Positions 1 through 55,505 of a DNA stretch of 55,505 nt are shown in pieces; the stretch's first letter is position 1; each line of letters opens with the position of its first letter. A program made the translations under genes and the position numbers. The DNA comes from Deferrisomatales bacterium (GTDB lineage Bacteria; Desulfobacterota; Deferrisomatia; Deferrisomatales; JACRMM01): contig JAWSUI010000023.1 of the NCBI GenBank assembly GCA_033551855.1, forward strand, positions 1-55,505, given 5' to 3'. A model generated the notes under the pieces. It was not told the origin of the DNA. It did no database searches and saw nothing but the letters and a program-made list of their open reading frames with translations.

Positions 1-165
1 ACGATGCCGGACTGTACGGTAGGTGCGCTCCCGCGCCGCATCCGGAATCCTCGTGGCGTCGCGGCTCCCGAAGTGGCGGCTGCCGTCGAGCAGCCGTCCG
101 CCGGAGGGGGCGGGGCCACCCGGTCGTCCCCTGGACACGAGTACCCGGTCATTTCCCGGATGAAC
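1..165. repeat. Dispersed repeat module D (partial at window edge)
   Basis: Aligns by eye with 40623-40787 (cggtaggtgcgct...gcatccggaatcctcg...cctggacacga.tacccggtcatttcccggatga). Confidence 0.8.
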
Positions 166-167
166 CC

Positions 168-208
168 AAAAAAAGCGCAGGGAAGAAGCTGCCGCTCCTC
201 CCCTGCGC
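168..208 (-). terminator. Intrinsic terminator downstream of livK
   Basis: Minus strand reads GCGCAGGG...CCCTGCGC stem followed by T7, 20 nt after the livK stop. Confidence 0.75.
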
Positions 209-228
209 CGTCGAACGTGCCCGGTCGC

Positions 229-1365
229 CTACTCCTGGACCTGGGCGTACACGCCGCTCTGCACCTGGTACATGGAGAAGCCCACGCCCTTGGCGTCGCC
301 GCGCTCGTCGAAGCTGATGCGGCCCACCGGCGTCTCCACCCACTCGTTGCGAAGCGCCGCCTCCACGGCAGCGTAGTCCGTGGAGCCCGCCTTCTCGATG
401 GCGTTCAGGAGCGCCAGGGTGGCGGCGTAGGCCTCCGTGAAGAAGGCGCCGGGGTCTTCGCCGTGGGCCCTGCGGTGGTCTTCGGAGGCCTTGGTGAACA
501 GGGGGAACTTCGACGTGTCTTTGGGACCGGAGGCGTACACGCCCTCGGCGAACTCCTTCGCCACGTTGATGAAGGTGTCGTCCTTGACGCCGTCCGCGGC
601 GATGAAGGCGATGTCCATCCTGCGCCGCTTCATGCCGGTGACGAGCTTGGACGCCTCGGGGTGATAGCCGCCGTAGATGAGCGCCTCGGCCCCCCGCTGG
701 TTCACCTTCTGGACGACGGCCGAGTAGTCCACTGCCCCGGGGGTGATCCCCTCGAAAAGGACCACCTGGCCCTTGCCCCCGGACTCGTCGACGAACTTCT
801 TGGCGAAGTCGGCGAAGCCCTTCCCGTAGTCCCCCTTGTCGTGTAGGACCGCGATCTTGGTCTTGCCGAGGGTGCCGAGGGCGAAATCCACCCCCAGCTT
901 GGCCTGGAGGTCGTCCGAGGCGATCGTGCGATAGAAGTTCGGGTAGTCCCCGCTCTGGGTGAGCTCAGGGTTGGTGGCCGAGGGCGACATGGCAACGACC
1001 TTGGCGTCCCGGTAGGTCCCCAGGGCGGCCTTCGTGGCGCCGGAGCAGACGTGGCCCAGCACCACGTGGACATCGCTCGAGACCAGCTTCGCGGCGATGT
1101 TGGCGGCCTTCTCGGGCTTGCACTCGTCGTCTTCGACCAGCAGCTGCACCGGGCGCCCCAGAACGCCGCCCCGAGCGTTGACTTCGTCCACCACGAGCCG
1201 CGCGGCCCGGATGGAGGGAATGCCATAGGAAGCCAGGTCCCCGGTGTGGGGGCCGACCACCCCGAGACGAATCGGTTCCTTTGCCAGGGCCGTGCCCGAG
1301 AGCAGAAGGGCGAGCACCGCCGCCCCCGCGGCCGCCGCCGAACGGAAGATTCTTCGCTGGATCAT
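229..1365 (-). CDS. livK: Branched-chain amino acid ABC transporter substrate-binding protein
   Basis: Signal peptide MIQRRIFRSAAAA...ALA; motifs GPHTGDLASYG, EDDECKP, GHVCSGAT, SATNPELT, HDKGDYGKG; GAGGAGG RBS before ATG at 1365. Confidence 0.9.
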   Translation of the reverse strand: MIQRRIFRSAAAAGAAVLALLLSGTALAKEPIRLGVVGPHTGDLASYGIPSIRAARLVVDEVNARGGVLGRPVQLLVEDDECKPEKAANIAAKLVSSDVHVVLGHVCSGATKAALGTYRDAKVVAMSPSATNPELTQSGDYPNFYRTIASDDLQAKLGVDFALGTLGKTKIAVLHDKGDYGKGFADFAKKFVDESGGKGQVVLFEGITPGAVDYSAVVQKVNQRGAEALIYGGYHPEASKLVTGMKRRRMDIAFIAADGVKDDTFINVAKEFAEGVYASGPKDTSKFPLFTKASEDHRRAHGEDPGAFFTEAYAATLALLNAIEKAGSTDYAAVEAALRNEWVETPVGRISFDERGDAKGVGFSMYQVQSGVYAQVQE

Positions 1366-1454
1366 TGCTTCCTCCTCGCCTGTGTGGCTCGTCCCCAAGA
1401 AATTCGATCGGATCAAACAACCGGGGTCGCGGCCGACCCCGCGCCGACCCGGCT

Positions 1455-1484
1455 CTTGTAGCAGGAGCCGCTTGCGGCCGTCAA
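1455..1484 (-). promoter_or_regulatory. Putative sigma70 promoter of livK
   Basis: TTGACG (1484-1479), 18 nt, TGc-TACAAG. Confidence 0.45.
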
Positions 1485-1497
1485 CCGGATTGGACGG

Positions 1498-1707
1498 CCG
1501 GGACTCCCCCCCTGCCCGGCACGCGGGGTCCGGGCACCCCTGCGCTCCTCCCCTCAATCCGCGGCGATGCGAAGGGGTGACCCCGCAGGCCCCGGTGCGG
1601 CGGGCTTCACCCCTTCGCGCCGGACTCGGCGGGTCGGTCGATGCGGTACGGGGCCGTTCTCCGGGGCTCCCGGACTGCGCCCCCCGAGGCGGGTCCCGTC
1701 GGCCAGG
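1498..1707. mobile_element. Degenerate copy of MITE family 1
   Basis: Interior aligns with 5135-5310; left end CCGGGACTCCCC resembles the terminal repeat; right end uncertain. Confidence 0.55.
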
Positions 1708-1909
1708 AACGGTCCAGTCGGGTTGAAGGTCGGGGCAGTGCGCGTCGCCGGCTGTTCCCCCCCCGGGGGCGGCGGACGGCTACGCTCACCGCCTCCGGAC
1801 CGAAACGCGGTGACGAATCCCGGTCGGGGTCGGGTCACACGGGACGGGGGGCCCGCGACGGGGACGGATGTTTCGGGCGGTCAACCGCGGACCGCTCTCG
1901 AGCCGCGCC

Positions 1910-2617
1910 CTACAGGCCCAGATAGGCCCGCCGGACGTCGTCGTTTGCCAGCAGGCGGTCCGCCTGGTCCTCGAGGGTGATCCGGCCGTTCTCCATCACG
2001 TACCCCCGGTGGGCGAGCTTCAGCGCCAGGTTGGCGTTCTGCTCCACCAGGAAGATCGTCGTCCCTCCCTCCCTGTTGATCCGCTCGACGATCTCGAAGA
2101 TCCGCCGGACGATCAGGGGTGCGAGGCCCAGAGAGGGCTCGTCGAGCAGGAGCAGCTGGGGCCGCGCCATCAGCGCCCGTGAGATGGCGAGCATCTGCTG
2201 CTCGCCCCCGCTCAAGGTGCCTCCGGCCTGGTTGCGGCGCTCCGCCAGGATCGGGAACAGGTCGAAGACGTGGGCCAGGTCCGCTTTGACGCCTTCCTTG
2301 TCGCGGCGCAGGAACGCTCCCATGTCGAGGTTCTCGGCCACCGTGAGGAGGGGGAAGATCCTCCGCCCCTCCGGCACCTGGGAGATCCCCAGGGAGACGA
2401 TTTCGTCGGGGCTCCGGTCGTGGATCGGCTTCCCCTGGAAGAGGATCTCCCCGGTCCGCGGCGGTGCGATCCCGCAAATCGACATCAGGGTGGTGCTCTT
2501 GCCGGCGCCGTTGGCGCCGATCAGCGAGATGATCTCCCCCTCTTCCACCACGAGCGAGACCCCCTTCAGGGCCTGGATGTTGCCGTAGTAGGTCCGGATG
2601 TCCCGCAATTCCAGCAT
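1910..2617 (-). CDS. livF: Branched-chain amino acid ABC transporter ATP-binding protein
   Basis: Walker A GANGAGKS, QVPEGRRIF, signature LSGGEQQML, Walker B LLLLDEPSLGLAP, LVEQNA. Confidence 0.95.
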   Translation of the reverse strand: MLELRDIRTYYGNIQALKGVSLVVEEGEIISLIGANGAGKSTTLMSICGIAPPRTGEILFQGKPIHDRSPDEIVSLGISQVPEGRRIFPLLTVAENLDMGAFLRRDKEGVKADLAHVFDLFPILAERRNQAGGTLSGGEQQMLAISRALMARPQLLLLDEPSLGLAPLIVRRIFEIVERINREGGTTIFLVEQNANLALKLAHRGYVMENGRITLEDQADRLLANDDVRRAYLGL

Positions 2618-2736
2618 GGGGAGACTCTCACGAGCGTGATGGGAAGCGGACGGCAGCGAGGGGAGGGGGGATCCCTTGTGGCCGCCCGACGTCGCCGCCG
2701 GCCCCCGCTCCGCCCACGGGCCGGCACAGGCGCCGG

Positions 2737-2765
2737 ATGTTACGGGGCGGGTCGTTCCGGGTCAA
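2737..2765 (-). promoter_or_regulatory. Putative sigma70 promoter of livF
   Basis: TTGACC (2765-2760), 17 nt, TAACAT (2742-2737). Confidence 0.65.
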
Positions 2766-2778
2766 GCACGGGGCTTCC

Positions 2779-3109
2779 CCCGGTTCCGCCGGCTGGTCGG
2801 CAGGCGGAGTCCGGGAGCCCCTGCGTTTCGCCCCGCAACCCGCGGCCATTCGAAGAAGTGTCCCGGCAGTCCCCGGTGCGCCGGGCCTATGAACGAAACC
2901 ACCTTCCTTGAATCCCCTCTCCCCCCGGGAGAGGGGCCTGGGGTGAGGGCAACCGGCCCGCGACTGGTCGGCGTTTCATCCCTCAGGGTGACCCGAAGGT
3001 CATGGGCAGCTCACCCGCTTGCGCCGGCCTCGTCGACTCGGTGGAGGCGGTGCGGGGCTGCACTCCTGGGCTCCCGGACTCCGCCCCACAGTGTGGTGGC
3101 GGATTCCGG
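2779..3109. mobile_element. MITE family 1 copy with nested insert
   Basis: Ends CCCGGTTCCGCC and GGCGGATTCCGG; TTCC on both flanks (2775-2778, 3110-3113); perfect internal 18-bp inverted repeat GGCGGAGTCCGGGAGCCC at 2803-2820 and 3068-3085. Confidence 0.75.
2889..3010. repeat. Repeat module E (REP-like CCCCTCTCCC..GGGAGAGGGG..GGGGTGAGGG hairpin) nested in the MITE
   Basis: Inverted copy at 43326-43446; absent from the collinear MITE at 5123-5330. Confidence 0.8.
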
Positions 3110-3376
3110 TTCCCAGTCCGGATCGGCGCCGTCGGTCTTCGGCCCGAGGCGGACCGGGATCGGCGCCGGGTGCAACTCGTCGGCGGAAAAGGGAGGCGGC
3201 GGTCCCCCCTGTCACGTTTTGGAGACTGCGGTTCCGCGGGCGCTTGCTCGTGTGCTTGTGTGCAGACCCTGGGCCGTGTCGAAGCGGGGTGCCGGGGGAG
3301 GAGCGGTGGCACGGACGTTGCCAACTGGGGCAGGGACGTCATCGATCCCCGACAGCCCCAGCCGAGGCCCCCAACG

Positions 3377-4954
3377 ATGCAGTTCATGCCGAGAAGCCGA
3401 CCTGCCACAACCATTCTCCGTAGATTCGTTCTTGCTTCGCTGCTGGCGCTCGCGGCCGCGCCCGCCTGGGCCTGGACCGTCACCGTCGCGTGGGACTCCA
3501 ACCCCCCTTCCGAAAACGTGACCGGGTACATCCTGCACTACGGCACGACGTCACGCACGGCGCCCGGGTTCGCGGCGTACGCGTCCCACGTGGACGTGGG
3601 GAACGTGACCCAGCACTCCGTAGCCCTACCCGATGACGGGGCGACCTACTACCTGGCCGTCGTCGCGTACAACGCCTCGGGGCTGCGCAGCGACTACTCT
3701 GCGGAGGTCTCGGCGGCCCCGACGACGGCGGCGACGCTCACCATCTCCGCTCGCGCCGGCGCCGGTGGCTCCATCAGTCCCAGCGGCTCGGTCAGGGTCG
3801 ATCGGGGCGGGAGCCAGTCGTTCGAGATTGCCCCCTCTTGGGGCTACCGACTGGCCGACGTCCGGGTCGATGGGGCGAGCGTGGGCGCGGGCACGACGCA
3901 CACCTTCCCCAAGGTACACGCCGACCGCAGCATCACGGCCGTTTTTGCTCTGGCTCAGGAGACCGACGGGTTTGCGGATTCCTGGAAGCTCCACTACTTC
4001 GGGACCCTCGACGTGGCTGCAGACGCCGACCCGGACGGGGACGGGATGACCAATTGGGAAGAGTATCTGTACGGGACGGACCCGACCGAGCCGGGCCCGA
4101 ACCCAGCCCTGACGCCCGCCGTGCGGGCCCCGGTGAGCGGCGGCACGGTCACGTCCCTCTCGCCGGAGCTGTCGGTGTACAACGCCCTGAGCACTCCCCA
4201 GGGGGAGCCGAAGTACGAATTCGTGCTCGCCAGCGATCGGGGGATGGACCAAGTGGTGGCCGCGGCATCCGGGATCGAGCAAGGGACGGACGGGACGGTC
4301 ACGACCTGGTCGGCCCCCCAGTCCTTGCAGGACCGGACCCGCTATTACTGGAGGGCTCGCGTCGTTTCGGGAGCAGCGGCGAGTGAGTGGACCCCCGTGT
4401 GCACCTTCTATGTGGACACGTCCGACACCGCGACCCGGTCGGAGGTGGAGGGAAGCGAGTACGTGGCGGTGCGCAGCGAGGTCCAGTTGGAGGTCGACGA
4501 TCCGGCCGCGCTGACCCGCGGCGTGGTAGTGGATCTTGCTGCGGCGGCGGTACCCTACGACTACGTTCTGACGGTGGGGTCCGTGGAGGGGGCGCCGACG
4601 CCCGCCGACGGGGCACGCGTCTCGGGGCGGGTGGTGGAGCTCGGCCCCCACGGGCTGCGCTTTGCGAACCCGGTGAAGATCCTGCTTCCGTACACGCAGC
4701 AGACCCTCGACGATGCCGGCGTGACGAGTCCGGGGGAGCTGGCCGTCTTCACCTACAACACGACGTCTCTGGCGTGGGACGAGGTGCCTGTGGTCGCCAT
4801 CGACTATTTGGGCCGGCGCCTCGTGAGCGAGGTGGAGCACTTCTCCCTGTATACGGTCGGGGCCGCGGCCTCCCCGAGTCCGGGAGCGCCGCCGGCTGGG
4901 GCGACCGGGGGAGGGGGCGGCGGTGGGTGCTTCCTCCAAAGCCTCGGCTTTTGA
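3377..4954 (+). CDS. Secreted multidomain surface protein (FN3-like, InlB-B-like repeat, Ca-binding DxDxDG repeat, ZU5-like region, Gly-rich GGCF C-terminal tag)
   Basis: Signal peptide ...LALAAAPAWA; VAWDSN..VTGYILHYG..YYLAVVAYN..SDYS; DADPDGDGMTNWEEY..GTDP; ELGPHGLRFANPV..EHFSLY; ends GGGGGGGCFLQSLGF. Confidence 0.8.
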   Translation: MQFMPRSRPATTILRRFVLASLLALAAAPAWAWTVTVAWDSNPPSENVTGYILHYGTTSRTAPGFAAYASHVDVGNVTQHSVALPDDGATYYLAVVAYNASGLRSDYSAEVSAAPTTAATLTISARAGAGGSISPSGSVRVDRGGSQSFEIAPSWGYRLADVRVDGASVGAGTTHTFPKVHADRSITAVFALAQETDGFADSWKLHYFGTLDVAADADPDGDGMTNWEEYLYGTDPTEPGPNPALTPAVRAPVSGGTVTSLSPELSVYNALSTPQGEPKYEFVLASDRGMDQVVAAASGIEQGTDGTVTTWSAPQSLQDRTRYYWRARVVSGAAASEWTPVCTFYVDTSDTATRSEVEGSEYVAVRSEVQLEVDDPAALTRGVVVDLAAAAVPYDYVLTVGSVEGAPTPADGARVSGRVVELGPHGLRFANPVKILLPYTQQTLDDAGVTSPGELAVFTYNTTSLAWDEVPVVAIDYLGRRLVSEVEHFSLYTVGAAASPSPGAPPAGATGGGGGGGCFLQSLGF

Positions 4955-4980
4955 AGGCAGCAATCCCTGTGCGCGCCAAG

Positions 4981-5005
4981 GGGCCCCGGGTCACACCCGG
5001 GGCCC
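4981..5005 (+). terminator. GC-rich hairpin downstream of the surface-protein gene
   Basis: GGGCCCCGGG-TCACA-CCCGGGGCCC perfect 10-bp stem, no strong U-tract. Confidence 0.45.
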
Positions 5006-5122
5006 TCGTCGTGTAAGCCTCGGCGGACGCCGCGCTCTCGGCCCCGGGTCCCGGGACCGGTGCCGGCGGCGCGGCGGGGCTCCCGGACCCCGCTTGCCGG
5101 GCAGGGGGGAGTCCGAGAAGGG

Positions 5123-5330
5123 CCTGGATCCACGGGCTGGTCGGCGAGCGGAGTCCGGGAGCCCCTGCGTTTCGCCCCGCAGTCCGCGACACTTCGAAGA
5201 AGTGTCCCAACAGTCCCCGGTGCGCCCGGCCTCACCCTCTTGCGCCGGCCTCGTGGGGTTGGTGGATGCGGTGCGGGGCTGCACTCCCGGGCTCCCGGAC
5301 TCCGCCCCATAAGGTGGTGGTGGGTTCCGG
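5123..5330. mobile_element. MITE family 1 copy
   Basis: Ends CCTGGATCCACG and GGTGGGTTCCGG; flanks AGGG/AGAG (one mismatch); internal inverted repeat 5148-5164 and 5289-5305. Confidence 0.75.
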
Positions 5331-5343
5331 AGAGTGCCCGGGC

Positions 5344-5372
5344 TTGAGGGCCCGGATGGCCTGTGCTACGCT
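5344..5372 (+). promoter_or_regulatory. Putative sigma70 promoter of the DUF1844 cluster
   Basis: TTGAGG, 17 nt, TGc-TACGCT. Confidence 0.55.
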
Positions 5373-5435
5373 CCGCAACTCAGCGATATCCGGTGAAAAA
5401 TTCGGTTGTCTCGAAGAAAGGGACGGAGGTTCGGG

Positions 5436-5825
5436 ATGTCCGACGACAGGAGTTTCACGGTCCGGGATCGGCGCGGGGTCAAGGTGGAGGGCACTTCGGA
5501 CGAAGGGAAGGGTACCGAAGGTCCGGAGGCCGGGCCTCCAGAGTCGAGTCTCGGCGGGGATGCCACGCTGCCCCCCGTGGATTTCGCGGGCTTCATCCTG
5601 GGTCTGGGTCAGACGGCCCTCGCCTGTCTGGGGGAGATCCCCGTGCCCGGCACCGGGGAGATCTCGGTGGACTTGGAGCAGGCGCGCCACACGATCGATA
5701 TCCTGGACATGCTCGAAGCGAAGACGCAGGGCAACCTCAGTCCGGACGAGCAGCGGCTCCTCCGGACCCTGGAGGAGGAGCTCAAGCTCAAGTATGTTCG
5801 GCTCACACACAAGAGGCCCGTCTAG
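5436..5825 (+). CDS. DUF1844-like protein
   Basis: FTVRDRR N-terminus; LPPVDFAGFILGL..ALACLG..DLEQARHTIDILDMLEAKTQGNL..EQRLL; GGAGG RBS. Confidence 0.8.
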   Translation: MSDDRSFTVRDRRGVKVEGTSDEGKGTEGPEAGPPESSLGGDATLPPVDFAGFILGLGQTALACLGEIPVPGTGEISVDLEQARHTIDILDMLEAKTQGNLSPDEQRLLRTLEEELKLKYVRLTHKRPV

Positions 5826-5844
5826 AGCGTTCGCGCGGGAGGCC

Positions 5845-7722
5845 CTGCCCCCGAGTGCCCACGGCTGCCGCGGGCGGGCAGCGGCCGGCTCCGCCGGGGG
5901 GGCCGGCGGCGGGGCCTGCTGCCGGCTGAGGCGTGCGTTCCTGGGCGCGGTCTTGCTGGCGGCCTTGACGTGTGGGCTGAGCGCGGCGGCCTCCAACGTC
6001 CCGCACAGTGGGAGTGCCGCGGCTCCCGAGGGGTTGGCGGAGCTCCTGCTTCCCCTGCAGGGGGAGAGGTACACCGGGGCGGATGGCGACCGCGCCCTCC
6101 TGGCTGCGGCACTGTTGGGCAGAGGAGCAGCCGCCTCCAGCCTCGCGGAGGCCGAGGCCTTCGGCCTCTTGGCGGCGGCTGCCGCTCCCGGAGATCCGAG
6201 GCCTGTCGCCTTTCTCGCCCGGGTGTACTTTCCCGGTCGGCCTTCGGCGGCGTGGGTGGAGGCCTGGCGGTACCTGGTTCTGACCCTCCAGGATCCCTGG
6301 TTTCAGGGCGTCGGGCTGCTGCGTCTCGGCGCCAGCGCGGTTCTGGCCGCGTGGGCGGCTGCGCTGGCGCTGCTGGCCGCGGGACTCCCCGGGCGAGCCC
6401 GCCTCATTTTTCACGACTACCGGGACTGCTTTTCACCGGGGTTTCGAGGGTGGACGCCGGTCCTGCTCCTGGTCCTCATTGCGCTGACCTCGTGGACCGC
6501 AGGGGTCGGGCCGGCGCTCTTTGTCCTCCTCCTCGGCCTCGCGCTGGCTCCCTATTACCCGCGGCGCGCCCGGTGGGCCCTGGGGCTCTCCCTGGGCGTG
6601 GGGTGCCTCCTGGGTCCCGCCCTGGGTCTCCTCTCCGGGGTGTACGGGACACCGGGGGAGAGAGCCTGGGCGCTCTATCGCGTCTGGAAGGGGGACGCGG
6701 GGGACGCGCTCGAGGCGGACCTGCGGCGGCATTTCCCCCCGGACGATGCCCGGGGTCTGTTCGCTCGCGCTCGGGTGGCTCGGCGCCAGCAGCAACTGGA
6801 GGAGGCTGCGCTCTTCCTCGAGCGGGCGCTGGTGGTAGCCGGCCCGGGGCGGGCCCTCGTCCACCAGGAGTTGGGTACCGTGCGTTTTCTGCAGGGACGA
6901 GGGGAGGAAGCCCTGGGAGAGTTCTCGGCGGCGGCCGCCGCGGATCCCCGGAACCCCCTCCCGTGGCTGAACCGCCACATTCTGCACTTGCACCGTCTGG
7001 AGCTCGGTCTCGCCGACGAAGCCATCTCGCGGGCCCAGGCCCTCGGTTCTGCCGAGGAGGCCCGCATCCGAAGGCTCCCGCTGGAGCCTTCGCGGCAGCT
7101 CGTGCCTGCGGCCCCGCCCATGCCGAAGGAGTGGGTCCTTGACGAGTTGCTGCGTCCGGCGGCGGTCCGGGCGACCTGGGTCGGGCAATTGGCGGGGGGG
7201 CTGCTCCTGCCGTTTCGCGCCTTCGATCCGGCTCTCCTGGGGTTCCTGGCCCTCGGGGCATTCCTCCCCTTCGCGAGCAGCGGCAGCGGGCGCAGGAGCC
7301 ACCGGTGCCCCTCCTGTGGACTGGGCGTTTGCCCCCGTTGCGGGCGGCGGGTGAGACAGACCCTCCTGTGCCCGGCGTGTTGGGCTGCGGAGCACCAGCC
7401 CGATGCCGACGCGGCCGAGAAGACCCGTCACCTGAACCGGAAGGCCCGGTGGCAGGCCCGCACCGTGCGGTGGGTGCGCGTCGGCCAGCTGGTGCTGCCC
7501 GGCTGGACGGGCTTCCTTGTGACGGGAGCACCCGCCCACCTGGCCCTTGGCCTCGTCTGGGCCGCCGTGCTGGGGTGGACGGCCCTGTCCGTTCTCTACC
7601 CGATTCCGCTTCTTCCCTGGTCGGCCCCAGGCGTTGCCCCCGGCCCGGTCGCGGTGGCCCTGGCGGCCCATGCGGTGGGGGCTTGGGTTTGCTTGCGCGG
7701 ACCCACCCCGGGGCGGGGGTGA
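5845..7722 (+). CDS. Membrane protein with TPR repeats and a Cys-rich zinc-finger-like segment (start uncertain)
   Basis: Several hydrophobic helices; TPR-like segment VHQELGTVRFLQGRGEEALGEF; CPSCG..CPRC..LCPAC; stop 6 nt before the next gene. Confidence 0.65.
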   Translation: MPPSAHGCRGRAAAGSAGGAGGGACCRLRRAFLGAVLLAALTCGLSAAASNVPHSGSAAAPEGLAELLLPLQGERYTGADGDRALLAAALLGRGAAASSLAEAEAFGLLAAAAAPGDPRPVAFLARVYFPGRPSAAWVEAWRYLVLTLQDPWFQGVGLLRLGASAVLAAWAAALALLAAGLPGRARLIFHDYRDCFSPGFRGWTPVLLLVLIALTSWTAGVGPALFVLLLGLALAPYYPRRARWALGLSLGVGCLLGPALGLLSGVYGTPGERAWALYRVWKGDAGDALEADLRRHFPPDDARGLFARARVARRQQQLEEAALFLERALVVAGPGRALVHQELGTVRFLQGRGEEALGEFSAAAAADPRNPLPWLNRHILHLHRLELGLADEAISRAQALGSAEEARIRRLPLEPSRQLVPAAPPMPKEWVLDELLRPAAVRATWVGQLAGGLLLPFRAFDPALLGFLALGAFLPFASSGSGRRSHRCPSCGLGVCPRCGRRVRQTLLCPACWAAEHQPDADAAEKTRHLNRKARWQARTVRWVRVGQLVLPGWTGFLVTGAPAHLALGLVWAAVLGWTALSVLYPIPLLPWSAPGVAPGPVAVALAAHAVGAWVCLRGPTPGRG

Positions 7723-7728
7723 ACCGGC

Positions 7729-8736
7729 ATGCCGCTCCAGGGAAACATCTCCTCCTTCGGGGTCTCCGAGATCCTCCAACTGATCTCCCACCAGGGCAAG
7801 ACGGGATCCCTGGAAGTCGAGACCGCAGACGGCGTTGCCCGGCTGCGCTTTCGGGACGGACGCCTTCTGGAGGCCTGGCCCGACCGGCGCATGCCGGCCG
7901 AGCTCCTCGGGACGCTCCTCGTCCGCTCGGGGCTCATCACCTCGGCACAGTTGGAGCACGCCCTGAGGGTCCAGCGGCAGAGCCTGCGGCGCGTCGGCGA
8001 CATCCTCGTGGCGTCCGGTGCCCTGCGAGCCGAGGATTTCCAGACGGTGCTGTCCCTCCAACATCGGGAGACGGCGTACCGATTGCTCCGGTTGCGGCAG
8101 GGCAAGTTTCGGTTTGTCCCGGAAGCCGTGGAGGCGGAGGAAGGGGTCAGCGTTCCCCTGGAAGTGGCGGAGCTCCTGATGGAGGGCTTCCGCCAGATCG
8201 ACGAGTGGCCAAGGATCCTAGAGCGGGTATCCTCCGGGCAGTCGGTGTTCCGGAGGACCTCCGCCTCTCCGGAGGAGGAGCTGACCCCGGCGGAAAGGGA
8301 CGTGTACCGACTGGTGGATGGCAGCCTCACGGTGCGCGACGTGGTGGACCGCGCACGCCTCGGGCAGTTCGCCGCCTGGGAAGCGTTGGCGGGCCTCTCG
8401 GAGAAGGGCCTCGTCGTGCCCGTGGGCACGGCCCGCCGTGGGGGTCGAGAGGCCGCCAGAAGGGGGCCGGGGTGGTTGCCTGATTTTCTGCTGGGCACGG
8501 GTTTGGCCCTGCTGGCGGCCGCGCTGCTCGGGGTGTTCGCCGGGCAGGGTCTCCGGGGGTGGGGCCGTCTCGTGCAGGCGGGGGCCGAGGGGAGGGCCGA
8601 GGCGGCACGGGTAGCGGAGCGGGGCCGGAGCTGGGGGGAAGGGGAGTCGGGGGGTGGGGGTCTCCCATCCCTCCGAGAAGAGCGGCGCGATACCGGTCCT
8701 GCGGACGCCCCGGACGCGGCAGGGGGCGGGAACTGA
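7729..8736 (+). CDS. DUF4388 (PatA-N-like) domain protein
   Basis: MPLQGNISSFGVSEILQLI..GKTGSLEV; LGTLLVRSGLIT..QLEHAL; LLMEGFRQIDEW; C-terminal TM helix. Confidence 0.85.
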   Translation: MPLQGNISSFGVSEILQLISHQGKTGSLEVETADGVARLRFRDGRLLEAWPDRRMPAELLGTLLVRSGLITSAQLEHALRVQRQSLRRVGDILVASGALRAEDFQTVLSLQHRETAYRLLRLRQGKFRFVPEAVEAEEGVSVPLEVAELLMEGFRQIDEWPRILERVSSGQSVFRRTSASPEEELTPAERDVYRLVDGSLTVRDVVDRARLGQFAAWEALAGLSEKGLVVPVGTARRGGREAARRGPGWLPDFLLGTGLALLAAALLGVFAGQGLRGWGRLVQAGAEGRAEAARVAERGRSWGEGESGGGGLPSLREERRDTGPADAPDAAGGGN

Positions 8737-8817
8737 CGCCGGGTTCGGCCGTGCCCGGGAAGCACCCCGTGTCTCGCCGGGAGAAGGGTCTCGTCGTGGG
8801 TTGCGGGAGGCGGCGGA

Positions 8818-9600
8818 ATGATCTTGGTGGCAGAGAACCTCACGGCGACGAACCCGGAGGTCGCCCGCAGTGTGAGGGAGGCAGACCCGGGGCCCCTCCG
8901 GGAGCTCGCGGAGCGCGCGCGTCACGCCGGGGCCGGCTTCTTGGACGTGAACCTGGGAACCGGCCGGTGGGGCGGGCCCGAAGCGGTCGGGTTCGTGCTG
9001 GAGACCCTGAGGGGCTTCTGGGGGGGCGGGATCCTGGTCGACACCCTCGACCCCGTCGCCATGGAGCGGGCCACCGATCTCTGGGAAGGACCCGTCGTCC
9101 TGAACGGCTACGCCGGAGACCCTGGACGGGACGGCATCCTGGAGCTCGCCGCGCGGCGCGGAACCGAGCTCGTGGTTCTGCTCATGGAGCGGGGGATCCC
9201 CCGGGGCGTGGAGGCGCGGTTGGCTCTGGCGGTTGAGCTGACGGCGAACTGTGCGGAGGGGGGCGTTCCCCTTGACAGGCTCTGGATCGATCCGGTCGTG
9301 GCCCCCCTGGGCTGGGCCGAGGGGCAGGAGCACGACGCGGCGCTCCTCGAGGTGCTGCGCCGGCTGCCGCAGGTGCTGGGGCAGCCCGTCAAGACCTTGG
9401 TGGGTCTGTCCAACCTGACCACCGGTGCGGCCGGGGGGCGTCGTGTGCCGTGGCTCCAGGAGGTGTTTCTTGCCGCCGCCGCCGGGGCGGGGCTGACCCA
9501 CGCGATGGTGGACGTCCGAAACCAAGGGGTGCTGCGGACCGCTCGCGCCCTGGGAGTGCTCGAAGGGAGCCGCCTCTTCGCTCCGGAAGAGCTGGCGTAA
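8818..9600 (+). CDS. Pterin-binding TIM-barrel protein (DHPS-like / methyltetrahydrofolate:corrinoid methyltransferase-like)
   Basis: MILVAENL, AGAGFLDVN, LVDT, LWIDP, VGLSNL, FLAAAAGAGL as in the AcsE/MetH pterin-binding domain. Confidence 0.75.
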   Translation: MILVAENLTATNPEVARSVREADPGPLRELAERARHAGAGFLDVNLGTGRWGGPEAVGFVLETLRGFWGGGILVDTLDPVAMERATDLWEGPVVLNGYAGDPGRDGILELAARRGTELVVLLMERGIPRGVEARLALAVELTANCAEGGVPLDRLWIDPVVAPLGWAEGQEHDAALLEVLRRLPQVLGQPVKTLVGLSNLTTGAAGGRRVPWLQEVFLAAAAGAGLTHAMVDVRNQGVLRTARALGVLEGSRLFAPEELA

Positions 9601-9639
9601 CCACTCCGGGAAGGCGCCCTCCTCGCCGCCCAGCGTTCC

Positions 9640-9800
9640 GGGGCTCCCATCCCGCCTCGACCGATTCTCCCAAGCCCGCAGAAACGGGTGAAGCGGGGCG
9701 TACCCGCTTCCTCGCCAACGCCTCGTCCGAATATCGCGGATTGCGGGGCGGAGCGGAGGGGCTTCCCGAGCCCGAGTACGTGCCAGGCGGTGGATCCAGG
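9640..9800. mobile_element. MITE family 1 copy (left end unclear)
   Basis: Ends CCCGAGTACGTGCCAGGCGGTGGATCCAGG; interior aligns inverted with 44370-44515 and directly with 31190-31258. Confidence 0.7.
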
Positions 9801-9883
9801 GGGGGCACTGTTGGGTTGAAGGCGGCCGGTCCTCTGCAGTACCCTGCGCCTCCCGGTCCTCGACCCGGCAAGGAGTCCCCTCG

Positions 9884-11566
9884 ATGTTGCAGGAGATGGC
9901 ATTCGGCGCTGTGGGAGGGTTGGGACTGTTCCTCTTCGGCATGCGCATCATGTCGGAAGGGTTGCAGCGCTCCGCGGGGGCCAGGCTTCGACGACTGCTG
10001 CAGCTCCTCACCCAGAACCGCTTCGTCGCGCTCCTGGTCGGCCTGGTCGTGACCACGGTCGTCCAATCCTCGAGCGCGACCACCGTCATGGTGGTCTCCT
10101 TCGTCAACGCGGGGCTCATGTCCCTGACCCAGGCGGTGGGGGTCGTGCTCGGGGCCAACATCGGCACGACGGTTACCGCCCAATTGATCGCGTTCAAGAT
10201 CCAGCACTACGCCCTGCCCGCCATCGGGGTGGGGATGGGGCTCAAGCTCTTCGGGAGGCGCGAGAACTGGCAGAACCTCGGGGAGATCCTCCTGGGGTTC
10301 GGCCTGCTCTTCTTCGGGATGACCGTCATGCGGGAGGCCTTCGGGCCGCTGCGCTCGGACCCGATGTTCCAGGGGTTGTTCGTCCGGTTCGGCGCGAACC
10401 CCCTTCTCGCCATCGTGGTCGGCGCGGTCTTCACCATGATCGTCCAGTCGAGCACCGCAACGGTGGGCATCGTGATGGCGCTCGCGGGAACCGGTCTCCT
10501 GGACTTTCCGGCATGCGTCGCCATCATCCTGGGAGACAACATCGGGACCACGGTCACCGCCAACCTCGCAGCCGTCGGGACCAATGCGGCAGCCAAGCGA
10601 ACCGCACGGGCACACACGATCTTCAACCTCTGCGGCGTGGCGTGGATCCTACTCATTCTCCCGGCCTTCATGAGCTTCGTAAACTCGATCACCCCCGGCG
10701 ATCCCGATTTCGTGATCCGGACCGCGGAGGAGGCAGCGCGATACGGCGCGCCGATCGGGGAAAAACCGTACATCGCGCGTCACATCGCGAACGCCCACAC
10801 GCTGTTCAACGTGGTCAACTGCCTCGTGTTCCTCCCGCTGTTGGGTCTCCTGACCCGCGCCGCCACCTGGTTGGTCCCCGACCGCGGTGGGGCGATCGAG
10901 TTGGCTTTTCACCTGAAGTACCTGAACCCTCGGGTCCTGGACACCCCCGATATCGCCCTCGGCCAGGCTCGCCTCGAAGTCACCCGCATGGCGGAGCTGA
11001 GCGAGGCCATGCTGCGGCGCTCCTGGGAGTACCTCAAGACGGGGGAGGAGGCCTCTTTCCAGCGGGTCGTGCAGAAGGAGCAGCTCGTGGACCTGCTCCA
11101 AAAGGAGATCACGGATTTTCTCACCACGCTCTCGAGAAAGTCGATCACCTCCGAGGCCTCCAAGGAAGTGGCCGACATGCTGCACATGGTGGCGGACTTG
11201 GAGAGGGTCGGTGACCATGCAGAGAACCTGGCGCGACTGGCGCAACGCGTGCACAAGAACAAGATCGAGTTCTCGGAGGACGCTCAGAAGGGTATCGCCG
11301 AGATCTTCACGGTTGCCCAGGACTTCCTCGCTTTTGCCACCGGCAGCATGATGGAGCGGCACGCATCGATCCTTCCCCGCGCGCGCGAGTTCGAAGAGCG
11401 CATCAATCATTTGGAGGACAGCCTCCGGGAGGGCCACATCCGACGCCTCCAGGAAGGTGCGTGTCAGGTGGAACCCGGTCTGGTCTACATCGACATGCTC
11501 ACGAATTTGGAGAAGATCGGGGACCACGCGTACAATGTGGCCGAGTTCCTGGCGGGCGCCCGCTGA
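9884..11566 (+). CDS. Na+/Pi cotransporter family protein with PhoU-like C-terminal domains
   Basis: GGLGLFLFGM, two QSSxAT repeats, GANIGTTVTA, GDNIGTT, DLERVGDHAEN, NLEKIGDH. Confidence 0.92.
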   Translation: MLQEMAFGAVGGLGLFLFGMRIMSEGLQRSAGARLRRLLQLLTQNRFVALLVGLVVTTVVQSSSATTVMVVSFVNAGLMSLTQAVGVVLGANIGTTVTAQLIAFKIQHYALPAIGVGMGLKLFGRRENWQNLGEILLGFGLLFFGMTVMREAFGPLRSDPMFQGLFVRFGANPLLAIVVGAVFTMIVQSSTATVGIVMALAGTGLLDFPACVAIILGDNIGTTVTANLAAVGTNAAAKRTARAHTIFNLCGVAWILLILPAFMSFVNSITPGDPDFVIRTAEEAARYGAPIGEKPYIARHIANAHTLFNVVNCLVFLPLLGLLTRAATWLVPDRGGAIELAFHLKYLNPRVLDTPDIALGQARLEVTRMAELSEAMLRRSWEYLKTGEEASFQRVVQKEQLVDLLQKEITDFLTTLSRKSITSEASKEVADMLHMVADLERVGDHAENLARLAQRVHKNKIEFSEDAQKGIAEIFTVAQDFLAFATGSMMERHASILPRAREFEERINHLEDSLREGHIRRLQEGACQVEPGLVYIDMLTNLEKIGDHAYNVAEFLAGAR

Positions 11567-11648
11567 GAGGGGTTCCTGCCTCCGCCCTTGCCACCCGGGC
11601 CGGGACCGGAAGCCCTTCCGCACGGTCCGCCGCCGCGCCCCACCCCCC

Positions 11649-12992
11649 ATGGAGCTTCCCTTGAGACGATGCGCGCTGCTCCCCCGGCTCCCGGTCCTGG
11701 CCTTGGCCCTCTTCGCCGTGGTCGCCCTACCCGGCGGGGGCTCCGCCGAGCTCTCCCCCGAGGCCCGTGACGAGCTGTACCGGCGGCTGAGGGTCCTCGC
11801 GGAAGCCCTGGATGTGGTGCAACGAGACTACGTCGAGGAGATCAGCCCCGAGGACCTCGTGCACGGGGCCGTCCAGGGCATCGTGTCACGCCTGGATCCC
11901 CACTCCTCCTTTCTCTCCCCGGACCTGTTTCGCGAGATGCAGGTGGATACCGAGGGGGCCTTCGGGGGCCTCGGCATCGAGGTCTCGGTGCGGGAGGGAA
12001 AGCTCACCGTGGTCAGCCCCATCGAGGGTACCCCCGCCGCCGCCGCGGGCATCCTGGCGGGGGACGTGATCGTGATGATCGAGGAGGAGCCGACCCAGGA
12101 CATGGAGTTGATGGAGGCGGTGCGCCGCATGCGGGGCCCGAGGGGCACCCAGGTGACGATTCACGTCATGCGGGAAGGCTTCGAGAAACCCCGGGCATTC
12201 ACCCTCGTGCGAGACATCATCCGCATCCACAGCGTGCGCGCGCGAAGGCTCGGGGAGCTGGGCCTGATCCGCATCGTGCAGTTCCAGCAGGGCACCCACG
12301 GGGAGGTGCGGGAGGCCCTCGGGGGGCTTGCCGAGGAGGGACCCCTCTCGGGCCTGATCCTCGACCTGCGCAATGACCCCGGGGGGCTTCTGGATCAGGC
12401 GGTCAAAGTGGCCGATCTGTTTCTCAAGGGCGGGACGGTGGTATCCACCCGAGGGCGCGACCCGGAGCAGGAGGTGGTCTACGCCGCCCGGGACGACGGC
12501 GACGAGCCGGATTTCCCGATGGTGGTCCTGGTGAACGAAGGCAGCGCCTCGGCCTCGGAGATCGTGGCCGGGGCCCTGCAAGACCACCGGCGGGCCCTGA
12601 TTCTGGGAGAGCGAACGTTCGGGAAGGGCAGCGTCCAGACGATCCTGCCCCTATCGGACGGGTCCGGGCTTCGGGTGACCACCGCCCTGTACTACACGCC
12701 GTCCGGCCGCAGTATCCAGGCAAAGGGAATCGTGCCCGACGTGCACGTCCCGAGCGGGGCCGTGCTGGTGGTCCAGCCCCGGTCCCCCCACGGTCAGACC
12801 CGAGAGGAGGACCTGAAGGGGCATTTCGAGAAGGACGGGGCCGGGGACGGCGACGCCGAGGCCGACGGCCCGGGCGGGGCCCCAGACCTGCAGTTGGAGC
12901 GAGCCGTGGAGATCCTCGAGGGGTGGCGGATCTTCCAGTCCCTGCGTTCGGCGCCCGCCGGCGAGGTCTCGGCCGGAAACGATGCCCAGTAA
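11649..12992 (+). CDS. ctpA: Carboxyl-terminal processing protease, peptidase S41 with PDZ domain
   Basis: LDPHS, FGGLGIEV, ILDLRNDPGG, SASASEIVAGALQD, TFGKGSVQ. Confidence 0.93.
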   Translation: MELPLRRCALLPRLPVLALALFAVVALPGGGSAELSPEARDELYRRLRVLAEALDVVQRDYVEEISPEDLVHGAVQGIVSRLDPHSSFLSPDLFREMQVDTEGAFGGLGIEVSVREGKLTVVSPIEGTPAAAAGILAGDVIVMIEEEPTQDMELMEAVRRMRGPRGTQVTIHVMREGFEKPRAFTLVRDIIRIHSVRARRLGELGLIRIVQFQQGTHGEVREALGGLAEEGPLSGLILDLRNDPGGLLDQAVKVADLFLKGGTVVSTRGRDPEQEVVYAARDDGDEPDFPMVVLVNEGSASASEIVAGALQDHRRALILGERTFGKGSVQTILPLSDGSGLRVTTALYYTPSGRSIQAKGIVPDVHVPSGAVLVVQPRSPHGQTREEDLKGHFEKDGAGDGDAEADGPGGAPDLQLERAVEILEGWRIFQSLRSAPAGEVSAGNDAQ

Positions 12993-14043
12993 GCGGAGGG
13001 GTCGGAGGGGGCGGCTCCGGAAGAGTTGGGTTGTCGGGGGGGGCGTCCTTCTTGCGATGGCGATGGGGTTCGTCGGCGGCGTCCTCTACCGGGGCGGCTG
13101 GGAACCTGCGCCCGCCCCGCCTCCGGCGCCCTCCGCGGCATTTCTGGAAGAGCTCGTGGGCCCCCTGGATCCGCGGGTCGCGAGACGAGTGGTCGAGGAT
13201 CGGACCGCAGCCCGACGGGTCCACGAACGCCTCGAGGGGGCGGCCCGCCGATACGGCGGCACGGTGGCGGAGACCGGCCGTGGGGAGGAGTCCCTGCGGC
13301 TGGAGGTTCGGGTAGGGGAAGAAGTCTACCCGGTCGAGCTGTGGTGGCCCCGGCCGGCCGTGCAGACGCCGCGGCTGGCCGTCGTGATCGACGATCTGGG
13401 GCGGAGCCGGGAGGAGGCGGTCGCCTTCCTCGACATCCCCCTGCCCATCACCATGGCGATCCTGCCCCACCTGCCGCAGAGCGAGGCGGTGTCGCGGTTG
13501 GCGCGGGAGCGGGGTCGGGAGTTCCTCCTCCACCTGCCCATGGAGCCGCAGGGTTATCCGGCCAAGGAGCCGGGGGAGGGGGCCCTCCTGGAGGGCATGG
13601 GGGAAATGGAGATCCGGGTACTGCTCGCCCGAAACCTGGCCGCGGTTCCCGGGGCGGCCGGCGTCAACAACCACATGGGCTCCCGTTTGACCGAGCTGGA
13701 CGCCCCCATGGCCTGGGTCATGGACGAGCTCGCACTTCGGGGACTCTTCTTCCTGGACAGCCTGACATCCCCGCGGAGTGTGGCCGCCCGGGTGGCCGAC
13801 CGATTCGGGGTTGCCTCGGCGCGGCGGGACGTGTTCTTGGACAACGAACGGGACGAGGAGAAGATCGGCGCACAGCTCCAGAAGGCCGTGGACCTGGCGC
13901 GGACCCGAGGCTTCGCCGTCGCGATCGGTCATCCCCACAAGGAAACCCTGCGTGTCTTGACCCGGTGGGCGCCGAAGATCGAGGCCGAGGGGGTCCGGGT
14001 CGTACCCCTAGGGGAGGTCCTGCGGCGGGCCAACGGGGTGTGA
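12982..14043 (+). CDS. Divergent polysaccharide deacetylase family protein (YibQ-like)
   Basis: AVVIDDLG, LHLPMEP, GVNNHMGS, FLDSLT, RDVFLDN, AIGHP; usual position after ctpA. Confidence 0.92.
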   Translation: MPSKRRGRRGRLRKSWVVGGGVLLAMAMGFVGGVLYRGGWEPAPAPPPAPSAAFLEELVGPLDPRVARRVVEDRTAARRVHERLEGAARRYGGTVAETGRGEESLRLEVRVGEEVYPVELWWPRPAVQTPRLAVVIDDLGRSREEAVAFLDIPLPITMAILPHLPQSEAVSRLARERGREFLLHLPMEPQGYPAKEPGEGALLEGMGEMEIRVLLARNLAAVPGAAGVNNHMGSRLTELDAPMAWVMDELALRGLFFLDSLTSPRSVAARVADRFGVASARRDVFLDNERDEEKIGAQLQKAVDLARTRGFAVAIGHPHKETLRVLTRWAPKIEAEGVRVVPLGEVLRRANGV

Positions 14044-14156
14044 AGGGTCAGGGGGGCCCCGGCTCTCAGCGTCTGTGCAACCATGCTGCTGCCCGCCCGG
14101 ATGGCTTCGTCGCGCACTCCGGCCTGCCCACGACGATTCTTTCGCAAACGCCTGGA

Positions 14157-14591
14157 TCAGACCCCCAGCCGTTCCCGAAGGCCCCGTTCCCCCTGGGGCC
14201 CCAGCAGCGTGGCCACGAGCCGGCCGTCCCGGAAGAGCAGCACGGTGGGGACTCCCCGGATGCCATACCGTCGGGCGGTGGCCGGGTTCTGCTCCGCGTT
14301 GAGCTGCATGACCCGGGCCTTGCCGAACAGGTTGACGGCCATGTGGCGGACGCTCACCTCGTACTGAGAGCAGACCCCGCACTGGGGGGACCAGACCTCG
14401 ACGATGGTGGGAACCCGGGACCCCAGGACTTCCCTGTCCCAGGTGGCGTCCGTGGCAGGTATGGGTACGGCGTGGGACGGGACGAGGGGGGCTCCGCAGG
14501 CGCCGCACGTACCTCGCTTCCCGGCCTTTTCGTGTGGGAGCCGGTTGCGGGCGCCGCAGCTGGAGCACTGGACGAGGTACGTGTCGGGCAT
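14157..14591 (-). CDS. trxC: Thioredoxin 2-like protein with N-terminal zinc finger
   Basis: CSSCGARNRL..CGACG zinc finger; WSPQCGVC; YGIRGVPT. Confidence 0.75.
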   Translation of the reverse strand: MPDTYLVQCSSCGARNRLPHEKAGKRGTCGACGAPLVPSHAVPIPATDATWDREVLGSRVPTIVEVWSPQCGVCSQYEVSVRHMAVNLFGKARVMQLNAEQNPATARRYGIRGVPTVLLFRDGRLVATLLGPQGERGLRERLGV

Positions 14592-14701
14592 GGTCCCCTC
14601 CAAGCGCTGGGGGCACCGAGCGCGTCGTGCCCCCGGGAACGAAGACCTCTCGCGGCTCGACCGGGAGCTCGACGGGATGGCGTCCCGTGTGAAATCCCCC
14701 C

Positions 14702-15451
14702 CTACGGCGCTCCGCCCCCGGCGGCGCGGAGCGCCCGGGCAACCGTCGCTCCCCGGCGGCGCACGCACACCAGTTCCGCGGCCACGGCGAGCGCGAGCTC
14801 CCCCCCGGACTCCGCCCCGATCGGGAGGCCGACCGGCGTAAACACCTGGGCAAGCCACTCCCGAGGGACCCCCTGCTGTGCCAGGGTCTCCAGGGCGAGG
14901 TCCACCCTGCGGGGGCGTCCGACGATCCCTGCATAGGCGGCCTTTCTCAGGAGGGCCTCCGAGAGGCACTCCACGTCGTGTGCATCGCCCCGCGCCACGA
15001 CCACGACGTAGGCATTGGGGCCCAAGGGCAGCCTTGCCAGCGCATCCCGAGGGGGGGCGTGGATCAGGCGGCAACCCGGGAAGCGGGCGGGGCTGGCCAG
15101 GCTGCGCCGGTCGTCGACGACCGCCACCGCAAAACCCGCTTCCCGACAGCACCGCGCCAGGGCGGGAGCGATCGACTCGGCCCCGCACAGCAGCAGGTGG
15201 GCGTCCCCGGTCAGGAGGTCAAAGAATACCCGTCGCCCGAGGACCTCCTCGGTGCGGCTCTGCCCCTCCTGGAGGACCCGCAGGGCCCGGGCGGTCAGCT
15301 CGGCGTCCAGGTGGGTGGAGCCGGTGGTCCCCTCCATGGCGCCGTCCCGGCGGATGATCAGCTTCGTTCGGCCGGCGCCGGTCAGGGCCGTGGCCAGCAC
15401 GAACGTGTCTCCGCTCTCCAACAGCTCGACGGACCGGGTGAGGGCGTCCAC
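14702..15451 (-). CDS. XdhC/CoxF family molybdoenzyme accessory protein
   Basis: GTTGS, VVDDR, RFP, HDVECL, YAGIVG, PVGLPIGAESGGELALAVAAEL. Confidence 0.85.
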   Translation of the reverse strand: MDALTRSVELLESGDTFVLATALTGAGRTKLIIRRDGAMEGTTGSTHLDAELTARALRVLQEGQSRTEEVLGRRVFFDLLTGDAHLLLCGAESIAPALARCCREAGFAVAVVDDRRSLASPARFPGCRLIHAPPRDALARLPLGPNAYVVVVARGDAHDVECLSEALLRKAAYAGIVGRPRRVDLALETLAQQGVPREWLAQVFTPVGLPIGAESGGELALAVAAELVCVRRRGATVARALRAAGGGAP

Positions 15452-15519
15452 GGCGTTTCCCCCTCCATGGGACGATGACCGACAGCTTATTGGAACCCAG
15501 GAGGGGGGAGGGCGGCAAG

Positions 15520-15561
15520 GGGCTCGCGAGTCCCGAGCACGTGCCAGGTGGAGGATCCAGG
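15520..15561. mobile_element. MITE family 1 right end (truncated copy)
   Basis: CCCGAGCACGTGCCAGGTGGAGGATCCAGG. Confidence 0.65.
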
Positions 15562-15574
15562 GGTTCTCTTCCCG

Positions 15575-15605
15575 TTGACCCTTCCCCGGGGCCGTGTGCT
15601 ATCAT
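15575..15605 (+). promoter_or_regulatory. Putative sigma70 promoter of the pyr operon
   Basis: TTGACC (15575) and extended -10 TGc-TATCAT (15600-15605); 19-nt spacer is long. Confidence 0.55.
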
Positions 15606-15674
15606 GCGGGGACTTCGGGACCGAGGTTCACCGAGGAAGGGATGACTGCCCGAAACCGGCAAGCTGCCAGGACG

Positions 15675-15706
15675 CCTTCTCCGCCAGAGCGAGAAGGTTT
15701 TTTTTT
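15675..15706 (+). terminator. Intrinsic terminator / attenuator in the pyr leader
   Basis: CCTTCT-C-CGC-CAGA-GCG-AGAAGG stem followed by T9, between the promoter and pyrR. Confidence 0.75.
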
Positions 15707-16017
15707 GGGCTCATCCGGGAAACGGCCGGGTGGGTCCGACCACTCCGGCGGCCGATGCCGGACGCCCCGACGCTTGCGAGCCCTCGGGTCCTCCGGAACG
15801 CCCGAAGGGACCACAGGCCCAACGGGGAGTCGGTCATCGAGCGGCCGACCGCCTGCGCCGGCGGACCCACCCGGCCGTCCGCGAGCACGGATACCCGTCA
15901 TTCTCCGGAAGAGCCTTTTGGGGCTCGTTCAGGAGTCGGTCGGACCCACTCGACCGTCCTTCGGAACGAGGAGGCCCCCGTCGTTCCCCGGAAGAACCTT
16001 TTTCTCGAGGTGAGACC

Positions 16018-16590
16018 GTGGTAGAGGCCCAGACCTCCCGGCGGGTCCTCCTGAACGCCGCCGCCGTCCGGCGGGCTCTGGCCCGCATGGCCCACGAGAT
16101 CCTGGAGCGCAACCGGGGCACGGAGGGCTTGGTCCTGGTGGGAGTCGTCCGACAGGGGGATCTCCTGGCAGCCCGGCTGCAGGACCAGATCCGACTGGTG
16201 GAGGGCGCCTCGGTGCCCCTGGGCCGCCTGGACATCACCCTGTACCGGGACGACCTGGCAAGGGCCGGTGCCCCGCCCATGCTCCGTCCGACGGACATCC
16301 CGTTTGCCCTCGACGACCGCACGGTGGTCCTGGTGGACGATGTGCTGTACACCGGCCGCACCGCCCGGGCCGCCCTGGACGCGATCATGGATTTCGGGAG
16401 GCCCCGGGCGGTTCAGCTGGCCGTGCTGGTGGATCGGGGTCACCGGGAGCTTCCCATACAGCCCGATTACACGGGCCACGTCATCCGAACCGTGCGGGAT
16501 GAGGAGGTGGAGGTCCGTTTGGGGATCGACCCGGGCGATGACGCGGTGCTCCTGGTGGAGCCCGTTCGCAGTGTCGAGGGAGGCGTGTGA
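16018..16590 (+). CDS. pyrR: Bifunctional pyrimidine operon regulator / uracil phosphoribosyltransferase
   Basis: [45 protein letters not shown] start with GAGG RBS. Confidence 0.95.
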
Positions 16591-17537
16591 TGGCAGCAGG
16601 CGCGGCCTTCGACCGTCCCCACCTCCTCGGCATCGAGCCCCTGGCGCCGGAGGAGATCGTCGCGATCCTCGACGCTGCAGAGGGCTTCGCCGAGGTGGGG
16701 CGGCGGGACGTCAAGAAGGTGCCCACCCTGCGGGGGAAGACGGTGGTGAACTGCTTCTTCGAACCCTCCACACGGACCCGGATCTCCTTCGAGATCGCAG
16801 AGAAGCGTCTCTCGGCGGATGCCGTGAACTTCTCTGCATCCGGAAGCTCCGTCTCGAAGGGCGAGACCCTCCTCGACACGGTGAAGAACCTGGAGGCCAT
16901 GGCCCCCGACGTCCTGGTGATTCGCCACGGCGCGGCGGGGGCGGCGGATTTCGTGGCAGCCCGCGTGCAGGCTGCGGTGGTCAATGCCGGGGACGGGCGC
17001 CACGAGCACCCCACCCAAGCCCTCCTCGACCTCTTCACGATCCGGCGCCGCAAGGGGAGGATCGAGGGGCTCACGGTGGCCATCCTCGGCGACATCGCCA
17101 ACAGCCGCGTGGCCCGCTCGAACATCCACGCCCTCACCAAGCTCGGCGCGCGCGTGCGGGTTTGCGGACCCCCGACCATGTTGCCCCCCCACGTCGAGCG
17201 CCTCGGAGTCGAGGCGACCCACGACGTGCGGACCGCCGTGGCCGGCGCCGACGTGGTGATGGCGCTGCGCATCCAGAAGGAGCGCCTCGGCCGGGCGACG
17301 TTCCCCAGTCTTCGAGAGTATGCGCGGTTCTTCGGCCTGAATGCCTCGGTGCTGGATCGGGCGGCCCCCGATGCGATCGTGATGCACCCGGGACCCATCA
17401 ATCGAGGTGTCGAGATCTCCTCCGAGGTGGCAGACGGGCCCCGGTCCGTGATCCTGGAGCAGGTGGAGAGCGGGGTGGCGGTGCGCATGGCGGTGATCTA
17501 CCTCTTGGCGGGCGGGAGGTCGGAATGGACGTCGTGA
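16590..17537 (+). CDS. pyrB: Aspartate carbamoyltransferase catalytic subunit
   Basis: [49 protein letters not shown]. Confidence 0.97.
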
Positions 17538-18838
17538 TCCGGGGAGCCCACCTGGTGGATCCGGCCGCCGGCGTGGACGGCAGGCGCGACCTGGGGGTGC
17601 GAGGCGGCCTCATCGTCGCCGTCGAGCCCTCCCTCGACCCCGGCGGGGCGCCGGTGATCGATGCCGGCGGGCTGCACGCATTCCCGGGGCTGATCGACGT
17701 GCACGTGCACCTGCGGGAGCCCGGGTACGAGTACAAGGAGACCGTGGCCACGGGGAGCCGGGCCGCTGCGGCGGGAGGGTTCACCGCTGTGGCGTGTATG
17801 CCCAACACCCAGCCTGTCAACGACTCGGCAGAGGTCACCCGGTACATCCTGGAGAAGGCCCGGCACGGGGCCGTCTGCCGCGTCTACCCGGTGGGGGCGA
17901 TCTCCAAGGGCCTGCAGGGGGAAGAGTTGGCCGAGATGGGAGATCTCGCCGAGGCCGGGTGCGTAGCCGTGACAGACGACGGCCGGCCGGTCTCCTCGAG
18001 CCTCTTGATGCGCCGGGCGCTGGAGTACGCGAAGGGTTTCCGGTTGACGGTGATCAGTCACTGCGAGGACTTGGAGCTTGCTGCCGGCGGGTGCATCAAC
18101 GAGGGCCTCACCTCGGCCCACCTGGGGCTGCCGGCCCTCCCGGCCGAGGCCGAAGAGATCCAGGTGGTGCGCGACCTCCTGCTGCTGCGGCGCGCCGGCG
18201 GCCGTCTGCACCTGGCCCATCTCTCCACCCGGGGCAGCGTCGAGTTCCTGCGGTGGGGAAAGCGCTTGGGCCTGGCGGTGACCGGCGAGACCGCGCCCCA
18301 CTATTTCACCCTGACGGACGATGCGGTGCGCGGCTTCGACGCGCGCTTCAAGATGAACCCCCCGCTGCGTGAGATCGCCGACGTGGAGGGTGTGCAGCGG
18401 GCCGTGGCCCGTGGCGTGGTCGATGCCATCGCCACGGATCATGCCCCCCACGCCGCGGACGAGAAGGAGGTCGAGTTCGAGGCGGCCGCCAACGGCGTGG
18501 TGGGGCTCGAGACGAGCCTGGCCCTCTCTCTGCGATTGGTCCACGAGGGGATTGCGACCCTGCCCCGGGTGGTGGCGGCGCTCACTTGCGGGCCCGCCCG
18601 CGCCCTCGGCCTAGGCGGGGGAACCCTCCGCGTGGGGACCCCCGCGGATCTCGTCCTCGTGGACGTGGATGCCCCCTTCGACGTGGACTCCGCTCGCTTC
18701 CACAGCAAGGCAAGAAACTGCCCCTTCGACGGGAGCCGGCTGAGGGGCCGCGCCGTGCGCACGATGGTGGGCGGGAAGACCGTGTTCCTGGAAGGCCGCA
18801 TCGCGGCCGAGAATCTCGAAACCGCGGAGATCCGATGA
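17525..18838 (+). CDS. pyrC: Dihydroorotase
   Basis: [44 protein letters not shown]. Confidence 0.96.
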
Positions 18839-19971
18839 AGAAGGCAGTGCTCGCCCTGGCCGACGGTACCGTCTACCCGGGCTGGTCCTTTGGGGCCGAG
18901 GGGGAGACCGTCGGCGAGGTGGTGTTCAACACCAGCATGACCGGTTACCAGGAGGTTCTCTCCGACCCCTCCTACAAGGGCCAGATGGTGGCCATGACCT
19001 ACCCGGAGATCGGCAACTGCGGGGTGAACGAGGAGGACTACGAGTCGGGGCGGATCCACGTGGAGGGGTTCATCGTCAAGGAGGCGTGGGAGACCCCGTC
19101 CAACTGGCGCGCGACGAAGAGCCTTCCCCGGTTTCTCCGGGACCAGGGGATCATCGGGATCCAGGGGGTGGACACCCGGGCGCTCACCCGGCGCCTGCGC
19201 GAGCACGGGGCAATGATGGGCGTGATTTCCACGGAGGACCTGGAAGGGAGCCGCCTGGTGGAGAAGGCACTGGTTGCGCCGAGCATCGAGGGCCGAGACC
19301 TCGTCCGGGAAGTCACGTGCGAAAAGCCGTACCGCTGGGATACCGCGGACTGGGCGCCGGGGGAGGGCTACCGGACCCCTCGCCGTCCGGGGCCATACCG
19401 GGTCGTGGCCTACGACTTCGGCGTCAAGCACAACATCTTGCGCCGCCTCACCGCCGTGGGCTGCGACGTCACCGTGGTGCCCGCCCAGACGCAGGCTCAG
19501 GAGGTGCTCGCCATGGGCCCCCATGGGGTCTTCCTGTCCAATGGGCCGGGGGACCCCCAGGGTGTTCCCTACGCGGCCCAGGCGGTCCGGGACCTGATGG
19601 GCAACGTGCCGATCTTCGGCATCTGCCTGGGCAACCAGATCATCGGCCTGGCACTGGGGGGCACCACGGTGAAGCTCAAGTTCGGCCACCACGGGGGCAA
19701 TCAGCCCGTGAAGGACCTGGCCACGGGGCGGGTGGAGATCACGAGCCAGAACCACAACTTCGTGGTGGACCTGGAGAGCCTCTGCCGGTCGGAGCACGCC
19801 GACGCCGTGGAGGTCTCGCACCTCAACCTCAACGACCAGACGGTCGAGGGCATCGTGCACAGGGATCTGCCCCTGTTCAGCGTCCAGTACCACCCCGAAG
19901 CGAGCCCCGGCCCCCACGACGCCTCCCACCTCTTCCGGCGGTTCGTGGAGTTGATGGAGAAGAGCGGGTGA
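18835..19971 (+). CDS. carA: Carbamoyl-phosphate synthase small subunit
   Basis: [40 protein letters not shown]. Confidence 0.98.
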
Positions 19972-20075
19972 CGGGTGTCGAGGCAGGGGAGACGCCTGTA
20001 AGGGCGAAGAAGAGCAAGGGCTGTTTTACCAGAACGCCCTTCCTGCAAAGAATTTCGTGAGAGAAAGCTGACCCC

Positions 20076-23000
20076 ATGCCAAAGCGCACCGACATCGAGA
20101 AGATCTTGATCATCGGCGCCGGCCCGATCGTCATCGGCCAAGCCTGCGAGTTCGACTATTCGGGAAGCCAGGCCTGCAAGGCGCTTCGGGAAGAGGGGTA
20201 CACCGTGGTGCTCCTCAATTCGAACCCTGCCACCATCATGACCGACCCGGAGTTGGCGCACCGCACGTACGTGGAACCCGTGACCGTGGAGTCGGTGGAG
20301 CGCATCCTCGAACGCGAGAGGCCCCAGGCCCTTCTCCCGACCCTGGGGGGGCAGACGGCGCTCAACACGGCGGTGGAGGCCGCGAAGTTCGGCATTCTGG
20401 ACCGGTACGGAGTGGAACTGATCGGCGCCAAGCTCCCGGCCATCCACAAGGCCGAAGACCGGGCCCAGTTCAAGGAGGCGATGCAGCGGATCGGCCTGGA
20501 CCTCCCTCGGTCGGGCTACGCCCACAGCCTCGCCGAGGCGCTGCGCATCGTCGAGGAGATCGGGTACCCGGCCATCCTCCGGCCCTCCTTCACCCTGGGG
20601 GGTTCGGGCGGGGGCATTGCGTACAACCGCCAGGAGTACGAGAAGATGGTCCTGTGGGGGTTGGACCAGAGCCCGGTCAACGAGATCCTGATCGAGGAGT
20701 CGGTCATCGGCTGGAAGGAGTACGAGCTCGAAGTGATGCGCGACGCCAAGGACAACGTCGTCGTCATCTGCTCCATCGAGAACCTGGATCCCATGGGCGT
20801 CCACACCGGCGACTCCATCACCGTGGCGCCGGCCCAGACCCTCACGGACAAGGAATACCAGGTGATGCGGGACGCGGCCATCGCCGTGATCCGCGAGGTC
20901 GGGGTGGAAACCGGCGGGTCCAACATCCAGTTCGCGGTGGACCCCCGAACCGGCCGCTTGGTGGTGATCGAGATGAACCCGCGAGTGAGCCGGTCCTCGG
21001 CTCTCGCCTCCAAGGCCACGGGCTTCCCCATCGCCAAGATCGCAGCCAAGCTCGCGGTCGGCTACACCCTGGACGAGATCCCGAACGACATCACCCGGGA
21101 GACCCCGGCCTGTTTCGAGCCGACCATCGACTACGTGGTCACCAAGATCCCTCGTTTCGCCTTCGAGAAGTTCCCGAAGGCGGACGGGACCCTCACCGTG
21201 CAGATGAAGAGCGTCGGCGAGGCCATGGCGATCGGACGAACGTTCAAGGAGAGCCTGCAGAAGGCCGTGGCCAGCATGGAGCAGGACCGCTACGGCCTGG
21301 TGTCCCCCTTGCGGGGGCGCGAGGGGATGGACGACGAGGAGTTGCGGGACGAGATCGTGAGAAAGCTCCGGGTGCCGAACGCCGACCGGCTCTACTGGCT
21401 CGCCGAGGCCTACCGGCGAGGCTTTCGGTTGGAGCAGATCCAGGGGTTCACGGGGATCGATCCGTGGTTCCTGGAGAACCTGCGCCAGATCGTGGACTTC
21501 GAGGAGGAGGTCCGCACGTTCCGGAGCTCGCGAGGCGGGCCGGGACGCCCCCCCGCCGGGGTGTTGCGGGAGGCCAAGGAGTGGGGTTTTACGGACCTGC
21601 GCCTGGGCCAGCTCCTCGGAGTGCCGGAGGCAGATGTGCGGGGGTGGCGCCGAGAGGACGGCACCCGGGCGGTCTTCAAGCTCGTGGACACCTGCGGGGC
21701 GGAGTTCGCCGCACAGACCCCCTACTTCTACTCCACGTACGAGTCCGAGTGCGAGGCGGCCCCCACCGACCGCCGCAAGGTGATGATCCTCGGGGGGGGG
21801 CCCAACCGCATCGGCCAGGGGATCGAGTTCGACTACTGCTGCGTCCACGGAGTCCTCGGGCTCTCCGCGGACGGGTTCGAGACCATCATGGTCAACTGCA
21901 ACCCGGAGACGGTCTCCACGGACTATGACACCTCCGACCGGCTGTATTTCGAGCCGCTGACCCTCGAGCACGTCCTGAACATCGTGGAGCGCGAGATGCC
22001 CTGGGGGGTGATCGTCCAGTTCGGGGGGCAGACACCCCTCAAGCTCGCCAAGGCGCTGGAGGCAGCGGGCGTCCCCATCATCGGCACCTCCCCGGAATCG
22101 ATCGATCTCGCCGAGGACCGCGAGCGCTTCCAGAAGCTCCTTCGCGAGCTGGGGCTGAAACAGCCCGAAAACGGGATCGCGCGAAGCGCGGAGGAGGCGG
22201 AGGCGGTCGCCCGGGCCATCGGCTACCCCGTGGTGGTGCGCCCCTCCTACGTGCTGGGGGGGCGTGCGATGGAGATCGTGTACGACGAGAGGGCCCTCAA
22301 GACCTACATGCGCGACGCCGTCGACGCGAGCCCGGAGCACCCCGTGCTGGTGGACAAGTTCCTCAACGACGCCATCGAAATCGACGTGGATGCCGTCAGC
22401 GACGGCACCCGCGTCGTGATCGGCGGGGTAATGGAGCACATCGAGGAGGCCGGGGTCCACTCGGGGGACTCGGCGTGTTCCCTCCCCCCCTACAGCCTCG
22501 GGGCGGATCTGGTGGAGGAGATCCGCCGCCAGACCGTCGCCCTGGCCCTGGGCCTTCGGGTCGTCGGCCTGATGAACATCCAGTTCGCGGTCCAGAACGG
22601 CACCATCTACGTGCTGGAGGTGAATCCTCGGGCCAGTCGCACGGTCCCGTTCGTCTCCAAGGCGACCGGTGTACCCCTGGCCAAGCTCGCGGCCCGGGTC
22701 ATGGCGGGAAGGACCCTTGAGGAACTGGGCTTTACCGAGGAGGTCGTCCCCCGCTACGTGAGCGTGAAGGAGGCGGTCTTCCCGTTCGTGAAGTTCCCCG
22801 GGGTCGATACCACCCTCTCTCCCGAGATGAAGAGCACCGGTGAGGTCATGGGTATCGACTTCGAGTTCGGCAAGGCCTTCGCGAAGAGCCAGATCGCCGC
22901 GGGCAACCGGCTTCCAACGGCAGGGACGGTGTTCCTCTCGGTGCGGGACGAAGACAAGCCCGCCGCGGCCCAAGTGGCCCGAAGGCTTGCGGAGGAGGGG

Positions 23001-23321
23001 CTTTCGCTCATCGCCACCCGGGGCACCGCCGCCTTCCTGGAGGGGGAGGGCGTCCCGGTGCGGACCGTGCTCAAGGTGCAGGACGGCCGTCCCAACGTGG
23101 TGGACGTGATCGTCAACGGGGAGGTCGATCTCCTCATCAACACCACACAGGGCGCCAAGGCGATGGCCGACTCCTATCACATCCGTCGCACCGCCCTGGA
23201 GTACCAGATCCCCTACTTCACCACGATGGCCGGAGCGCGGGCGGCCGTCTCGGCCATTCGCAGTCTGCGGCGGTCGGAGCTTGGCGTGACGTCGCTCCAG
23301 GAGTATTACGGCACCCAGTAG
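20076..23321 (+). CDS. carB: Carbamoyl-phosphate synthase large subunit
   Basis: [37 protein letters not shown], second ATP-grasp half, MGS-like C-terminus. Confidence 0.99.
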
Positions 23322-23496
23322 GGTACTGAAAGACCCCCTCCACGGGGTTTTCCGGTGAGGGCTCTCGAGGACGGCCCCCTCGAACCCTCACGAATCCCTG
23401 TGCCTTTCAAGCTCCGAGATTCGGCGCCCCCTCCGTGGGGCGCACCGCAGGCCGTTTTAGGAGGTCGGGACGCTGGGAAGCCGCGAGACCGGAACG

Positions 23497-25491
23497 ATGG
23501 GGAGGCAGGGAGCCCCGGGGCAGCGGGCCGCTGGGGCCGCCGCGCCGGATCCCCGTGGGAGGGACGCAGGAGGTGAAGGGATCCGGCCGCGCCTGCTGTG
23601 GTCGCTGGTCTCGGTCTGCCTGTTGGTCGGCCTCGCCGCCGTGCCCGCGAAGGCAGCGGCCCCCCAGGAAAGCCTGGTGGTCGGGCTGAAGGCCTACCAG
23701 GACGGGTTCCACGATCTGGCCGTCAAGGAGCTTCGGGCGTTCCTCGCGGCACGGCCGACGGACCCTCGGCGCGCCGACGTGCTGTACGTCCTGGCCCAGG
23801 CCGAGCTTGCCCGCGGCGACGGGCAAGGGGCTCGGCAAGCCCTGGGAGAGCTCTCCGGGCTCGCGAGCCCGCGGGCCGTCGAAGCCCAGTACTGGCTCGG
23901 CTGGCTCGCGATCCAGGAGGGAAACCAGGCCGAGGCGCTGGCTCGGATGGACAGGTACCTGGCCGCAGGCGGAGGGGAGCGGACCCGGGAGGCCCTGTAC
24001 CTGGCCGGGGAAACGGCCCTTTCCCTGGGGCGGTGGCCGGCGGCCGCCGATCGGTTCGAGCGCTTTCTGGAGGTCGCCCACGGCGATCCGAGACGCCCCT
24101 CGGTTTGGGTGAAATGGGTGCGGGCGCGGGCGAACACCGATCCGGCCGGGGCCGCGGGTGCGGCCCGCCGAGCGCTCGGCGCACCCGAGGTGGCGGGGGA
24201 CGGGGCCGTCGCCGAGACCATTGCCCTTCTCGGTATCCAGGCAGCGCGGACAGGGGAGGATGCCGCTGCCGAGGCCGAGCTCTGGGCGGTGCTGGCAGCG
24301 CGGGCCCGGGACCCGGGCCTCCGGCGCCGAGCCCGCTACGAGGAAGGCGCGGCCCTGGTTCGAGCCGGGGAGGAGATCCGCGCCCGAGAGGCACTCGAGG
24401 GCTACCTCCGTGAGGCCCCGGCCGGGGAGCACGCCGGCGCTGCCCACCTCGCCCTCGCAGACCTCGCGCGGCACGGGCCACCGGCAGGAGGGGACGTCGC
24501 GCTCGCCCTGTCCCACCTCTCGGCGGCTCTGGCCCTCCCCGAAGACCCCGAGGTGGCGGTCCGGAGGGTGGAATTGCGCCAATCCGCGCTCTCCCTGGCG
24601 CTGTCCCTGGGGGACCGGGGCGCTGCCGCGGGGTACGCGCGCGACCTCTTGGCCGACGAGAGCGTGCTGCCCGTCGAGGAGCGGGCCCGGGTGCACCTCA
24701 CCCTGGCGGCCGCGGCGGCCTCGCTGGAAGAGGCGTTGCGGCACTGGCAGGCGGTGCCGGAGGAGGCCAGCCGATTCCGAGAGTCGCGCCTGGTGGCGGC
24801 GCAGGCGCTCCTGGAGGCGGGGCGCCCCGCCGAGGCCCTGGCGATCCTGGACATCGTCCTGGCCGCAGAGGCTCCTGGCTCGGAGGCCCTCCTCACGGCC
24901 CTGGCTGCCGCCGAGGACGGGGGCGACCATCGACGGGCGGCGGAGCTGGCGGGGAAGCTCGCCGCGCTGGAGCCTGTGGGGACCGCGGGGGCAGGGCTGC
25001 TCCAGCGGAAGGCCCGCGCCCTTCGCGCCCTCGGCGACGACGATGCCTATGCCCAGGCTCTGGAGGAATTGGCAGCCCGGCCCCCCGAGGAGCTCGGGGT
25101 GTCGTGGGCCGCCACGGAGCTCGCCGGCAGGGCCTTTCCTCAGGGCGACTGGGACGGGGTGCTTCGTTGGGGGGCGGTGGCCCGGGCCGGCGCAGGTCTC
25201 TCGCCGGTCTCGGAGGCCGCCCTGGCCCTCCAGGAGGCGGAGGCGCTGTGGAGGTTGGGCCGCGCCGACGAGGCGCGAGAGGCGTTTGCCGCGCTCGCGG
25301 CCCGACAGGGTCCCGGCAGGCCGGCGGCCTTGGCCCGTCTCGGGGGCCTTCTCGAGGAGGCCGGCGACCCGACGGGGGCAGTCCGCGCCTACCGGGAGGC
25401 TCTGGCTTCCGGCCTCTCGGGGGGGGCCGTCGAGTGGGTTCGAGAGCGGCTGTCGGCCTTGGAGGAGGGTGAAGGAACCGGCGTGCGGTGA
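23497..25491 (+). CDS. Secreted tetratricopeptide-repeat protein (start uncertain)
   Basis: Signal-like segment LLWSLVSVCLLVGLAAVPAKA; TPR-like repeats (LYVLAQAEL, AQYWLGW, ALYLAGE); stop lies just before pyrK. Confidence 0.7.
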   Translation: MGRQGAPGQRAAGAAAPDPRGRDAGGEGIRPRLLWSLVSVCLLVGLAAVPAKAAAPQESLVVGLKAYQDGFHDLAVKELRAFLAARPTDPRRADVLYVLAQAELARGDGQGARQALGELSGLASPRAVEAQYWLGWLAIQEGNQAEALARMDRYLAAGGGERTREALYLAGETALSLGRWPAAADRFERFLEVAHGDPRRPSVWVKWVRARANTDPAGAAGAARRALGAPEVAGDGAVAETIALLGIQAARTGEDAAAEAELWAVLAARARDPGLRRRARYEEGAALVRAGEEIRAREALEGYLREAPAGEHAGAAHLALADLARHGPPAGGDVALALSHLSAALALPEDPEVAVRRVELRQSALSLALSLGDRGAAAGYARDLLADESVLPVEERARVHLTLAAAAASLEEALRHWQAVPEEASRFRESRLVAAQALLEAGRPAEALAILDIVLAAEAPGSEALLTALAAAEDGGDHRRAAELAGKLAALEPVGTAGAGLLQRKARALRALGDDDAYAQALEELAARPPEELGVSWAATELAGRAFPQGDWDGVLRWGAVARAGAGLSPVSEAALALQEAEALWRLGRADEAREAFAALAARQGPGRPAALARLGGLLEEAGDPTGAVRAYREALASGLSGGAVEWVRERLSALEEGEGTGVR

Positions 25492-25538
25492 CCGCGCGAC
25501 CCTGCGACGCGGGGGCTCCGCCGATGGGAGAGAACGGC

Positions 25539-26327
25539 ATGGATGACCGCGCCTTGGTGGTGCATCGGGAGAACGTGGGCGGAGAGTACCATCGCCTCAG
25601 GCTGCGGCCGGCCGAGCCCTTCGCCGCACGCCCGGGGCAGTTCGCCATGGTGAAAGTCGCCGAGGGCCTGGATCCCCTCCTGCGCCGGCCGCTGAGCATC
25701 CACCGCGTCCCGGCCTCCGACACGGGGGAGTTCGAGGTGCTCTTCCGGGCGGTGGGTACCGGCACCCGGCGGCTGGCCCACGCCCGGGTGGGGGACACCC
25801 TGGAGGTCCTGGCACCCCTGGGGCGGGGCTTCCGCCTGGAAGAAGGCCGCGCCCTCCTCGTGGGGGGGGGGATCGGTGTAGCGCCGCTTCTCTTTCTCGC
25901 AGAGGAGCTCCTGGGTCGAGGAGTCGGCCCCAAGCTCCTCCTCGGAGGGAGGGCGGACCGCGACGTCCTGTGCCACGACGACTTCAGCTGCCTGGCCGTA
26001 CCGTGCTCCCTGGCCACGGAAGACGGCTCCCTGGGGGAGCCTGGCCTGGTCACCCGGCTGCTGGAGCGAGAGCTCGAGGGGGGGCCAGGCGATGCCGTCG
26101 TGTACGCGTGCGGGCCGGCGGCCATGCTGGCCGCGGTGGCCCAGCTCTGCCGCGAGGCGGCCGTGCCGTGCCAGGTCTCCTTGGAGGCTCACATGGCCTG
26201 TGGGGTCGGAGCGTGTCTCGGCTGTGTGGTCCCGGGAACCCGCGAGCCCTACCTCCGGGTCTGCAAGGAGGGCCCGGTCTTCGATGCCGCAGAGGTGAGC
26301 TGGGCCGGCCTGCTGGCTGCTCGGTGA
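25539..26327 (+). CDS. pyrK: Dihydroorotate dehydrogenase electron transfer subunit
   Basis: PGQFAM, LRRPLSI, GGGIGVAP, ACGP, MACGVGACLGC..RVCKEGPVF 2Fe-2S motif. Confidence 0.93.
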   Translation: MDDRALVVHRENVGGEYHRLRLRPAEPFAARPGQFAMVKVAEGLDPLLRRPLSIHRVPASDTGEFEVLFRAVGTGTRRLAHARVGDTLEVLAPLGRGFRLEEGRALLVGGGIGVAPLLFLAEELLGRGVGPKLLLGGRADRDVLCHDDFSCLAVPCSLATEDGSLGEPGLVTRLLERELEGGPGDAVVYACGPAAMLAAVAQLCREAAVPCQVSLEAHMACGVGACLGCVVPGTREPYLRVCKEGPVFDAAEVSWAGLLAAR

Positions 26328-26435
26328 CCCCGTCGAAGGTCCGGCGCCCCGGGGTCGGTTCGGCCCTGACCGTGGCCCCGGGCCGACCCCAGGGGAGGCT
26401 GCGCCCCGAGGGGACCTGAAAGCGACGGCACGGGT

Positions 26436-26647
26436 TAGCACCAGGCCGGGAGCTGAGCCAGAGTCGGGCGCGGGGCCTCCTGGAGAACGGGCAGGCGGCC
26501 TTGGAACGATGCTCCGGGCGCACCGAAGGGCCGCAGGGCCGCTCGAAACCGCTTCGCGAACTGCACGGCGCGCCGGGACCCTGCCCGCCGGAGGGAAGGT
26601 CTCGCGCCGAACGAACGCGGAGACCCGCTCGCTCGTCGCAGTATTAG
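26436..26647. repeat. MITE-like repeat family 2
   Basis: Aligns inverted with 41398-41600 over about 190 nt; ends TAGCAC...GTATTA. Confidence 0.7.
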
Positions 26648-26973
26648 CGGGGCTCCACCAAGTAGCCGGCCAGGGCGTCGCGCTCCTCCGCGCTCAGAGG
26701 CTGCAGCTTCTCGATCGGTTTGGTCATCGACCGCTCGTACTTGCCGGTATCCATCAGGGGGTCCCCCTTTCCCTCGAGCAGGGACACCATGGCGTCCTTC
26801 TTCCCCGCGTAGACCTCCGCGATCTGCTGCAGGGAGGGTCCCATCGCCGCGGCATCCTCCTTGTGGCAGACCCCACAGCGTTGGGCCTCGAAGATGGCCT
26901 TGCCGTCCGCCGCGAAGGCGGCGGGGGTCAAGGCGAGCAGGGTGCCGGCGAGGGGGGCGAGGATGCGCTTCAT
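26644..26973 (-). CDS. Monoheme class I cytochrome c
   Basis: Signal peptide, ADGKAIF, CGVCH heme motif, GPSL..IA, distal Met candidate; GGAGG RBS. Confidence 0.88.
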   Translation of the reverse strand: MKRILAPLAGTLLALTPAAFAADGKAIFEAQRCGVCHKEDAAAMGPSLQQIAEVYAGKKDAMVSLLEGKGDPLMDTGKYERSMTKPIEKLQPLSAEERDALAGYLVEPR

Positions 26974-27232
26974 GGGCTGGACCTCCTGGATTCCGGGTGG
27001 CCGGGTCTCCGGCCGGAGACCTGGGACGAGGCGAATTGTAACCACTGCCGCCGACGCGTCAAGTGGGTCGGCGGCGCTCGGACGCGGCGGCGCTCCACGA
27101 GTCCTTCCGCGGTCTCCTGCCGAGGAAGGGGCGACGAACCCGGGAGTTGTTGGAAATACTCGGTTTCCTTGACCTTGTCCCGCCCTGTCTGGTACCGTCG
27201 GGTTCTGCCCCGTGCCCCGGAGAGCCCCGTTC

Positions 27233-27883
27233 ATGCCCCAGTTCTCGACCCTCCTGTGGGAGATCGCCATCGTGGCGTTCCCCGTGTTGCTGGCCATTAC
27301 GTTCCACGAGGCCGCCCACGGGTACGCCGCCGACCGCCTGGGCGACCCCACCGCCCGGCGGGCGGGCCGCCTCAGCCTCAACCCGCTGCGCCACCTGGAC
27401 CCGGCGGGCACCCTCGTGTTCGTCGTGACCCGGATGATCGGCTGGGCGAAGCCTGTCCCCGTCAATCCGGTGTACTTTCGGCATCCCCGGCGAGACATGC
27501 TCTGGGTGGCCGTCGCGGGGCCGGCGGCCAACCTGGCCCTCGCGGCCGCGTTTGCCTTTGTCCACAACCTGTTGAGCCTGGGGGCGCCTGGGGGGCGGGG
27601 GGAGGCTTGGGGATTCCTCCTGGCCGTTTCCCGGGTAGGAGTCCTGGTGAACCTGGGGCTCGGGATCTTCAATCTGCTCCCGATCCCGCCCCTGGACGGG
27701 AGCCGCATCCTCGCCGGAATCCTGCCGACCCGGGCGGCAGGGGCGGTCTATCGCATGGAACGGTATGGCTTCGTGCTGCTGTTGCTGGTGGTGTTCTCCG
27801 GCGCCCTCGAGCACACCCTGTACCCGATCCTGCGGGTGGCGGCCCGGGCCCTCCTCGGGGCGCCGCCCGTCCTGGGGGGATGA
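27233..27883 (+). CDS. Site-2 protease family (M50) membrane metalloprotease
   Basis: HEAAHG, GRLSLNPLRHLDP, GWAKPVPVN, AGPAAN, NLLPIPPLDG. Confidence 0.94.
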   Translation: MPQFSTLLWEIAIVAFPVLLAITFHEAAHGYAADRLGDPTARRAGRLSLNPLRHLDPAGTLVFVVTRMIGWAKPVPVNPVYFRHPRRDMLWVAVAGPAANLALAAAFAFVHNLLSLGAPGGRGEAWGFLLAVSRVGVLVNLGLGIFNLLPIPPLDGSRILAGILPTRAAGAVYRMERYGFVLLLLVVFSGALEHTLYPILRVAARALLGAPPVLGG

Positions 27884-28659
27884 TGACCGAAGCGAACGCG
27901 GGCATCCTGTTCGAGGAGGGGCACACGTACAAGGTGCGGCTGGAGGGGTTCGAGGGCCCCCTGGCCCTGCTCCTGCACCTCATCCGCAAGCACCGCTACG
28001 ACATCTACGACATCCCGATCGCGCGCATCCTGGAAGAGTATCTGCAGGCGCTCGAGTGGATGCGGGAGCTGGACCTGGACCTCGCGGGAGATTTCCTCGT
28101 CATGGCCGCGACCCTGGCAGAGATCAAGTCCCGCATGCTCCTGCCGGTGCCCGAGGAGCTCGAGCAGGAGGAAGGGGAGGGGGAGGATCCTCGGGCGGAG
28201 TTGGTGCGCCGGCTGCTGGAGTACGAGAGGATGAGGGAAGCGGCGCTGGGCCTCGAGTCTCTGCCCCAACTCGGCCGAGACGTCTTCTCCCGGTCCGGGC
28301 CGTCGCCGGAGCTCGACGAACTGGTCGGCACGGAGGTCCCCCTGGAGCTGGATCTCTTCCAATTGCTGCTGGCACTGAAGGGAGTCCTCGAGGGCGCCTC
28401 GGAGGAGCACGTGCACGAGGTGGTGCGCCAGCGGGTGTCCATCCAGGAGGCGATCCAGGACGTACTCGACCGCCTGCGGGGGCTGGCTCCGGGGACGGGT
28501 TTGCGCTTCGAGGACCTCTTTCCCCCTCGGCCGTCGCGGTCGCGGGTCGTGGCGACCTTCCTGGCGCTTCTGGAGCTGGTGCGGTTGAGGGCCCTGCGCG
28601 TCGTGCAGGCGGCCCCCTTCGCCGAAATCCGGGTGTACGCCGTGCCGTCGGAGGAGTGA
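27880..28659 (+). CDS. scpA: Segregation and condensation protein A
   Basis: FEGPLALLLHLI, FLVMAATLAEIKSRMLLP, EDPRAELVRRLLEY, TFLALLEL. Confidence 0.95.
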   Translation: MMTEANAGILFEEGHTYKVRLEGFEGPLALLLHLIRKHRYDIYDIPIARILEEYLQALEWMRELDLDLAGDFLVMAATLAEIKSRMLLPVPEELEQEEGEGEDPRAELVRRLLEYERMREAALGLESLPQLGRDVFSRSGPSPELDELVGTEVPLELDLFQLLLALKGVLEGASEEHVHEVVRQRVSIQEAIQDVLDRLRGLAPGTGLRFEDLFPPRPSRSRVVATFLALLELVRLRALRVVQAAPFAEIRVYAVPSEE

Positions 28660-29301
28660 TTGGACACCGAGCGGATCATACGGATCCTGGAGGCGCTGCT
28701 CCTGGTCTCCCCGGAGCCCGTGCCGCTGGCCCGCCTGGAGGAGGTCTTCGCCCCCGACGGGGTGCCGGGGGAGAGGGTGCGGCAGGCACTGGCGGTGTTG
28801 GGTGATCGGTGCAAAGGGCGCGGTGTGGAGGTTCGGGAGGTGGCGGGCGGGTACCAGCTACGCACGAGACCGGACGTGGCCCCTTGGCTGGCCCGGCTCG
28901 AAGCGCCCAAGGCCGCGCGCTTTTCCCGCCCGGCCCTCGAGGTGCTGGCCATCGTTGCCTACCGCCAGCCGGTGACGCGGGCGGAGGTGGAGGAGGTGCG
29001 GGGCGTCGACTGCGGGGGGGTGCTCAAGACCCTTCTCGACAAGGGGCTCGTTCGGATCCTCGGAAAGAAGGACGTGGCGGGCCGGCCGTTGCTCTACGGC
29101 ACCAGCCGGAAGTTCCTGGAGTCCTTTGGGCTGTCTTCCCTGGCGGATCTGCCGAGTCTCCGGGACATCGAGGACCTCCTCGCCGAGCGTGCCGAGGCGG
29201 TCATCGATGACGGCACCCTGTCGGGGGGAGGGACCTCCCCCGAAGAGGGTCCCTTCGAGGGCGACGTCTTCGCCGGACCGGGAGAGCCCCGTGCCCCTTG
29301 A
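28660..29301 (+). CDS. scpB: Segregation and condensation protein B
   Basis: LEALLL, EVAGGYQLRT, ALEVLAIVAYRQPVTRAEVEEVRGV, GRPLLYGT..FL..FGL..L.DLP. Confidence 0.95.
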   Translation: MDTERIIRILEALLLVSPEPVPLARLEEVFAPDGVPGERVRQALAVLGDRCKGRGVEVREVAGGYQLRTRPDVAPWLARLEAPKAARFSRPALEVLAIVAYRQPVTRAEVEEVRGVDCGGVLKTLLDKGLVRILGKKDVAGRPLLYGTSRKFLESFGLSSLADLPSLRDIEDLLAERAEAVIDDGTLSGGGTSPEEGPFEGDVFAGPGEPRAP

Positions 29302-30115
29302 GAGGCTTCAGAAGCTTCTGGCGTCCCGCGGCCTCTGCTCCCGGCGCGAGGCGGAGGAGTGGGTGCGAGCCGGCCGCGTCCGGGTCAACGGCCTGGTGGT
29401 GCGGGAGCTCGGAGTCAAAGCCGACCCCGAGAGCGACCGTGTCGAGGTGGACGGGAAGCCCCTCCCGGGGGAGGCACGGCATTTCGTGGTGGTGCTCAAC
29501 AAGCCCATCGGCTACGTGTCGACGGTGCGGGACCCCCACGCCGAGCACACGGTCATGGAGTTGCTGGAAAGAGTCCGGGGTCGGGTGTACCCGGTCGGCC
29601 GGCTCGACCGGGACTCGCGAGGGGTGCTCCTCTTGACGAACGACGGGGACCTCGCCCACCAGCTCCTTCACCCCCGCCACCAGGTCGAGAAGGTCTACGA
29701 GGTCACTGCTGCTGGCGACCTGGGGCCCGAGGGACTGGCAAGGTTGTCTGCGGGGCTCGAGCTCGACGACGGTCCCACCGCCCCGGCCCGCGTGTGGGCC
29801 GTGTGCCCCACCGCCAGCGGGGTCCGCTTCCGGATCGCCCTGAAGGAGGGGCGCAAGCGCCAGGTTCGGCGCATGGTGCAGCACCTCGGGGGCCACGTGG
29901 TCGACCTCGTGAGGTTGTCCGTGGGGCCGGTGACGGCCGAGGGCCTGGCCGAGGGAGCCTGGCGCTATCTGAAGCCGGACGAGGTGGAGGCCCTGCGCCG
30001 TGGGGACCCACCCCCCGGTCCCTCCGAGACGGGACGAAGGAGCCATGGGAGAACGGGAAGATCCAAGGGGACAAATCGGGGCGCTCCGCGACGCCATCGA
30101 CCGGGTGGACGCTGA
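29291..30115 (+). CDS. rluB: Ribosomal large subunit pseudouridine synthase B family
   Basis: S4 domain ERLQKLLA..SRR, NKPIG, PVGRLD, LLTNDG, EGRKRQVRRM. Confidence 0.9.
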   Translation: MPLERLQKLLASRGLCSRREAEEWVRAGRVRVNGLVVRELGVKADPESDRVEVDGKPLPGEARHFVVVLNKPIGYVSTVRDPHAEHTVMELLERVRGRVYPVGRLDRDSRGVLLLTNDGDLAHQLLHPRHQVEKVYEVTAAGDLGPEGLARLSAGLELDDGPTAPARVWAVCPTASGVRFRIALKEGRKRQVRRMVQHLGGHVVDLVRLSVGPVTAEGLAEGAWRYLKPDEVEALRRGDPPPGPSETGRRSHGRTGRSKGTNRGAPRRHRPGGR

Positions 30116-31142
30116 GCTGCTGCGGCTCCTGAACGAAAGGGCCCGCCTCGCCTTGGCGGTCGGGGAGGTGAAGAAGGGGCAGGGCGTTTCCTTCTACGCG
30201 CCGGCGCGCGAGGAGGATCTGGTGCGCCGGCTGGAGGAGGGGAACCCCGGGCCCTTCCCGACCTCGGCGATCCGCCCCGTGTGGAAGGAGGTCATCTCCG
30301 CCTCGCTCTCCTTGGAGCACCCCCTCACCGTGGCCTACCTGGGGCCGCCCGCGACCTTCACCCACCAGGCGTGCCTGAAGCAGTTCGGACTCTCCGCCCA
30401 GTACCGGCCGGTGCGCACCATCGCCGAGGTCTTCGACGTGGTGGAGAAGGGGAAGGCGCCCTACGGCGTGATCCCCATCGAGAACACCACCGAAGGCGTC
30501 GTGAGCTACACCCTCGACATGTTCCTGGGCTCCGAGCTCAAGATCGTCGCCGAGGTCATGCTCCGGGTGACCCATAACCTCCTCAACCGGGGCGGTCGGC
30601 GCGAGGACGTGGGACGAATCTACTCCCACCCCCAGGCACTGGCCCAGTGCCGCCGGTGGCTGGAGGAGAACTTCCCGGACGCTCCCGTGTTCGATGCCTC
30701 CTCGACCGCCCAGGCGGCGAAGATCGCCGCCGAGGACCCCCAGGCCGCGGCTGTTGCGGGAGAGTTGGCCGGCACTCTGTACGGGCTGGACACCGTCGAG
30801 GCACGGATCGAGGATCACCCCAACAACTACACCCGTTTCCTTGTGATCGGCCGGGAGATCCCGGAGCGCACGGGCCGGGACAAGACCTCGGTGCTCTTTG
30901 CGGTACGCGACGAAGCGGGGGCCCTCTACCGCATGCTCCAGGCGTTCTACGAGAACGGGGTGAACCTGACGAAGATCGAGTCCCGCCCCATGAAACAGAA
31001 GGCCTGGGAGTACGTTTTCTTCGTGGACTGCGACGGCCACCTCTCCGATGCCGAGGTGGGCAAGGCACTGGAAGAGCTCGGGGCTCGGTGTCTCTTCGTC
31101 AAGGTCCTCGGTTCCTACCCGAAGGCGAGCCTGCCCGCGTGA
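30045..31142 (+). CDS. pheA: Chorismate mutase / prephenate dehydratase
   Basis: LRDAIDRVD, YLGPPATFT, PIENTTEG, SHPQALAQC, NYTRFL, KIESRP, LGSYP. Confidence 0.96.
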   Translation: MGEREDPRGQIGALRDAIDRVDAELLRLLNERARLALAVGEVKKGQGVSFYAPAREEDLVRRLEEGNPGPFPTSAIRPVWKEVISASLSLEHPLTVAYLGPPATFTHQACLKQFGLSAQYRPVRTIAEVFDVVEKGKAPYGVIPIENTTEGVVSYTLDMFLGSELKIVAEVMLRVTHNLLNRGGRREDVGRIYSHPQALAQCRRWLEENFPDAPVFDASSTAQAAKIAAEDPQAAAVAGELAGTLYGLDTVEARIEDHPNNYTRFLVIGREIPERTGRDKTSVLFAVRDEAGALYRMLQAFYENGVNLTKIESRPMKQKAWEYVFFVDCDGHLSDAEVGKALEELGARCLFVKVLGSYPKASLPA

Positions 31143-31169
31143 AGGGCGCGCATCCGGGCCCCCCGGCCT

Positions 31170-31258
31170 GCTGGGACACTTCTGCGAAGTGCCGCGGATT
31201 GCGGGGCGGAGCGGAGGGGTTCCCCGACCCCGAGCACGTGCCAGGTGGTGGATCCAGG
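31170..31258. mobile_element. MITE family 1 copy (left end unclear)
   Basis: Ends CCCGAGCACGTGCCAGGTGGTGGATCCAGG; interior is the reverse complement of 5160-5210. Confidence 0.7.
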
Positions 31259-31271
31259 CTCGTACCGGCAG

Positions 31272-31301
31272 TTGACACGCGGGGGCGCTGGGGTGGATAA
31301 T
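31272..31301 (+). promoter_or_regulatory. Putative sigma70 promoter of the tRNA
   Basis: TTGACA, 18 nt, GATAAT, 15 nt before the tRNA. Confidence 0.7.
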
Positions 31302-31316
31302 CCCCTGTCCCGATTG

Positions 31317-31393
31317 GGGCCCATAGCTCAGCTGGTGAGAGCTGCCGGCTCATAACCGGTCGGTCCCTGGTTCGAATCCAGGTGGGCCCACCA
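31317..31393 (+). tRNA. tRNA with CAT anticodon, most likely tRNA-Ile2 (lysidine)
   Basis: Acceptor stem GGGCCCA/TGGGCCC, anticodon loop CTCATAA, GTTCGAATC T-loop, ACCA end; no initiator features. Confidence 0.9.
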
Positions 31394-31462
31394 CCCCGCG
31401 GTCGCCGCTGCGTGCGCATGTTCGACTCCGAGCCGTTCGATCGAAGGGAGGTGGCTGCCTAG

Positions 31463-32623
31463 ATGGCGCTCACCCTCTCCGAGGTGGCGAGGGCCCTCGA
31501 GGAGCTCGCCCCCCTGGGGCTTGCCGAACCCTGGGATCGCCCGGGGCTGCAGGCAGGAGACCCCAGGGCGCCTGTCGAGTCGGTCCTCGTGGCCCTGGAC
31601 GCTACACCGGCTGCCCTCACCCAAGCCCTCCAACGAAACGCCCAACTCCTGGTCACCCATCACCCCCTCCTGCTCGAACCGCTCCCTCGCCTCGACCTCT
31701 CCAGACCCCTCCCGCAGCTACTGGCTCGCTTCCTCACCTCCGGTGTCGGCGTGTACGCGTCACACACCAATCTGGACCGCGCGGAAGGGGGTGTGAACGA
31801 TGCCCTGGCGGCCCGGCTGGGTCTGGCGGACGTGCGTCCCCTGGGGGAGGGGGAGAGCCGGTACAAGCTCGTGGTCACCGTGCCCGCGGGGTACGAGGGC
31901 CCGGTGCGCCGCAGCCTCGCAGCCGCCGGGGCGGGTCGGATCGGGGCCTACGACGGGTGCTCCTTCGCGTGCCAGGGCGAAGGCTTCTTCGTTCCGAGGC
32001 ACGGGGCTGCGCCGTTCCTGGGCCAGGTGGGTCGGGAGGAACGAGTCCGGGAGACGCGCCTGGAGGCCGTCGTGGGTCGGAGCCGGGTCGACGGGGTGCT
32101 GGCGGCCCTGCGCCGGGCCCACCCGTACGATACTCCGGCGGTGGACCTGTACCCTTTGGAGGGAAGCGCGCCGGAGAGCGGGGCCGGAAGGTGGGGCGTG
32201 CTCGCGGCCCCCTGCCGGCTTGGCGAGTGGGCGGCCGGTGCTGCTCGCGGCCTGGGCGCCGGATCTGCGCGCCTGGTCGGGGATCCCGGGGCCCTCGTCG
32301 AGCGGGTGGCCGTGTGCGGCGGGAGCGGGGCCTTCCTGTGGGAGCAGGCCCTGGCGGCCGGGGCCCAGGTCCTCGTCACGGGGGACGTGAAGTATCACGT
32401 GGCCCTCGAGGCGCGAGCTGCGGGCATGGCGCTGCTGGACGTGGGGCACGGGCCGAGCGAACGGCCGGCCATCGATGTGCTGGTCTCCCACCTCCGGTCC
32501 TGGGCGGCTCGCGGCGGGGTAGCGCTGGAGGTGGAAGGGTATTGGGAAGAGGACCCGTTCGCGGCGGTCAAGGGGCCGGGAGCCCCCCGCCGGCTCGGTC
32601 GCGGGCGTTTGGAAACCACTTAG
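31463..32623 (+). CDS. Nif3-like dinuclear metal centre protein (YqfO type)
   Basis: AEPWD..GL, VTHHP, SHTNLD..GVND, AHPY..PAVD, GSG, TGDVKYH, GH..SE. Confidence 0.93.
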   Translation: MALTLSEVARALEELAPLGLAEPWDRPGLQAGDPRAPVESVLVALDATPAALTQALQRNAQLLVTHHPLLLEPLPRLDLSRPLPQLLARFLTSGVGVYASHTNLDRAEGGVNDALAARLGLADVRPLGEGESRYKLVVTVPAGYEGPVRRSLAAAGAGRIGAYDGCSFACQGEGFFVPRHGAAPFLGQVGREERVRETRLEAVVGRSRVDGVLAALRRAHPYDTPAVDLYPLEGSAPESGAGRWGVLAAPCRLGEWAAGAARGLGAGSARLVGDPGALVERVAVCGGSGAFLWEQALAAGAQVLVTGDVKYHVALEARAAGMALLDVGHGPSERPAIDVLVSHLRSWAARGGVALEVEGYWEEDPFAAVKGPGAPRRLGRGRLETT

Positions 32624-32640
32624 ACGGCGAGGAGGAGACG

Positions 32641-33363
32641 TTGGAAGCAGACGTGCTGGGCTTGTTGGAGACACTGCAGGAAGTGGCCGACGAGATCGAT
32701 CGCCTGGAGGCCAGGCGTCGGGAAGCGACCCAAGGGAAGGAGCAGGCCGAGGAGACCCTGCACAAGGCCGAGGGGGCCCTCGGCGAGAAAGAGGGCATGG
32801 CTCGGGCCATGGACATGGAGCGCCGGAAGCGGGAGTTGGTGCTCAAGTCGGAGAAGGACCGCATGGCTCGGGTCAAAGGGCGGCTGGGGGACGTGAAGAC
32901 GAGTCGGGAGTACCAGGCGGTTCTGCAGGAGATCGCCTCTGCGAAGCAGACGATCACCGAGCAGGAGGAGGCGCAGCTGCGGGAGATGCAGGAGCTGGAA
33001 ACCATGGAGTCGGAGATCGAGGCTCTGCGCGGGACGATCCAGGGGATGGCCCAGGCCCTCCAGGAGGCCGAGCGGGCGCTCTCCCAGGTGCTGGGACAGA
33101 CCGAGGCGGCGGTAGCCGAGCGAAAAGAGCAGGAGGCGACGATTCTCAAGAGCCTCCCGCGCGAGGTCGTGGACCGCTACCGGCTCATCCGCTCGCGGCG
33201 AGGGGGCCTGGCGGTGGTGCCCGCCCGGAACGAGGCCTGCACGGCGTGCTTCATGCGGATCCCGCCTCAGATGTATAATGAGGTCATGCGGCGCTCCAAA
33301 GTGATCCAGTGTCCCAACTGCCACCGGATTCTGGTCCCGGCGAAAGTCGCCGCGGAGGTGTGA
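32641..33363 (+). CDS. Coiled-coil protein with C4 zinc ribbon (DUF164-like)
   Basis: Long coiled coil, KTSREYQA, CTACFMRIPPQ..CPNCHRIL; TTG start with GAGGAG RBS. Confidence 0.9.
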   Translation: MEADVLGLLETLQEVADEIDRLEARRREATQGKEQAEETLHKAEGALGEKEGMARAMDMERRKRELVLKSEKDRMARVKGRLGDVKTSREYQAVLQEIASAKQTITEQEEAQLREMQELETMESEIEALRGTIQGMAQALQEAERALSQVLGQTEAAVAERKEQEATILKSLPREVVDRYRLIRSRRGGLAVVPARNEACTACFMRIPPQMYNEVMRRSKVIQCPNCHRILVPAKVAAEV

Positions 33364-33427
33364 GACGCCAGCCCACCCGAAAGCCGGCGGGGGCCGCGTC
33401 GGGAGGGAGCGAATTTGGACGGGTGGA

Positions 33428-33785
33428 GGAAGGAGGGAGGGCGGGCAGCCGCCCCGGAAACGGGGAGGAAAGTCCGGGCTCCATAGGGCAGGGTGCTGGG
33501 TAACCCCCAGTCGGGGTGACCCGAAGGAAAGTGCAACAGAGAGCAGACCGCCGGGCTTCGGCCCGGTGAGGGTGAAACGGTGAGGTAAGAGCTCACCAGC
33601 GGCCCGGGCGACCGGGTCGGCTCGGCAAACCCCACCCGGAGCAAGACCAAATAGGGGAGCGCTACGAGGGCTGCCCGCCCCAGGCTCCCGGGTAGGTCGC
33701 TCGAGGCCTCGGGAGACCGAGGTCCCAGAGGAATGGCTGCCGCCCCGCGAGGGGCACAGAACCCGGCTTACAGCCCTCCCTTCCC
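33428..33785 (+). ncRNA. rnpB: RNase P RNA (type A)
   Basis: GAGGAAAGTCCGGGCTCC, GAAAGTGCAACAGA, GGTGAAACGG, GGCAAACCCC..GGAGCAAG, ACAGAACCCGGCTTA; complementary ends GGGAGGGC/GCCCTCCC. Confidence 0.96.
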
Positions 33786-33914
33786 TCCACCCGTCTCCAT
33801 CTCGCCTCCCGTCGGATCGCTGGCCGTCCGGCCTGGGAGGTCGAACCGAGGAGGCGGTCGTCACGATGGGGCGTGGGTGCGATCCCCGGGCGCCCGGCGC
33901 GAGAGGGGTTTGCG

Positions 33915-34466
33915 ATGTCCCGTAGCCGATGGAGAGTGGCGCTGGCGGCCGGACTGGCGGCCCTTTGCTGGGGCGCGGGGCCCGTGCCGGCTCAGGGCAC
34001 CGCCTTGCGCTTGAAGGTCGGGGACGTGGCCCCGGACTTCTCCCTCGAGGAGTTCTCGACGGGGCAGCAGCGGGCGCTCTCGGACTACCTGGGCCGCAAG
34101 GTGGTGATGCTCGATTTCTGGGCCACTTGGTGCGGGATCTGCGTCGCCGAGCTCCCCCGGTTGGTTGAGGAGTACGAGGCGCTCCGGGACCGGGGCTACG
34201 AGCTCCTCGCAGTGACCCTGAGTCGGGGGGACCGGGCGGACCTCGGGAGGATCCGTGAGCTCCAGGAGAAGCACGGGATTACCTACCCCCTCCTCATGGA
34301 CACCAGCCTCGAGGTGGCGAGGAAGCTCTACGGCCTAGCCGGGCCCATCCCGATCAAGGTGATCATCGACTGCGAGGGGAAGATCCGGGCCACCCACATG
34401 GGGGACTCCCCCGAGGCGATCCGGGACGTGGAGCGGCTCCTGGACGATCCTGCCTGCCGCCCCTGA
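33915..34466 (+). CDS. TlpA/ResA-family thiol-disulfide oxidoreductase
   Basis: Signal peptide, [25 protein letters not shown]. Confidence 0.88.
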
Positions 34467-34516
34467 GCGGCCTTCGAACCCCGCCCACTACTGCCCCCCT
34501 GTCCCCGCATCCCAGC

Positions 34517-34616
34517 CCGGAATCCACCGTTAGATGTTCGGACGGGGTCGGGGAGCCTTGGAGCGGAGGCGCTCCCCGACCCCGACCCCGAGCACGTGCC
34601 AGGCGGTGGATCCAGG
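34517..34616. mobile_element. MITE family 1, complete 100-bp copy
   Basis: Terminal repeats CCGGAATCCACCG and CGGTGGATCCAGG; CAGC on both flanks (34513-34516, 34617-34620). Confidence 0.8.
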
Positions 34617-34726
34617 CAGCCGGGGCCGCTTGCGCGTGCCCCCGCAGTGTGGTTTTCTGTCCCTTCCTTCGGCCGGGTCCCCTGGGGGCCGTCGCCGGCC
34701 CCTCCATCGGCACAAGGAGTGCGAAG

Positions 34727-37498
34727 ATGCCCCGGTTCGCTCCCCCCGCACAGCTTTCGACCCGTTCCGGCCAGGTGCGCTACCACAGCCTCCCGGCCCT
34801 CGAAGCGGTGGGTTTCGCCGGCGTCTCGCGCCTCCCCTTCTCCATCAAGGTCCTCCTGGAGGCGGCCCTGCGAAACTGCGACGGCTACCTGGTCGACGAG
34901 GGCCAGGTGGAGGCGCTGGCCCGCTGGGGCGCCGCCGAAGAGCCGGAGCGCGAGATCGCCTTCCTTCCGGCCCGGGTGCTGCTCCAGGACTTCACCGGCG
35001 TTCCGGCGGTCGTCGACCTGGCGGCCCTGCGGGCAGCCATGGACCGGCTGGGAGGGGACCCCGGTAAGATCAACCCTCTCATCCCGGTGGACCTGGTCAT
35101 CGACCACTCGGTCCAGGTCGACCGCTTCGGCACCGAGGCGTCCCTCGCCTACAACGCCGAGAAGGAGTTCGAGCGGAACCGTGAGCGCTACGAGCTCCTC
35201 AAGTGGGGGCAGGAGGCCTTCGCCAACTTCCGGGTTGTGCCCCCGGCCACCGGGATCTGCCACCAAGTCAACCTGGAGCACCTGGCCCGGGTGGTCCAGG
35301 TGCGGGACGGGGTCGCCTTCCCCGACTCCCTGGTCGGCACAGACTCCCATACGACCATGATCAACGGCCTGGGGGTGGTCGGGTGGGGCGTCGGAGGCAT
35401 CGAGGCCGAGGCCGTGATGCTCGGCCAGCCCATCTACATGCTCCCGCCTGCCGTGGTGGGCATGCGGCTGACCGGAGCCCTCGGCCCCGGGGTCACCGCA
35501 ACCGACCTGGTCCTCACCGTGACCCAGGCGCTGCGCCGTCACGGGGTCGTGGGGAAGTTCGTGGAGTTCGTCGGCACGGGCCTCTCCTCCCTGAGCCTGC
35601 CGGACCGGGCCACCCTGGCCAACATGGCGCCGGAGTACGGCGCCACGGTGGGCTTTTTTCCCGTGGACCGGGTCACCCTCGACTACCTGCGGTTCACCGG
35701 CCGGGGAGATGAGCTGGCCGATCTCGTGGAGCGCTACGCCAAGGAGCAGGGGTTGTTCCGCGGCGACGACGCGCCGGAGCCCGTGTATACGGAGGTGCTC
35801 GAGCTCGACATGGCCGAGGTGCAGCCCTGCCTGGCGGGTCCTCGGAGGCCCCAGGACCGGGTGGCACTGACCCAGGTGAAGCGGGCGTTCGAGAAGGAAC
35901 TGCGCACCACCTACAGCAAGGGAGTGGAGGCCGACCGTCCCGAGGACACCAACGGGTGTCGGTGGCTGGAGGAGGGGGGGACGCCCCTGGCGGGTCCCCT
36001 GATCCACCAGCCCCACCGCGCCGACTCCTACGAGCGGGACCGGACCCCGGTGCGGCTGGGGGACGTGGAGACCTCCCTCACCCACGGGTCGGTGGTGATC
36101 GCGGCCATCACTTCCTGCACCAACACTTCGAACCCGGCGCTGCTCCTCGGGGCCGGCCTGCTGGCAAAGAAGGCGGTCGATAGGGGGCTCACCGTCCGCC
36201 CCTGGGTCAAGACCAGCATGGCCCCCGGCTCCCTCGTGGTGACCCGCTATCTGGACGCGGCGGGCCTGACCCCGTACCTGGAGGCCCTGCGGTTCCATAC
36301 CGTGGGCTACGGGTGCACCACCTGCATCGGAAACAGCGGGCCGCTCCCGGAGCCGGTGGCGGAGGCCGTGACGGAAAACGACCTGGTTGTGGCGGCGGTC
36401 CTGTCCGGCAACCGGAACTTCGAGGGGCGGATCAATCCGCACACGAAGGCCAACTACCTGGCGAGCCCCCCGTTGGTGGTGGCCTACGCCCTGGCCGGCA
36501 CGGTGGACATCGACCTGCACACGGAGCCCCTCGGGCACGGGCCCAACGGGGAGGCCGTGTACCTCAGGGAACTGTGGCCCACCGAAGCTGAGGTGCAGGG
36601 CGCCGTGGGACGGGCGGTCGCCGCCGAGATGTTCACCCAGGAGTACGCCCGAGTCTTCGAGGGGGATCGCCTGTGGCGGGAGATTCCTTCGTCCGCCGGG
36701 GCCCTGTACGTCTGGGACCCGGCTTCCACCTACGTGCGGGAACCCCCCTTCTTCCAGGAGCTGAGCCCTGCGCCGTCGGGCATCCGGCCGATCCGGGGCG
36801 CGCGGGTCCTGGCGTTCTTCGGGGACTCGATCACCACCGACCACATCTCTCCCGCGGGGTCCTTTCGCGCCGGGAGCCCGGCGGGGGCGTACCTGCGGTC
36901 CCTGGGGGTGGAAGAGGAGGATTTCAACTCCTACGGCGCGCGGCGGGGAAACCACGAGGTGATGATGCGGGGCACCTTCGCCAATGTGCGCCTGCGAAAC
37001 CGGCTGGTGCCGGGGTCCGAGGGCGGGGTCACCGAGCACTTCCCCAGCGGCGAGACCCTGAGCATCTACGACGCAGCCATGCGCTACCAGGCCGAGGAGA
37101 CCCCCCTCCTGGTCTTGGCGGGCAAGGACTACGGCATGGGCTCGAGCCGCGACTGGGCGGCCAAGGGCACGTTCCTGCTGGGTGTGCGTGCCGTCCTCGC
37201 CGAGAGCTACGAGCGCATCCACCGCTCCAACCTGGTGGGGATGGGGGTGCTTCCCCTGCAGCACCTCCCGGGTGAGTCGGCCGCCTCCCTGGGCCTGACC
37301 GGCCGGGAGACCTTCGAGCTGAAGGGACTGGGAGAGGACCTCGCCCCGGGCCAGACCCTGCGGCTGGATGCAGAGGCGGAGGACGGATCGACCCGCTCCT
37401 TCGAGGCGGTGCTCCGGGTGGACACCCCGGTGGAGATGGACTACTGCCGTAACGACGGCATCCTCCAGACCGTGCTTCGAAAGCTCCTGGCACGATGA
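34727..37498 (+). CDS. acnA: Aconitate hydratase A
   Basis: [85 protein letters not shown]. Confidence 0.98.
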
Positions 37499-38142
37499 GG
37501 GGAGGAGGGTTGCGCCGGGCGGTGGCGTGGTCGCTGGCGTGGCTGTCGGCACTGGCGGTGCTCACGGCCGGGTGCGCCCTCGGGGGCAGGGGCGCGCAGG
37601 ACCGTTACGACAACGCCGCTGCCCTGGCGAGCACCTTGCACCGCCCCGCCGGGGGGACCGCCGAGGAGCGCACCTACCGCAACGGCCGCTACCGAAGGGC
37701 GACCTTCGCCGGGGTGCTCGTCTTGCCGCCCTCCGTGGAGGCTCGTTCTCGCGAGGACCCGGAGTACGAGGCGTTTCTCCAGGACGTCCGGCACAGCCTC
37801 GAGTCCGGCACCGTGCAGGCCCTAACCTCGGTTCGGCGTTTGGGGCCGGTGGATTCCTCCGTCCCGCCGGGCCCCGGGGTCTTGCTCCTCTGCGAGACCG
37901 AGGCGCTCGTCCACGTGACCCCCACCGGCCACACCGTGGAGCGGGACCCCGTCTTCCGGGACCCCCGCCCGAAGCTGATCGTGGTCTACCGCCTCGCCGA
38001 CGCGGCCACCGGGGAGTTGGTCTTCCAGTACACCGGCGTCGGGACATCGCACTGGGAGTATGGCCCCTGGGCCATGGAAGACCTTCGGGGAAGGGCCCTG
38101 GAGATCGCGGGGGAACTCCGGGACGTCCTGATGCGGGAGTGA
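37495..38142 (+). CDS. Hypothetical lipoprotein
   Basis: Lipobox-like VLTAGC after a hydrophobic stretch; ATGA overlap with acnA. Confidence 0.65.
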
Positions 38143-38283
38143 ACGGCCTCCCCCTCCCCTCACCCTCGTCTCCACCGCGTGGACGGGGCAGGGGGCTCGG
38201 AGGGCCCCGCCTCCGGTCCGGCGGAACCCTGGCGGCAGTGACACAGAGCGCTCGGGCGAGCAGTTGGGCGTCCCCTTCGCGAG

Positions 38284-39720
38284 GTGGTCGGATTGAGAGA
38301 GCCCTTCCTGCGCAAGTGGCACCGGTACCTGGCCGTCGTGGTGGCCCCTTTGATCGTTCTGCAGACCCTCAGCGGCCTGCTCCTCACCGTGGACTTCCTG
38401 TTCCGGTATCAGCGCCAAGTCCACGGCTTCCTTGCCGAAAGAGACCTGGCGCAGGTTGCGGAGCTTTGGGACCTGTTCCTCTTCCAGCTCCACTTCGGGG
38501 CGACTCGGGTCGGGTACCTGACCAACATCGCCGTGGGCCTGGGTCTGTTGGTCTTGATCGCGACCGGCGTGCCCATCTTCGTCCTGGTGCAGGCGCGCCT
38601 CGTCCGGCGCTGGAGGGGCGTCACGCAGGCAGAGGCAGCGCCCCCCCCCACGCCCGGCGAAGGCTGGGAGGCGGCGGATTGGCCGCGGCCGCGCAAAGCC
38701 CTGGCGGCCCTGCTGTCGTCCGCTGCGATCCTCGCGGTCCTCTCCGTGTACGCCTTCTACCGTTCCTACACCCTGAGCGCGCTGCACGTCCCCCACGCCC
38801 AGGCCGCGGCCGACCTCCAGGTGGAGGTGCTCGAGGCCCACACCGCGCTCGAGGAGTTGCTGGCGACCGGTGGCGTGGGCCGGGTGGACGTGGTCTGGGA
38901 CCGCCTGGAGTCCGCGCGCCGGATGGCGGAGGAGCTGCTCTCCGGCGTGCGCGCCGAGGGATTGCGCATTCCTGCCCTGGGGGAAACGACGCTGCGGCAG
39001 GAGATGGAAGAGATCCGAACCGGTATCGGTCGACTCCAGGATCTCACGGTCCAGCGCTACGTGGGGGCAACCCCCTCGGTTCCCGAGTCCCCTGGAGCCA
39101 GAAACGCGTACCTCGAAACCCTCCACGAGGTGAACGAGGGCCTCCAGGCATTTCGAGGGAATCTCGTGGGCGCCGTCCTCGGTGATCAGGAGCGGCTCCT
39201 CGCCACCAGCGTCCTCCTGCTCTCCGCGGCCTTCCTGGTGACCGTGGTGCTCGCAGTCAGTTACTACCGGTACGAGGCGGAACGGGTCCGCCACCTGGAG
39301 CTCGTCCACGAGGCCAGGGAGCGTGCCGAGGAGGGGGAGGAGTTCTTCCGCCAGGTCGTCCAGCAGGCAGCCGACCCGTTTCTGGTCTTCTCCCCCGACG
39401 GCCGCGTGATCGACGCCAATCGGCTCGCGTGCGCCTGGCTGGGATACGGGCGAGAAGAGCTTCTGGCGCTCTCGGTCGCGGAGGTGCTCGACGACTGCCC
39501 CTGGGAGGAGATGGCGGCTACCTGGGCAAGGATGGAGCCAGGGGCTCCTGTCTCCGTGCGTGCCCGGCACCTCCGGAGGGACGGCTCCACCGTTCCGGCC
39601 GTGGCCAACCAGGGGCTTCTTCGCTGGGGGGAGCGCCGGCTGATCCTCCACCTCGCCCGGGAGGTCGGCGGCACGGGAGACCGTCGCATGGGGTTTCGGG
39701 AAGGTCCTGTGCAGGGATAG
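38284..39720 (+). CDS. Membrane protein: PepSY-TM-like N-terminus, helical extracytoplasmic domain, C-terminal PAS domain
   Basis: LRKWHRYLAVV..SGLL, QLHFG; further TM helices; PAS motifs DGRVIDANRLAC..LGY.REELL and RRDGS..P. Confidence 0.7.
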   Translation: MVGLREPFLRKWHRYLAVVVAPLIVLQTLSGLLLTVDFLFRYQRQVHGFLAERDLAQVAELWDLFLFQLHFGATRVGYLTNIAVGLGLLVLIATGVPIFVLVQARLVRRWRGVTQAEAAPPPTPGEGWEAADWPRPRKALAALLSSAAILAVLSVYAFYRSYTLSALHVPHAQAAADLQVEVLEAHTALEELLATGGVGRVDVVWDRLESARRMAEELLSGVRAEGLRIPALGETTLRQEMEEIRTGIGRLQDLTVQRYVGATPSVPESPGARNAYLETLHEVNEGLQAFRGNLVGAVLGDQERLLATSVLLLSAAFLVTVVLAVSYYRYEAERVRHLELVHEARERAEEGEEFFRQVVQQAADPFLVFSPDGRVIDANRLACAWLGYGREELLALSVAEVLDDCPWEEMAATWARMEPGAPVSVRARHLRRDGSTVPAVANQGLLRWGERRLILHLAREVGGTGDRRMGFREGPVQG

Positions 39721-39793
39721 CGGGTCCGGCCGCGCGAAGGGCAGCGCCCACCCGGCCGCTGCCCTTCGGATTCCCCTACCCTCGGAGTGAGCG

Positions 39794-40003
39794 TCAGGTA
39801 TGGGATTCCTTCATGGAGCAGGTGCTGATCCCGAGGAACTGGCTGATCGGGCAGTACCCCACGACCGCCGTGGCGATGGGAACCAGGCCGACCAGCGCAA
39901 GATACGCCGCGGCCCCCTCGATCACGAACCACAGGGACAAGAGGAGCACCCCGAGAGCCACACGGAAGATACGGTCCGACATCGAACATACGTTGTGGGT
40001 CAT
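39794..40003 (-). CDS. DUF2892 (YgaP-like) membrane protein
   Basis: NV...DRIFRV.LG, two TM helices, TAVVGYCP...LGISTC; GGAGG RBS. Confidence 0.88.
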   Translation of the reverse strand: MTHNVCSMSDRIFRVALGVLLLSLWFVIEGAAAYLALVGLVPIATAVVGYCPISQFLGISTCSMKESHT

Positions 40004-40292
40004 GTCCCAACCTCCTTCCCCCGCCTACGTCCTCACGATAACCACGGATTCCAGGCACGCAACGGCCCGGCTCTCTCCTCTGCCCGGTCGCCGCACGCGG
40101 CCGATCCAGGCGGATCGCGCGTCGCCGAGCCTCCCAGGGTTTCCGGCGACGGCGTTGGCGGACGCGATGGACGTGCGTGACGAGGTGCCCGACGGGACCG
40201 TTGTACTTGTCGAGAGGAACAGCGGCCTCTGGGAGGCGGGAGGAGATCATGCGCGGGGGAACCTGGGCGACCCGCGCGCAACCCACGACGAA

Positions 40293-40323
40293 CAAGGGGT
40301 TACGCGGAACGCGTAACCCCTTG
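40293..40323 (-). terminator. Hairpin downstream of tRNA-Glu
   Basis: Perfect 14-bp stem CAAGGGGTTACGCG-GAA-CGCGTAACCCCTTG, 8 nt past the CCA. Confidence 0.7.
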
Positions 40324-40331
40324 ATATTACT

Positions 40332-40409
40332 TGGCGTCCCCAGGGGGATTTGAACCCCCGTCGCCGGCGTGAAAGGCCGGTGTCCTGGGCCGGGCTAGAC
40401 GATGGGGAC
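40332..40409 (-). tRNA. tRNA-Glu (TTC)
   Basis: Minus strand GTCCCCATCGTCTAG...CCGGC-CTTTCAC-GCCGG...GGTTCAAATCC...TGGGGACGCCA. Confidence 0.97.
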
Positions 40410-40472
40410 AGAGCAGTGAGCGTCCGGGTCGAAGAGCGGCTTCGGGACCGTCCCGGGCCCCGGAAGGGCGAA

Positions 40473-40501
40473 TAAATACCACGTCGGGCTGCCCTGTGCA
40501 A
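40473..40501 (-). promoter_or_regulatory. Putative sigma70 promoter of tRNA-Glu
   Basis: TTGCAC (40501-40496), 17 nt, TGg-TATTTA. Confidence 0.6.
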
Positions 40502-40523
40502 CCAGGATCACCAGGATCGCCGG

Positions 40524-40953
40524 CCTGGATTCATCGGAAGGCGCCGTCGGCAAGCGGAGTCCCGAAGCCCCTCCGTATTGGTTCTTCCGGTAAGCGACCG
40601 GGTGGTCCCGCCCACCCCGGCAGACGAGGCCGGGCTGCACGGTAGGTGCGCTGCCCCGCCGCATCCGGAATCCTCGCGACATCGCGACTCCCGAAGCGGC
40701 TGCTTGCGGCGAGCGGCCGTCCGCCCACGTGTTCGGGCCCACCCGATCGTCCCTGGACACGACTACCCGGTCATTTCCCGGATGATCCTTCGTCTTGCCC
40801 CGCAGTCCGCGGCAATTCGAGGAAGTGTCCCAGCGATCCGCGGTGCGTCGGGCATCACCGGCTTGCGCCGGCCTCGTCGACTCGGTGGATGCGGTGCGGG
40901 GCTGCACTCCTGGTCTCCCGGACTCCGCCCCACAATGTGGTGGTGGATTTTGG
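40524..40953. mobile_element. MITE family 1 copy with nested module D
   Basis: Ends CCTGGATTCATC and GGTGGATTTTGG; flanks CCGG/CCGA; 40861-40950 nearly identical to 3017-3105. Confidence 0.75.
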
Positions 40954-41397
40954 CCGACACCCGGATCGCCGACACCCGGAACCGACCCGTGGAATTGTCG
41001 GCGGGTGACGGGCGAAGCCCCTGAGCCCCGCGCTCGGAGTGGGAAACACGAAACTGGACCCGGATGGGGGGACCGACGTAGCATCGCGTCCCGGCTCGGT
41101 GCCGCTTTGGACGGCTTCGTGGCCTCGGGGAGAGGAGGGGAACAGTGGGCTGCCGAAACCGCCTTTCGGGCCGGCGCGGGGAGGGGGGGGCGGTCGCGAT
41201 CGGAGCTGCCGCCGACAGGTTGGGCGTTTGCTGATCCTCCTGCCGCTCCTTTGGGTCCCGGCTGTCTCCGAGGCGGCCGCGCAAGCGGTCCACCCGGAGC
41301 CCCAGGTGAGGACGGTCCTGTCGCCGGGGGGGACCGTGCAGGAGGACACGCTCACCTTGAGAGTGCTGGGGTTTCGAGTGGGAATCCGGTGCCTGTT

Positions 41398-41600
41398 CTA
41401 GCACGGCAACGAGCGATCGTTTCTCCGCGGGCGTTCGGCGTGAAACCTTCCCTCCGGCGGGCAGGATCCCGGCGCGCAGCGCAGCCCGCGAGGCTGTTTC
41501 GAGCGACCCTATGGCCGTTCGGTGTGCCCAGAGCCTCGCTCCAGGGCCGCCTGCCCGCTCTCCAGGACGGCCCCGCGCCCGACTCTGACGCAACCCTCGC
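41398..41600. repeat. MITE-like repeat family 2, second copy (inverted)
   Basis: Aligns with the reverse complement of 26450-26647. Confidence 0.7.
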
Positions 41601-41650
41601 TGCAGAAGCAAGCCCCTCTCCGGTGCTCCGACGAGGCGCTCCGGCGTCGC

Positions 41651-41887
41651 TCAGGCGCGCTTCCTCCGCCCCAACACCCCGGCACGCAGGCCCGCCTGCA
41701 CCGCCTTCTTGGCTTCCCCCAGGGAGTGGTAGGGGCCGACCTCGCCGCCGGTGGGCATGTGGATGACGTAGGTCTCGTCCAGACTCTCGATGTAGCCCAG
41801 ACAGGTCCCGTCCAGGAATATGCCGATCTTGCGGTAGCGCGCCCCGCGGGAAGGGGCGGCGGGCTCGGGTCGGAAAGCCAACCGCAT
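41651..41887 (-). CDS. Small hypothetical protein (78 aa)
   Basis: GGGAG RBS, ATG start, protein-like composition (YRKIGIFLDG..LGYIESLDETYVIH..GPYHSLGEAKKAV). Confidence 0.55.
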   Translation of the reverse strand: MRLAFRPEPAAPSRGARYRKIGIFLDGTCLGYIESLDETYVIHMPTGGEVGPYHSLGEAKKAVQAGLRAGVLGRRKRA

Positions 41888-42188
41888 GGGGTGAGCTCCC
41901 TCGGGACCGGGACGGCCACCGGATCCGCCTCCGCGAGACCGTCGAGCGGCCCGGCAGGGGCCGCGGCGGCACATCGGAGGAGCCGCCCCCTCTGCGGGTC
42001 GCGGAAGTCCGGGTCCGGGAGGGGGCGAGCCGGGGCGCAGCGTACCTCCTCCCCTCGCGTGCGCAAGAGTCTGCCGGCGCGGACGTGCTGGGCGGTCTTC
42101 CGGGGCCCCCCTTGACGCGACCCCCTGGAGGGCTAGGCTCCGGGCACGGGAAGAGACATCCCCCCTTTGCCGTCTCGGGAGGCAGGCC

Positions 42189-43292
42189 ATGAACAGAGTC
42201 TCCCTCGTCCTCGCGGCCGTGGGGGCCGCGATCTGGGCTTCAGGCTGCGGAGGCAGCGGGACCGGGCCGGCTGTCCGACCCCAGGAACCGTCTCCCCCCA
42301 TCGAGGATCCCGAGCCTCCACCGCAGGACCCGCAACCGCCCGCCCCTCCTCTCCCGGACGATCCGCTCCTGTCCTTCACGACCGTCGCCTCGGGGCTCAC
42401 CGCCCCCAAGGTCGTCACCCACGCGGGCGACGGGAGCGGCAGCCTCTTCGTCGCCGAGCAGACCGGCGTGGTGCGGATCTTGAGGGACGGGGCCACGGCC
42501 GTCAGCCGGTTCCACGTCCTCCCGGCAGACCCCGATAGGTCCGATCCTGCCAGCGAGGAGGTACTCCTCACGGTTCCCCAGCCCTTTGCCAACCACAACG
42601 GCGGCCAGCTCGCCTTCGGTCCCGACGGCTTCCTCTACGTCGGGCTCGGCGACGGGGGGAGCGGGGGAGACCCGGAGGGGAACGGCCAGAACCCGGGAAC
42701 CCTCCTGGGGAAGGTGCTGCGCATCGATGTGGAGTCCGGAGACGTACCCTACGGGATTCCCGCGGACAACCCCTTCGCTTCCGGGCAGGAGGCGTTGCCG
42801 GAGATCTGGGCCGGCGGCCTCCGGAACCCCTGGCGGTTCTCCTTCGACCGGGCGACGGGGGACCTCTACCTCGGGGACGTGGGCCAGAACCGATGGGAGG
42901 AGGTCCATTTCCACGAGGCCGGGTCGCCCGGCGGCGCGAACTACGGCTGGAACATCCTGGAAGGAAACGCGTGCTTCGACCCGCCGACGGGTTGCGTGCC
43001 TCCCCCTGGGTACTCTCCGCCCGTCCACGTGTACGGGCACCAACCGGAGTGTTCCGTCACAGGGGGCTACGTATACCGGGGGCCCGGAAACCCGGCGATG
43101 ACGGGGGGCTATCTCTACGGGGACTACTGCAGCGGCCGCATCTGGATCCTCCACCGTACGGGGGAGGGTTGGCGGAACGAGCTGGCAGCGGCAACCACGT
43201 ATCGCATCTCCACCTTCGGGGAGGACGAAGAAGGGCGCCTCTACGTCGCCGATCACACAGGTGGGGCGGTGCATCGCATCGACTCCCCCTGA
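42189..43292 (+). CDS. PQQ-dependent sugar (glucose/sorbosone) dehydrogenase family lipoprotein, apparently with an internal in-frame deletion
   Basis: Lipobox WASGC; NHNGGQLAFGPDG.LY.GLGDGG, GKVLRID, DNPF, GLRNPWRFSFD, GDVGQ, NYGW, SVTGGYVYRG, STFGED. Confidence 0.85.
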   Translation: MNRVSLVLAAVGAAIWASGCGGSGTGPAVRPQEPSPPIEDPEPPPQDPQPPAPPLPDDPLLSFTTVASGLTAPKVVTHAGDGSGSLFVAEQTGVVRILRDGATAVSRFHVLPADPDRSDPASEEVLLTVPQPFANHNGGQLAFGPDGFLYVGLGDGGSGGDPEGNGQNPGTLLGKVLRIDVESGDVPYGIPADNPFASGQEALPEIWAGGLRNPWRFSFDRATGDLYLGDVGQNRWEEVHFHEAGSPGGANYGWNILEGNACFDPPTGCVPPPGYSPPVHVYGHQPECSVTGGYVYRGPGNPAMTGGYLYGDYCSGRIWILHRTGEGWRNELAAATTYRISTFGEDEEGRLYVADHTGGAVHRIDSP

Positions 43293-43325
43293 ATCGTCGA
43301 TGCCCCGCCCCGGGCGATCCTCTGC

Positions 43326-43446
43326 AGAGTTGCCCATGACCTTCGGGTTGCCCCGAGGGATGAAGCGCCGACCGGTCCCGGGCCGGTCGCCCTCACCCCA
43401 GGCCCCTCTCCCGCGGGGAGAGGGGATTCAAGGAAGGTGGGTTTCT
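43326..43446. repeat. Repeat module E, standalone inverted copy
   Basis: Reverse complement of 2889-3012; lies between convergent genes. Confidence 0.8.
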
Positions 43447-43477
43447 CCTATGGGCAGCCGGGCACGGGAACACGCGG

Positions 43478-44281
43478 TCAGCGGGGCCGGGAGTTGGGCC
43501 CCGGGGCGGCCGCGTCCTCGACCCCTTCGGAGGAAGAGCGGGGTCGCCAAGGCGGGGTGAGGTCCTGGAGCGGGTTGTGGCAGGGGGGGCCGACGCTGAA
43601 CAGAAACCGGCGAACCTGGCGGTCGGACCCGACGCGAATGACGCTCGCCGAGGAGGTCCCGAAGCGGCTGCCGGCGGGGGGGTGGAGGCAGAGGGGGTCC
43701 TGGCCGGGGGCCGAGGGCTCGTGGTCCGACAGGAACCCAGCGAGCTCGTCTTCCGTCGGCGGGTGCCCGCGCGAGGCGAACGTCTCCATCCGGGACAGGG
43801 AGCGCCGGGCCTTGGGGTCCCCCGGGTCCCGGAAGCGGGCGTTGGTGATCACGTGGCAGCCGGGGAGAAGCCGGTAGGTCTGGGTCCCGTCTGGTCCGTG
43901 GTCGATCACCGCGGCCCGGTCGGGGTCCGCGACGAGGAGCGTGTAGGCCTTGCACACCGGCGCGGCCCACTGGGCAAAGCGGTATGCCTCCTCGGTGGTG
44001 CCGTGCCGGAGGGTCTCCAGGACCACCGCGCCCCGGCTGCACAGGCTGGCGGAGTCCCGGCGAAGCGTCCCCTCGTGGTTGGCCAGGCCCGCGAGGACGC
44101 CGGCTTCGTTCACCCCGAGCCAGGTGCCGCCCGCCACCAGGTCCCTGGGCCCCCAGATGCGGGGCACGGAAGACAGGTCCCCCGGCCCGCGCCACGCGCG
44201 GTCCAGGATCTCGTCCCGGTTGGCCGCAAAGAGAACGGGCTCGTCCGGGAAGACCTGGAAGAAGAGGTGGAGGGTGCACAT
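43478..44281 (-). CDS. NRDE (TANGO2) family protein
   Basis: MCTL N-terminus, AANRDE, DLVAGGTWLGVN, SRG, GTSS. Confidence 0.92.
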   Translation of the reverse strand: MCTLHLFFQVFPDEPVLFAANRDEILDRAWRGPGDLSSVPRIWGPRDLVAGGTWLGVNEAGVLAGLANHEGTLRRDSASLCSRGAVVLETLRHGTTEEAYRFAQWAAPVCKAYTLLVADPDRAAVIDHGPDGTQTYRLLPGCHVITNARFRDPGDPKARRSLSRMETFASRGHPPTEDELAGFLSDHEPSAPGQDPLCLHPPAGSRFGTSSASVIRVGSDRQVRRFLFSVGPPCHNPLQDLTPPWRPRSSSEGVEDAAAPGPNSRPR

Positions 44282-44317
44282 GGGGAGCTCCCGTCCCCCC
44301 GGGGCGGGGGCTGGATC

Positions 44318-44346
44318 AGTCTAGCCAGGCGACGCCTCGGCGGCAA
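44318..44346 (-). promoter_or_regulatory. Putative sigma70 promoter of the NRDE gene
   Basis: TTGCCG (44346-44341), 17 nt, TAGACT. Confidence 0.6.
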
Positions 44347-44359
44347 CCGTCGAAGCCCT

Positions 44360-44568
44360 CCAGGGTTCCCCGCCTGGCACGTGCTCGGAGTCGGGGAGCC
44401 CCCCGCTCCTCCCAGCTATTCGCGCCATTCGGACGAGGCGTTGGCAAGGAAGCGGGTACGCCCAGCTTCACCCCTTTTTGTGGTGGCTTGGGCGAACCGG
44501 TCGAGGCGGGACGGGGTTACGCTCCACGGGTCCCCGACCCCGCCCGAGAATCTGACGGTGGATCTCGG
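44360..44568. mobile_element. MITE family 1 copy
   Basis: Ends CCAGGGTTCCCC and GGTGGATCTCGG; CCCT on both flanks (44356-44359, 44569-44572); interior combines modules seen at 9640-9800 and 34517-34560. Confidence 0.78.
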
Positions 44569-44634
44569 CCCTGCAGCCCGCGGGAATAGTCGCCTTCCCA
44601 GGTAGCGGGCCGGGGCGTTACCCTCTCGGGGGGG

Positions 44635-45135
44635 TCACCGGGCCCAACGGGTGAAGACGTAGTCGTGGTCGACGACGTTGGCCTCGTGGCAGGGAAAGCA
44701 CGTGCGGTACAACTCGGCGTCCCCCACGGGCCGGTGATCCGGGCCGAAGCGGCCGAACCCCCATCCGCCGTCCTCCGCGTACTTCCGCGAGTCCTTGATC
44801 ATGATCTCGACGATCACCACCTCGCCGGGTACGAGCGCCCCGTCCCACTCCGGGGTCTGGGCCGCCTGATAGACGAGTTTGGCGATGGAGGACCCGTCGG
44901 GGAACGGCAGGGTTCCGGCCCGGTACGCCTGGGTCATCGTGGGGTTGGCGAGCATCATGCGGATGTGCCCCCGGTCCGTGCGGTAGGACGGTGCAACGGC
45001 GGTCCAGTCCCGATAGCCCTCCGGCAGGGCCACCCCGGTGACGGCCGTCGGCCGGTCCCCGGCAGCCACCGCTGCCGCGAGCACGGCCAGGGGGGCGAGC
45101 AAGGTCAAGGTGCGGCGGACGGAATGGGGATTCAT
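44635..45135 (-). CDS. Cytochrome P460 family protein
   Basis: Signal peptide; PEGYRDW, FPDGSSIAK, MIKDS..GGWGFGRF, C-terminal CFPCH, DYVF. Confidence 0.88.
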   Translation of the reverse strand: MNPHSVRRTLTLLAPLAVLAAAVAAGDRPTAVTGVALPEGYRDWTAVAPSYRTDRGHIRMMLANPTMTQAYRAGTLPFPDGSSIAKLVYQAAQTPEWDGALVPGEVVIVEIMIKDSRKYAEDGGWGFGRFGPDHRPVGDAELYRTCFPCHEANVVDHDYVFTRWAR

Positions 45136-45374
45136 CGACGCCTCCCGGAAGGGGGAACGATGTGCGTAAGCTAGCCGAAGACCTCGACCCGTCAAGTCAC
45201 GGTCTTCCTGCGGCGGGCTCGTGTTCGAGGACCCCTGGCCCGCCTCGGAGGGAGCGCGGGGAAGGCGGCCCCTTGTTGCCCACCCCTTGCTGGGGCCGGC
45301 GTGGGCGGCTGGCCAGGGGCGGCGGACCTGGTGGTAGAATGCGCCTCCCAGAACCCCCGCTCCGAGGAGAGGCG

Positions 45375-46262
45375 TTGGAGACACCACCAGCGGCAGACCC
45401 CAAACAGACTTCGGAGCCGGGCCTTCCCGCAGTCCTCGGGAACCTGGGCCTCATCCTTACGGGGAGCGCCCTGTGCGCCGTGGCCATCAACGGGATCCTG
45501 ATCCCCCACCGGTTCCTCAGCGGCGGGTTCACGGGGCTCGCCCTCGAGATCTACTACCTGTGGCCGGTGGTCCCGGTGAGCGCCCTCTACGCGGTGCTCA
45601 ACGTGCCGCTCTTCGCGATGGGGTGGTTCCACGTGGGAAGGCGGTTCTTCCTGTACAGCCTGGCGGGGGTGGCTGTCTTCTCCGGAGCCCTGCAGGTGGT
45701 GCGCCTTCCGGTGCCGGTACACGACCCGATCCTGGCGGCGCTGCTGGCCGGCATCATCACGGGGACGGGCTCCGGCATCATCCTGCGCTCCTTCGGGTCC
45801 GCCGGCGGGTCCGACATCCTCTCCATCATCCTTCTCCGGCGCTTCTCCGTCCGGATCGGCACCACCGTCCTTGCCTTCAATGGGCTCGTGCTCGCCACCG
45901 CGGCCGTCCTCTTCGACCTGGAGATGGCCCTCTACACACTCATCTACATCTTCGTCACGGCCCGGATGGTGGACGTGGTGGTCACCGGCTTGAGCCAGAG
46001 AAAGGCCGTGACCATCATCTCGCGCCGCTGGGAGGAGATCCGCAAGTACGTGGTCGACGAGATCCAACGAGGGGTCACTGTCCTGCGGGCCGAGGGCGGG
46101 TACCGGCGAGAAGAGGAGAGGGTGCTCTACACCGTGATCACCTTTCGGGAGCTCGCCCGCCTCAAGAGAGAGATCCGACGGATCGACCCCACGGCGTTCG
46201 TGGTGGTGAACGAGACGCTCGAGGTGATGGGACACCGGATCGGCAACCAGCCCCACTGGTAA
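45375..46262 (+). CDS. YitT family membrane protein
   Basis: SGGFTG, LNVPLF, GSAGGSDI, RGVT...GGY, IDPTAFV; TTG start with GAGGAG RBS. Confidence 0.9.
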   Translation: METPPAADPKQTSEPGLPAVLGNLGLILTGSALCAVAINGILIPHRFLSGGFTGLALEIYYLWPVVPVSALYAVLNVPLFAMGWFHVGRRFFLYSLAGVAVFSGALQVVRLPVPVHDPILAALLAGIITGTGSGIILRSFGSAGGSDILSIILLRRFSVRIGTTVLAFNGLVLATAAVLFDLEMALYTLIYIFVTARMVDVVVTGLSQRKAVTIISRRWEEIRKYVVDEIQRGVTVLRAEGGYRREEERVLYTVITFRELARLKREIRRIDPTAFVVVNETLEVMGHRIGNQPHW

Positions 46263-46279
46263 GGAGCACAGGAGACATC

Positions 46280-47008
46280 ATGGCAGCGGAGACGAGGGGA
46301 CTTTCCTGCACCCACTGCGCCGCGGTCTGGGCGAAGGCGGGAACGACCCACTGCTGGGGCGGCGACCCGGAGAAGGGCCCGCCTCGCCCGGGGTACTGCC
46401 CTTCGGCGGACCGGGGGGAGGTCATCGGAGAATCCTTCGAGCTCTACCGGGGGGGCAGCGAGGACGCCCGGATGGCCCAGGTGGCCGCACGGGTGGAGGG
46501 CCTGTGCTACCAGCCCATCCCGGGAAGCCAGGCGGTGAATGCCCGCTGGACGCGGGTGGAGGACACCGTGGCCTTCGCGAAGCTCATGGGGTACCGGAAG
46601 ATCGGCATCGCCACCTGCATCGGTCTCCTGGAGGAGAGCCGGCGGTTGGCCGCCATCCTCGAGGCCCAGGGCTTCGAGCCCCAGAGCGTGTGCTGCAAGG
46701 CGGGCAGCATCGACAAGCTCGAGCTCGGCCTGACGGAGGCGGAGAAGGTGCGCCCCGGGACCTTCGAGCCGGCGTGCAACCCGGTGGCCCAGGCGCGGCT
46801 CCTGAACGAGGCGGGAACCCACATGAACATCATCGTCGGCCTGTGCGTCGGGCACGACATGCTCTTCGCCAAACACTCCGAGGCCCCGGTCACCACCCTG
46901 GTGGTGAAGGACCGGGTCACCGGTCACAACCCGGCAGCGGTGCTCTACGGCCAGAACTTCTACTACAAACGGCTGCAGAGCCAACCGGTGAGGGTGGAGC
47001 GGGAGTGA
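46280..47008 (+). CDS. DUF1847 domain metal-binding protein
   Basis: TRVEDT..FAK.MGY.KIGIATCIGL, VCCKAG, CNPVAQA..LN, GLCVGHD, LVVKDRVTGHNP. Confidence 0.9.
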   Translation: MAAETRGLSCTHCAAVWAKAGTTHCWGGDPEKGPPRPGYCPSADRGEVIGESFELYRGGSEDARMAQVAARVEGLCYQPIPGSQAVNARWTRVEDTVAFAKLMGYRKIGIATCIGLLEESRRLAAILEAQGFEPQSVCCKAGSIDKLELGLTEAEKVRPGTFEPACNPVAQARLLNEAGTHMNIIVGLCVGHDMLFAKHSEAPVTTLVVKDRVTGHNPAAVLYGQNFYYKRLQSQPVRVERE

Positions 47009-47050
47009 GCCCAGGGGCGATCCAACCCTTCCAACCCATCCGACAACTGT

Positions 47051-47117
47051 CCTGACACAGGGGGGGACCGCCGGACAAGTATTCCACTTCAAGCGACAAA
47101 TACCCTGACACAGGGGG
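47051..47117. repeat. Two direct copies of CCTGACACAGGGGG (each containing the palindrome CCTG-ACA-CAGG) at the island boundary
   Basis: 47051-47064 and 47104-47117, separated by a more AT-rich spacer. Confidence 0.7.
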
Positions 47118-47263
47118 AGGGCGAGTACGAGGTGTATCGCAAGACGCAGGACGCCGAGTACCTCTCGGACTTCGACCGCGTTGTCGAGGAGACCAAACGG
47201 CTCGAAGGCAAGGAGGAACCTAGGACTCTCGGTTCGGGCAAAGGGGAGGACTCCGATGCATGA
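47117..47263 (+). pseudogene. 3' remnant of a RhuM-family gene
   Basis: Frame reads EGEYEVYRKTQDAEYLSDFDRVVEETKRL...*, like the RhuM C-terminal EYExY/F..QD...SDFD motif; no start codon; stop overlaps mukF ATG (ATGCATGA). Confidence 0.6.
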
Positions 47264-48566
47264 GAGCACGGATCTGCATCGCGTCCTCGGGGCCCTGCAC
47301 CAGGCGCGGGCGGCCCTCGACCTCGACACCGCGCATCTCTGCTACCTCATCACGCTGCGGGTCCGGGCAGAGCGCGGGAACCTGGCCTCGCTCACGGAGG
47401 ACGAGCTGGTGGACCTGTACCTGCAGGTCTGCGAGCTCGTCGATCCGGACGCGGTCAACCCGCGAAAGCGCGCGACCCATGCGATCCAGCACCTGCGCGA
47501 CCACCGCCTGCTCCGGCGCGTGGACGGCGCCGGCCTGGTCCGCGCGGGTGAGTACACGCTCACCCGCCTCGCGACCGCCATCGTCGACTTCTTCATCGAG
47601 GACGAGACCCTGACCCGGGAGAGCCTGGTGGTCCTGACCCGCGCCCTCACGTCTCAGCTCGGCACCGTGCTGGCCGACGCGCGCAAGGCCGAGACCGAGG
47701 AGGCGTGGCGCAGCCAGGTGGTCGAGCCGCTCCGGGTCACGGTGAGCGACCTCGTCTCCGGCATCGAGCGGCGCCAGCGTGGGATGGACGCCCAGCAGGA
47801 GGAGGTGCGGGAGCGCATCGGCTCGCTGCTCCAGGAGGACTGGTTCGCCGCGGTCGGCGACTGCGAGCAGCTGCTCGACGACACGTCGACGACGCTGCGG
47901 GAGCTGGGCGAGGTGCTGCTGCGAGACAGCGCCCACCTGCAGGCGCTGCTGCAGGACATCGAGCAGGTCGCGACCGAGGCCCGTGCGGACGAGGCCGCTC
48001 TCCAGGCACAGAAGGTCCAGGAGCACCTGGACCGCGTGACGGCGTGGGGTGGAGACCGGCAGCGCGCCTGGTCGGACTACTACCAGTTCGTGCAGCGGTA
48101 TCTGCGCGGCGTCGTGCGCCTCGACCCCGATCGCGCGGTCAGCCAACGCCTCCGCGACCAGCTCGTCGCCTGGCTGGACAAGCCTTTCGCGCTCAACGCT
48201 GCGCAAGAGCCGTCCATCCGGCTCCTGCGCGATGACCAGGCCAAGGTCGATCGGCCACCGGTAACCCGACCCCGGCGGGATCGTGAGTGTGCCCCCGAGG
48301 TCGTCCCGCCCGATCCGGCACCAGTCGCGCTCGAGGAGCGGGTCGACGCGGCGCTCGCCGACGGGCTCGCGAGCCTCGTGGCGGTGACGGCGCAAGTGCT
48401 ACAAGTAGTGCCTGGACCTGAGCGATACCGCACCGCAGGGCGCACGGCCGAGCTGGTGGCGGCGCGTGCCCGCGTGTCCTCGCCGCTGGAGCGCTCGTGG
48501 GAGCGGCTGGATGCGCTCGACATGGAGCTGCAAGACTGGCGGCTCGATTCCGGGGGACGGTCGTGA
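47256..48566 (+). CDS. mukF: MukF kleisin
   Basis: RATHAIQHLRDHRLL, YTLTRLATAIVDFFI, QRGMDAQQEEVRERIGSLLQEDWFAAVGDCEQLLDDTSTTLREL parallel E. coli MukF segments as recalled (RANNAIN, YRLTPLG, QRLMDEQQ..DWRAAISSCELLL). Confidence 0.88.
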   Translation: MHESTDLHRVLGALHQARAALDLDTAHLCYLITLRVRAERGNLASLTEDELVDLYLQVCELVDPDAVNPRKRATHAIQHLRDHRLLRRVDGAGLVRAGEYTLTRLATAIVDFFIEDETLTRESLVVLTRALTSQLGTVLADARKAETEEAWRSQVVEPLRVTVSDLVSGIERRQRGMDAQQEEVRERIGSLLQEDWFAAVGDCEQLLDDTSTTLRELGEVLLRDSAHLQALLQDIEQVATEARADEAALQAQKVQEHLDRVTAWGGDRQRAWSDYYQFVQRYLRGVVRLDPDRAVSQRLRDQLVAWLDKPFALNAAQEPSIRLLRDDQAKVDRPPVTRPRRDRECAPEVVPPDPAPVALEERVDAALADGLASLVAVTAQVLQVVPGPERYRTAGRTAELVAARARVSSPLERSWERLDALDMELQDWRLDSGGRS

Positions 48567-49249
48567 TCGAGCAACCCTACACGTCGCTGGAGGATGTCAT
48601 CCAGGACCCCGTCTTCCCGGACGTGGATCTCGCCTTGCGCCGGGGGCGGCACATCGACCTGGACGACTCCCAGTGGTTCGCGTTCCTGGCCGAGGCGCAG
48701 AGCCACCTGGAGCTCTTCTACCGCCGGTTCGGCTCGGAGCTGATCCGCGTCGCGGACGGCTACTTCTATCTCCTGCCGTCCGGCGATCGCCTGGGTCGCC
48801 GGCAGCTCTCGCGAGGCGAGATGCTCGTGGGCCAGGGGCTCGCCCTCCTGTACCTGGACCCTGCGACCGTGAAGGCCGCCGGCGTGGTTCCGCCGGCGCA
48901 GCTCCTCGAGCTGCTGGTGAGCCTCGTCGGCCAGGAGCGGCTCGTGGTCACCCTGAACTTCCGCAAGAACCCGCCCAAGGACGCGCGCATCGCGGAGGAG
49001 ATGGCCCGCAAAGAGATCGCCAAGGCGCTGCGTGGTCTGGAGAGGCTCGGTTTTGTGGAGCGCCTTCCCGATGACCTGCTCCGACTCCGGACGCCGCTCA
49101 TGCGCTTCACCGATCCCGTGCGAGGCCTTGCCGATCCGGCGCAGGCGCTCGCTCGGCTCGTCGAACGCGGGGAGGTGACGACCGAGACCGAGGTGATCGG
49201 CGATCAGGACGAGAACGGCGCCGCGGAAGACGAGGAGAACGGGGAGTGA
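48563..49249 (+). CDS. mukE: MukE KITE subunit
   Basis: FPDVDLALRRGRHI, FYRRFGSELIRVADGYFYLLP, EMLVGQGLALLYLDP; GTGA overlaps on both sides. Confidence 0.9.
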   Translation: MIEQPYTSLEDVIQDPVFPDVDLALRRGRHIDLDDSQWFAFLAEAQSHLELFYRRFGSELIRVADGYFYLLPSGDRLGRRQLSRGEMLVGQGLALLYLDPATVKAAGVVPPAQLLELLVSLVGQERLVVTLNFRKNPPKDARIAEEMARKEIAKALRGLERLGFVERLPDDLLRLRTPLMRFTDPVRGLADPAQALARLVERGEVTTETEVIGDQDENGAAEDEENGE

Positions 49250-52200
49250 AGCGGACCCGCGCCCAGGCCTTGGCCCTCGTCAACTGGAAGGGCGTGTTCT
49301 ACGAGCGGTACCTGCTCGACGATCACGTGACCGCCCTGGAAGGGGCCAACGGCGCGGGCAAGACCACGGTGATGATCGCCGCCTATGTCGTGCTGCTTCC
49401 CGACATGACGCGCCTCAGGTTCACCAACCTGGGCGAGTCTGCGGCCACCGGCGGCGACAAGGGGATCTATGGGCGTCTCGGGGACCCGGACAGCCCCTCG
49501 TATGCCGCCATCGACTTTCGACTCGGCAGTGGCGAGCGCCTGCTTGCGGGGGTTCTCCTCGAGCGGCGCTCGGAGCCCACGGTGGAGCTGACGCCGTTCG
49601 TGGCCAGCGGCCTGCGCGAGGACGCCGCCCTTCAGGATGTCCTGCTCGACCGCGGCGAGCTGGACGCGGTGCCCGATCTCAACCGGCTGCGGGAGCTCGT
49701 CGCGCTCGGCGGTGGCCGGCTGCACACGTTTTCCAAGGCCGGCGACTACTTCGCCGATCTCTTCGATCGGGGCGTGACGCCCTTGCGGCTGACCGGCGAC
49801 GAGGAGCGGACGAAGCTCAACGAGATGCTGCGCACCAGCATGGTCGGCGGGATCTCGCGCGCGCTCACGGGCGGGTTGCGCGAGTTTCTCCTGAAGGCCG
49901 AGACCGGCCTCGCGGACACGTTGAAGCGCATGCGGGGCAACCTCGACGCCTGCCGCCGGACACGGATCGAGGTGGAGACGGCCCAGCGCATGGAGCAGGA
50001 GATCCACGGTGTCTACGAGGCCGGCCAGGAGATGTTCGTGGCTGCCGTGCACGCCACGCGAGAGCGAGCCGAAGAGCTTCACCAGCGCCTGCAGCGAGCG
50101 CAGGCCGGGCTGGAGCTTGGCGAGAGGGAGGAGCGCGCGCTGGCAGCCTCGCTCGAGGAGAAGACGGGCGAGCACGAGGCGGCGAGGCGAGAGCTTTCGA
50201 GCGTCCATGACGAGCTCGAGCAGGCCCGGGAGCTGCTCGCGCGAATCCGAGCGGCCAACGAGATCGCAAGGCGAATCAAGCGACGCGAGGACGAGCGGGT
50301 CGACCTCGCGGCCAGCGAAACGCAGAAGCGCTCGGTGCGCGAGAAGCGGCACGAAGGACGAGAGCGGGCCCGAAAGCGCCGAGCAGGGGCCCAGGAGCAG
50401 GTCAAGGTGGCCTCACACGGCCTGGCGGACTTCCAGGAGGGCCTGGACGAACTGCACCGCCGCGCGGCTGCCTTCGAGCAGGTATCGAGGCGCCTGGCAG
50501 ACGCCCGCGCCGGGCTTCCGGAGCATGACGTCGGACCGGGCAACGTCTCCGAGGTTCGCGCCATCTGCGAGCAGCGGATAGGCGGGCAGGACGCGGCGAT
50601 CGTGCGTCTGGACAGAGACCTGGCGACCGTGCGGCAGCGACGAGCCGAGCACGAACGGGTCACCGCCGCCCTGGTCCATCTGACCGGAGACACGGTGGAC
50701 GCGGACAGCGCCCTGCAAGTCGCGCGGCAGGCATTGCGGGAGCTGCGGGGGCTCGAATCCCTGGTCGCAGAGCTCCCCGAGCTCCCCGCTCGGCTCGATC
50801 GGGCTCGGGAGCTGGCTGAGCACCAGCATCGCGTGCGAGAGACCGCTCGTGGCCTGGAGGCCCCGGACCAGCCGCTCGCGACTGCGCAAGCGGTTCGCGA
50901 GGCGTTCGCCGCCGCTGATGCAGCGCTCGAGGCGGTCCGTCGCGAGTTGTCGGACAGCCGCGCCCGCATCGAGGAAACCGCGGCCGAGCGCAAACAAGGA
51001 GAGAAGGAGATCGCCGACCTCGAGTCGTTGCTCCCAAGATGGAGGGACGCTCGCGATCGGGCACAGGCGCTCGAGGCCTCCTGGGAGCAGCCGCTGAAGG
51101 GCGAGGCGGACATCGAGACACTCCAGTCGGTTCTGCTGGAGAAGCGCGACAGCCTGAACGGGCACATCGACAAGGTGCAGACACGCGTTCGAGACCTCGT
51201 GGAAATGGCGGACCAGCTCGAGCACAGCGGTGGCCAGTTCAGCACCGAGCTGCTCCGGGCACGCGACGCCGTGGAGGGCGAGCTGCTGGCCGGGCACTTC
51301 GACGACGTACCCGTCGAAGAGGCGGGCCGCTTGCAGGCCGTGCTCGGGCCGTTCGCCGAGGCGATCGTCGTGGACGACGTGGTACAGGCCGCGCGCAGGT
51401 TGGCAGGTGAGGCGGTACGCCCGGACACCGTCTGGCTGGTGGACGAGTCCACGACCCTCGTGAGCGACCCTGCCGAGGCCGGTGCGGAGCATGTCGACGA
51501 GAACGTGCTCGTTGCCGCGCCGTCCGGCTCGCGTCTGACTCGTATCCCGGAGCGCCCCACCCTGGGTCGTCGGGCCAGGACCCAGCGGGTCCGGGAGGTG
51601 CGAGCGGAGGTCGAGCGGCTGGAGAGCGAGATCACCAGCGTTCGTGCCGACGAGCGACGGGTCGGCGAGGCACTGGCGAGCGCCCGCAAGCTGCTGGCCG
51701 AGTCGTCTCTTCTCACGCGGGAGGATCCCCAGCCCGAGCTCACGGAGGCGCGCAAGCGAGTTGCGGCTGCGATCCGGCGCGATCGCGATCTTTCGGGACG
51801 AGCCGAGATGCTGCGAGCGCGGGCCGGCAAGCTCACGACCCGTCGCGAATCGCTCGGGAACCTGCTTGCGGATTCGCACTTGCTGGACCTGCAGGATCAA
51901 GACGATGTCGTCCGCGCGCTGGGCAGCCGGCTGTCGGAGGCGCGGGCGGCGAAGGAGCGCTTGGAGCGGGCAGCTCCTCACATCGCCACCGTGGAGGACG
52001 GGTTCGACATCCTTCGCGCTCCCCCTCCGACAGACGATGAGCTGCGCCGGATCCGCGCCGACCTCGATGCGGCTCGCGAGAGACGCGACCGGCTGTCCGG
52101 GCCGCTCGACTCGCTGAGATATGTCGAGGATCACCTGCCTGAGCTCGGCTGGTCCGATGCACCGGCTGCGCTTGCAGAGAAACAGACGCTGCGCCCGGCG

Positions 52201-53664
52201 TTGGAAGAACAGGTTCGAGCGGCGGAAGCCGATCTGGGGCGCGCCGAAGAGGGCGAACGAGCCGCGGAGACAGCGCTCGAAGACGCGGTGGTGGCCGCAC
52301 AGAAGGCTCAGGCGGCTCTGGACCAGCTCGATGCCGCCCTGGATCTGGATCGGAAGCAGCTCGCGGAGAGCGGAATCGCTCATGCTAGCGACGAGGCGGT
52401 CGCTACCGCGGAGCATCACCACCGAGCGCTGCGAGACTGCGCATCCGGTTTGGACGAACGGGAGCGGACGCTGGCCAGCGAGGTGGCCGAGGCGAAGGTT
52501 CGGCACGAGCAGCAGGCCGAGGACGTCATTAAGCTTCGCGCTGTCCGAGAGGACGAAGAGGCCCAGTGGCGACCCGTCGCGGATCGCTGGCAGCGTCTTC
52601 AAACCGAGGCCGCAGAGGCGGGAGTCCTGCATAGTGCGATGACGCCGGAGATCATCGCGCGCACCCGTTCGGCCGGCTCGGTCAACCTGTATCAGGAGGC
52701 CCGCAGCAGAGGCGACGTCCTGGCCGAGCGGCTCGCGCACTCGGAGGGCGGAGGAGAGCACGCCGAGACCATCAACTCCTGGCTGGCACAGGCAAGCCAG
52801 GACTTCGGCTTGGCCTACCTGCGCGCCTGGCTCGACGCCCGCGATTGGCTCCGCCGCCGCGTGCCTCCACAGATCGCAGAGGTGGACGACCCCCTCGAGA
52901 CGCTCGCCCGCGTCCGGGAGCACCTGGGACGCCTGCAGGAGCGCCTCGCCCAGCAGGAGAAGAACCTGCGCGGGCAGTCAGAGGATGTTGCGCGCAACAT
53001 CGAGACCCAGCGCCGCAAGGCCCGGCGGGAGGTCGGGCGGCTCAACAACGAGCTGGAGATCGTCGGCTTCGGCAGCATCCACGGGGTGCGGATACAGGTG
53101 CGTCCCGTGGAGAGCCGGGAGCGAGTTCTTCGCGCGTTGCGCGAGGGAGAGGCGCAGCAGCTCCTCTTCCAGTCGGAGATGCCGATCGAAGAGGCCATGG
53201 ACGAGCTGTTCAAGCGCTACGGCGGCGGTCAGACCGGTGGGCAGCGCCTGCTCGATTACCGTGAGTACCTGGATCTGCAGGTCGAGGTGCGTCGCCAGGC
53301 CAGCCCGGACTGGGAGCTGGCCAACCCGACCCGCATGTCCACCGGAGAGGCCATCGGCGTGGGCGCCGCGATCATGATGGTCGTGCTGACCGCCTGGGAG
53401 CGCCACGCGAACCTGCTCCGTGCCAAGCGGTCGGCGGGCACGTTGCGGCTCCTCTTCCTCGACGAGGCGAACCGCCTGTCCCAGGACAACCTGGGCGTCC
53501 TCTTCGAGCTGTGCCAAGGCCTCGAGCTGCAGCTCCTCATCGCTGCTCCCGAGGTGGCGCAGGCCGAGGGAAACACGACTTATCACCTGGTCAGGCAGAT
53601 CGATGACGATGGACGGGAGGTCGTCCGGGTGGCAGGGCGCCGCACGCCGCAAGGAGACGCCTGA
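49246..53664 (+). CDS. mukB: MukB SMC ATPase (1472 aa)
   Basis: LVNWKG..GANGAGKTT..LLPDMTRLRFTN..GDKG; MukB-type hinge LLAGHFDDV..GP..AIVV and PTLGRRAR; LLDYREYL, MSTGEAIG, LLFLDEA, LFELC..LQLLIAAPE. Confidence 0.93.
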   Translation: MKRTRAQALALVNWKGVFYERYLLDDHVTALEGANGAGKTTVMIAAYVVLLPDMTRLRFTNLGESAATGGDKGIYGRLGDPDSPSYAAIDFRLGSGERLLAGVLLERRSEPTVELTPFVASGLREDAALQDVLLDRGELDAVPDLNRLRELVALGGGRLHTFSKAGDYFADLFDRGVTPLRLTGDEERTKLNEMLRTSMVGGISRALTGGLREFLLKAETGLADTLKRMRGNLDACRRTRIEVETAQRMEQEIHGVYEAGQEMFVAAVHATRERAEELHQRLQRAQAGLELGEREERALAASLEEKTGEHEAARRELSSVHDELEQARELLARIRAANEIARRIKRREDERVDLAASETQKRSVREKRHEGRERARKRRAGAQEQVKVASHGLADFQEGLDELHRRAAAFEQVSRRLADARAGLPEHDVGPGNVSEVRAICEQRIGGQDAAIVRLDRDLATVRQRRAEHERVTAALVHLTGDTVDADSALQVARQALRELRGLESLVAELPELPARLDRARELAEHQHRVRETARGLEAPDQPLATAQAVREAFAAADAALEAVRRELSDSRARIEETAAERKQGEKEIADLESLLPRWRDARDRAQALEASWEQPLKGEADIETLQSVLLEKRDSLNGHIDKVQTRVRDLVEMADQLEHSGGQFSTELLRARDAVEGELLAGHFDDVPVEEAGRLQAVLGPFAEAIVVDDVVQAARRLAGEAVRPDTVWLVDESTTLVSDPAEAGAEHVDENVLVAAPSGSRLTRIPERPTLGRRARTQRVREVRAEVERLESEITSVRADERRVGEALASARKLLAESSLLTREDPQPELTEARKRVAAAIRRDRDLSGRAEMLRARAGKLTTRRESLGNLLADSHLLDLQDQDDVVRALGSRLSEARAAKERLERAAPHIATVEDGFDILRAPPPTDDELRRIRADLDAARERRDRLSGPLDSLRYVEDHLPELGWSDAPAALAEKQTLRPALEEQVRAAEADLGRAEEGERAAETALEDAVVAAQKAQAALDQLDAALDLDRKQLAESGIAHASDEAVATAEHHHRALRDCASGLDERERTLASEVAEAKVRHEQQAEDVIKLRAVREDEEAQWRPVADRWQRLQTEAAEAGVLHSAMTPEIIARTRSAGSVNLYQEARSRGDVLAERLAHSEGGGEHAETINSWLAQASQDFGLAYLRAWLDARDWLRRRVPPQIAEVDDPLETLARVREHLGRLQERLAQQEKNLRGQSEDVARNIETQRRKARREVGRLNNELEIVGFGSIHGVRIQVRPVESRERVLRALREGEAQQLLFQSEMPIEEAMDELFKRYGGGQTGGQRLLDYREYLDLQVEVRRQASPDWELANPTRMSTGEAIGVGAAIMMVVLTAWERHANLLRAKRSAGTLRLLFLDEANRLSQDNLGVLFELCQGLELQLLIAAPEVAQAEGNTTYHLVRQIDDDGREVVRVAGRRTPQGDA

Positions 53665-54644
53665 TGTGGAGCGACGAGGCACATCGCCTTGCCCTGCTGG
53701 AGCTGTGGGCCACGGGCTGCCTCAAGCGCCGCAAGAACCAGGGTGACGCATGGTACGAGCTCTCGGAGTTGCCTTGGACTCGGCGCACATCCCGCAGGGA
53801 TGAGCTGGCCTTGGACGAGGGCCACCGCCGCGACCTCGAGCGGCTTCTCGACCGTAGCTGGCCGGACTGGAGAGATCTCCTGACGGAGCTCGAGCGCCAT
53901 GACCTGTCCTTAGACCTCCATGGGTGGAAGACACTCCAGCAGCGCCGACGAGCAGACGGTTTGCCCGAGATTCTCCCCGATCGGCTGAACCAACGGACGG
54001 CTACGGCCGCGCTCGGGAGCCACTCGAAGGCTACCCTCGGTGAGCGCCTGCGGCAGGCGCTCGGCCCACTCGAGGTGACAAGGGATGGCCTCATCCGCAT
54101 CCGTCCGAACGAGGGACTGCTCGTCGAGCGCGGCAGTGAGACGTGGAGCGCTACGATGCTCGCGGGCTTTCTCGGCGAGCTTGCCCTGACCGAGCGGGCA
54201 CTCCGCGATGGCACGACCCTTGGCGGCACGCTGCCCACCGCGCTACTGCTCGTGGAGAACGTGGGCTTCTACATCGACGTCCCGGCTCCTCCTCGTTGGA
54301 TGGTGGCCCACGTCCCGGGCTGGAACACGGCGACCACCCGGCTGCTGTTCGACGCCCTCCCCACGGTGCCGGTTGTCCACTTCGGCGACCTCGACCCGAA
54401 CGGCGTGCGAATCGTCGCCCATCTCCAGCTCCTGCGCCCCGACCTCCTGTGGGCCGTTCCCGACTTCTGGGAAGAACAGATCTCTCTGCGTGGACTGCGG
54501 TGTGACTGGCCGAGCGACCTCGACCTGACCGCCGCACCTGCACTCGTGCAGCGGCTGGCAAGGGAAGGCATGTGGCTGGAGCAGGAAGCCCTGGCGCTCG
54601 ACCCGAGGTTGACCGGCTACCTCAAGGAGATCCTGTCGTCATGA
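53664..54644 (+). CDS. jetD: Wadjet JetD/MksG-like Toprim (DUF2220-type) nuclease
   Basis: LLVEN, PGWN, VHFGDLDPNG (DxD), C-terminal WLEQE; TGATG coupling to mukB. Confidence 0.82.
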   Translation: MWSDEAHRLALLELWATGCLKRRKNQGDAWYELSELPWTRRTSRRDELALDEGHRRDLERLLDRSWPDWRDLLTELERHDLSLDLHGWKTLQQRRRADGLPEILPDRLNQRTATAALGSHSKATLGERLRQALGPLEVTRDGLIRIRPNEGLLVERGSETWSATMLAGFLGELALTERALRDGTTLGGTLPTALLLVENVGFYIDVPAPPRWMVAHVPGWNTATTRLLFDALPTVPVVHFGDLDPNGVRIVAHLQLLRPDLLWAVPDFWEEQISLRGLRCDWPSDLDLTAAPALVQRLAREGMWLEQEALALDPRLTGYLKEILSS

Positions 54645-54773
54645 AACCGTCGCTCGGGTGGGCCGGCCTGTCGCGCATCGCACTCAAGCGGGCCGAGGCG
54701 CAGCTAATGGCAGACAGCCAGGGGGTCCGCGACGAAGTCGGCGTGCCCGCGGTCCACATGGCCTACGCAAACC
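54641..54773 (+). pseudogene. 5' fragment of a DUF6361-like gene truncated by IS insertion
   Basis: MKPSLGWAGLSRIALKRAEAQL...GVRDEVGV..VHMAYAN resembles the family start (xGW..S....RA.......RDExG...I..AFAxxxFPG); ATGA overlap with jetD. Confidence 0.65.
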
Positions 54774-55063
54774 CAGCATTGTCCGGTTAGGTTCTTGCAG
54801 CAGTCGGGTATCGGCCGGGTTCGTGCGGTGACTCTGGGACAGGGGGATCTGGCTCCATCTGGGCAGCCTCGTTCTCGATCTTGTTGCGAAGCTCGCGAAC
54901 GCGCCGGATGCTGACCTTCTCCCCGTACTCCTCGTGGCAGTAGATGGCGAGCAGCAGATACGTGATCAACCCGGCGAGAATCTGGACCATCACCCCGTGC
55001 CGGCTGCGGGAGATCAGGTGATAGACCTTCAGATGGCGCTTCCACCACCTGAAGAAGATTTCG
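54774..55063 (-). mobile_element. IS4-family element, right end and transposase C-terminal fragment (54787-55063)
   Basis: EIFFRWWKRHLKVYHL...MVQILAGLITYLLL is the DDE catalytic-E helix region; probable terminus CAGCATTGTCCGGTTAG at 54774. Confidence 0.75.
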
Positions 55064-55505
55064 TAGGTAGTTGAGTTTCAAGGTTACCGGTCGTAAACCT
55101 TCGCCTTTAGGCGGAATTGCTTCAGCGGGTCTTTCCTCGTAAGGTTGGGTGGACGGCCGACGAGGAGGGATCGAAGGATGGCGGAATAACCGGAAGGGCG
55201 CGCACACGGTCCACGACATCAAGTATCACTTCGTGTGGGTGACGAAGTACCGGTACCAAGTGTTGCGGGGGGAGGTCGCGGAGAGAACGCGAGATCTGAT
55301 CCGCCAGGTGGGCATGGCACGGGAGATCACCATCCTGAAGGGGCACGTGAGTCGGGACCATGTTCACCTGTACGTGTCGGCGACACCGAATCCGAGCCCA
55401 GCTCGGATCATGCAATATGTGAAGGGGAAGTCGTCGAGGATCTTGCAGCAAGAGTATCCCGCGCTTCGAAAGAGGTATTGGGGACAACACATCTGGGCTC
55501 GAGGC
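55064..55505 (+). mobile_element. tnpA: IS200/IS605-family element, left end and tnpA (frameshifted at codon 4, runs off window)
   Basis: Subterminal hairpin TTCGCC-TTTA-GGCGGA; ATG 55178; GAHTVHDIKYHFVWVTKYR, HUH motif DHVHL, KGKSSR, YWGQHIWARG. Confidence 0.88.

Follow-up and report, generated by a model that had tools for sequence, protein, structure and literature searches.

The window, as we call the 55,505-nt stretch of Deferrisomatales DNA analysed here, carries copies and remnants of a short repeat beside genes of the livK and livF types, pyrR, acnA, genes for tRNA-Met and tRNA-Glu, and a TANGO2/NRDE-type gene (next to 44360), all of which fit the names given in the first-pass annotation. 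The neighbors at 9800 and 5330 are Na/Pi symporter and DUF1844 genes. The repeat is a 208-bp non-coding MITE with two distinguishable ends. Its copies and the predicted promoters that they adjoin are given below in order of position, each promoter as -35 box, spacer and -10 box; L numbers denote orthologous sites in related genomes.

1455..1484, minus strand: predicted promoter of the livK-type gene, TTGACG (1484-1479), 18 nt, TACAAG; boxes conserved at empty sites L125, L127 and L128
1498..1699, plus strand: degenerate copy of the MITE with its promoter-facing end at 1498 and an approximate far end (model 3-189 in nhmmer, envelope 1498-1703)
2737..2765, minus strand: predicted promoter of the livF-type gene, TTGACC, 17 nt, TAACAT; L124 empty, L123 occupied at 13 nt
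2779..3109, plus strand: MITE copy with exact TTCC duplication and a nested repeat of about 123 bp inside (2888-3010)
5065..5118, minus strand: end of an older, degenerate element that forms a stack with the 5123 copy, 4 bp behind it, with an inverted-repeat match to the 1498 end
5123..5330, plus strand: full 208-bp MITE with one-mismatch 4-bp duplication, IRL-type end toward the promoter
5344..5372, plus strand: predicted promoter of the DUF1844 gene, TTGAGG, 17 nt, TACGCT; orthologous site L129 holds an element in opposite orientation, also at 13 nt
9646..9800, minus strand: MITE copy without far end (model 1-155), 15-nt spacer across a G-run
9816..9845, plus strand: predicted promoter of the Na/Pi symporter gene, TTGAAG, 18 nt, TACCCT; L132 empty
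15519..15561, minus strand: short remnant with promoter-facing end, from direct motif matches, below the HMM threshold
15575..15605, plus strand: predicted promoter upstream of pyrR, TTGACC, 19 nt, TATCAT; L133 and L134 empty
31153..31258, minus strand: half MITE, the promoter-facing half (model 1-108)
31272..31301, plus strand: predicted tRNA-Met promoter, TTGACA, 18 nt, GATAAT; L136 empty
34517..34616, minus strand: internally deleted MITE with both ends kept and exact CAGC duplication
34630..34658, plus strand: weak predicted acnA promoter, TTGCGC, 17 nt, TTTTCT after TGTGG; conserved at empty L137, L138 occupied at 13 nt
40473..40501, minus strand: predicted tRNA-Glu promoter, TTGCAC, 17 nt, TATTTA; the 9-bp gap before the promoter is duplicated; L140 and L141 empty
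40524..40953, plus strand: MITE split by a nested repeat of about 212 bp from another family (40578-40790), one-mismatch duplication
44318..44346, minus strand: predicted promoter of the TANGO2/NRDE-type gene, TTGCCG, 17 nt, TAGACT; similar boxes at empty sites L139 and L142
44360..44568, plus strand: full MITE of a second subfamily, exact CCCT duplication

Element ends were called with an HMM built from the element sequence alone (nhmmer), the flanks not being consulted. It placed the ends at 1498, 2779, 5330, 9800, 31258, 34616 and 44360, and its call at 1498 agrees with the position that had been set by eye; the short remnant at 15561 and the end at 40524, whose element is split by the nested repeat, were missed by the HMM and come from direct motif matches. 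The claim that a TTG begins exactly 13 nt outward at 1498, 2779, 5330, 15561, 31258, 34616 and 44360 reads true at every one of these ends, as do the two exceptions (15 nt at 9800, 13+9 nt at 40524), the exact duplications at 2779-3109, 34517-34616 and 44360-44568, and the one-mismatch duplications at 5123-5330 and 40524-40953. A common terminus of about 12 bp had also been described, and it is present, the element really being the 208-bp unit. The copy at 5330 is an exception in orientation, with the element's other end toward the promoter.

Genome-wide, we found about 250 copies (251 non-overlapping matches) that total 38.9 kb and that have the marks of a MITE: they are short and multi-copy, with terminal repeats and target duplications, and without a transposase gene. 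Ends start with CC in 275 of 321 cases, and among 79 full copies the duplication is exactly 4 bp in 29 and exactly 5 bp in 10, with 8- or 9-bp direct repeats in none of the 79. CC-starting terminal inverted repeats and 4-5-bp target duplications are features of the IS1380 family, also seen in the members sampled here. The copies are diverged (median nearest-neighbor identity 88%), and the full copy at 5123..5330 is predicted to fold as RNA into a long hairpin (z -3.3).

The expected enrichment of TTG at a fixed distance appears as a sharp peak in the flanks of the 275 CC-starting ends: 66 have a TTG beginning at outward position 14 and 31 at position 15 (97 in all), against a per-position background of 0.9% in the rest of the flanks (binomial p 1.5e-72 and 2e-24, respectively). 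The proposed constant of 13 nt holds for 4-bp duplications, whereas 5-bp duplications give 14 nt. Where the duplication is exactly 4 or 5 bp (106 insertions), the 4-bp class has TTG after 13 nt 57 times and after 14 nt 4 times, compared with 0 and 14 times, respectively, in the 5-bp class (Fisher p 5e-12). The promoter-side edge of the duplication therefore lies 9 bp from the -35 box; this gap is found at 73 ends and any other at no more than 7. The offset is independent of the spacer length between the -35 and -10 boxes, which points to the -35 side as the anchor. That the hexamers belong to promoters, as had been proposed, is supported by a -10 box at 16-18 nt in 53 of the 97, against 1.3% for genomic TTG. 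About a third of the free promoter-type ends (47/144) have no TTG at 13-16.

Where stacked copies could be scored, the one on the promoter side is nearer the consensus in 10 of 13 pairs; of the three contrary pairs, two each appear to be one deleted element divided into two parts, and the third is tied.

We detected no IS1380 transposase in the 132 contigs of this genome with PF13701, NF033539, tblastn or a paired-end scan; no contig is shorter than 1969 bp, and the assembly could therefore lack a collapsed repeat. The autonomous element with the same ends that had been anticipated is thus not found here, but a same-genus genome (G002) has a fragment whose end and offset are the same, and relatives of full length exist elsewhere. 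The first 16 nt of the MITE match the G002 end at 15 of 16 positions, and MITE interiors have no resemblance to IS ends beyond about 16 bp of end sequence. Because no IS1380 transposase was found in this genome, the link between MITE and IS rests on these 16 bp, the duplication length and the offset. An IS1380 DDE transposase of about 500 aa would move the MITE in trans.

IS1380-family elements with MITE-like ends, encoding transposases of about 500 aa, occur in several bacterial groups. The assignment to IS1380 made in the first-pass annotation agrees with their transposases, which pass the NCBIfam cut-off (P0002, P0039 and P0080 score 206, 235 and 212 bits against NF033539, cut-off 180) and come with the same ends and offset; the score against PF13701 is 91 bits (cut-off 34.7), and in Pfam and NCBIfam the linked transposase matches only IS1380 models. 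Residues D180, D182, D255 and E399 are invariant in 38 transposase sequences, and the catalytic DDE triad would probably be drawn from among them. A sequence search found no solved IS1380 structure. The structure model (pLDDT 83.6) has the Tn5 and piggyBac transposases as best structural matches, and it predicts a DDE core with an RNase H-like fold.

For the IS, calling ends by complementarity alone was noisy, and the final score combines an end profile with a duplication bonus and is blind to TTG; a few wrong calls remain in the end sets. With these calls, the promoter habit is seen at 61 of 85 sites in the clade, many of them from related Dehalococcoidia elements and hence dependent on one another (a hit occurs in 11 of the 14 protein clusters that offer a usable site), against 3 of 34 in other IS1380 lineages; both boxes are present at 31 sites versus 0. 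Within a single genome (G446), the clade element scores 11/18 and an element of another IS1380 lineage 0/6. The other sampled lineages have AT-rich or CTAG duplications and no promoter peak. Metagenome right ends have the promoter offset in 26 of 41 cases. A sister group that lacks the clade's two protein insertions still scores 3/6; further sister-group ends from a pattern search are mostly chance matches, and a search of a plasmid collection gave one weak match. In another genome (G042), a 13-copy end with TTG at 14/15 in 7 of 13 is not tied to any transposase.

Could the promoter be part of the element? Outward promoters are reported for some IS1380 members (PMC9330008), yet a mobile unit that includes spacer and -35 box is refuted here and has next to no probability. 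The spacers differ at every site, as the first-pass annotation had said, and the duplication directly abuts the CC end. All nine window promoters are still present in relatives that lack the element; the boxes thus belong to the host, as that annotation's reading requires. It is very improbable, too, that insertion is untargeted and that purifying selection has retained only copies just upstream of promoters. The divergence of the MITE copies would have given selection time to act, and every tested site lies outside coding frames (0 of 39 rebuilt empty sites in a coding-like frame, versus 216 of 400 random positions); such filtering should nevertheless leave a broad range of positions past the boundary, not a single base pair linked to duplication length, and it does not account for the missing peak of other IS1380 elements in the same genomes.

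The transposase might itself read a -35-like sequence 9 bp from the nick, for example through the Arg-rich two-helix insertion (about residues 86-117) that is specific to the core clade, with selection leaving mostly intergenic copies. The anchor on the -35 side and the restriction of the insertion to the clade would fit, but we consider this quite improbable: TTGAC sites adjoining the MITE have a -10 match in 27/50 (54%) against 271/3754 (7%) genome-wide, and of the promoter-type ends that lack TTG at 12-17, 15/45 nevertheless carry TAnnnT at 36-39 (background 0.5% per position). Near-identical, and thus young, IS copies likewise sit at promoter-like sites. The sister group without the insertion makes it doubtful as sole targeting determinant, and as a mimic of sigma region 4 it gave no match in a profile comparison. 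An unlikely, if somewhat more serious, contender is passive read-out of DNA shape, in which the transposase would prefer the bend in the DNA at the promoter complex's upstream edge without touching the polymerase, which would shield the core promoter. DDE enzymes favor bent targets, and this mode predicts the same dependence on both boxes and the same duplications, which have no bias in base content (61 different among 67 in the IS set). It is harder to reconcile with a position fixed to the base pair for one nick and a slipping one for the other, with one end type toward the promoter (86 vs 11 in the MITE, 20 vs 1 in asymmetric IS, where orientation follows end asymmetry), or with the absence of the habit from other IS1380 lineages.

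The earlier reading of a promoter-targeted, IS1380-like MITE is thus supported. We consider it probable, at roughly two chances in three, that the MITE and the end-sharing IS1380 elements insert 9 bp upstream of -35 boxes by a transposase that docks on promoter-bound RNA polymerase holoenzyme, contact with the polymerase serving as the landmark. Docking against a sigma70-type holoenzyme would place the near edge of the duplication 9 bp from the -35 box and the duplication itself at about -45 to -49, next to sigma region 4 and the alpha-CTD. The usual DDE stagger gives 5' overhangs, so the fixed nick would be that of the template strand, the other slipping by 1 bp. Modeled as a complex with host sigma70 residues 515-604, the transposase scored 0.00; with an uncertain partner fold and no controls, this speaks neither for nor against docking. 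Insertion upstream of -35 would leave the core promoter intact and would presumably be harmless, which would explain the roughly 250 copies and the stacks with the newer copy next to the promoter.

Fixed-distance insertion upstream of the -35 box of primary-sigma promoters has been described for TnGBS ICEs and the ISLre2 family (p-MULT 3) and for the ISKra4 group (p-MULT 4), and polymerase contact, the same model as here, was proposed for TnGBS (Guerillot et al., 2014, PMC3942029). Promoter targeting is thus already known for Mutator-like elements. According to that study, p-MULT 3/4 elements likewise take their orientation from end asymmetry and insert in both orientations if their ends are near-identical, but their transposase is Mutator-like, their repeats measure 8-9 bp and their offset is 15-17 bp, whereas the elements described here have an IS1380 transposase (Tn5-like fold), 4-5-bp repeats and a 13-14-bp offset that reduces to a fixed 9-bp gap. 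Yeast Ty3, cited in the same paper, is also inserted at a specific position relative to an initiation complex, guided by TFIIIB/TFIIIC; it is a eukaryotic retrotransposon that uses Pol III factors, and its interaction is described, while ours is inferred. An above-cut-off transposase, CC ends and 4-5-bp duplications are shared with the IS1380 family (NF033539, PF13701; ISEcp1, ISPme1), for which members with an outward promoter of their own are described, and not members that home on host promoters (PMC9330008). We found no report of such a habit for IS1380 in the literature searched.

On balance, the odds are about even that a widespread IS1380 clade independently evolved a sigma70 holoenzyme-binding transposase that measures the 9-bp gap to one fixed nick, with one terminal-repeat position setting the promoter-facing end, as a compact, single-protein safe-harbor system of Tn5 fold. 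A second, unrelated DDE family with promoter-guided insertion would offer a system of one protein for which non-targeting relatives are natural controls, and the exact geometric rule of a 9-bp gap and one fixed nick makes the polymerase-contact model directly testable. Insertion sites may mark promoters to the base in uncultured hosts, and promoter homing would explain how hundreds of copies per genome are tolerated.

Re-inspection of the window sequence returned every coordinate, hexamer and duplication of the first-pass annotation as given. The shared terminus that it described does exist, but the element is bigger than first noted: a 208-bp unit with the ends CCTGGATCCACC (L) and CCAGAATCCACC (R). 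The window's own genome (G000; 4.24 Mb, 69.6% GC) holds 251 non-overlapping matches to this MITE, totalling 38.9 kb, and related copies were found in three of the 40 relatives searched, namely the two congeneric genomes and one from the same family. The window also carries other repeats and RNA genes:

2888-3010 and 43331-43443: hairpin-rich repeat of about 123 bp, a different family, 25 genome matches; the copy at 2888-3010 is nested in the MITE at 2779
1-166, 15704-15915 and 40578-40790: repeat of about 212 bp with GG...CC ends, one family or related families, 66-85 genome matches each
26472-26647 and 41403-41574: repeat of about 176 bp, 22 genome matches
31317-31393: tRNA-Met
33433-33786: RNase P RNA (class A)
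40332-40409: tRNA-Glu

One copy of the 212-bp type splits the MITE at 40524, and another separates pyrR from the predicted promoter.

MITE ends were placed by an HMM trained solely on element sequence, which gave 321 distinct ends with full flanks; the 275 beginning with CC were kept and the other 46 left out. The enrichment of TTG at a fixed offset, anticipated from the window, is present genome-wide: 66 of the 275 ends have it at outward position 14 and 31 at position 15, the background at other positions being 0.9% each. This signal is oriented (86/153 L ends versus 11/122 R ends), and 53 of the 97 TTG-bearing ends have TAnnnT 16-18 nt past the hexamer, with almost none at other spacings; the G000-wide baseline for TAnnnT at such spacing is 1.3% of TTG sites and 7% of TTGAC sites. 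Counting against the rule, 47 of 144 free L ends have no TTG at 13-16. At several places in G000 (contig:position C99:2695, C60:7287, C4:40257, C17:50481, C74:1466, C41:10404) and at 40524 in the window, the spacer between element end and -35 box carries a tandem duplication of 9-16 bp; these duplications mask the original 13-14-nt offset and probably arose when the terminal GG of the element and the TTG slipped against each other. Only 3 of 53 tRNA genes in G000 have a MITE end of the HMM set 30-130 bp upstream, and tRNA promoters are therefore not the main target.

The geometry was read from a pooled set of 106 insertions flanked by exact duplications of 4 or 5 bp (39 MITE and 67 IS). The constant 13-nt spacing first proposed holds for 4-bp duplications (57 have TTG at that distance and 4 at 14 nt) but not for 5-bp duplications, which give 14 nt (0 and 14, respectively; p 5e-12 for the contrast). 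From the near edge of the duplication, the gap to TTG is 9 at 73 ends, and every other gap is found at 7 ends or fewer. End-calling error as the cause of the 13/14 split was ruled out, since copies with identical ends show both lengths (loci L109-L111). The offset is independent of -35/-10 spacer length, and the duplicated bases show no bias. If the strands are cut with the stagger typical of DDE enzymes, the nick in the template strand would always fall 9 bp upstream of the -35 box, and that in the other strand would slip by one base.

We infer, with a probability of about two in three, that the transpososome contacts promoter-bound holoenzyme at these predicted promoters, docking beside sigma region 4 or alpha-CTD. 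Passive sensing of the shape of the DNA where the polymerase ends is an unlikely account of the same offset, and recognition of the -35 sequence by the transposase itself appears more doubtful still. Among 45 free L ends without TTG at 12-17, 15 have TAnnnT at 36-39 (p 5e-15); therefore the entire promoter, more than TTG alone, is in register. Selection alone is nearly excluded as the source of the pattern.

The 39 rebuilt empty sites all fall outside coding-like frames, compared with 216 of 400 random positions that fall within one. Stacked MITE copies lie 4-5 bp apart with the promoter-side copy nearer consensus in 10 of 13 scored pairs, as expected if the same promoter is hit repeatedly. 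A promoter borne by the element can be set aside almost entirely; every one of the nine window sites has a counterpart in one or more relatives where the boxes are the same and the element is absent, and the boxes are thus host DNA. In relatives, five orthologous sites carry an element at 13 nt; of these, L123 and L129 are clear HMM matches and L131, L135 and L138 are degenerate ends set by eye. The relative's copy at the 5330 site runs the other way round, a sign that it may have inserted independently.

Profile and translated searches of the G000 assembly found no IS1380 gene. In the same-genus genome G002, a transposase fragment precedes an element end that agrees with MITE L in 15/16 bases; beyond this end come 13 nt, TTGACG, 17 nt and TAAATT. 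Full-length relatives of this fragment (about 504 aa) exceed the NCBIfam IS1380 cut-off, and have invariant acidic residues and a predicted Tn5-like fold. IS elements with both ends measure about 1.84-1.89 kb, in records labelled Dehalococcoidia, Alphaproteobacteria, Gaiellaceae and Desulfomonile, among others. In P0002, a full-length transposase of this type, residues 345-360 include a conserved QxxLPF within a low-confidence loop, and a sister group has Q..LF at a nearby position; in sequence only, QxxLPF resembles the beta-clamp motif, given as QLxLF in PMC4549789.

Of 226 loci examined, 208 had a transposase frame, 199 of them of at least 400 aa; these formed 73 clusters, from which a midpoint-rooted FastTree tree was built. 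With the count limited to sites whose two ends were both called and whose flanks were complete, TTG lies at 14/15 in 61/85 sites of a clade of about 500-aa proteins (support 1.0; both boxes in 31) versus 3/34 in other IS1380 lineages (both boxes in 0). The p-value overstates this contrast, because related Dehalococcoidia elements contribute many of the core sites. By cluster, 11/14 of the core clade have a hit of this kind. The small sister group has TTG in 3/6 sites and both boxes in 2. Genome G446 provides an internal control, with 11/18 for the clade's element versus 0/6 for another IS1380 lineage, and in a separate metagenome set of 80 loci TTG is at 14/15 in 26/41 usable right ends versus 6/33 left ends. 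Clade-specific protein insertions at about 86-117 (Arg-rich) and 131-151 are candidate targeting determinants, although their lack in the sister group counts against them. In genome G042 (loci L350-L374), an element end present in 13 copies lies where contigs break off; 7/13 of its flanks have TTG at 14/15, and no transposase is assigned to it.

Where an element has A (left) and T (right) at repeat position 16, it is the right end that faces the promoter 20 times and the left end once (n 31); where both ends have T, the figures are 14 for the right and 26 for the left (n 50, one lineage). MITE L ends are mostly T (66/89) and R ends mostly A (59/89) at this position, and we therefore regard L as the counterpart of the IS right end. 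Orientation by end asymmetry parallels the end-asymmetry rule in PMC3942029, and position 16 itself is a candidate for setting it.

Promoter-targeted insertion by TnGBS is the precedent, in a paper whose main text carries no mention of IS1380 (PMC3942029). According to PMC9208149, the gaps between co-oriented genes are enriched in IS1380 and ISLre2; the portion of its text available gives no fixed distance. Literature searches, judged from result listings with subscription papers outside their reach, returned no report of promoter targeting by IS1380. The mode of targeting is like that of TnGBS, ISLre2 and ISKra4, yet the IS1380 clade belongs to none of these families. Promoter-targeted insertion in this clade is well supported as real, and the present analysis contributes the 9-bp rule, a clade boundary backed by internal controls, the evidence from empty sites and a rule for orientation.

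Follow-up and report, generated by a model that had tools for sequence, protein, structure and literature searches.

Wadjet systems of types I and II are described to extrude DNA loops, to stall and to cleave circular DNA (bioRxiv 2023.11.03.565488, 2025.03.10.642339, 2022.10.04.510915; PMC10586767), and the characterised Wadjets restrict circular plasmids (bioRxiv 2022.10.04.510915, 2023.11.03.565488). MukBEF has been placed in the Wadjet group as a member lacking MksG, with nuclease loss mapped on the tree (Burmann et al. 2025, Cell, PMC7617805), and its origin from Wadjet is called an open hypothesis in reviews and in bioRxiv 2025.03.10.642339. Data S1 of PMC7617805 lists FEBG operons of Sorangium (So ce56, CAN95856-9; So0157-2, AGP36472-5). 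It also holds rows for Bradymonas, Vibrio natriegens, V. parahaemolyticus and Shewanella, which are likened to the operon described below by size only, and the sole Aeromonas row found there is a shorter-SMC operon.

We analyzed a window of 55,505 nucleotides, the whole stretch of DNA considered here, from a Deferrisomatales bacterium (GCA_033551855.1, JAWSUI010000023.1). Four overlapping plus-strand ORFs at 47256-54644 encode MukF-, MukE- and MukB-family proteins followed by a nuclease. The two Sorangium FEBG rows of PMC7617805 are identical to loci L011 and L018 of our survey, with agreeing coordinates. The four-gene Muk-clade operon is therefore already present in a published data table and is not new, and the possibility of an undescribed subtype, raised in the original prediction, has to be given up. 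The main text of Burmann et al. 2025 (PMC7617805), in the part examined, contains neither a name nor a test for this clade, and full-text literature searches, in which subscription papers are thinly covered, returned no paper naming or testing it.

Operon layout, motor subunits and nuclease

The features of the window that are relevant here are the following:

27880..29301, plus strand: scpA-scpB of the host housekeeping condensin, outside the operon (Pfam SMC_ScpA 119 bits, SMC_ScpB 174 bits)
47100..47263, plus strand: probable remnant of the 3' part of an upstream gene that was lost (open frame that runs into the mukF ATG)
47256..48566, plus strand: MukF-family kleisin (JetA/MksF role), 436 aa (Pfam, NCBIfam, identity to E. 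coli)
48563..49249, plus strand: MukE-family KITE subunit (JetB/MksE role), 228 aa (Pfam; start by codon model and GTGA overlap)
49246..53664, plus strand: MukB-family SMC ATPase, 1472 aa (NCBIfam MukB, PDB sequence matches, site alignment)
53664..54644, plus strand: short JetD/MksG-type Toprim nuclease, 326 aa (predicted structure, fold matches, motif alignment)
54770..55505, no strand assigned: IS debris 3' of the operon, a repeated element end and then an IS200-type transposase (contig-end matches, Y1_Tnp)

As originally predicted, the four genes are joined by start/stop overlaps (GTGA at the F/E and E/B junctions, TGATG between B and the nuclease gene). For mukE, the ORF list also contains an earlier GTG at 48497; the start at 48563 was preferred on the basis of the codon model and the GTGA overlap. 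The stop of the upstream remnant overlaps the mukF start, and a partial copy of the remnant is found on contig C2. The remnant may resemble RhuM, a label that found no support in Pfam. Downstream of the operon, the repeated element end (54774-54849) matches several contig ends, and the transposase (55149-55505) scores 114 bits with Y1_Tnp (Pfam). The window additionally contains an RNase P RNA gene (33433-33786), tRNA-Met (31317), tRNA-Glu (40332), and dispersed non-coding repeat families at 40580-40788, 40787-40950 and 41400-41600, which have about 78, 64 and 18 near-full genome copies, respectively, and no Rfam match.

The kleisin matched KicB, MukF_M and MukF_C of Pfam (43, 102 and 28 bits) and the NCBIfam MukF model with 335 bits, under the cut-off of 407. 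Likewise, the KITE subunit matched MukE and MksE of Pfam (124 and 107 bits) and the NCBIfam MukE model with 121 bits, under the cut-off of 250. The SMC protein (Pfam MukB N-terminal, 239 bits; MukB_hinge, 112 bits) was the only subunit that passed an equivalog cut-off (NCBIfam MukB, 934 bits; cut-off 699). All seven of its matches among PDB sequences were MukB, and the site alignment revealed intact Walker A, signature and Walker B motifs and a MukB-type hinge. With PADLOC-DB 2.0.0, the best JetC score of the SMC was 60 bits, JetC1 (best E 3e-17) covered the C-terminal head only, and no JetC2 model matched. No JetA match was obtained on the kleisin and no JetB match on the KITE subunit, the sole JetB match being a weak one on the kleisin, and the nuclease reached 26 bits with its best JetD model (JetD1, E 1e-6). 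Judged by these profiles, the operon is not captured by the PADLOC type I-III Wadjet models. The predicted Muk-clade rather than JetC-like motor, including the MukB hinge and the SMC length of 1472 aa, was thus confirmed.

The prediction had also described a match to E. coli MukF, MukE and MukB "motif by motif". Here, the family assignment stands, whereas the closeness was overstated, because global identity to the E. coli proteins is only 27% (F), 33% (E) and 28% (B), and some sites of MukB proper are absent. The positions of the AcpP-binding MukB residues K1114, R1122 and K1125 (PMC8602292) read A, T and A in the operon SMC, in a coiled-coil alignment that is approximate. By the same approximate alignment, all three basic residues were found in 0/14 four-gene proteins compared to 17/26 proteins of MukB proper. 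The larynx insert of MukB proper carrying Q1327/R1328 (PMC8669397) is missing as well.

The fourth protein lies barely above the Pfam cut-off for JetD_C (24.1 versus 22 bits). Its structure model, built from 104 homologues (pLDDT 92), comprises a winged-helix-like N-terminal part (residues ~1-70), a linker/CAP-like part and a Toprim domain (~140-326). The best fold match was MksG of C. glutamicum (8B7F; Z 15.5, rmsd 2.7, 164 aligned), the second TopoVI-A (2ZBK; Z 15.1, rmsd 4.9, 242 aligned); P. aeruginosa JetD (7TIL) was matched with an E value of 3e-6. The modelled fold thus agrees with the JetD-like nature proposed for this protein. The Toprim E, DxD and C-terminal ExE motifs, which had been read from the sequence, correspond to E198, D242, D244, E306 and E308 and are invariant in 104/104 aligned homologues. 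Profile alignment to 8B7F equates E198 and D242 with MksG E236 and D279, the mutation of which cripples cleavage (PMC10123090); E306/E308, located outside this alignment, were equated with MksG E349/E351 by motif. W220 occupies the position of the proposed Y258 in MksG, and, at 326 aa, the chain falls short of the 365-374 residues modelled in solved JetD/MksG chains. For residues 1-70, generic winged helices were the only matches (Z up to 6.3), and the match list of the N-terminal model is without JetD/MksG, although such an absence is uninformative.

In type I Wadjet, the nuclease docks on the SMC larynx via the aCAP domain. In the family studied here, an LLF motif in the SMC larynx is invariant (48/48), but it is also kept in nuclease-less relatives. 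The predicted complex of the nuclease with two MukB head halves scored 0.10 compared to a mark of 0.32, which weighs neither way.

Genomic context, distribution and proposed function

The host genome is 100% complete and encodes a complete Smc-ScpAB: contig C56 carries the entire smc (1071 bits), and scpA and scpB lie in the window. MatP was not found in this genome. The operon is not the housekeeping condensin of its host. A MukB domain was detected in 0/60 host relatives, including two congeners, one of which carries identical yitT-DUF1847 genes followed by unrelated genes, without the operon. The gene upstream of the Deferrisomatales operon is DUF1847, and no cmoM is present there. GC3 is 0.83 for B and 0.81 for the nuclease gene compared to 0.90-0.92 in five host genes, and the values of F and E (0.89) are near those of the host. 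These observations support an accessory and patchy operon, which most likely is mobile and was acquired horizontally.

In order to find relatives, one genome per species was scanned, which yielded 234 matches; the best 80 were analyzed and come from Myxococcota, Planctomycetota, several groups of proteobacteria, Spirochaetota and others. Of these 80 loci, 17 were uninformative, being interrupted by a contig end or a broken frame. Across the 63 informative loci among the best 80 of 234 matches, mukFEB is followed directly by the nuclease gene in 50, while the nuclease is missing in 13 (one truncated). Smc was found in 29/32 chosen carrier genomes, and in 14/14 with an intact-length nuclease in a four-gene operon. 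No relative of the operon was found among viral contigs. Cultured carriers include Sorangium, Stutzerimonas stutzeri TS44, Pseudomonas lini and Burkholderia pyrrocinia, whose megaplasmid copy adjoins CBASS-type genes. One operon copy is located on an 880-kb plasmid, which fits a size limit for cleavage and also a segregation role.

We then inspected the surroundings of 30 loci with all four genes and of 10 without the nuclease, picked for long flanks, and judged their PADLOC matches by eye, leaving out generic ones (kinases, sigma factors, sigma-54 activators, IscS, partial matches). Clear defence neighbours, namely AbiE, Gabija, type I restriction-modification, Lamassu, SoFic and PDC candidates, were present at 16/30 four-gene loci compared to 0/10 nuclease-less loci (Fisher p 0.003, a value that overstates the difference, since the groups differ in taxonomy and the loci are not independent). 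The remaining 14/30 four-gene loci have no clear defence neighbour, and the Deferrisomatales operon itself has no defence genes among its own neighbours. At two Myxococcota-type loci, Lamassu lmuA and lmuC lie just upstream of the operon (L048, 2601-4120; L051, 2619-4120), so that two SMC-type defence systems are adjacent.

We favour, with a probability of roughly 70%, the interpretation that the operon is a mobile Wadjet of the Muk clade and acts in anti-plasmid defence by cutting circular plasmids. It would represent a horizontally acquired defence operon of the Wadjet group, in FEBG/JetABCD order, with a motor from the MukBEF clade. By analogy with type I and II Wadjets, a kleisin-linked motor dimer would load on DNA and extrude a loop. 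On a small circle, the motor would run out of DNA, stall and bend the last stretch, which a nuclease dimer would then cut by metal-dependent hydrolysis using E198, D242 and D244 with E306/E308. The chromosome would be spared, being too large for full extrusion. This interpretation is favoured by the fixed gene order, the invariant catalytic residues, Smc-ScpAB beside the operon, the missing MatP, the 0/60 host relatives with a MukB domain, the lower GC3 of B and of the nuclease gene, the defence neighbours in relatives and the correlation of nuclease with motor distances (see below). Against it speak the lack of defence genes beside the Deferrisomatales operon, the shorter nuclease, W220 at the position of Y258 and the host-like GC3 of F and E, as well as the 13/63 informative loci without nuclease, which indicate that the motor persists without it.

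Some of these features would also suit a second condensin working on the chromosome or a megaplasmid, similar to Pseudomonas MksBEF, with a nuclease for decatenation or repair and not for defence. We consider this rather unlikely. MukB-length arms and a MukB hinge, the TopoVI-A fold match that ties with MksG, the repeated disappearance of the nuclease from lineages that retain the motor, and the nuclease kept in housekeeping-context Aeromonas-type loci (see below) are in line with such a role; yet it is difficult to reconcile with the full Smc-ScpAB of the host, the patchy spread across phyla, the defence neighbours in relatives, and the missing AcpP triad and MatP. There is a slim chance that the system defends mainly against circular phage or integrative-element intermediates, possibly together with neighbours such as Lamassu or CBASS. 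The AbiE, Gabija, type I restriction-modification, Lamassu and CBASS-type neighbours could be seen in this light, but genes of this kind mark defence islands in general, and the characterised Wadjets act on circular plasmids.

Phylogeny and the fate of the nuclease

The motor tree was calculated with a mixture model from SMC head regions, using 57 of 99 aligned rows. MukB proper forms one clade (100/100), which does not include the Deferrisomatales SMC; the nearest rows outside it are the metagenomic P0267 (98/97) and then the P0260 group (94/86). Outgroups were Smc and eight genomic proteins matched by a single JetC1 model; they include no verified JetC of type II or III. The eight JetC-model matches form a group of their own (97/93) with very long branches, and the operon SMC, which falls outside that group, is accordingly MukB-like and far from these JetC proteins. 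The root of the tree is weak (71/66), and AU tests (29 rows) rejected neither "MukB sister to all MukB-likes" (p 0.235) nor an alternative root, which joins the Deferrisomatales branch to JetC (p 0.08). In the head tree, the operon lineage is placed as a cousin of MukB proper and not as a demonstrated ancestor. The idea of an intermediate in the sense of a direct ancestor consequently finds no support, given this position and the weak root. Under the preferred interpretation, the lineage would share an ancestor with housekeeping MukBEF and would retain the four-gene state that is the probable source of MukBEF. An affiliation of L097 nearer to MukB than the Deferrisomatales SMC, seen in a first tree, was dropped, as later trees did not hold it. 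A metagenome scan aimed at the branches nearest to MukB proper (P0267, P0260, P0265, P0272, P0247, P0254, P0255, P0266) yielded three loci, none of them from those branches.

In 24 pairs of nuclease and motor, which are not independent of each other, the distances of the two proteins are correlated (rho 0.84). The nucleases from genomes with MukB proper fall into a single deep clade (94/99), paralleling the motor tree. The original prediction had left open whether the nuclease was kept or regained. The former holds up better, since the nuclease tree follows the motor tree. It is hardly plausible that a housekeeping MukBEF escaped from gammaproteobacteria and later picked up a JetD gene: the weak roots and the AU tests leave room for it, but MukB proper is a tight clade inside a far more diverse MukB-like set, and its nucleases run parallel to the motors.

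In the order to which canonical MukB belongs, a nuclease profile matched 17/401 genomes. In genome G652 (L158), an intact-motif nuclease is located directly behind mukB, the product of which is 49% identical to that of E. coli. In Aeromonas-type genomes, including A. caviae KAM479 (L177), an intact-motif nuclease lies 2.4-10 kb behind cmoM-mukFEB. Overall, the nuclease-keeping loci in canonical context (L158-L163, L166, L168, L177) encode MukB proteins about 50% identical to that of E. coli. In the family of the Aeromonas-type genomes, 40/91 genomes match the nuclease; at 25 other canonical mukFEB loci, no nuclease was found within 1.5 kb. Among nuclease-bearing MukB-proper genomes, Smc was found in 6/9 and MatP in 0/5. 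At the gene level, the premise that MukBEF has no nuclease partner therefore fails for Aeromonas-type genomes, in which an intact nuclease is kept. These nucleases may still work with MukBEF as candidate partners. The data fit co-descent of nuclease and motor with later loss. A point against this is that several losses would be needed, because a basal position of the Aeromonas-type clade in MukB proper is not clear.

Two further observations were made in these genomes. Aeromonas-type genomes encode a conserved nuclease paralogue from which the Toprim E, DxD and ExE residues are missing (L155, L156, L173), and some of them carry an intact copy at another place. In G591 and G543 (L169, L172), the nuclease gene adjoins fumarase-pabB-LysR genes as in G652; mukFEB is located elsewhere in these two genomes, and no Smc was found in them.

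Nuclease-less branches also occur among the four-gene relatives. One is a Myxococcota mukFEB-like clade (97/91; L063, L071, L072, L074, L076, L081, L082 and others), another the pair L025/L077 (100/100) close to the Deferrisomatales branch; no member of the nuclease family was found genome-wide in the hosts of either. In one family of the Myxococcota clade, MukB was matched in 19/101 genomes and the nuclease in three, and the hosts keep Smc. The topology indicates that the nuclease-less state evolved anew in Myxococcota-like hosts. No Smc, ScpA or ScpB was found in the genomes carrying L025 (G061), L077 (G069) and L047 (G085), the last of which has a truncated nuclease start. Smc and ScpB were likewise not found in five further members of the G069 family, three of them without a MukB match. 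In this family, mostly represented by draft assemblies, Smc was found in 0/7 tested genomes and MukB in 4/8. A clean replacement of Smc by Muk is weakened, since Smc and ScpB were not found in 3/3 tested members without a MukB match either, and is only a lead.

These data tentatively suggest, at somewhat less than even odds in our estimate, that the Muk-clade Wadjets form a living series of condensin domestication. In a first stage, represented by the Deferrisomatales operon, a mobile four-gene defence operon would exist beside Smc-ScpAB. In a second, cmoM-mukFEB would be fixed with a still active nuclease, with Smc and without MatP, as in Aeromonas-type genomes, and in a third, nuclease and Smc would be lost, as in E. 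coli. The path would have restarted independently in Myxococcota-like hosts, including a branch near the Deferrisomatales operon in a host family in which no Smc-ScpAB was found. If this series is true, a true MukBEF may still cut plasmids, as the second stage keeps an active nuclease.

The clade makes the Wadjet origin of MukBEF testable, as cultured carriers are available. MukBEF structures can serve as templates for models of its motor, subunits could be exchanged with those of E. coli MukBEF, and arms of about MukB length would put to the test how the plasmid size limit depends on arm length. Defence surveys probably miss the operon, since the PADLOC-DB 2.0.0 models match it poorly, and annotations probably mislabel it as chromosome-partition MukBEF.

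Comparison with known systems

The closest described relatives are the Sorangium FEBG operons, which are equal to the Deferrisomatales operon in gene order and similar in size (4.4-kb mksB, ~970-990-bp mksG); their proteins are 45-60% identical to those studied here. With MukBEF of E. coli and Photorhabdus, the operon shares gene order, subunit sizes, MukF/E/B domains, the MukB hinge and head motifs. In contrast to E. coli MukBEF, it has a fourth, nuclease gene and no cmoM, shows the low identity of 27-33%, and lacks the AcpP residues and the larynx insert; its host is without MatP, and it coexists with Smc-ScpAB. It is not a member of MukBEF proper.

Type I Wadjets (JetABCD of E. coli GF4-3 and P. 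aeruginosa, MksBEFG of C. glutamicum) have the kleisin-KITE-SMC-nuclease order, the Toprim fold and the acidic catalytic residues in common with the operon. However, the operon SMC has a MukB hinge and is ~350 residues longer than the JetC models, and the nuclease is shorter with a different N-terminal part. The type II system JET-II of Neobacillus vireti shares a compact MukB-like hinge and is reported to have a MukBEF-like dimer geometry (bioRxiv 2025.03.10.642339). It possesses a tandem KITE compared to the single 228-aa MukE-type chain found here, where JetC2 is not matched. By gene set and nuclease motifs, the operon can be assigned to the broad Wadjet group (MksBEFG/JetABCD), from which we infer a Wadjet-like action. 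Overall, it appears to be a real and widespread Wadjet variant on a MukBEF-type motor that probably functions as other Wadjets do.
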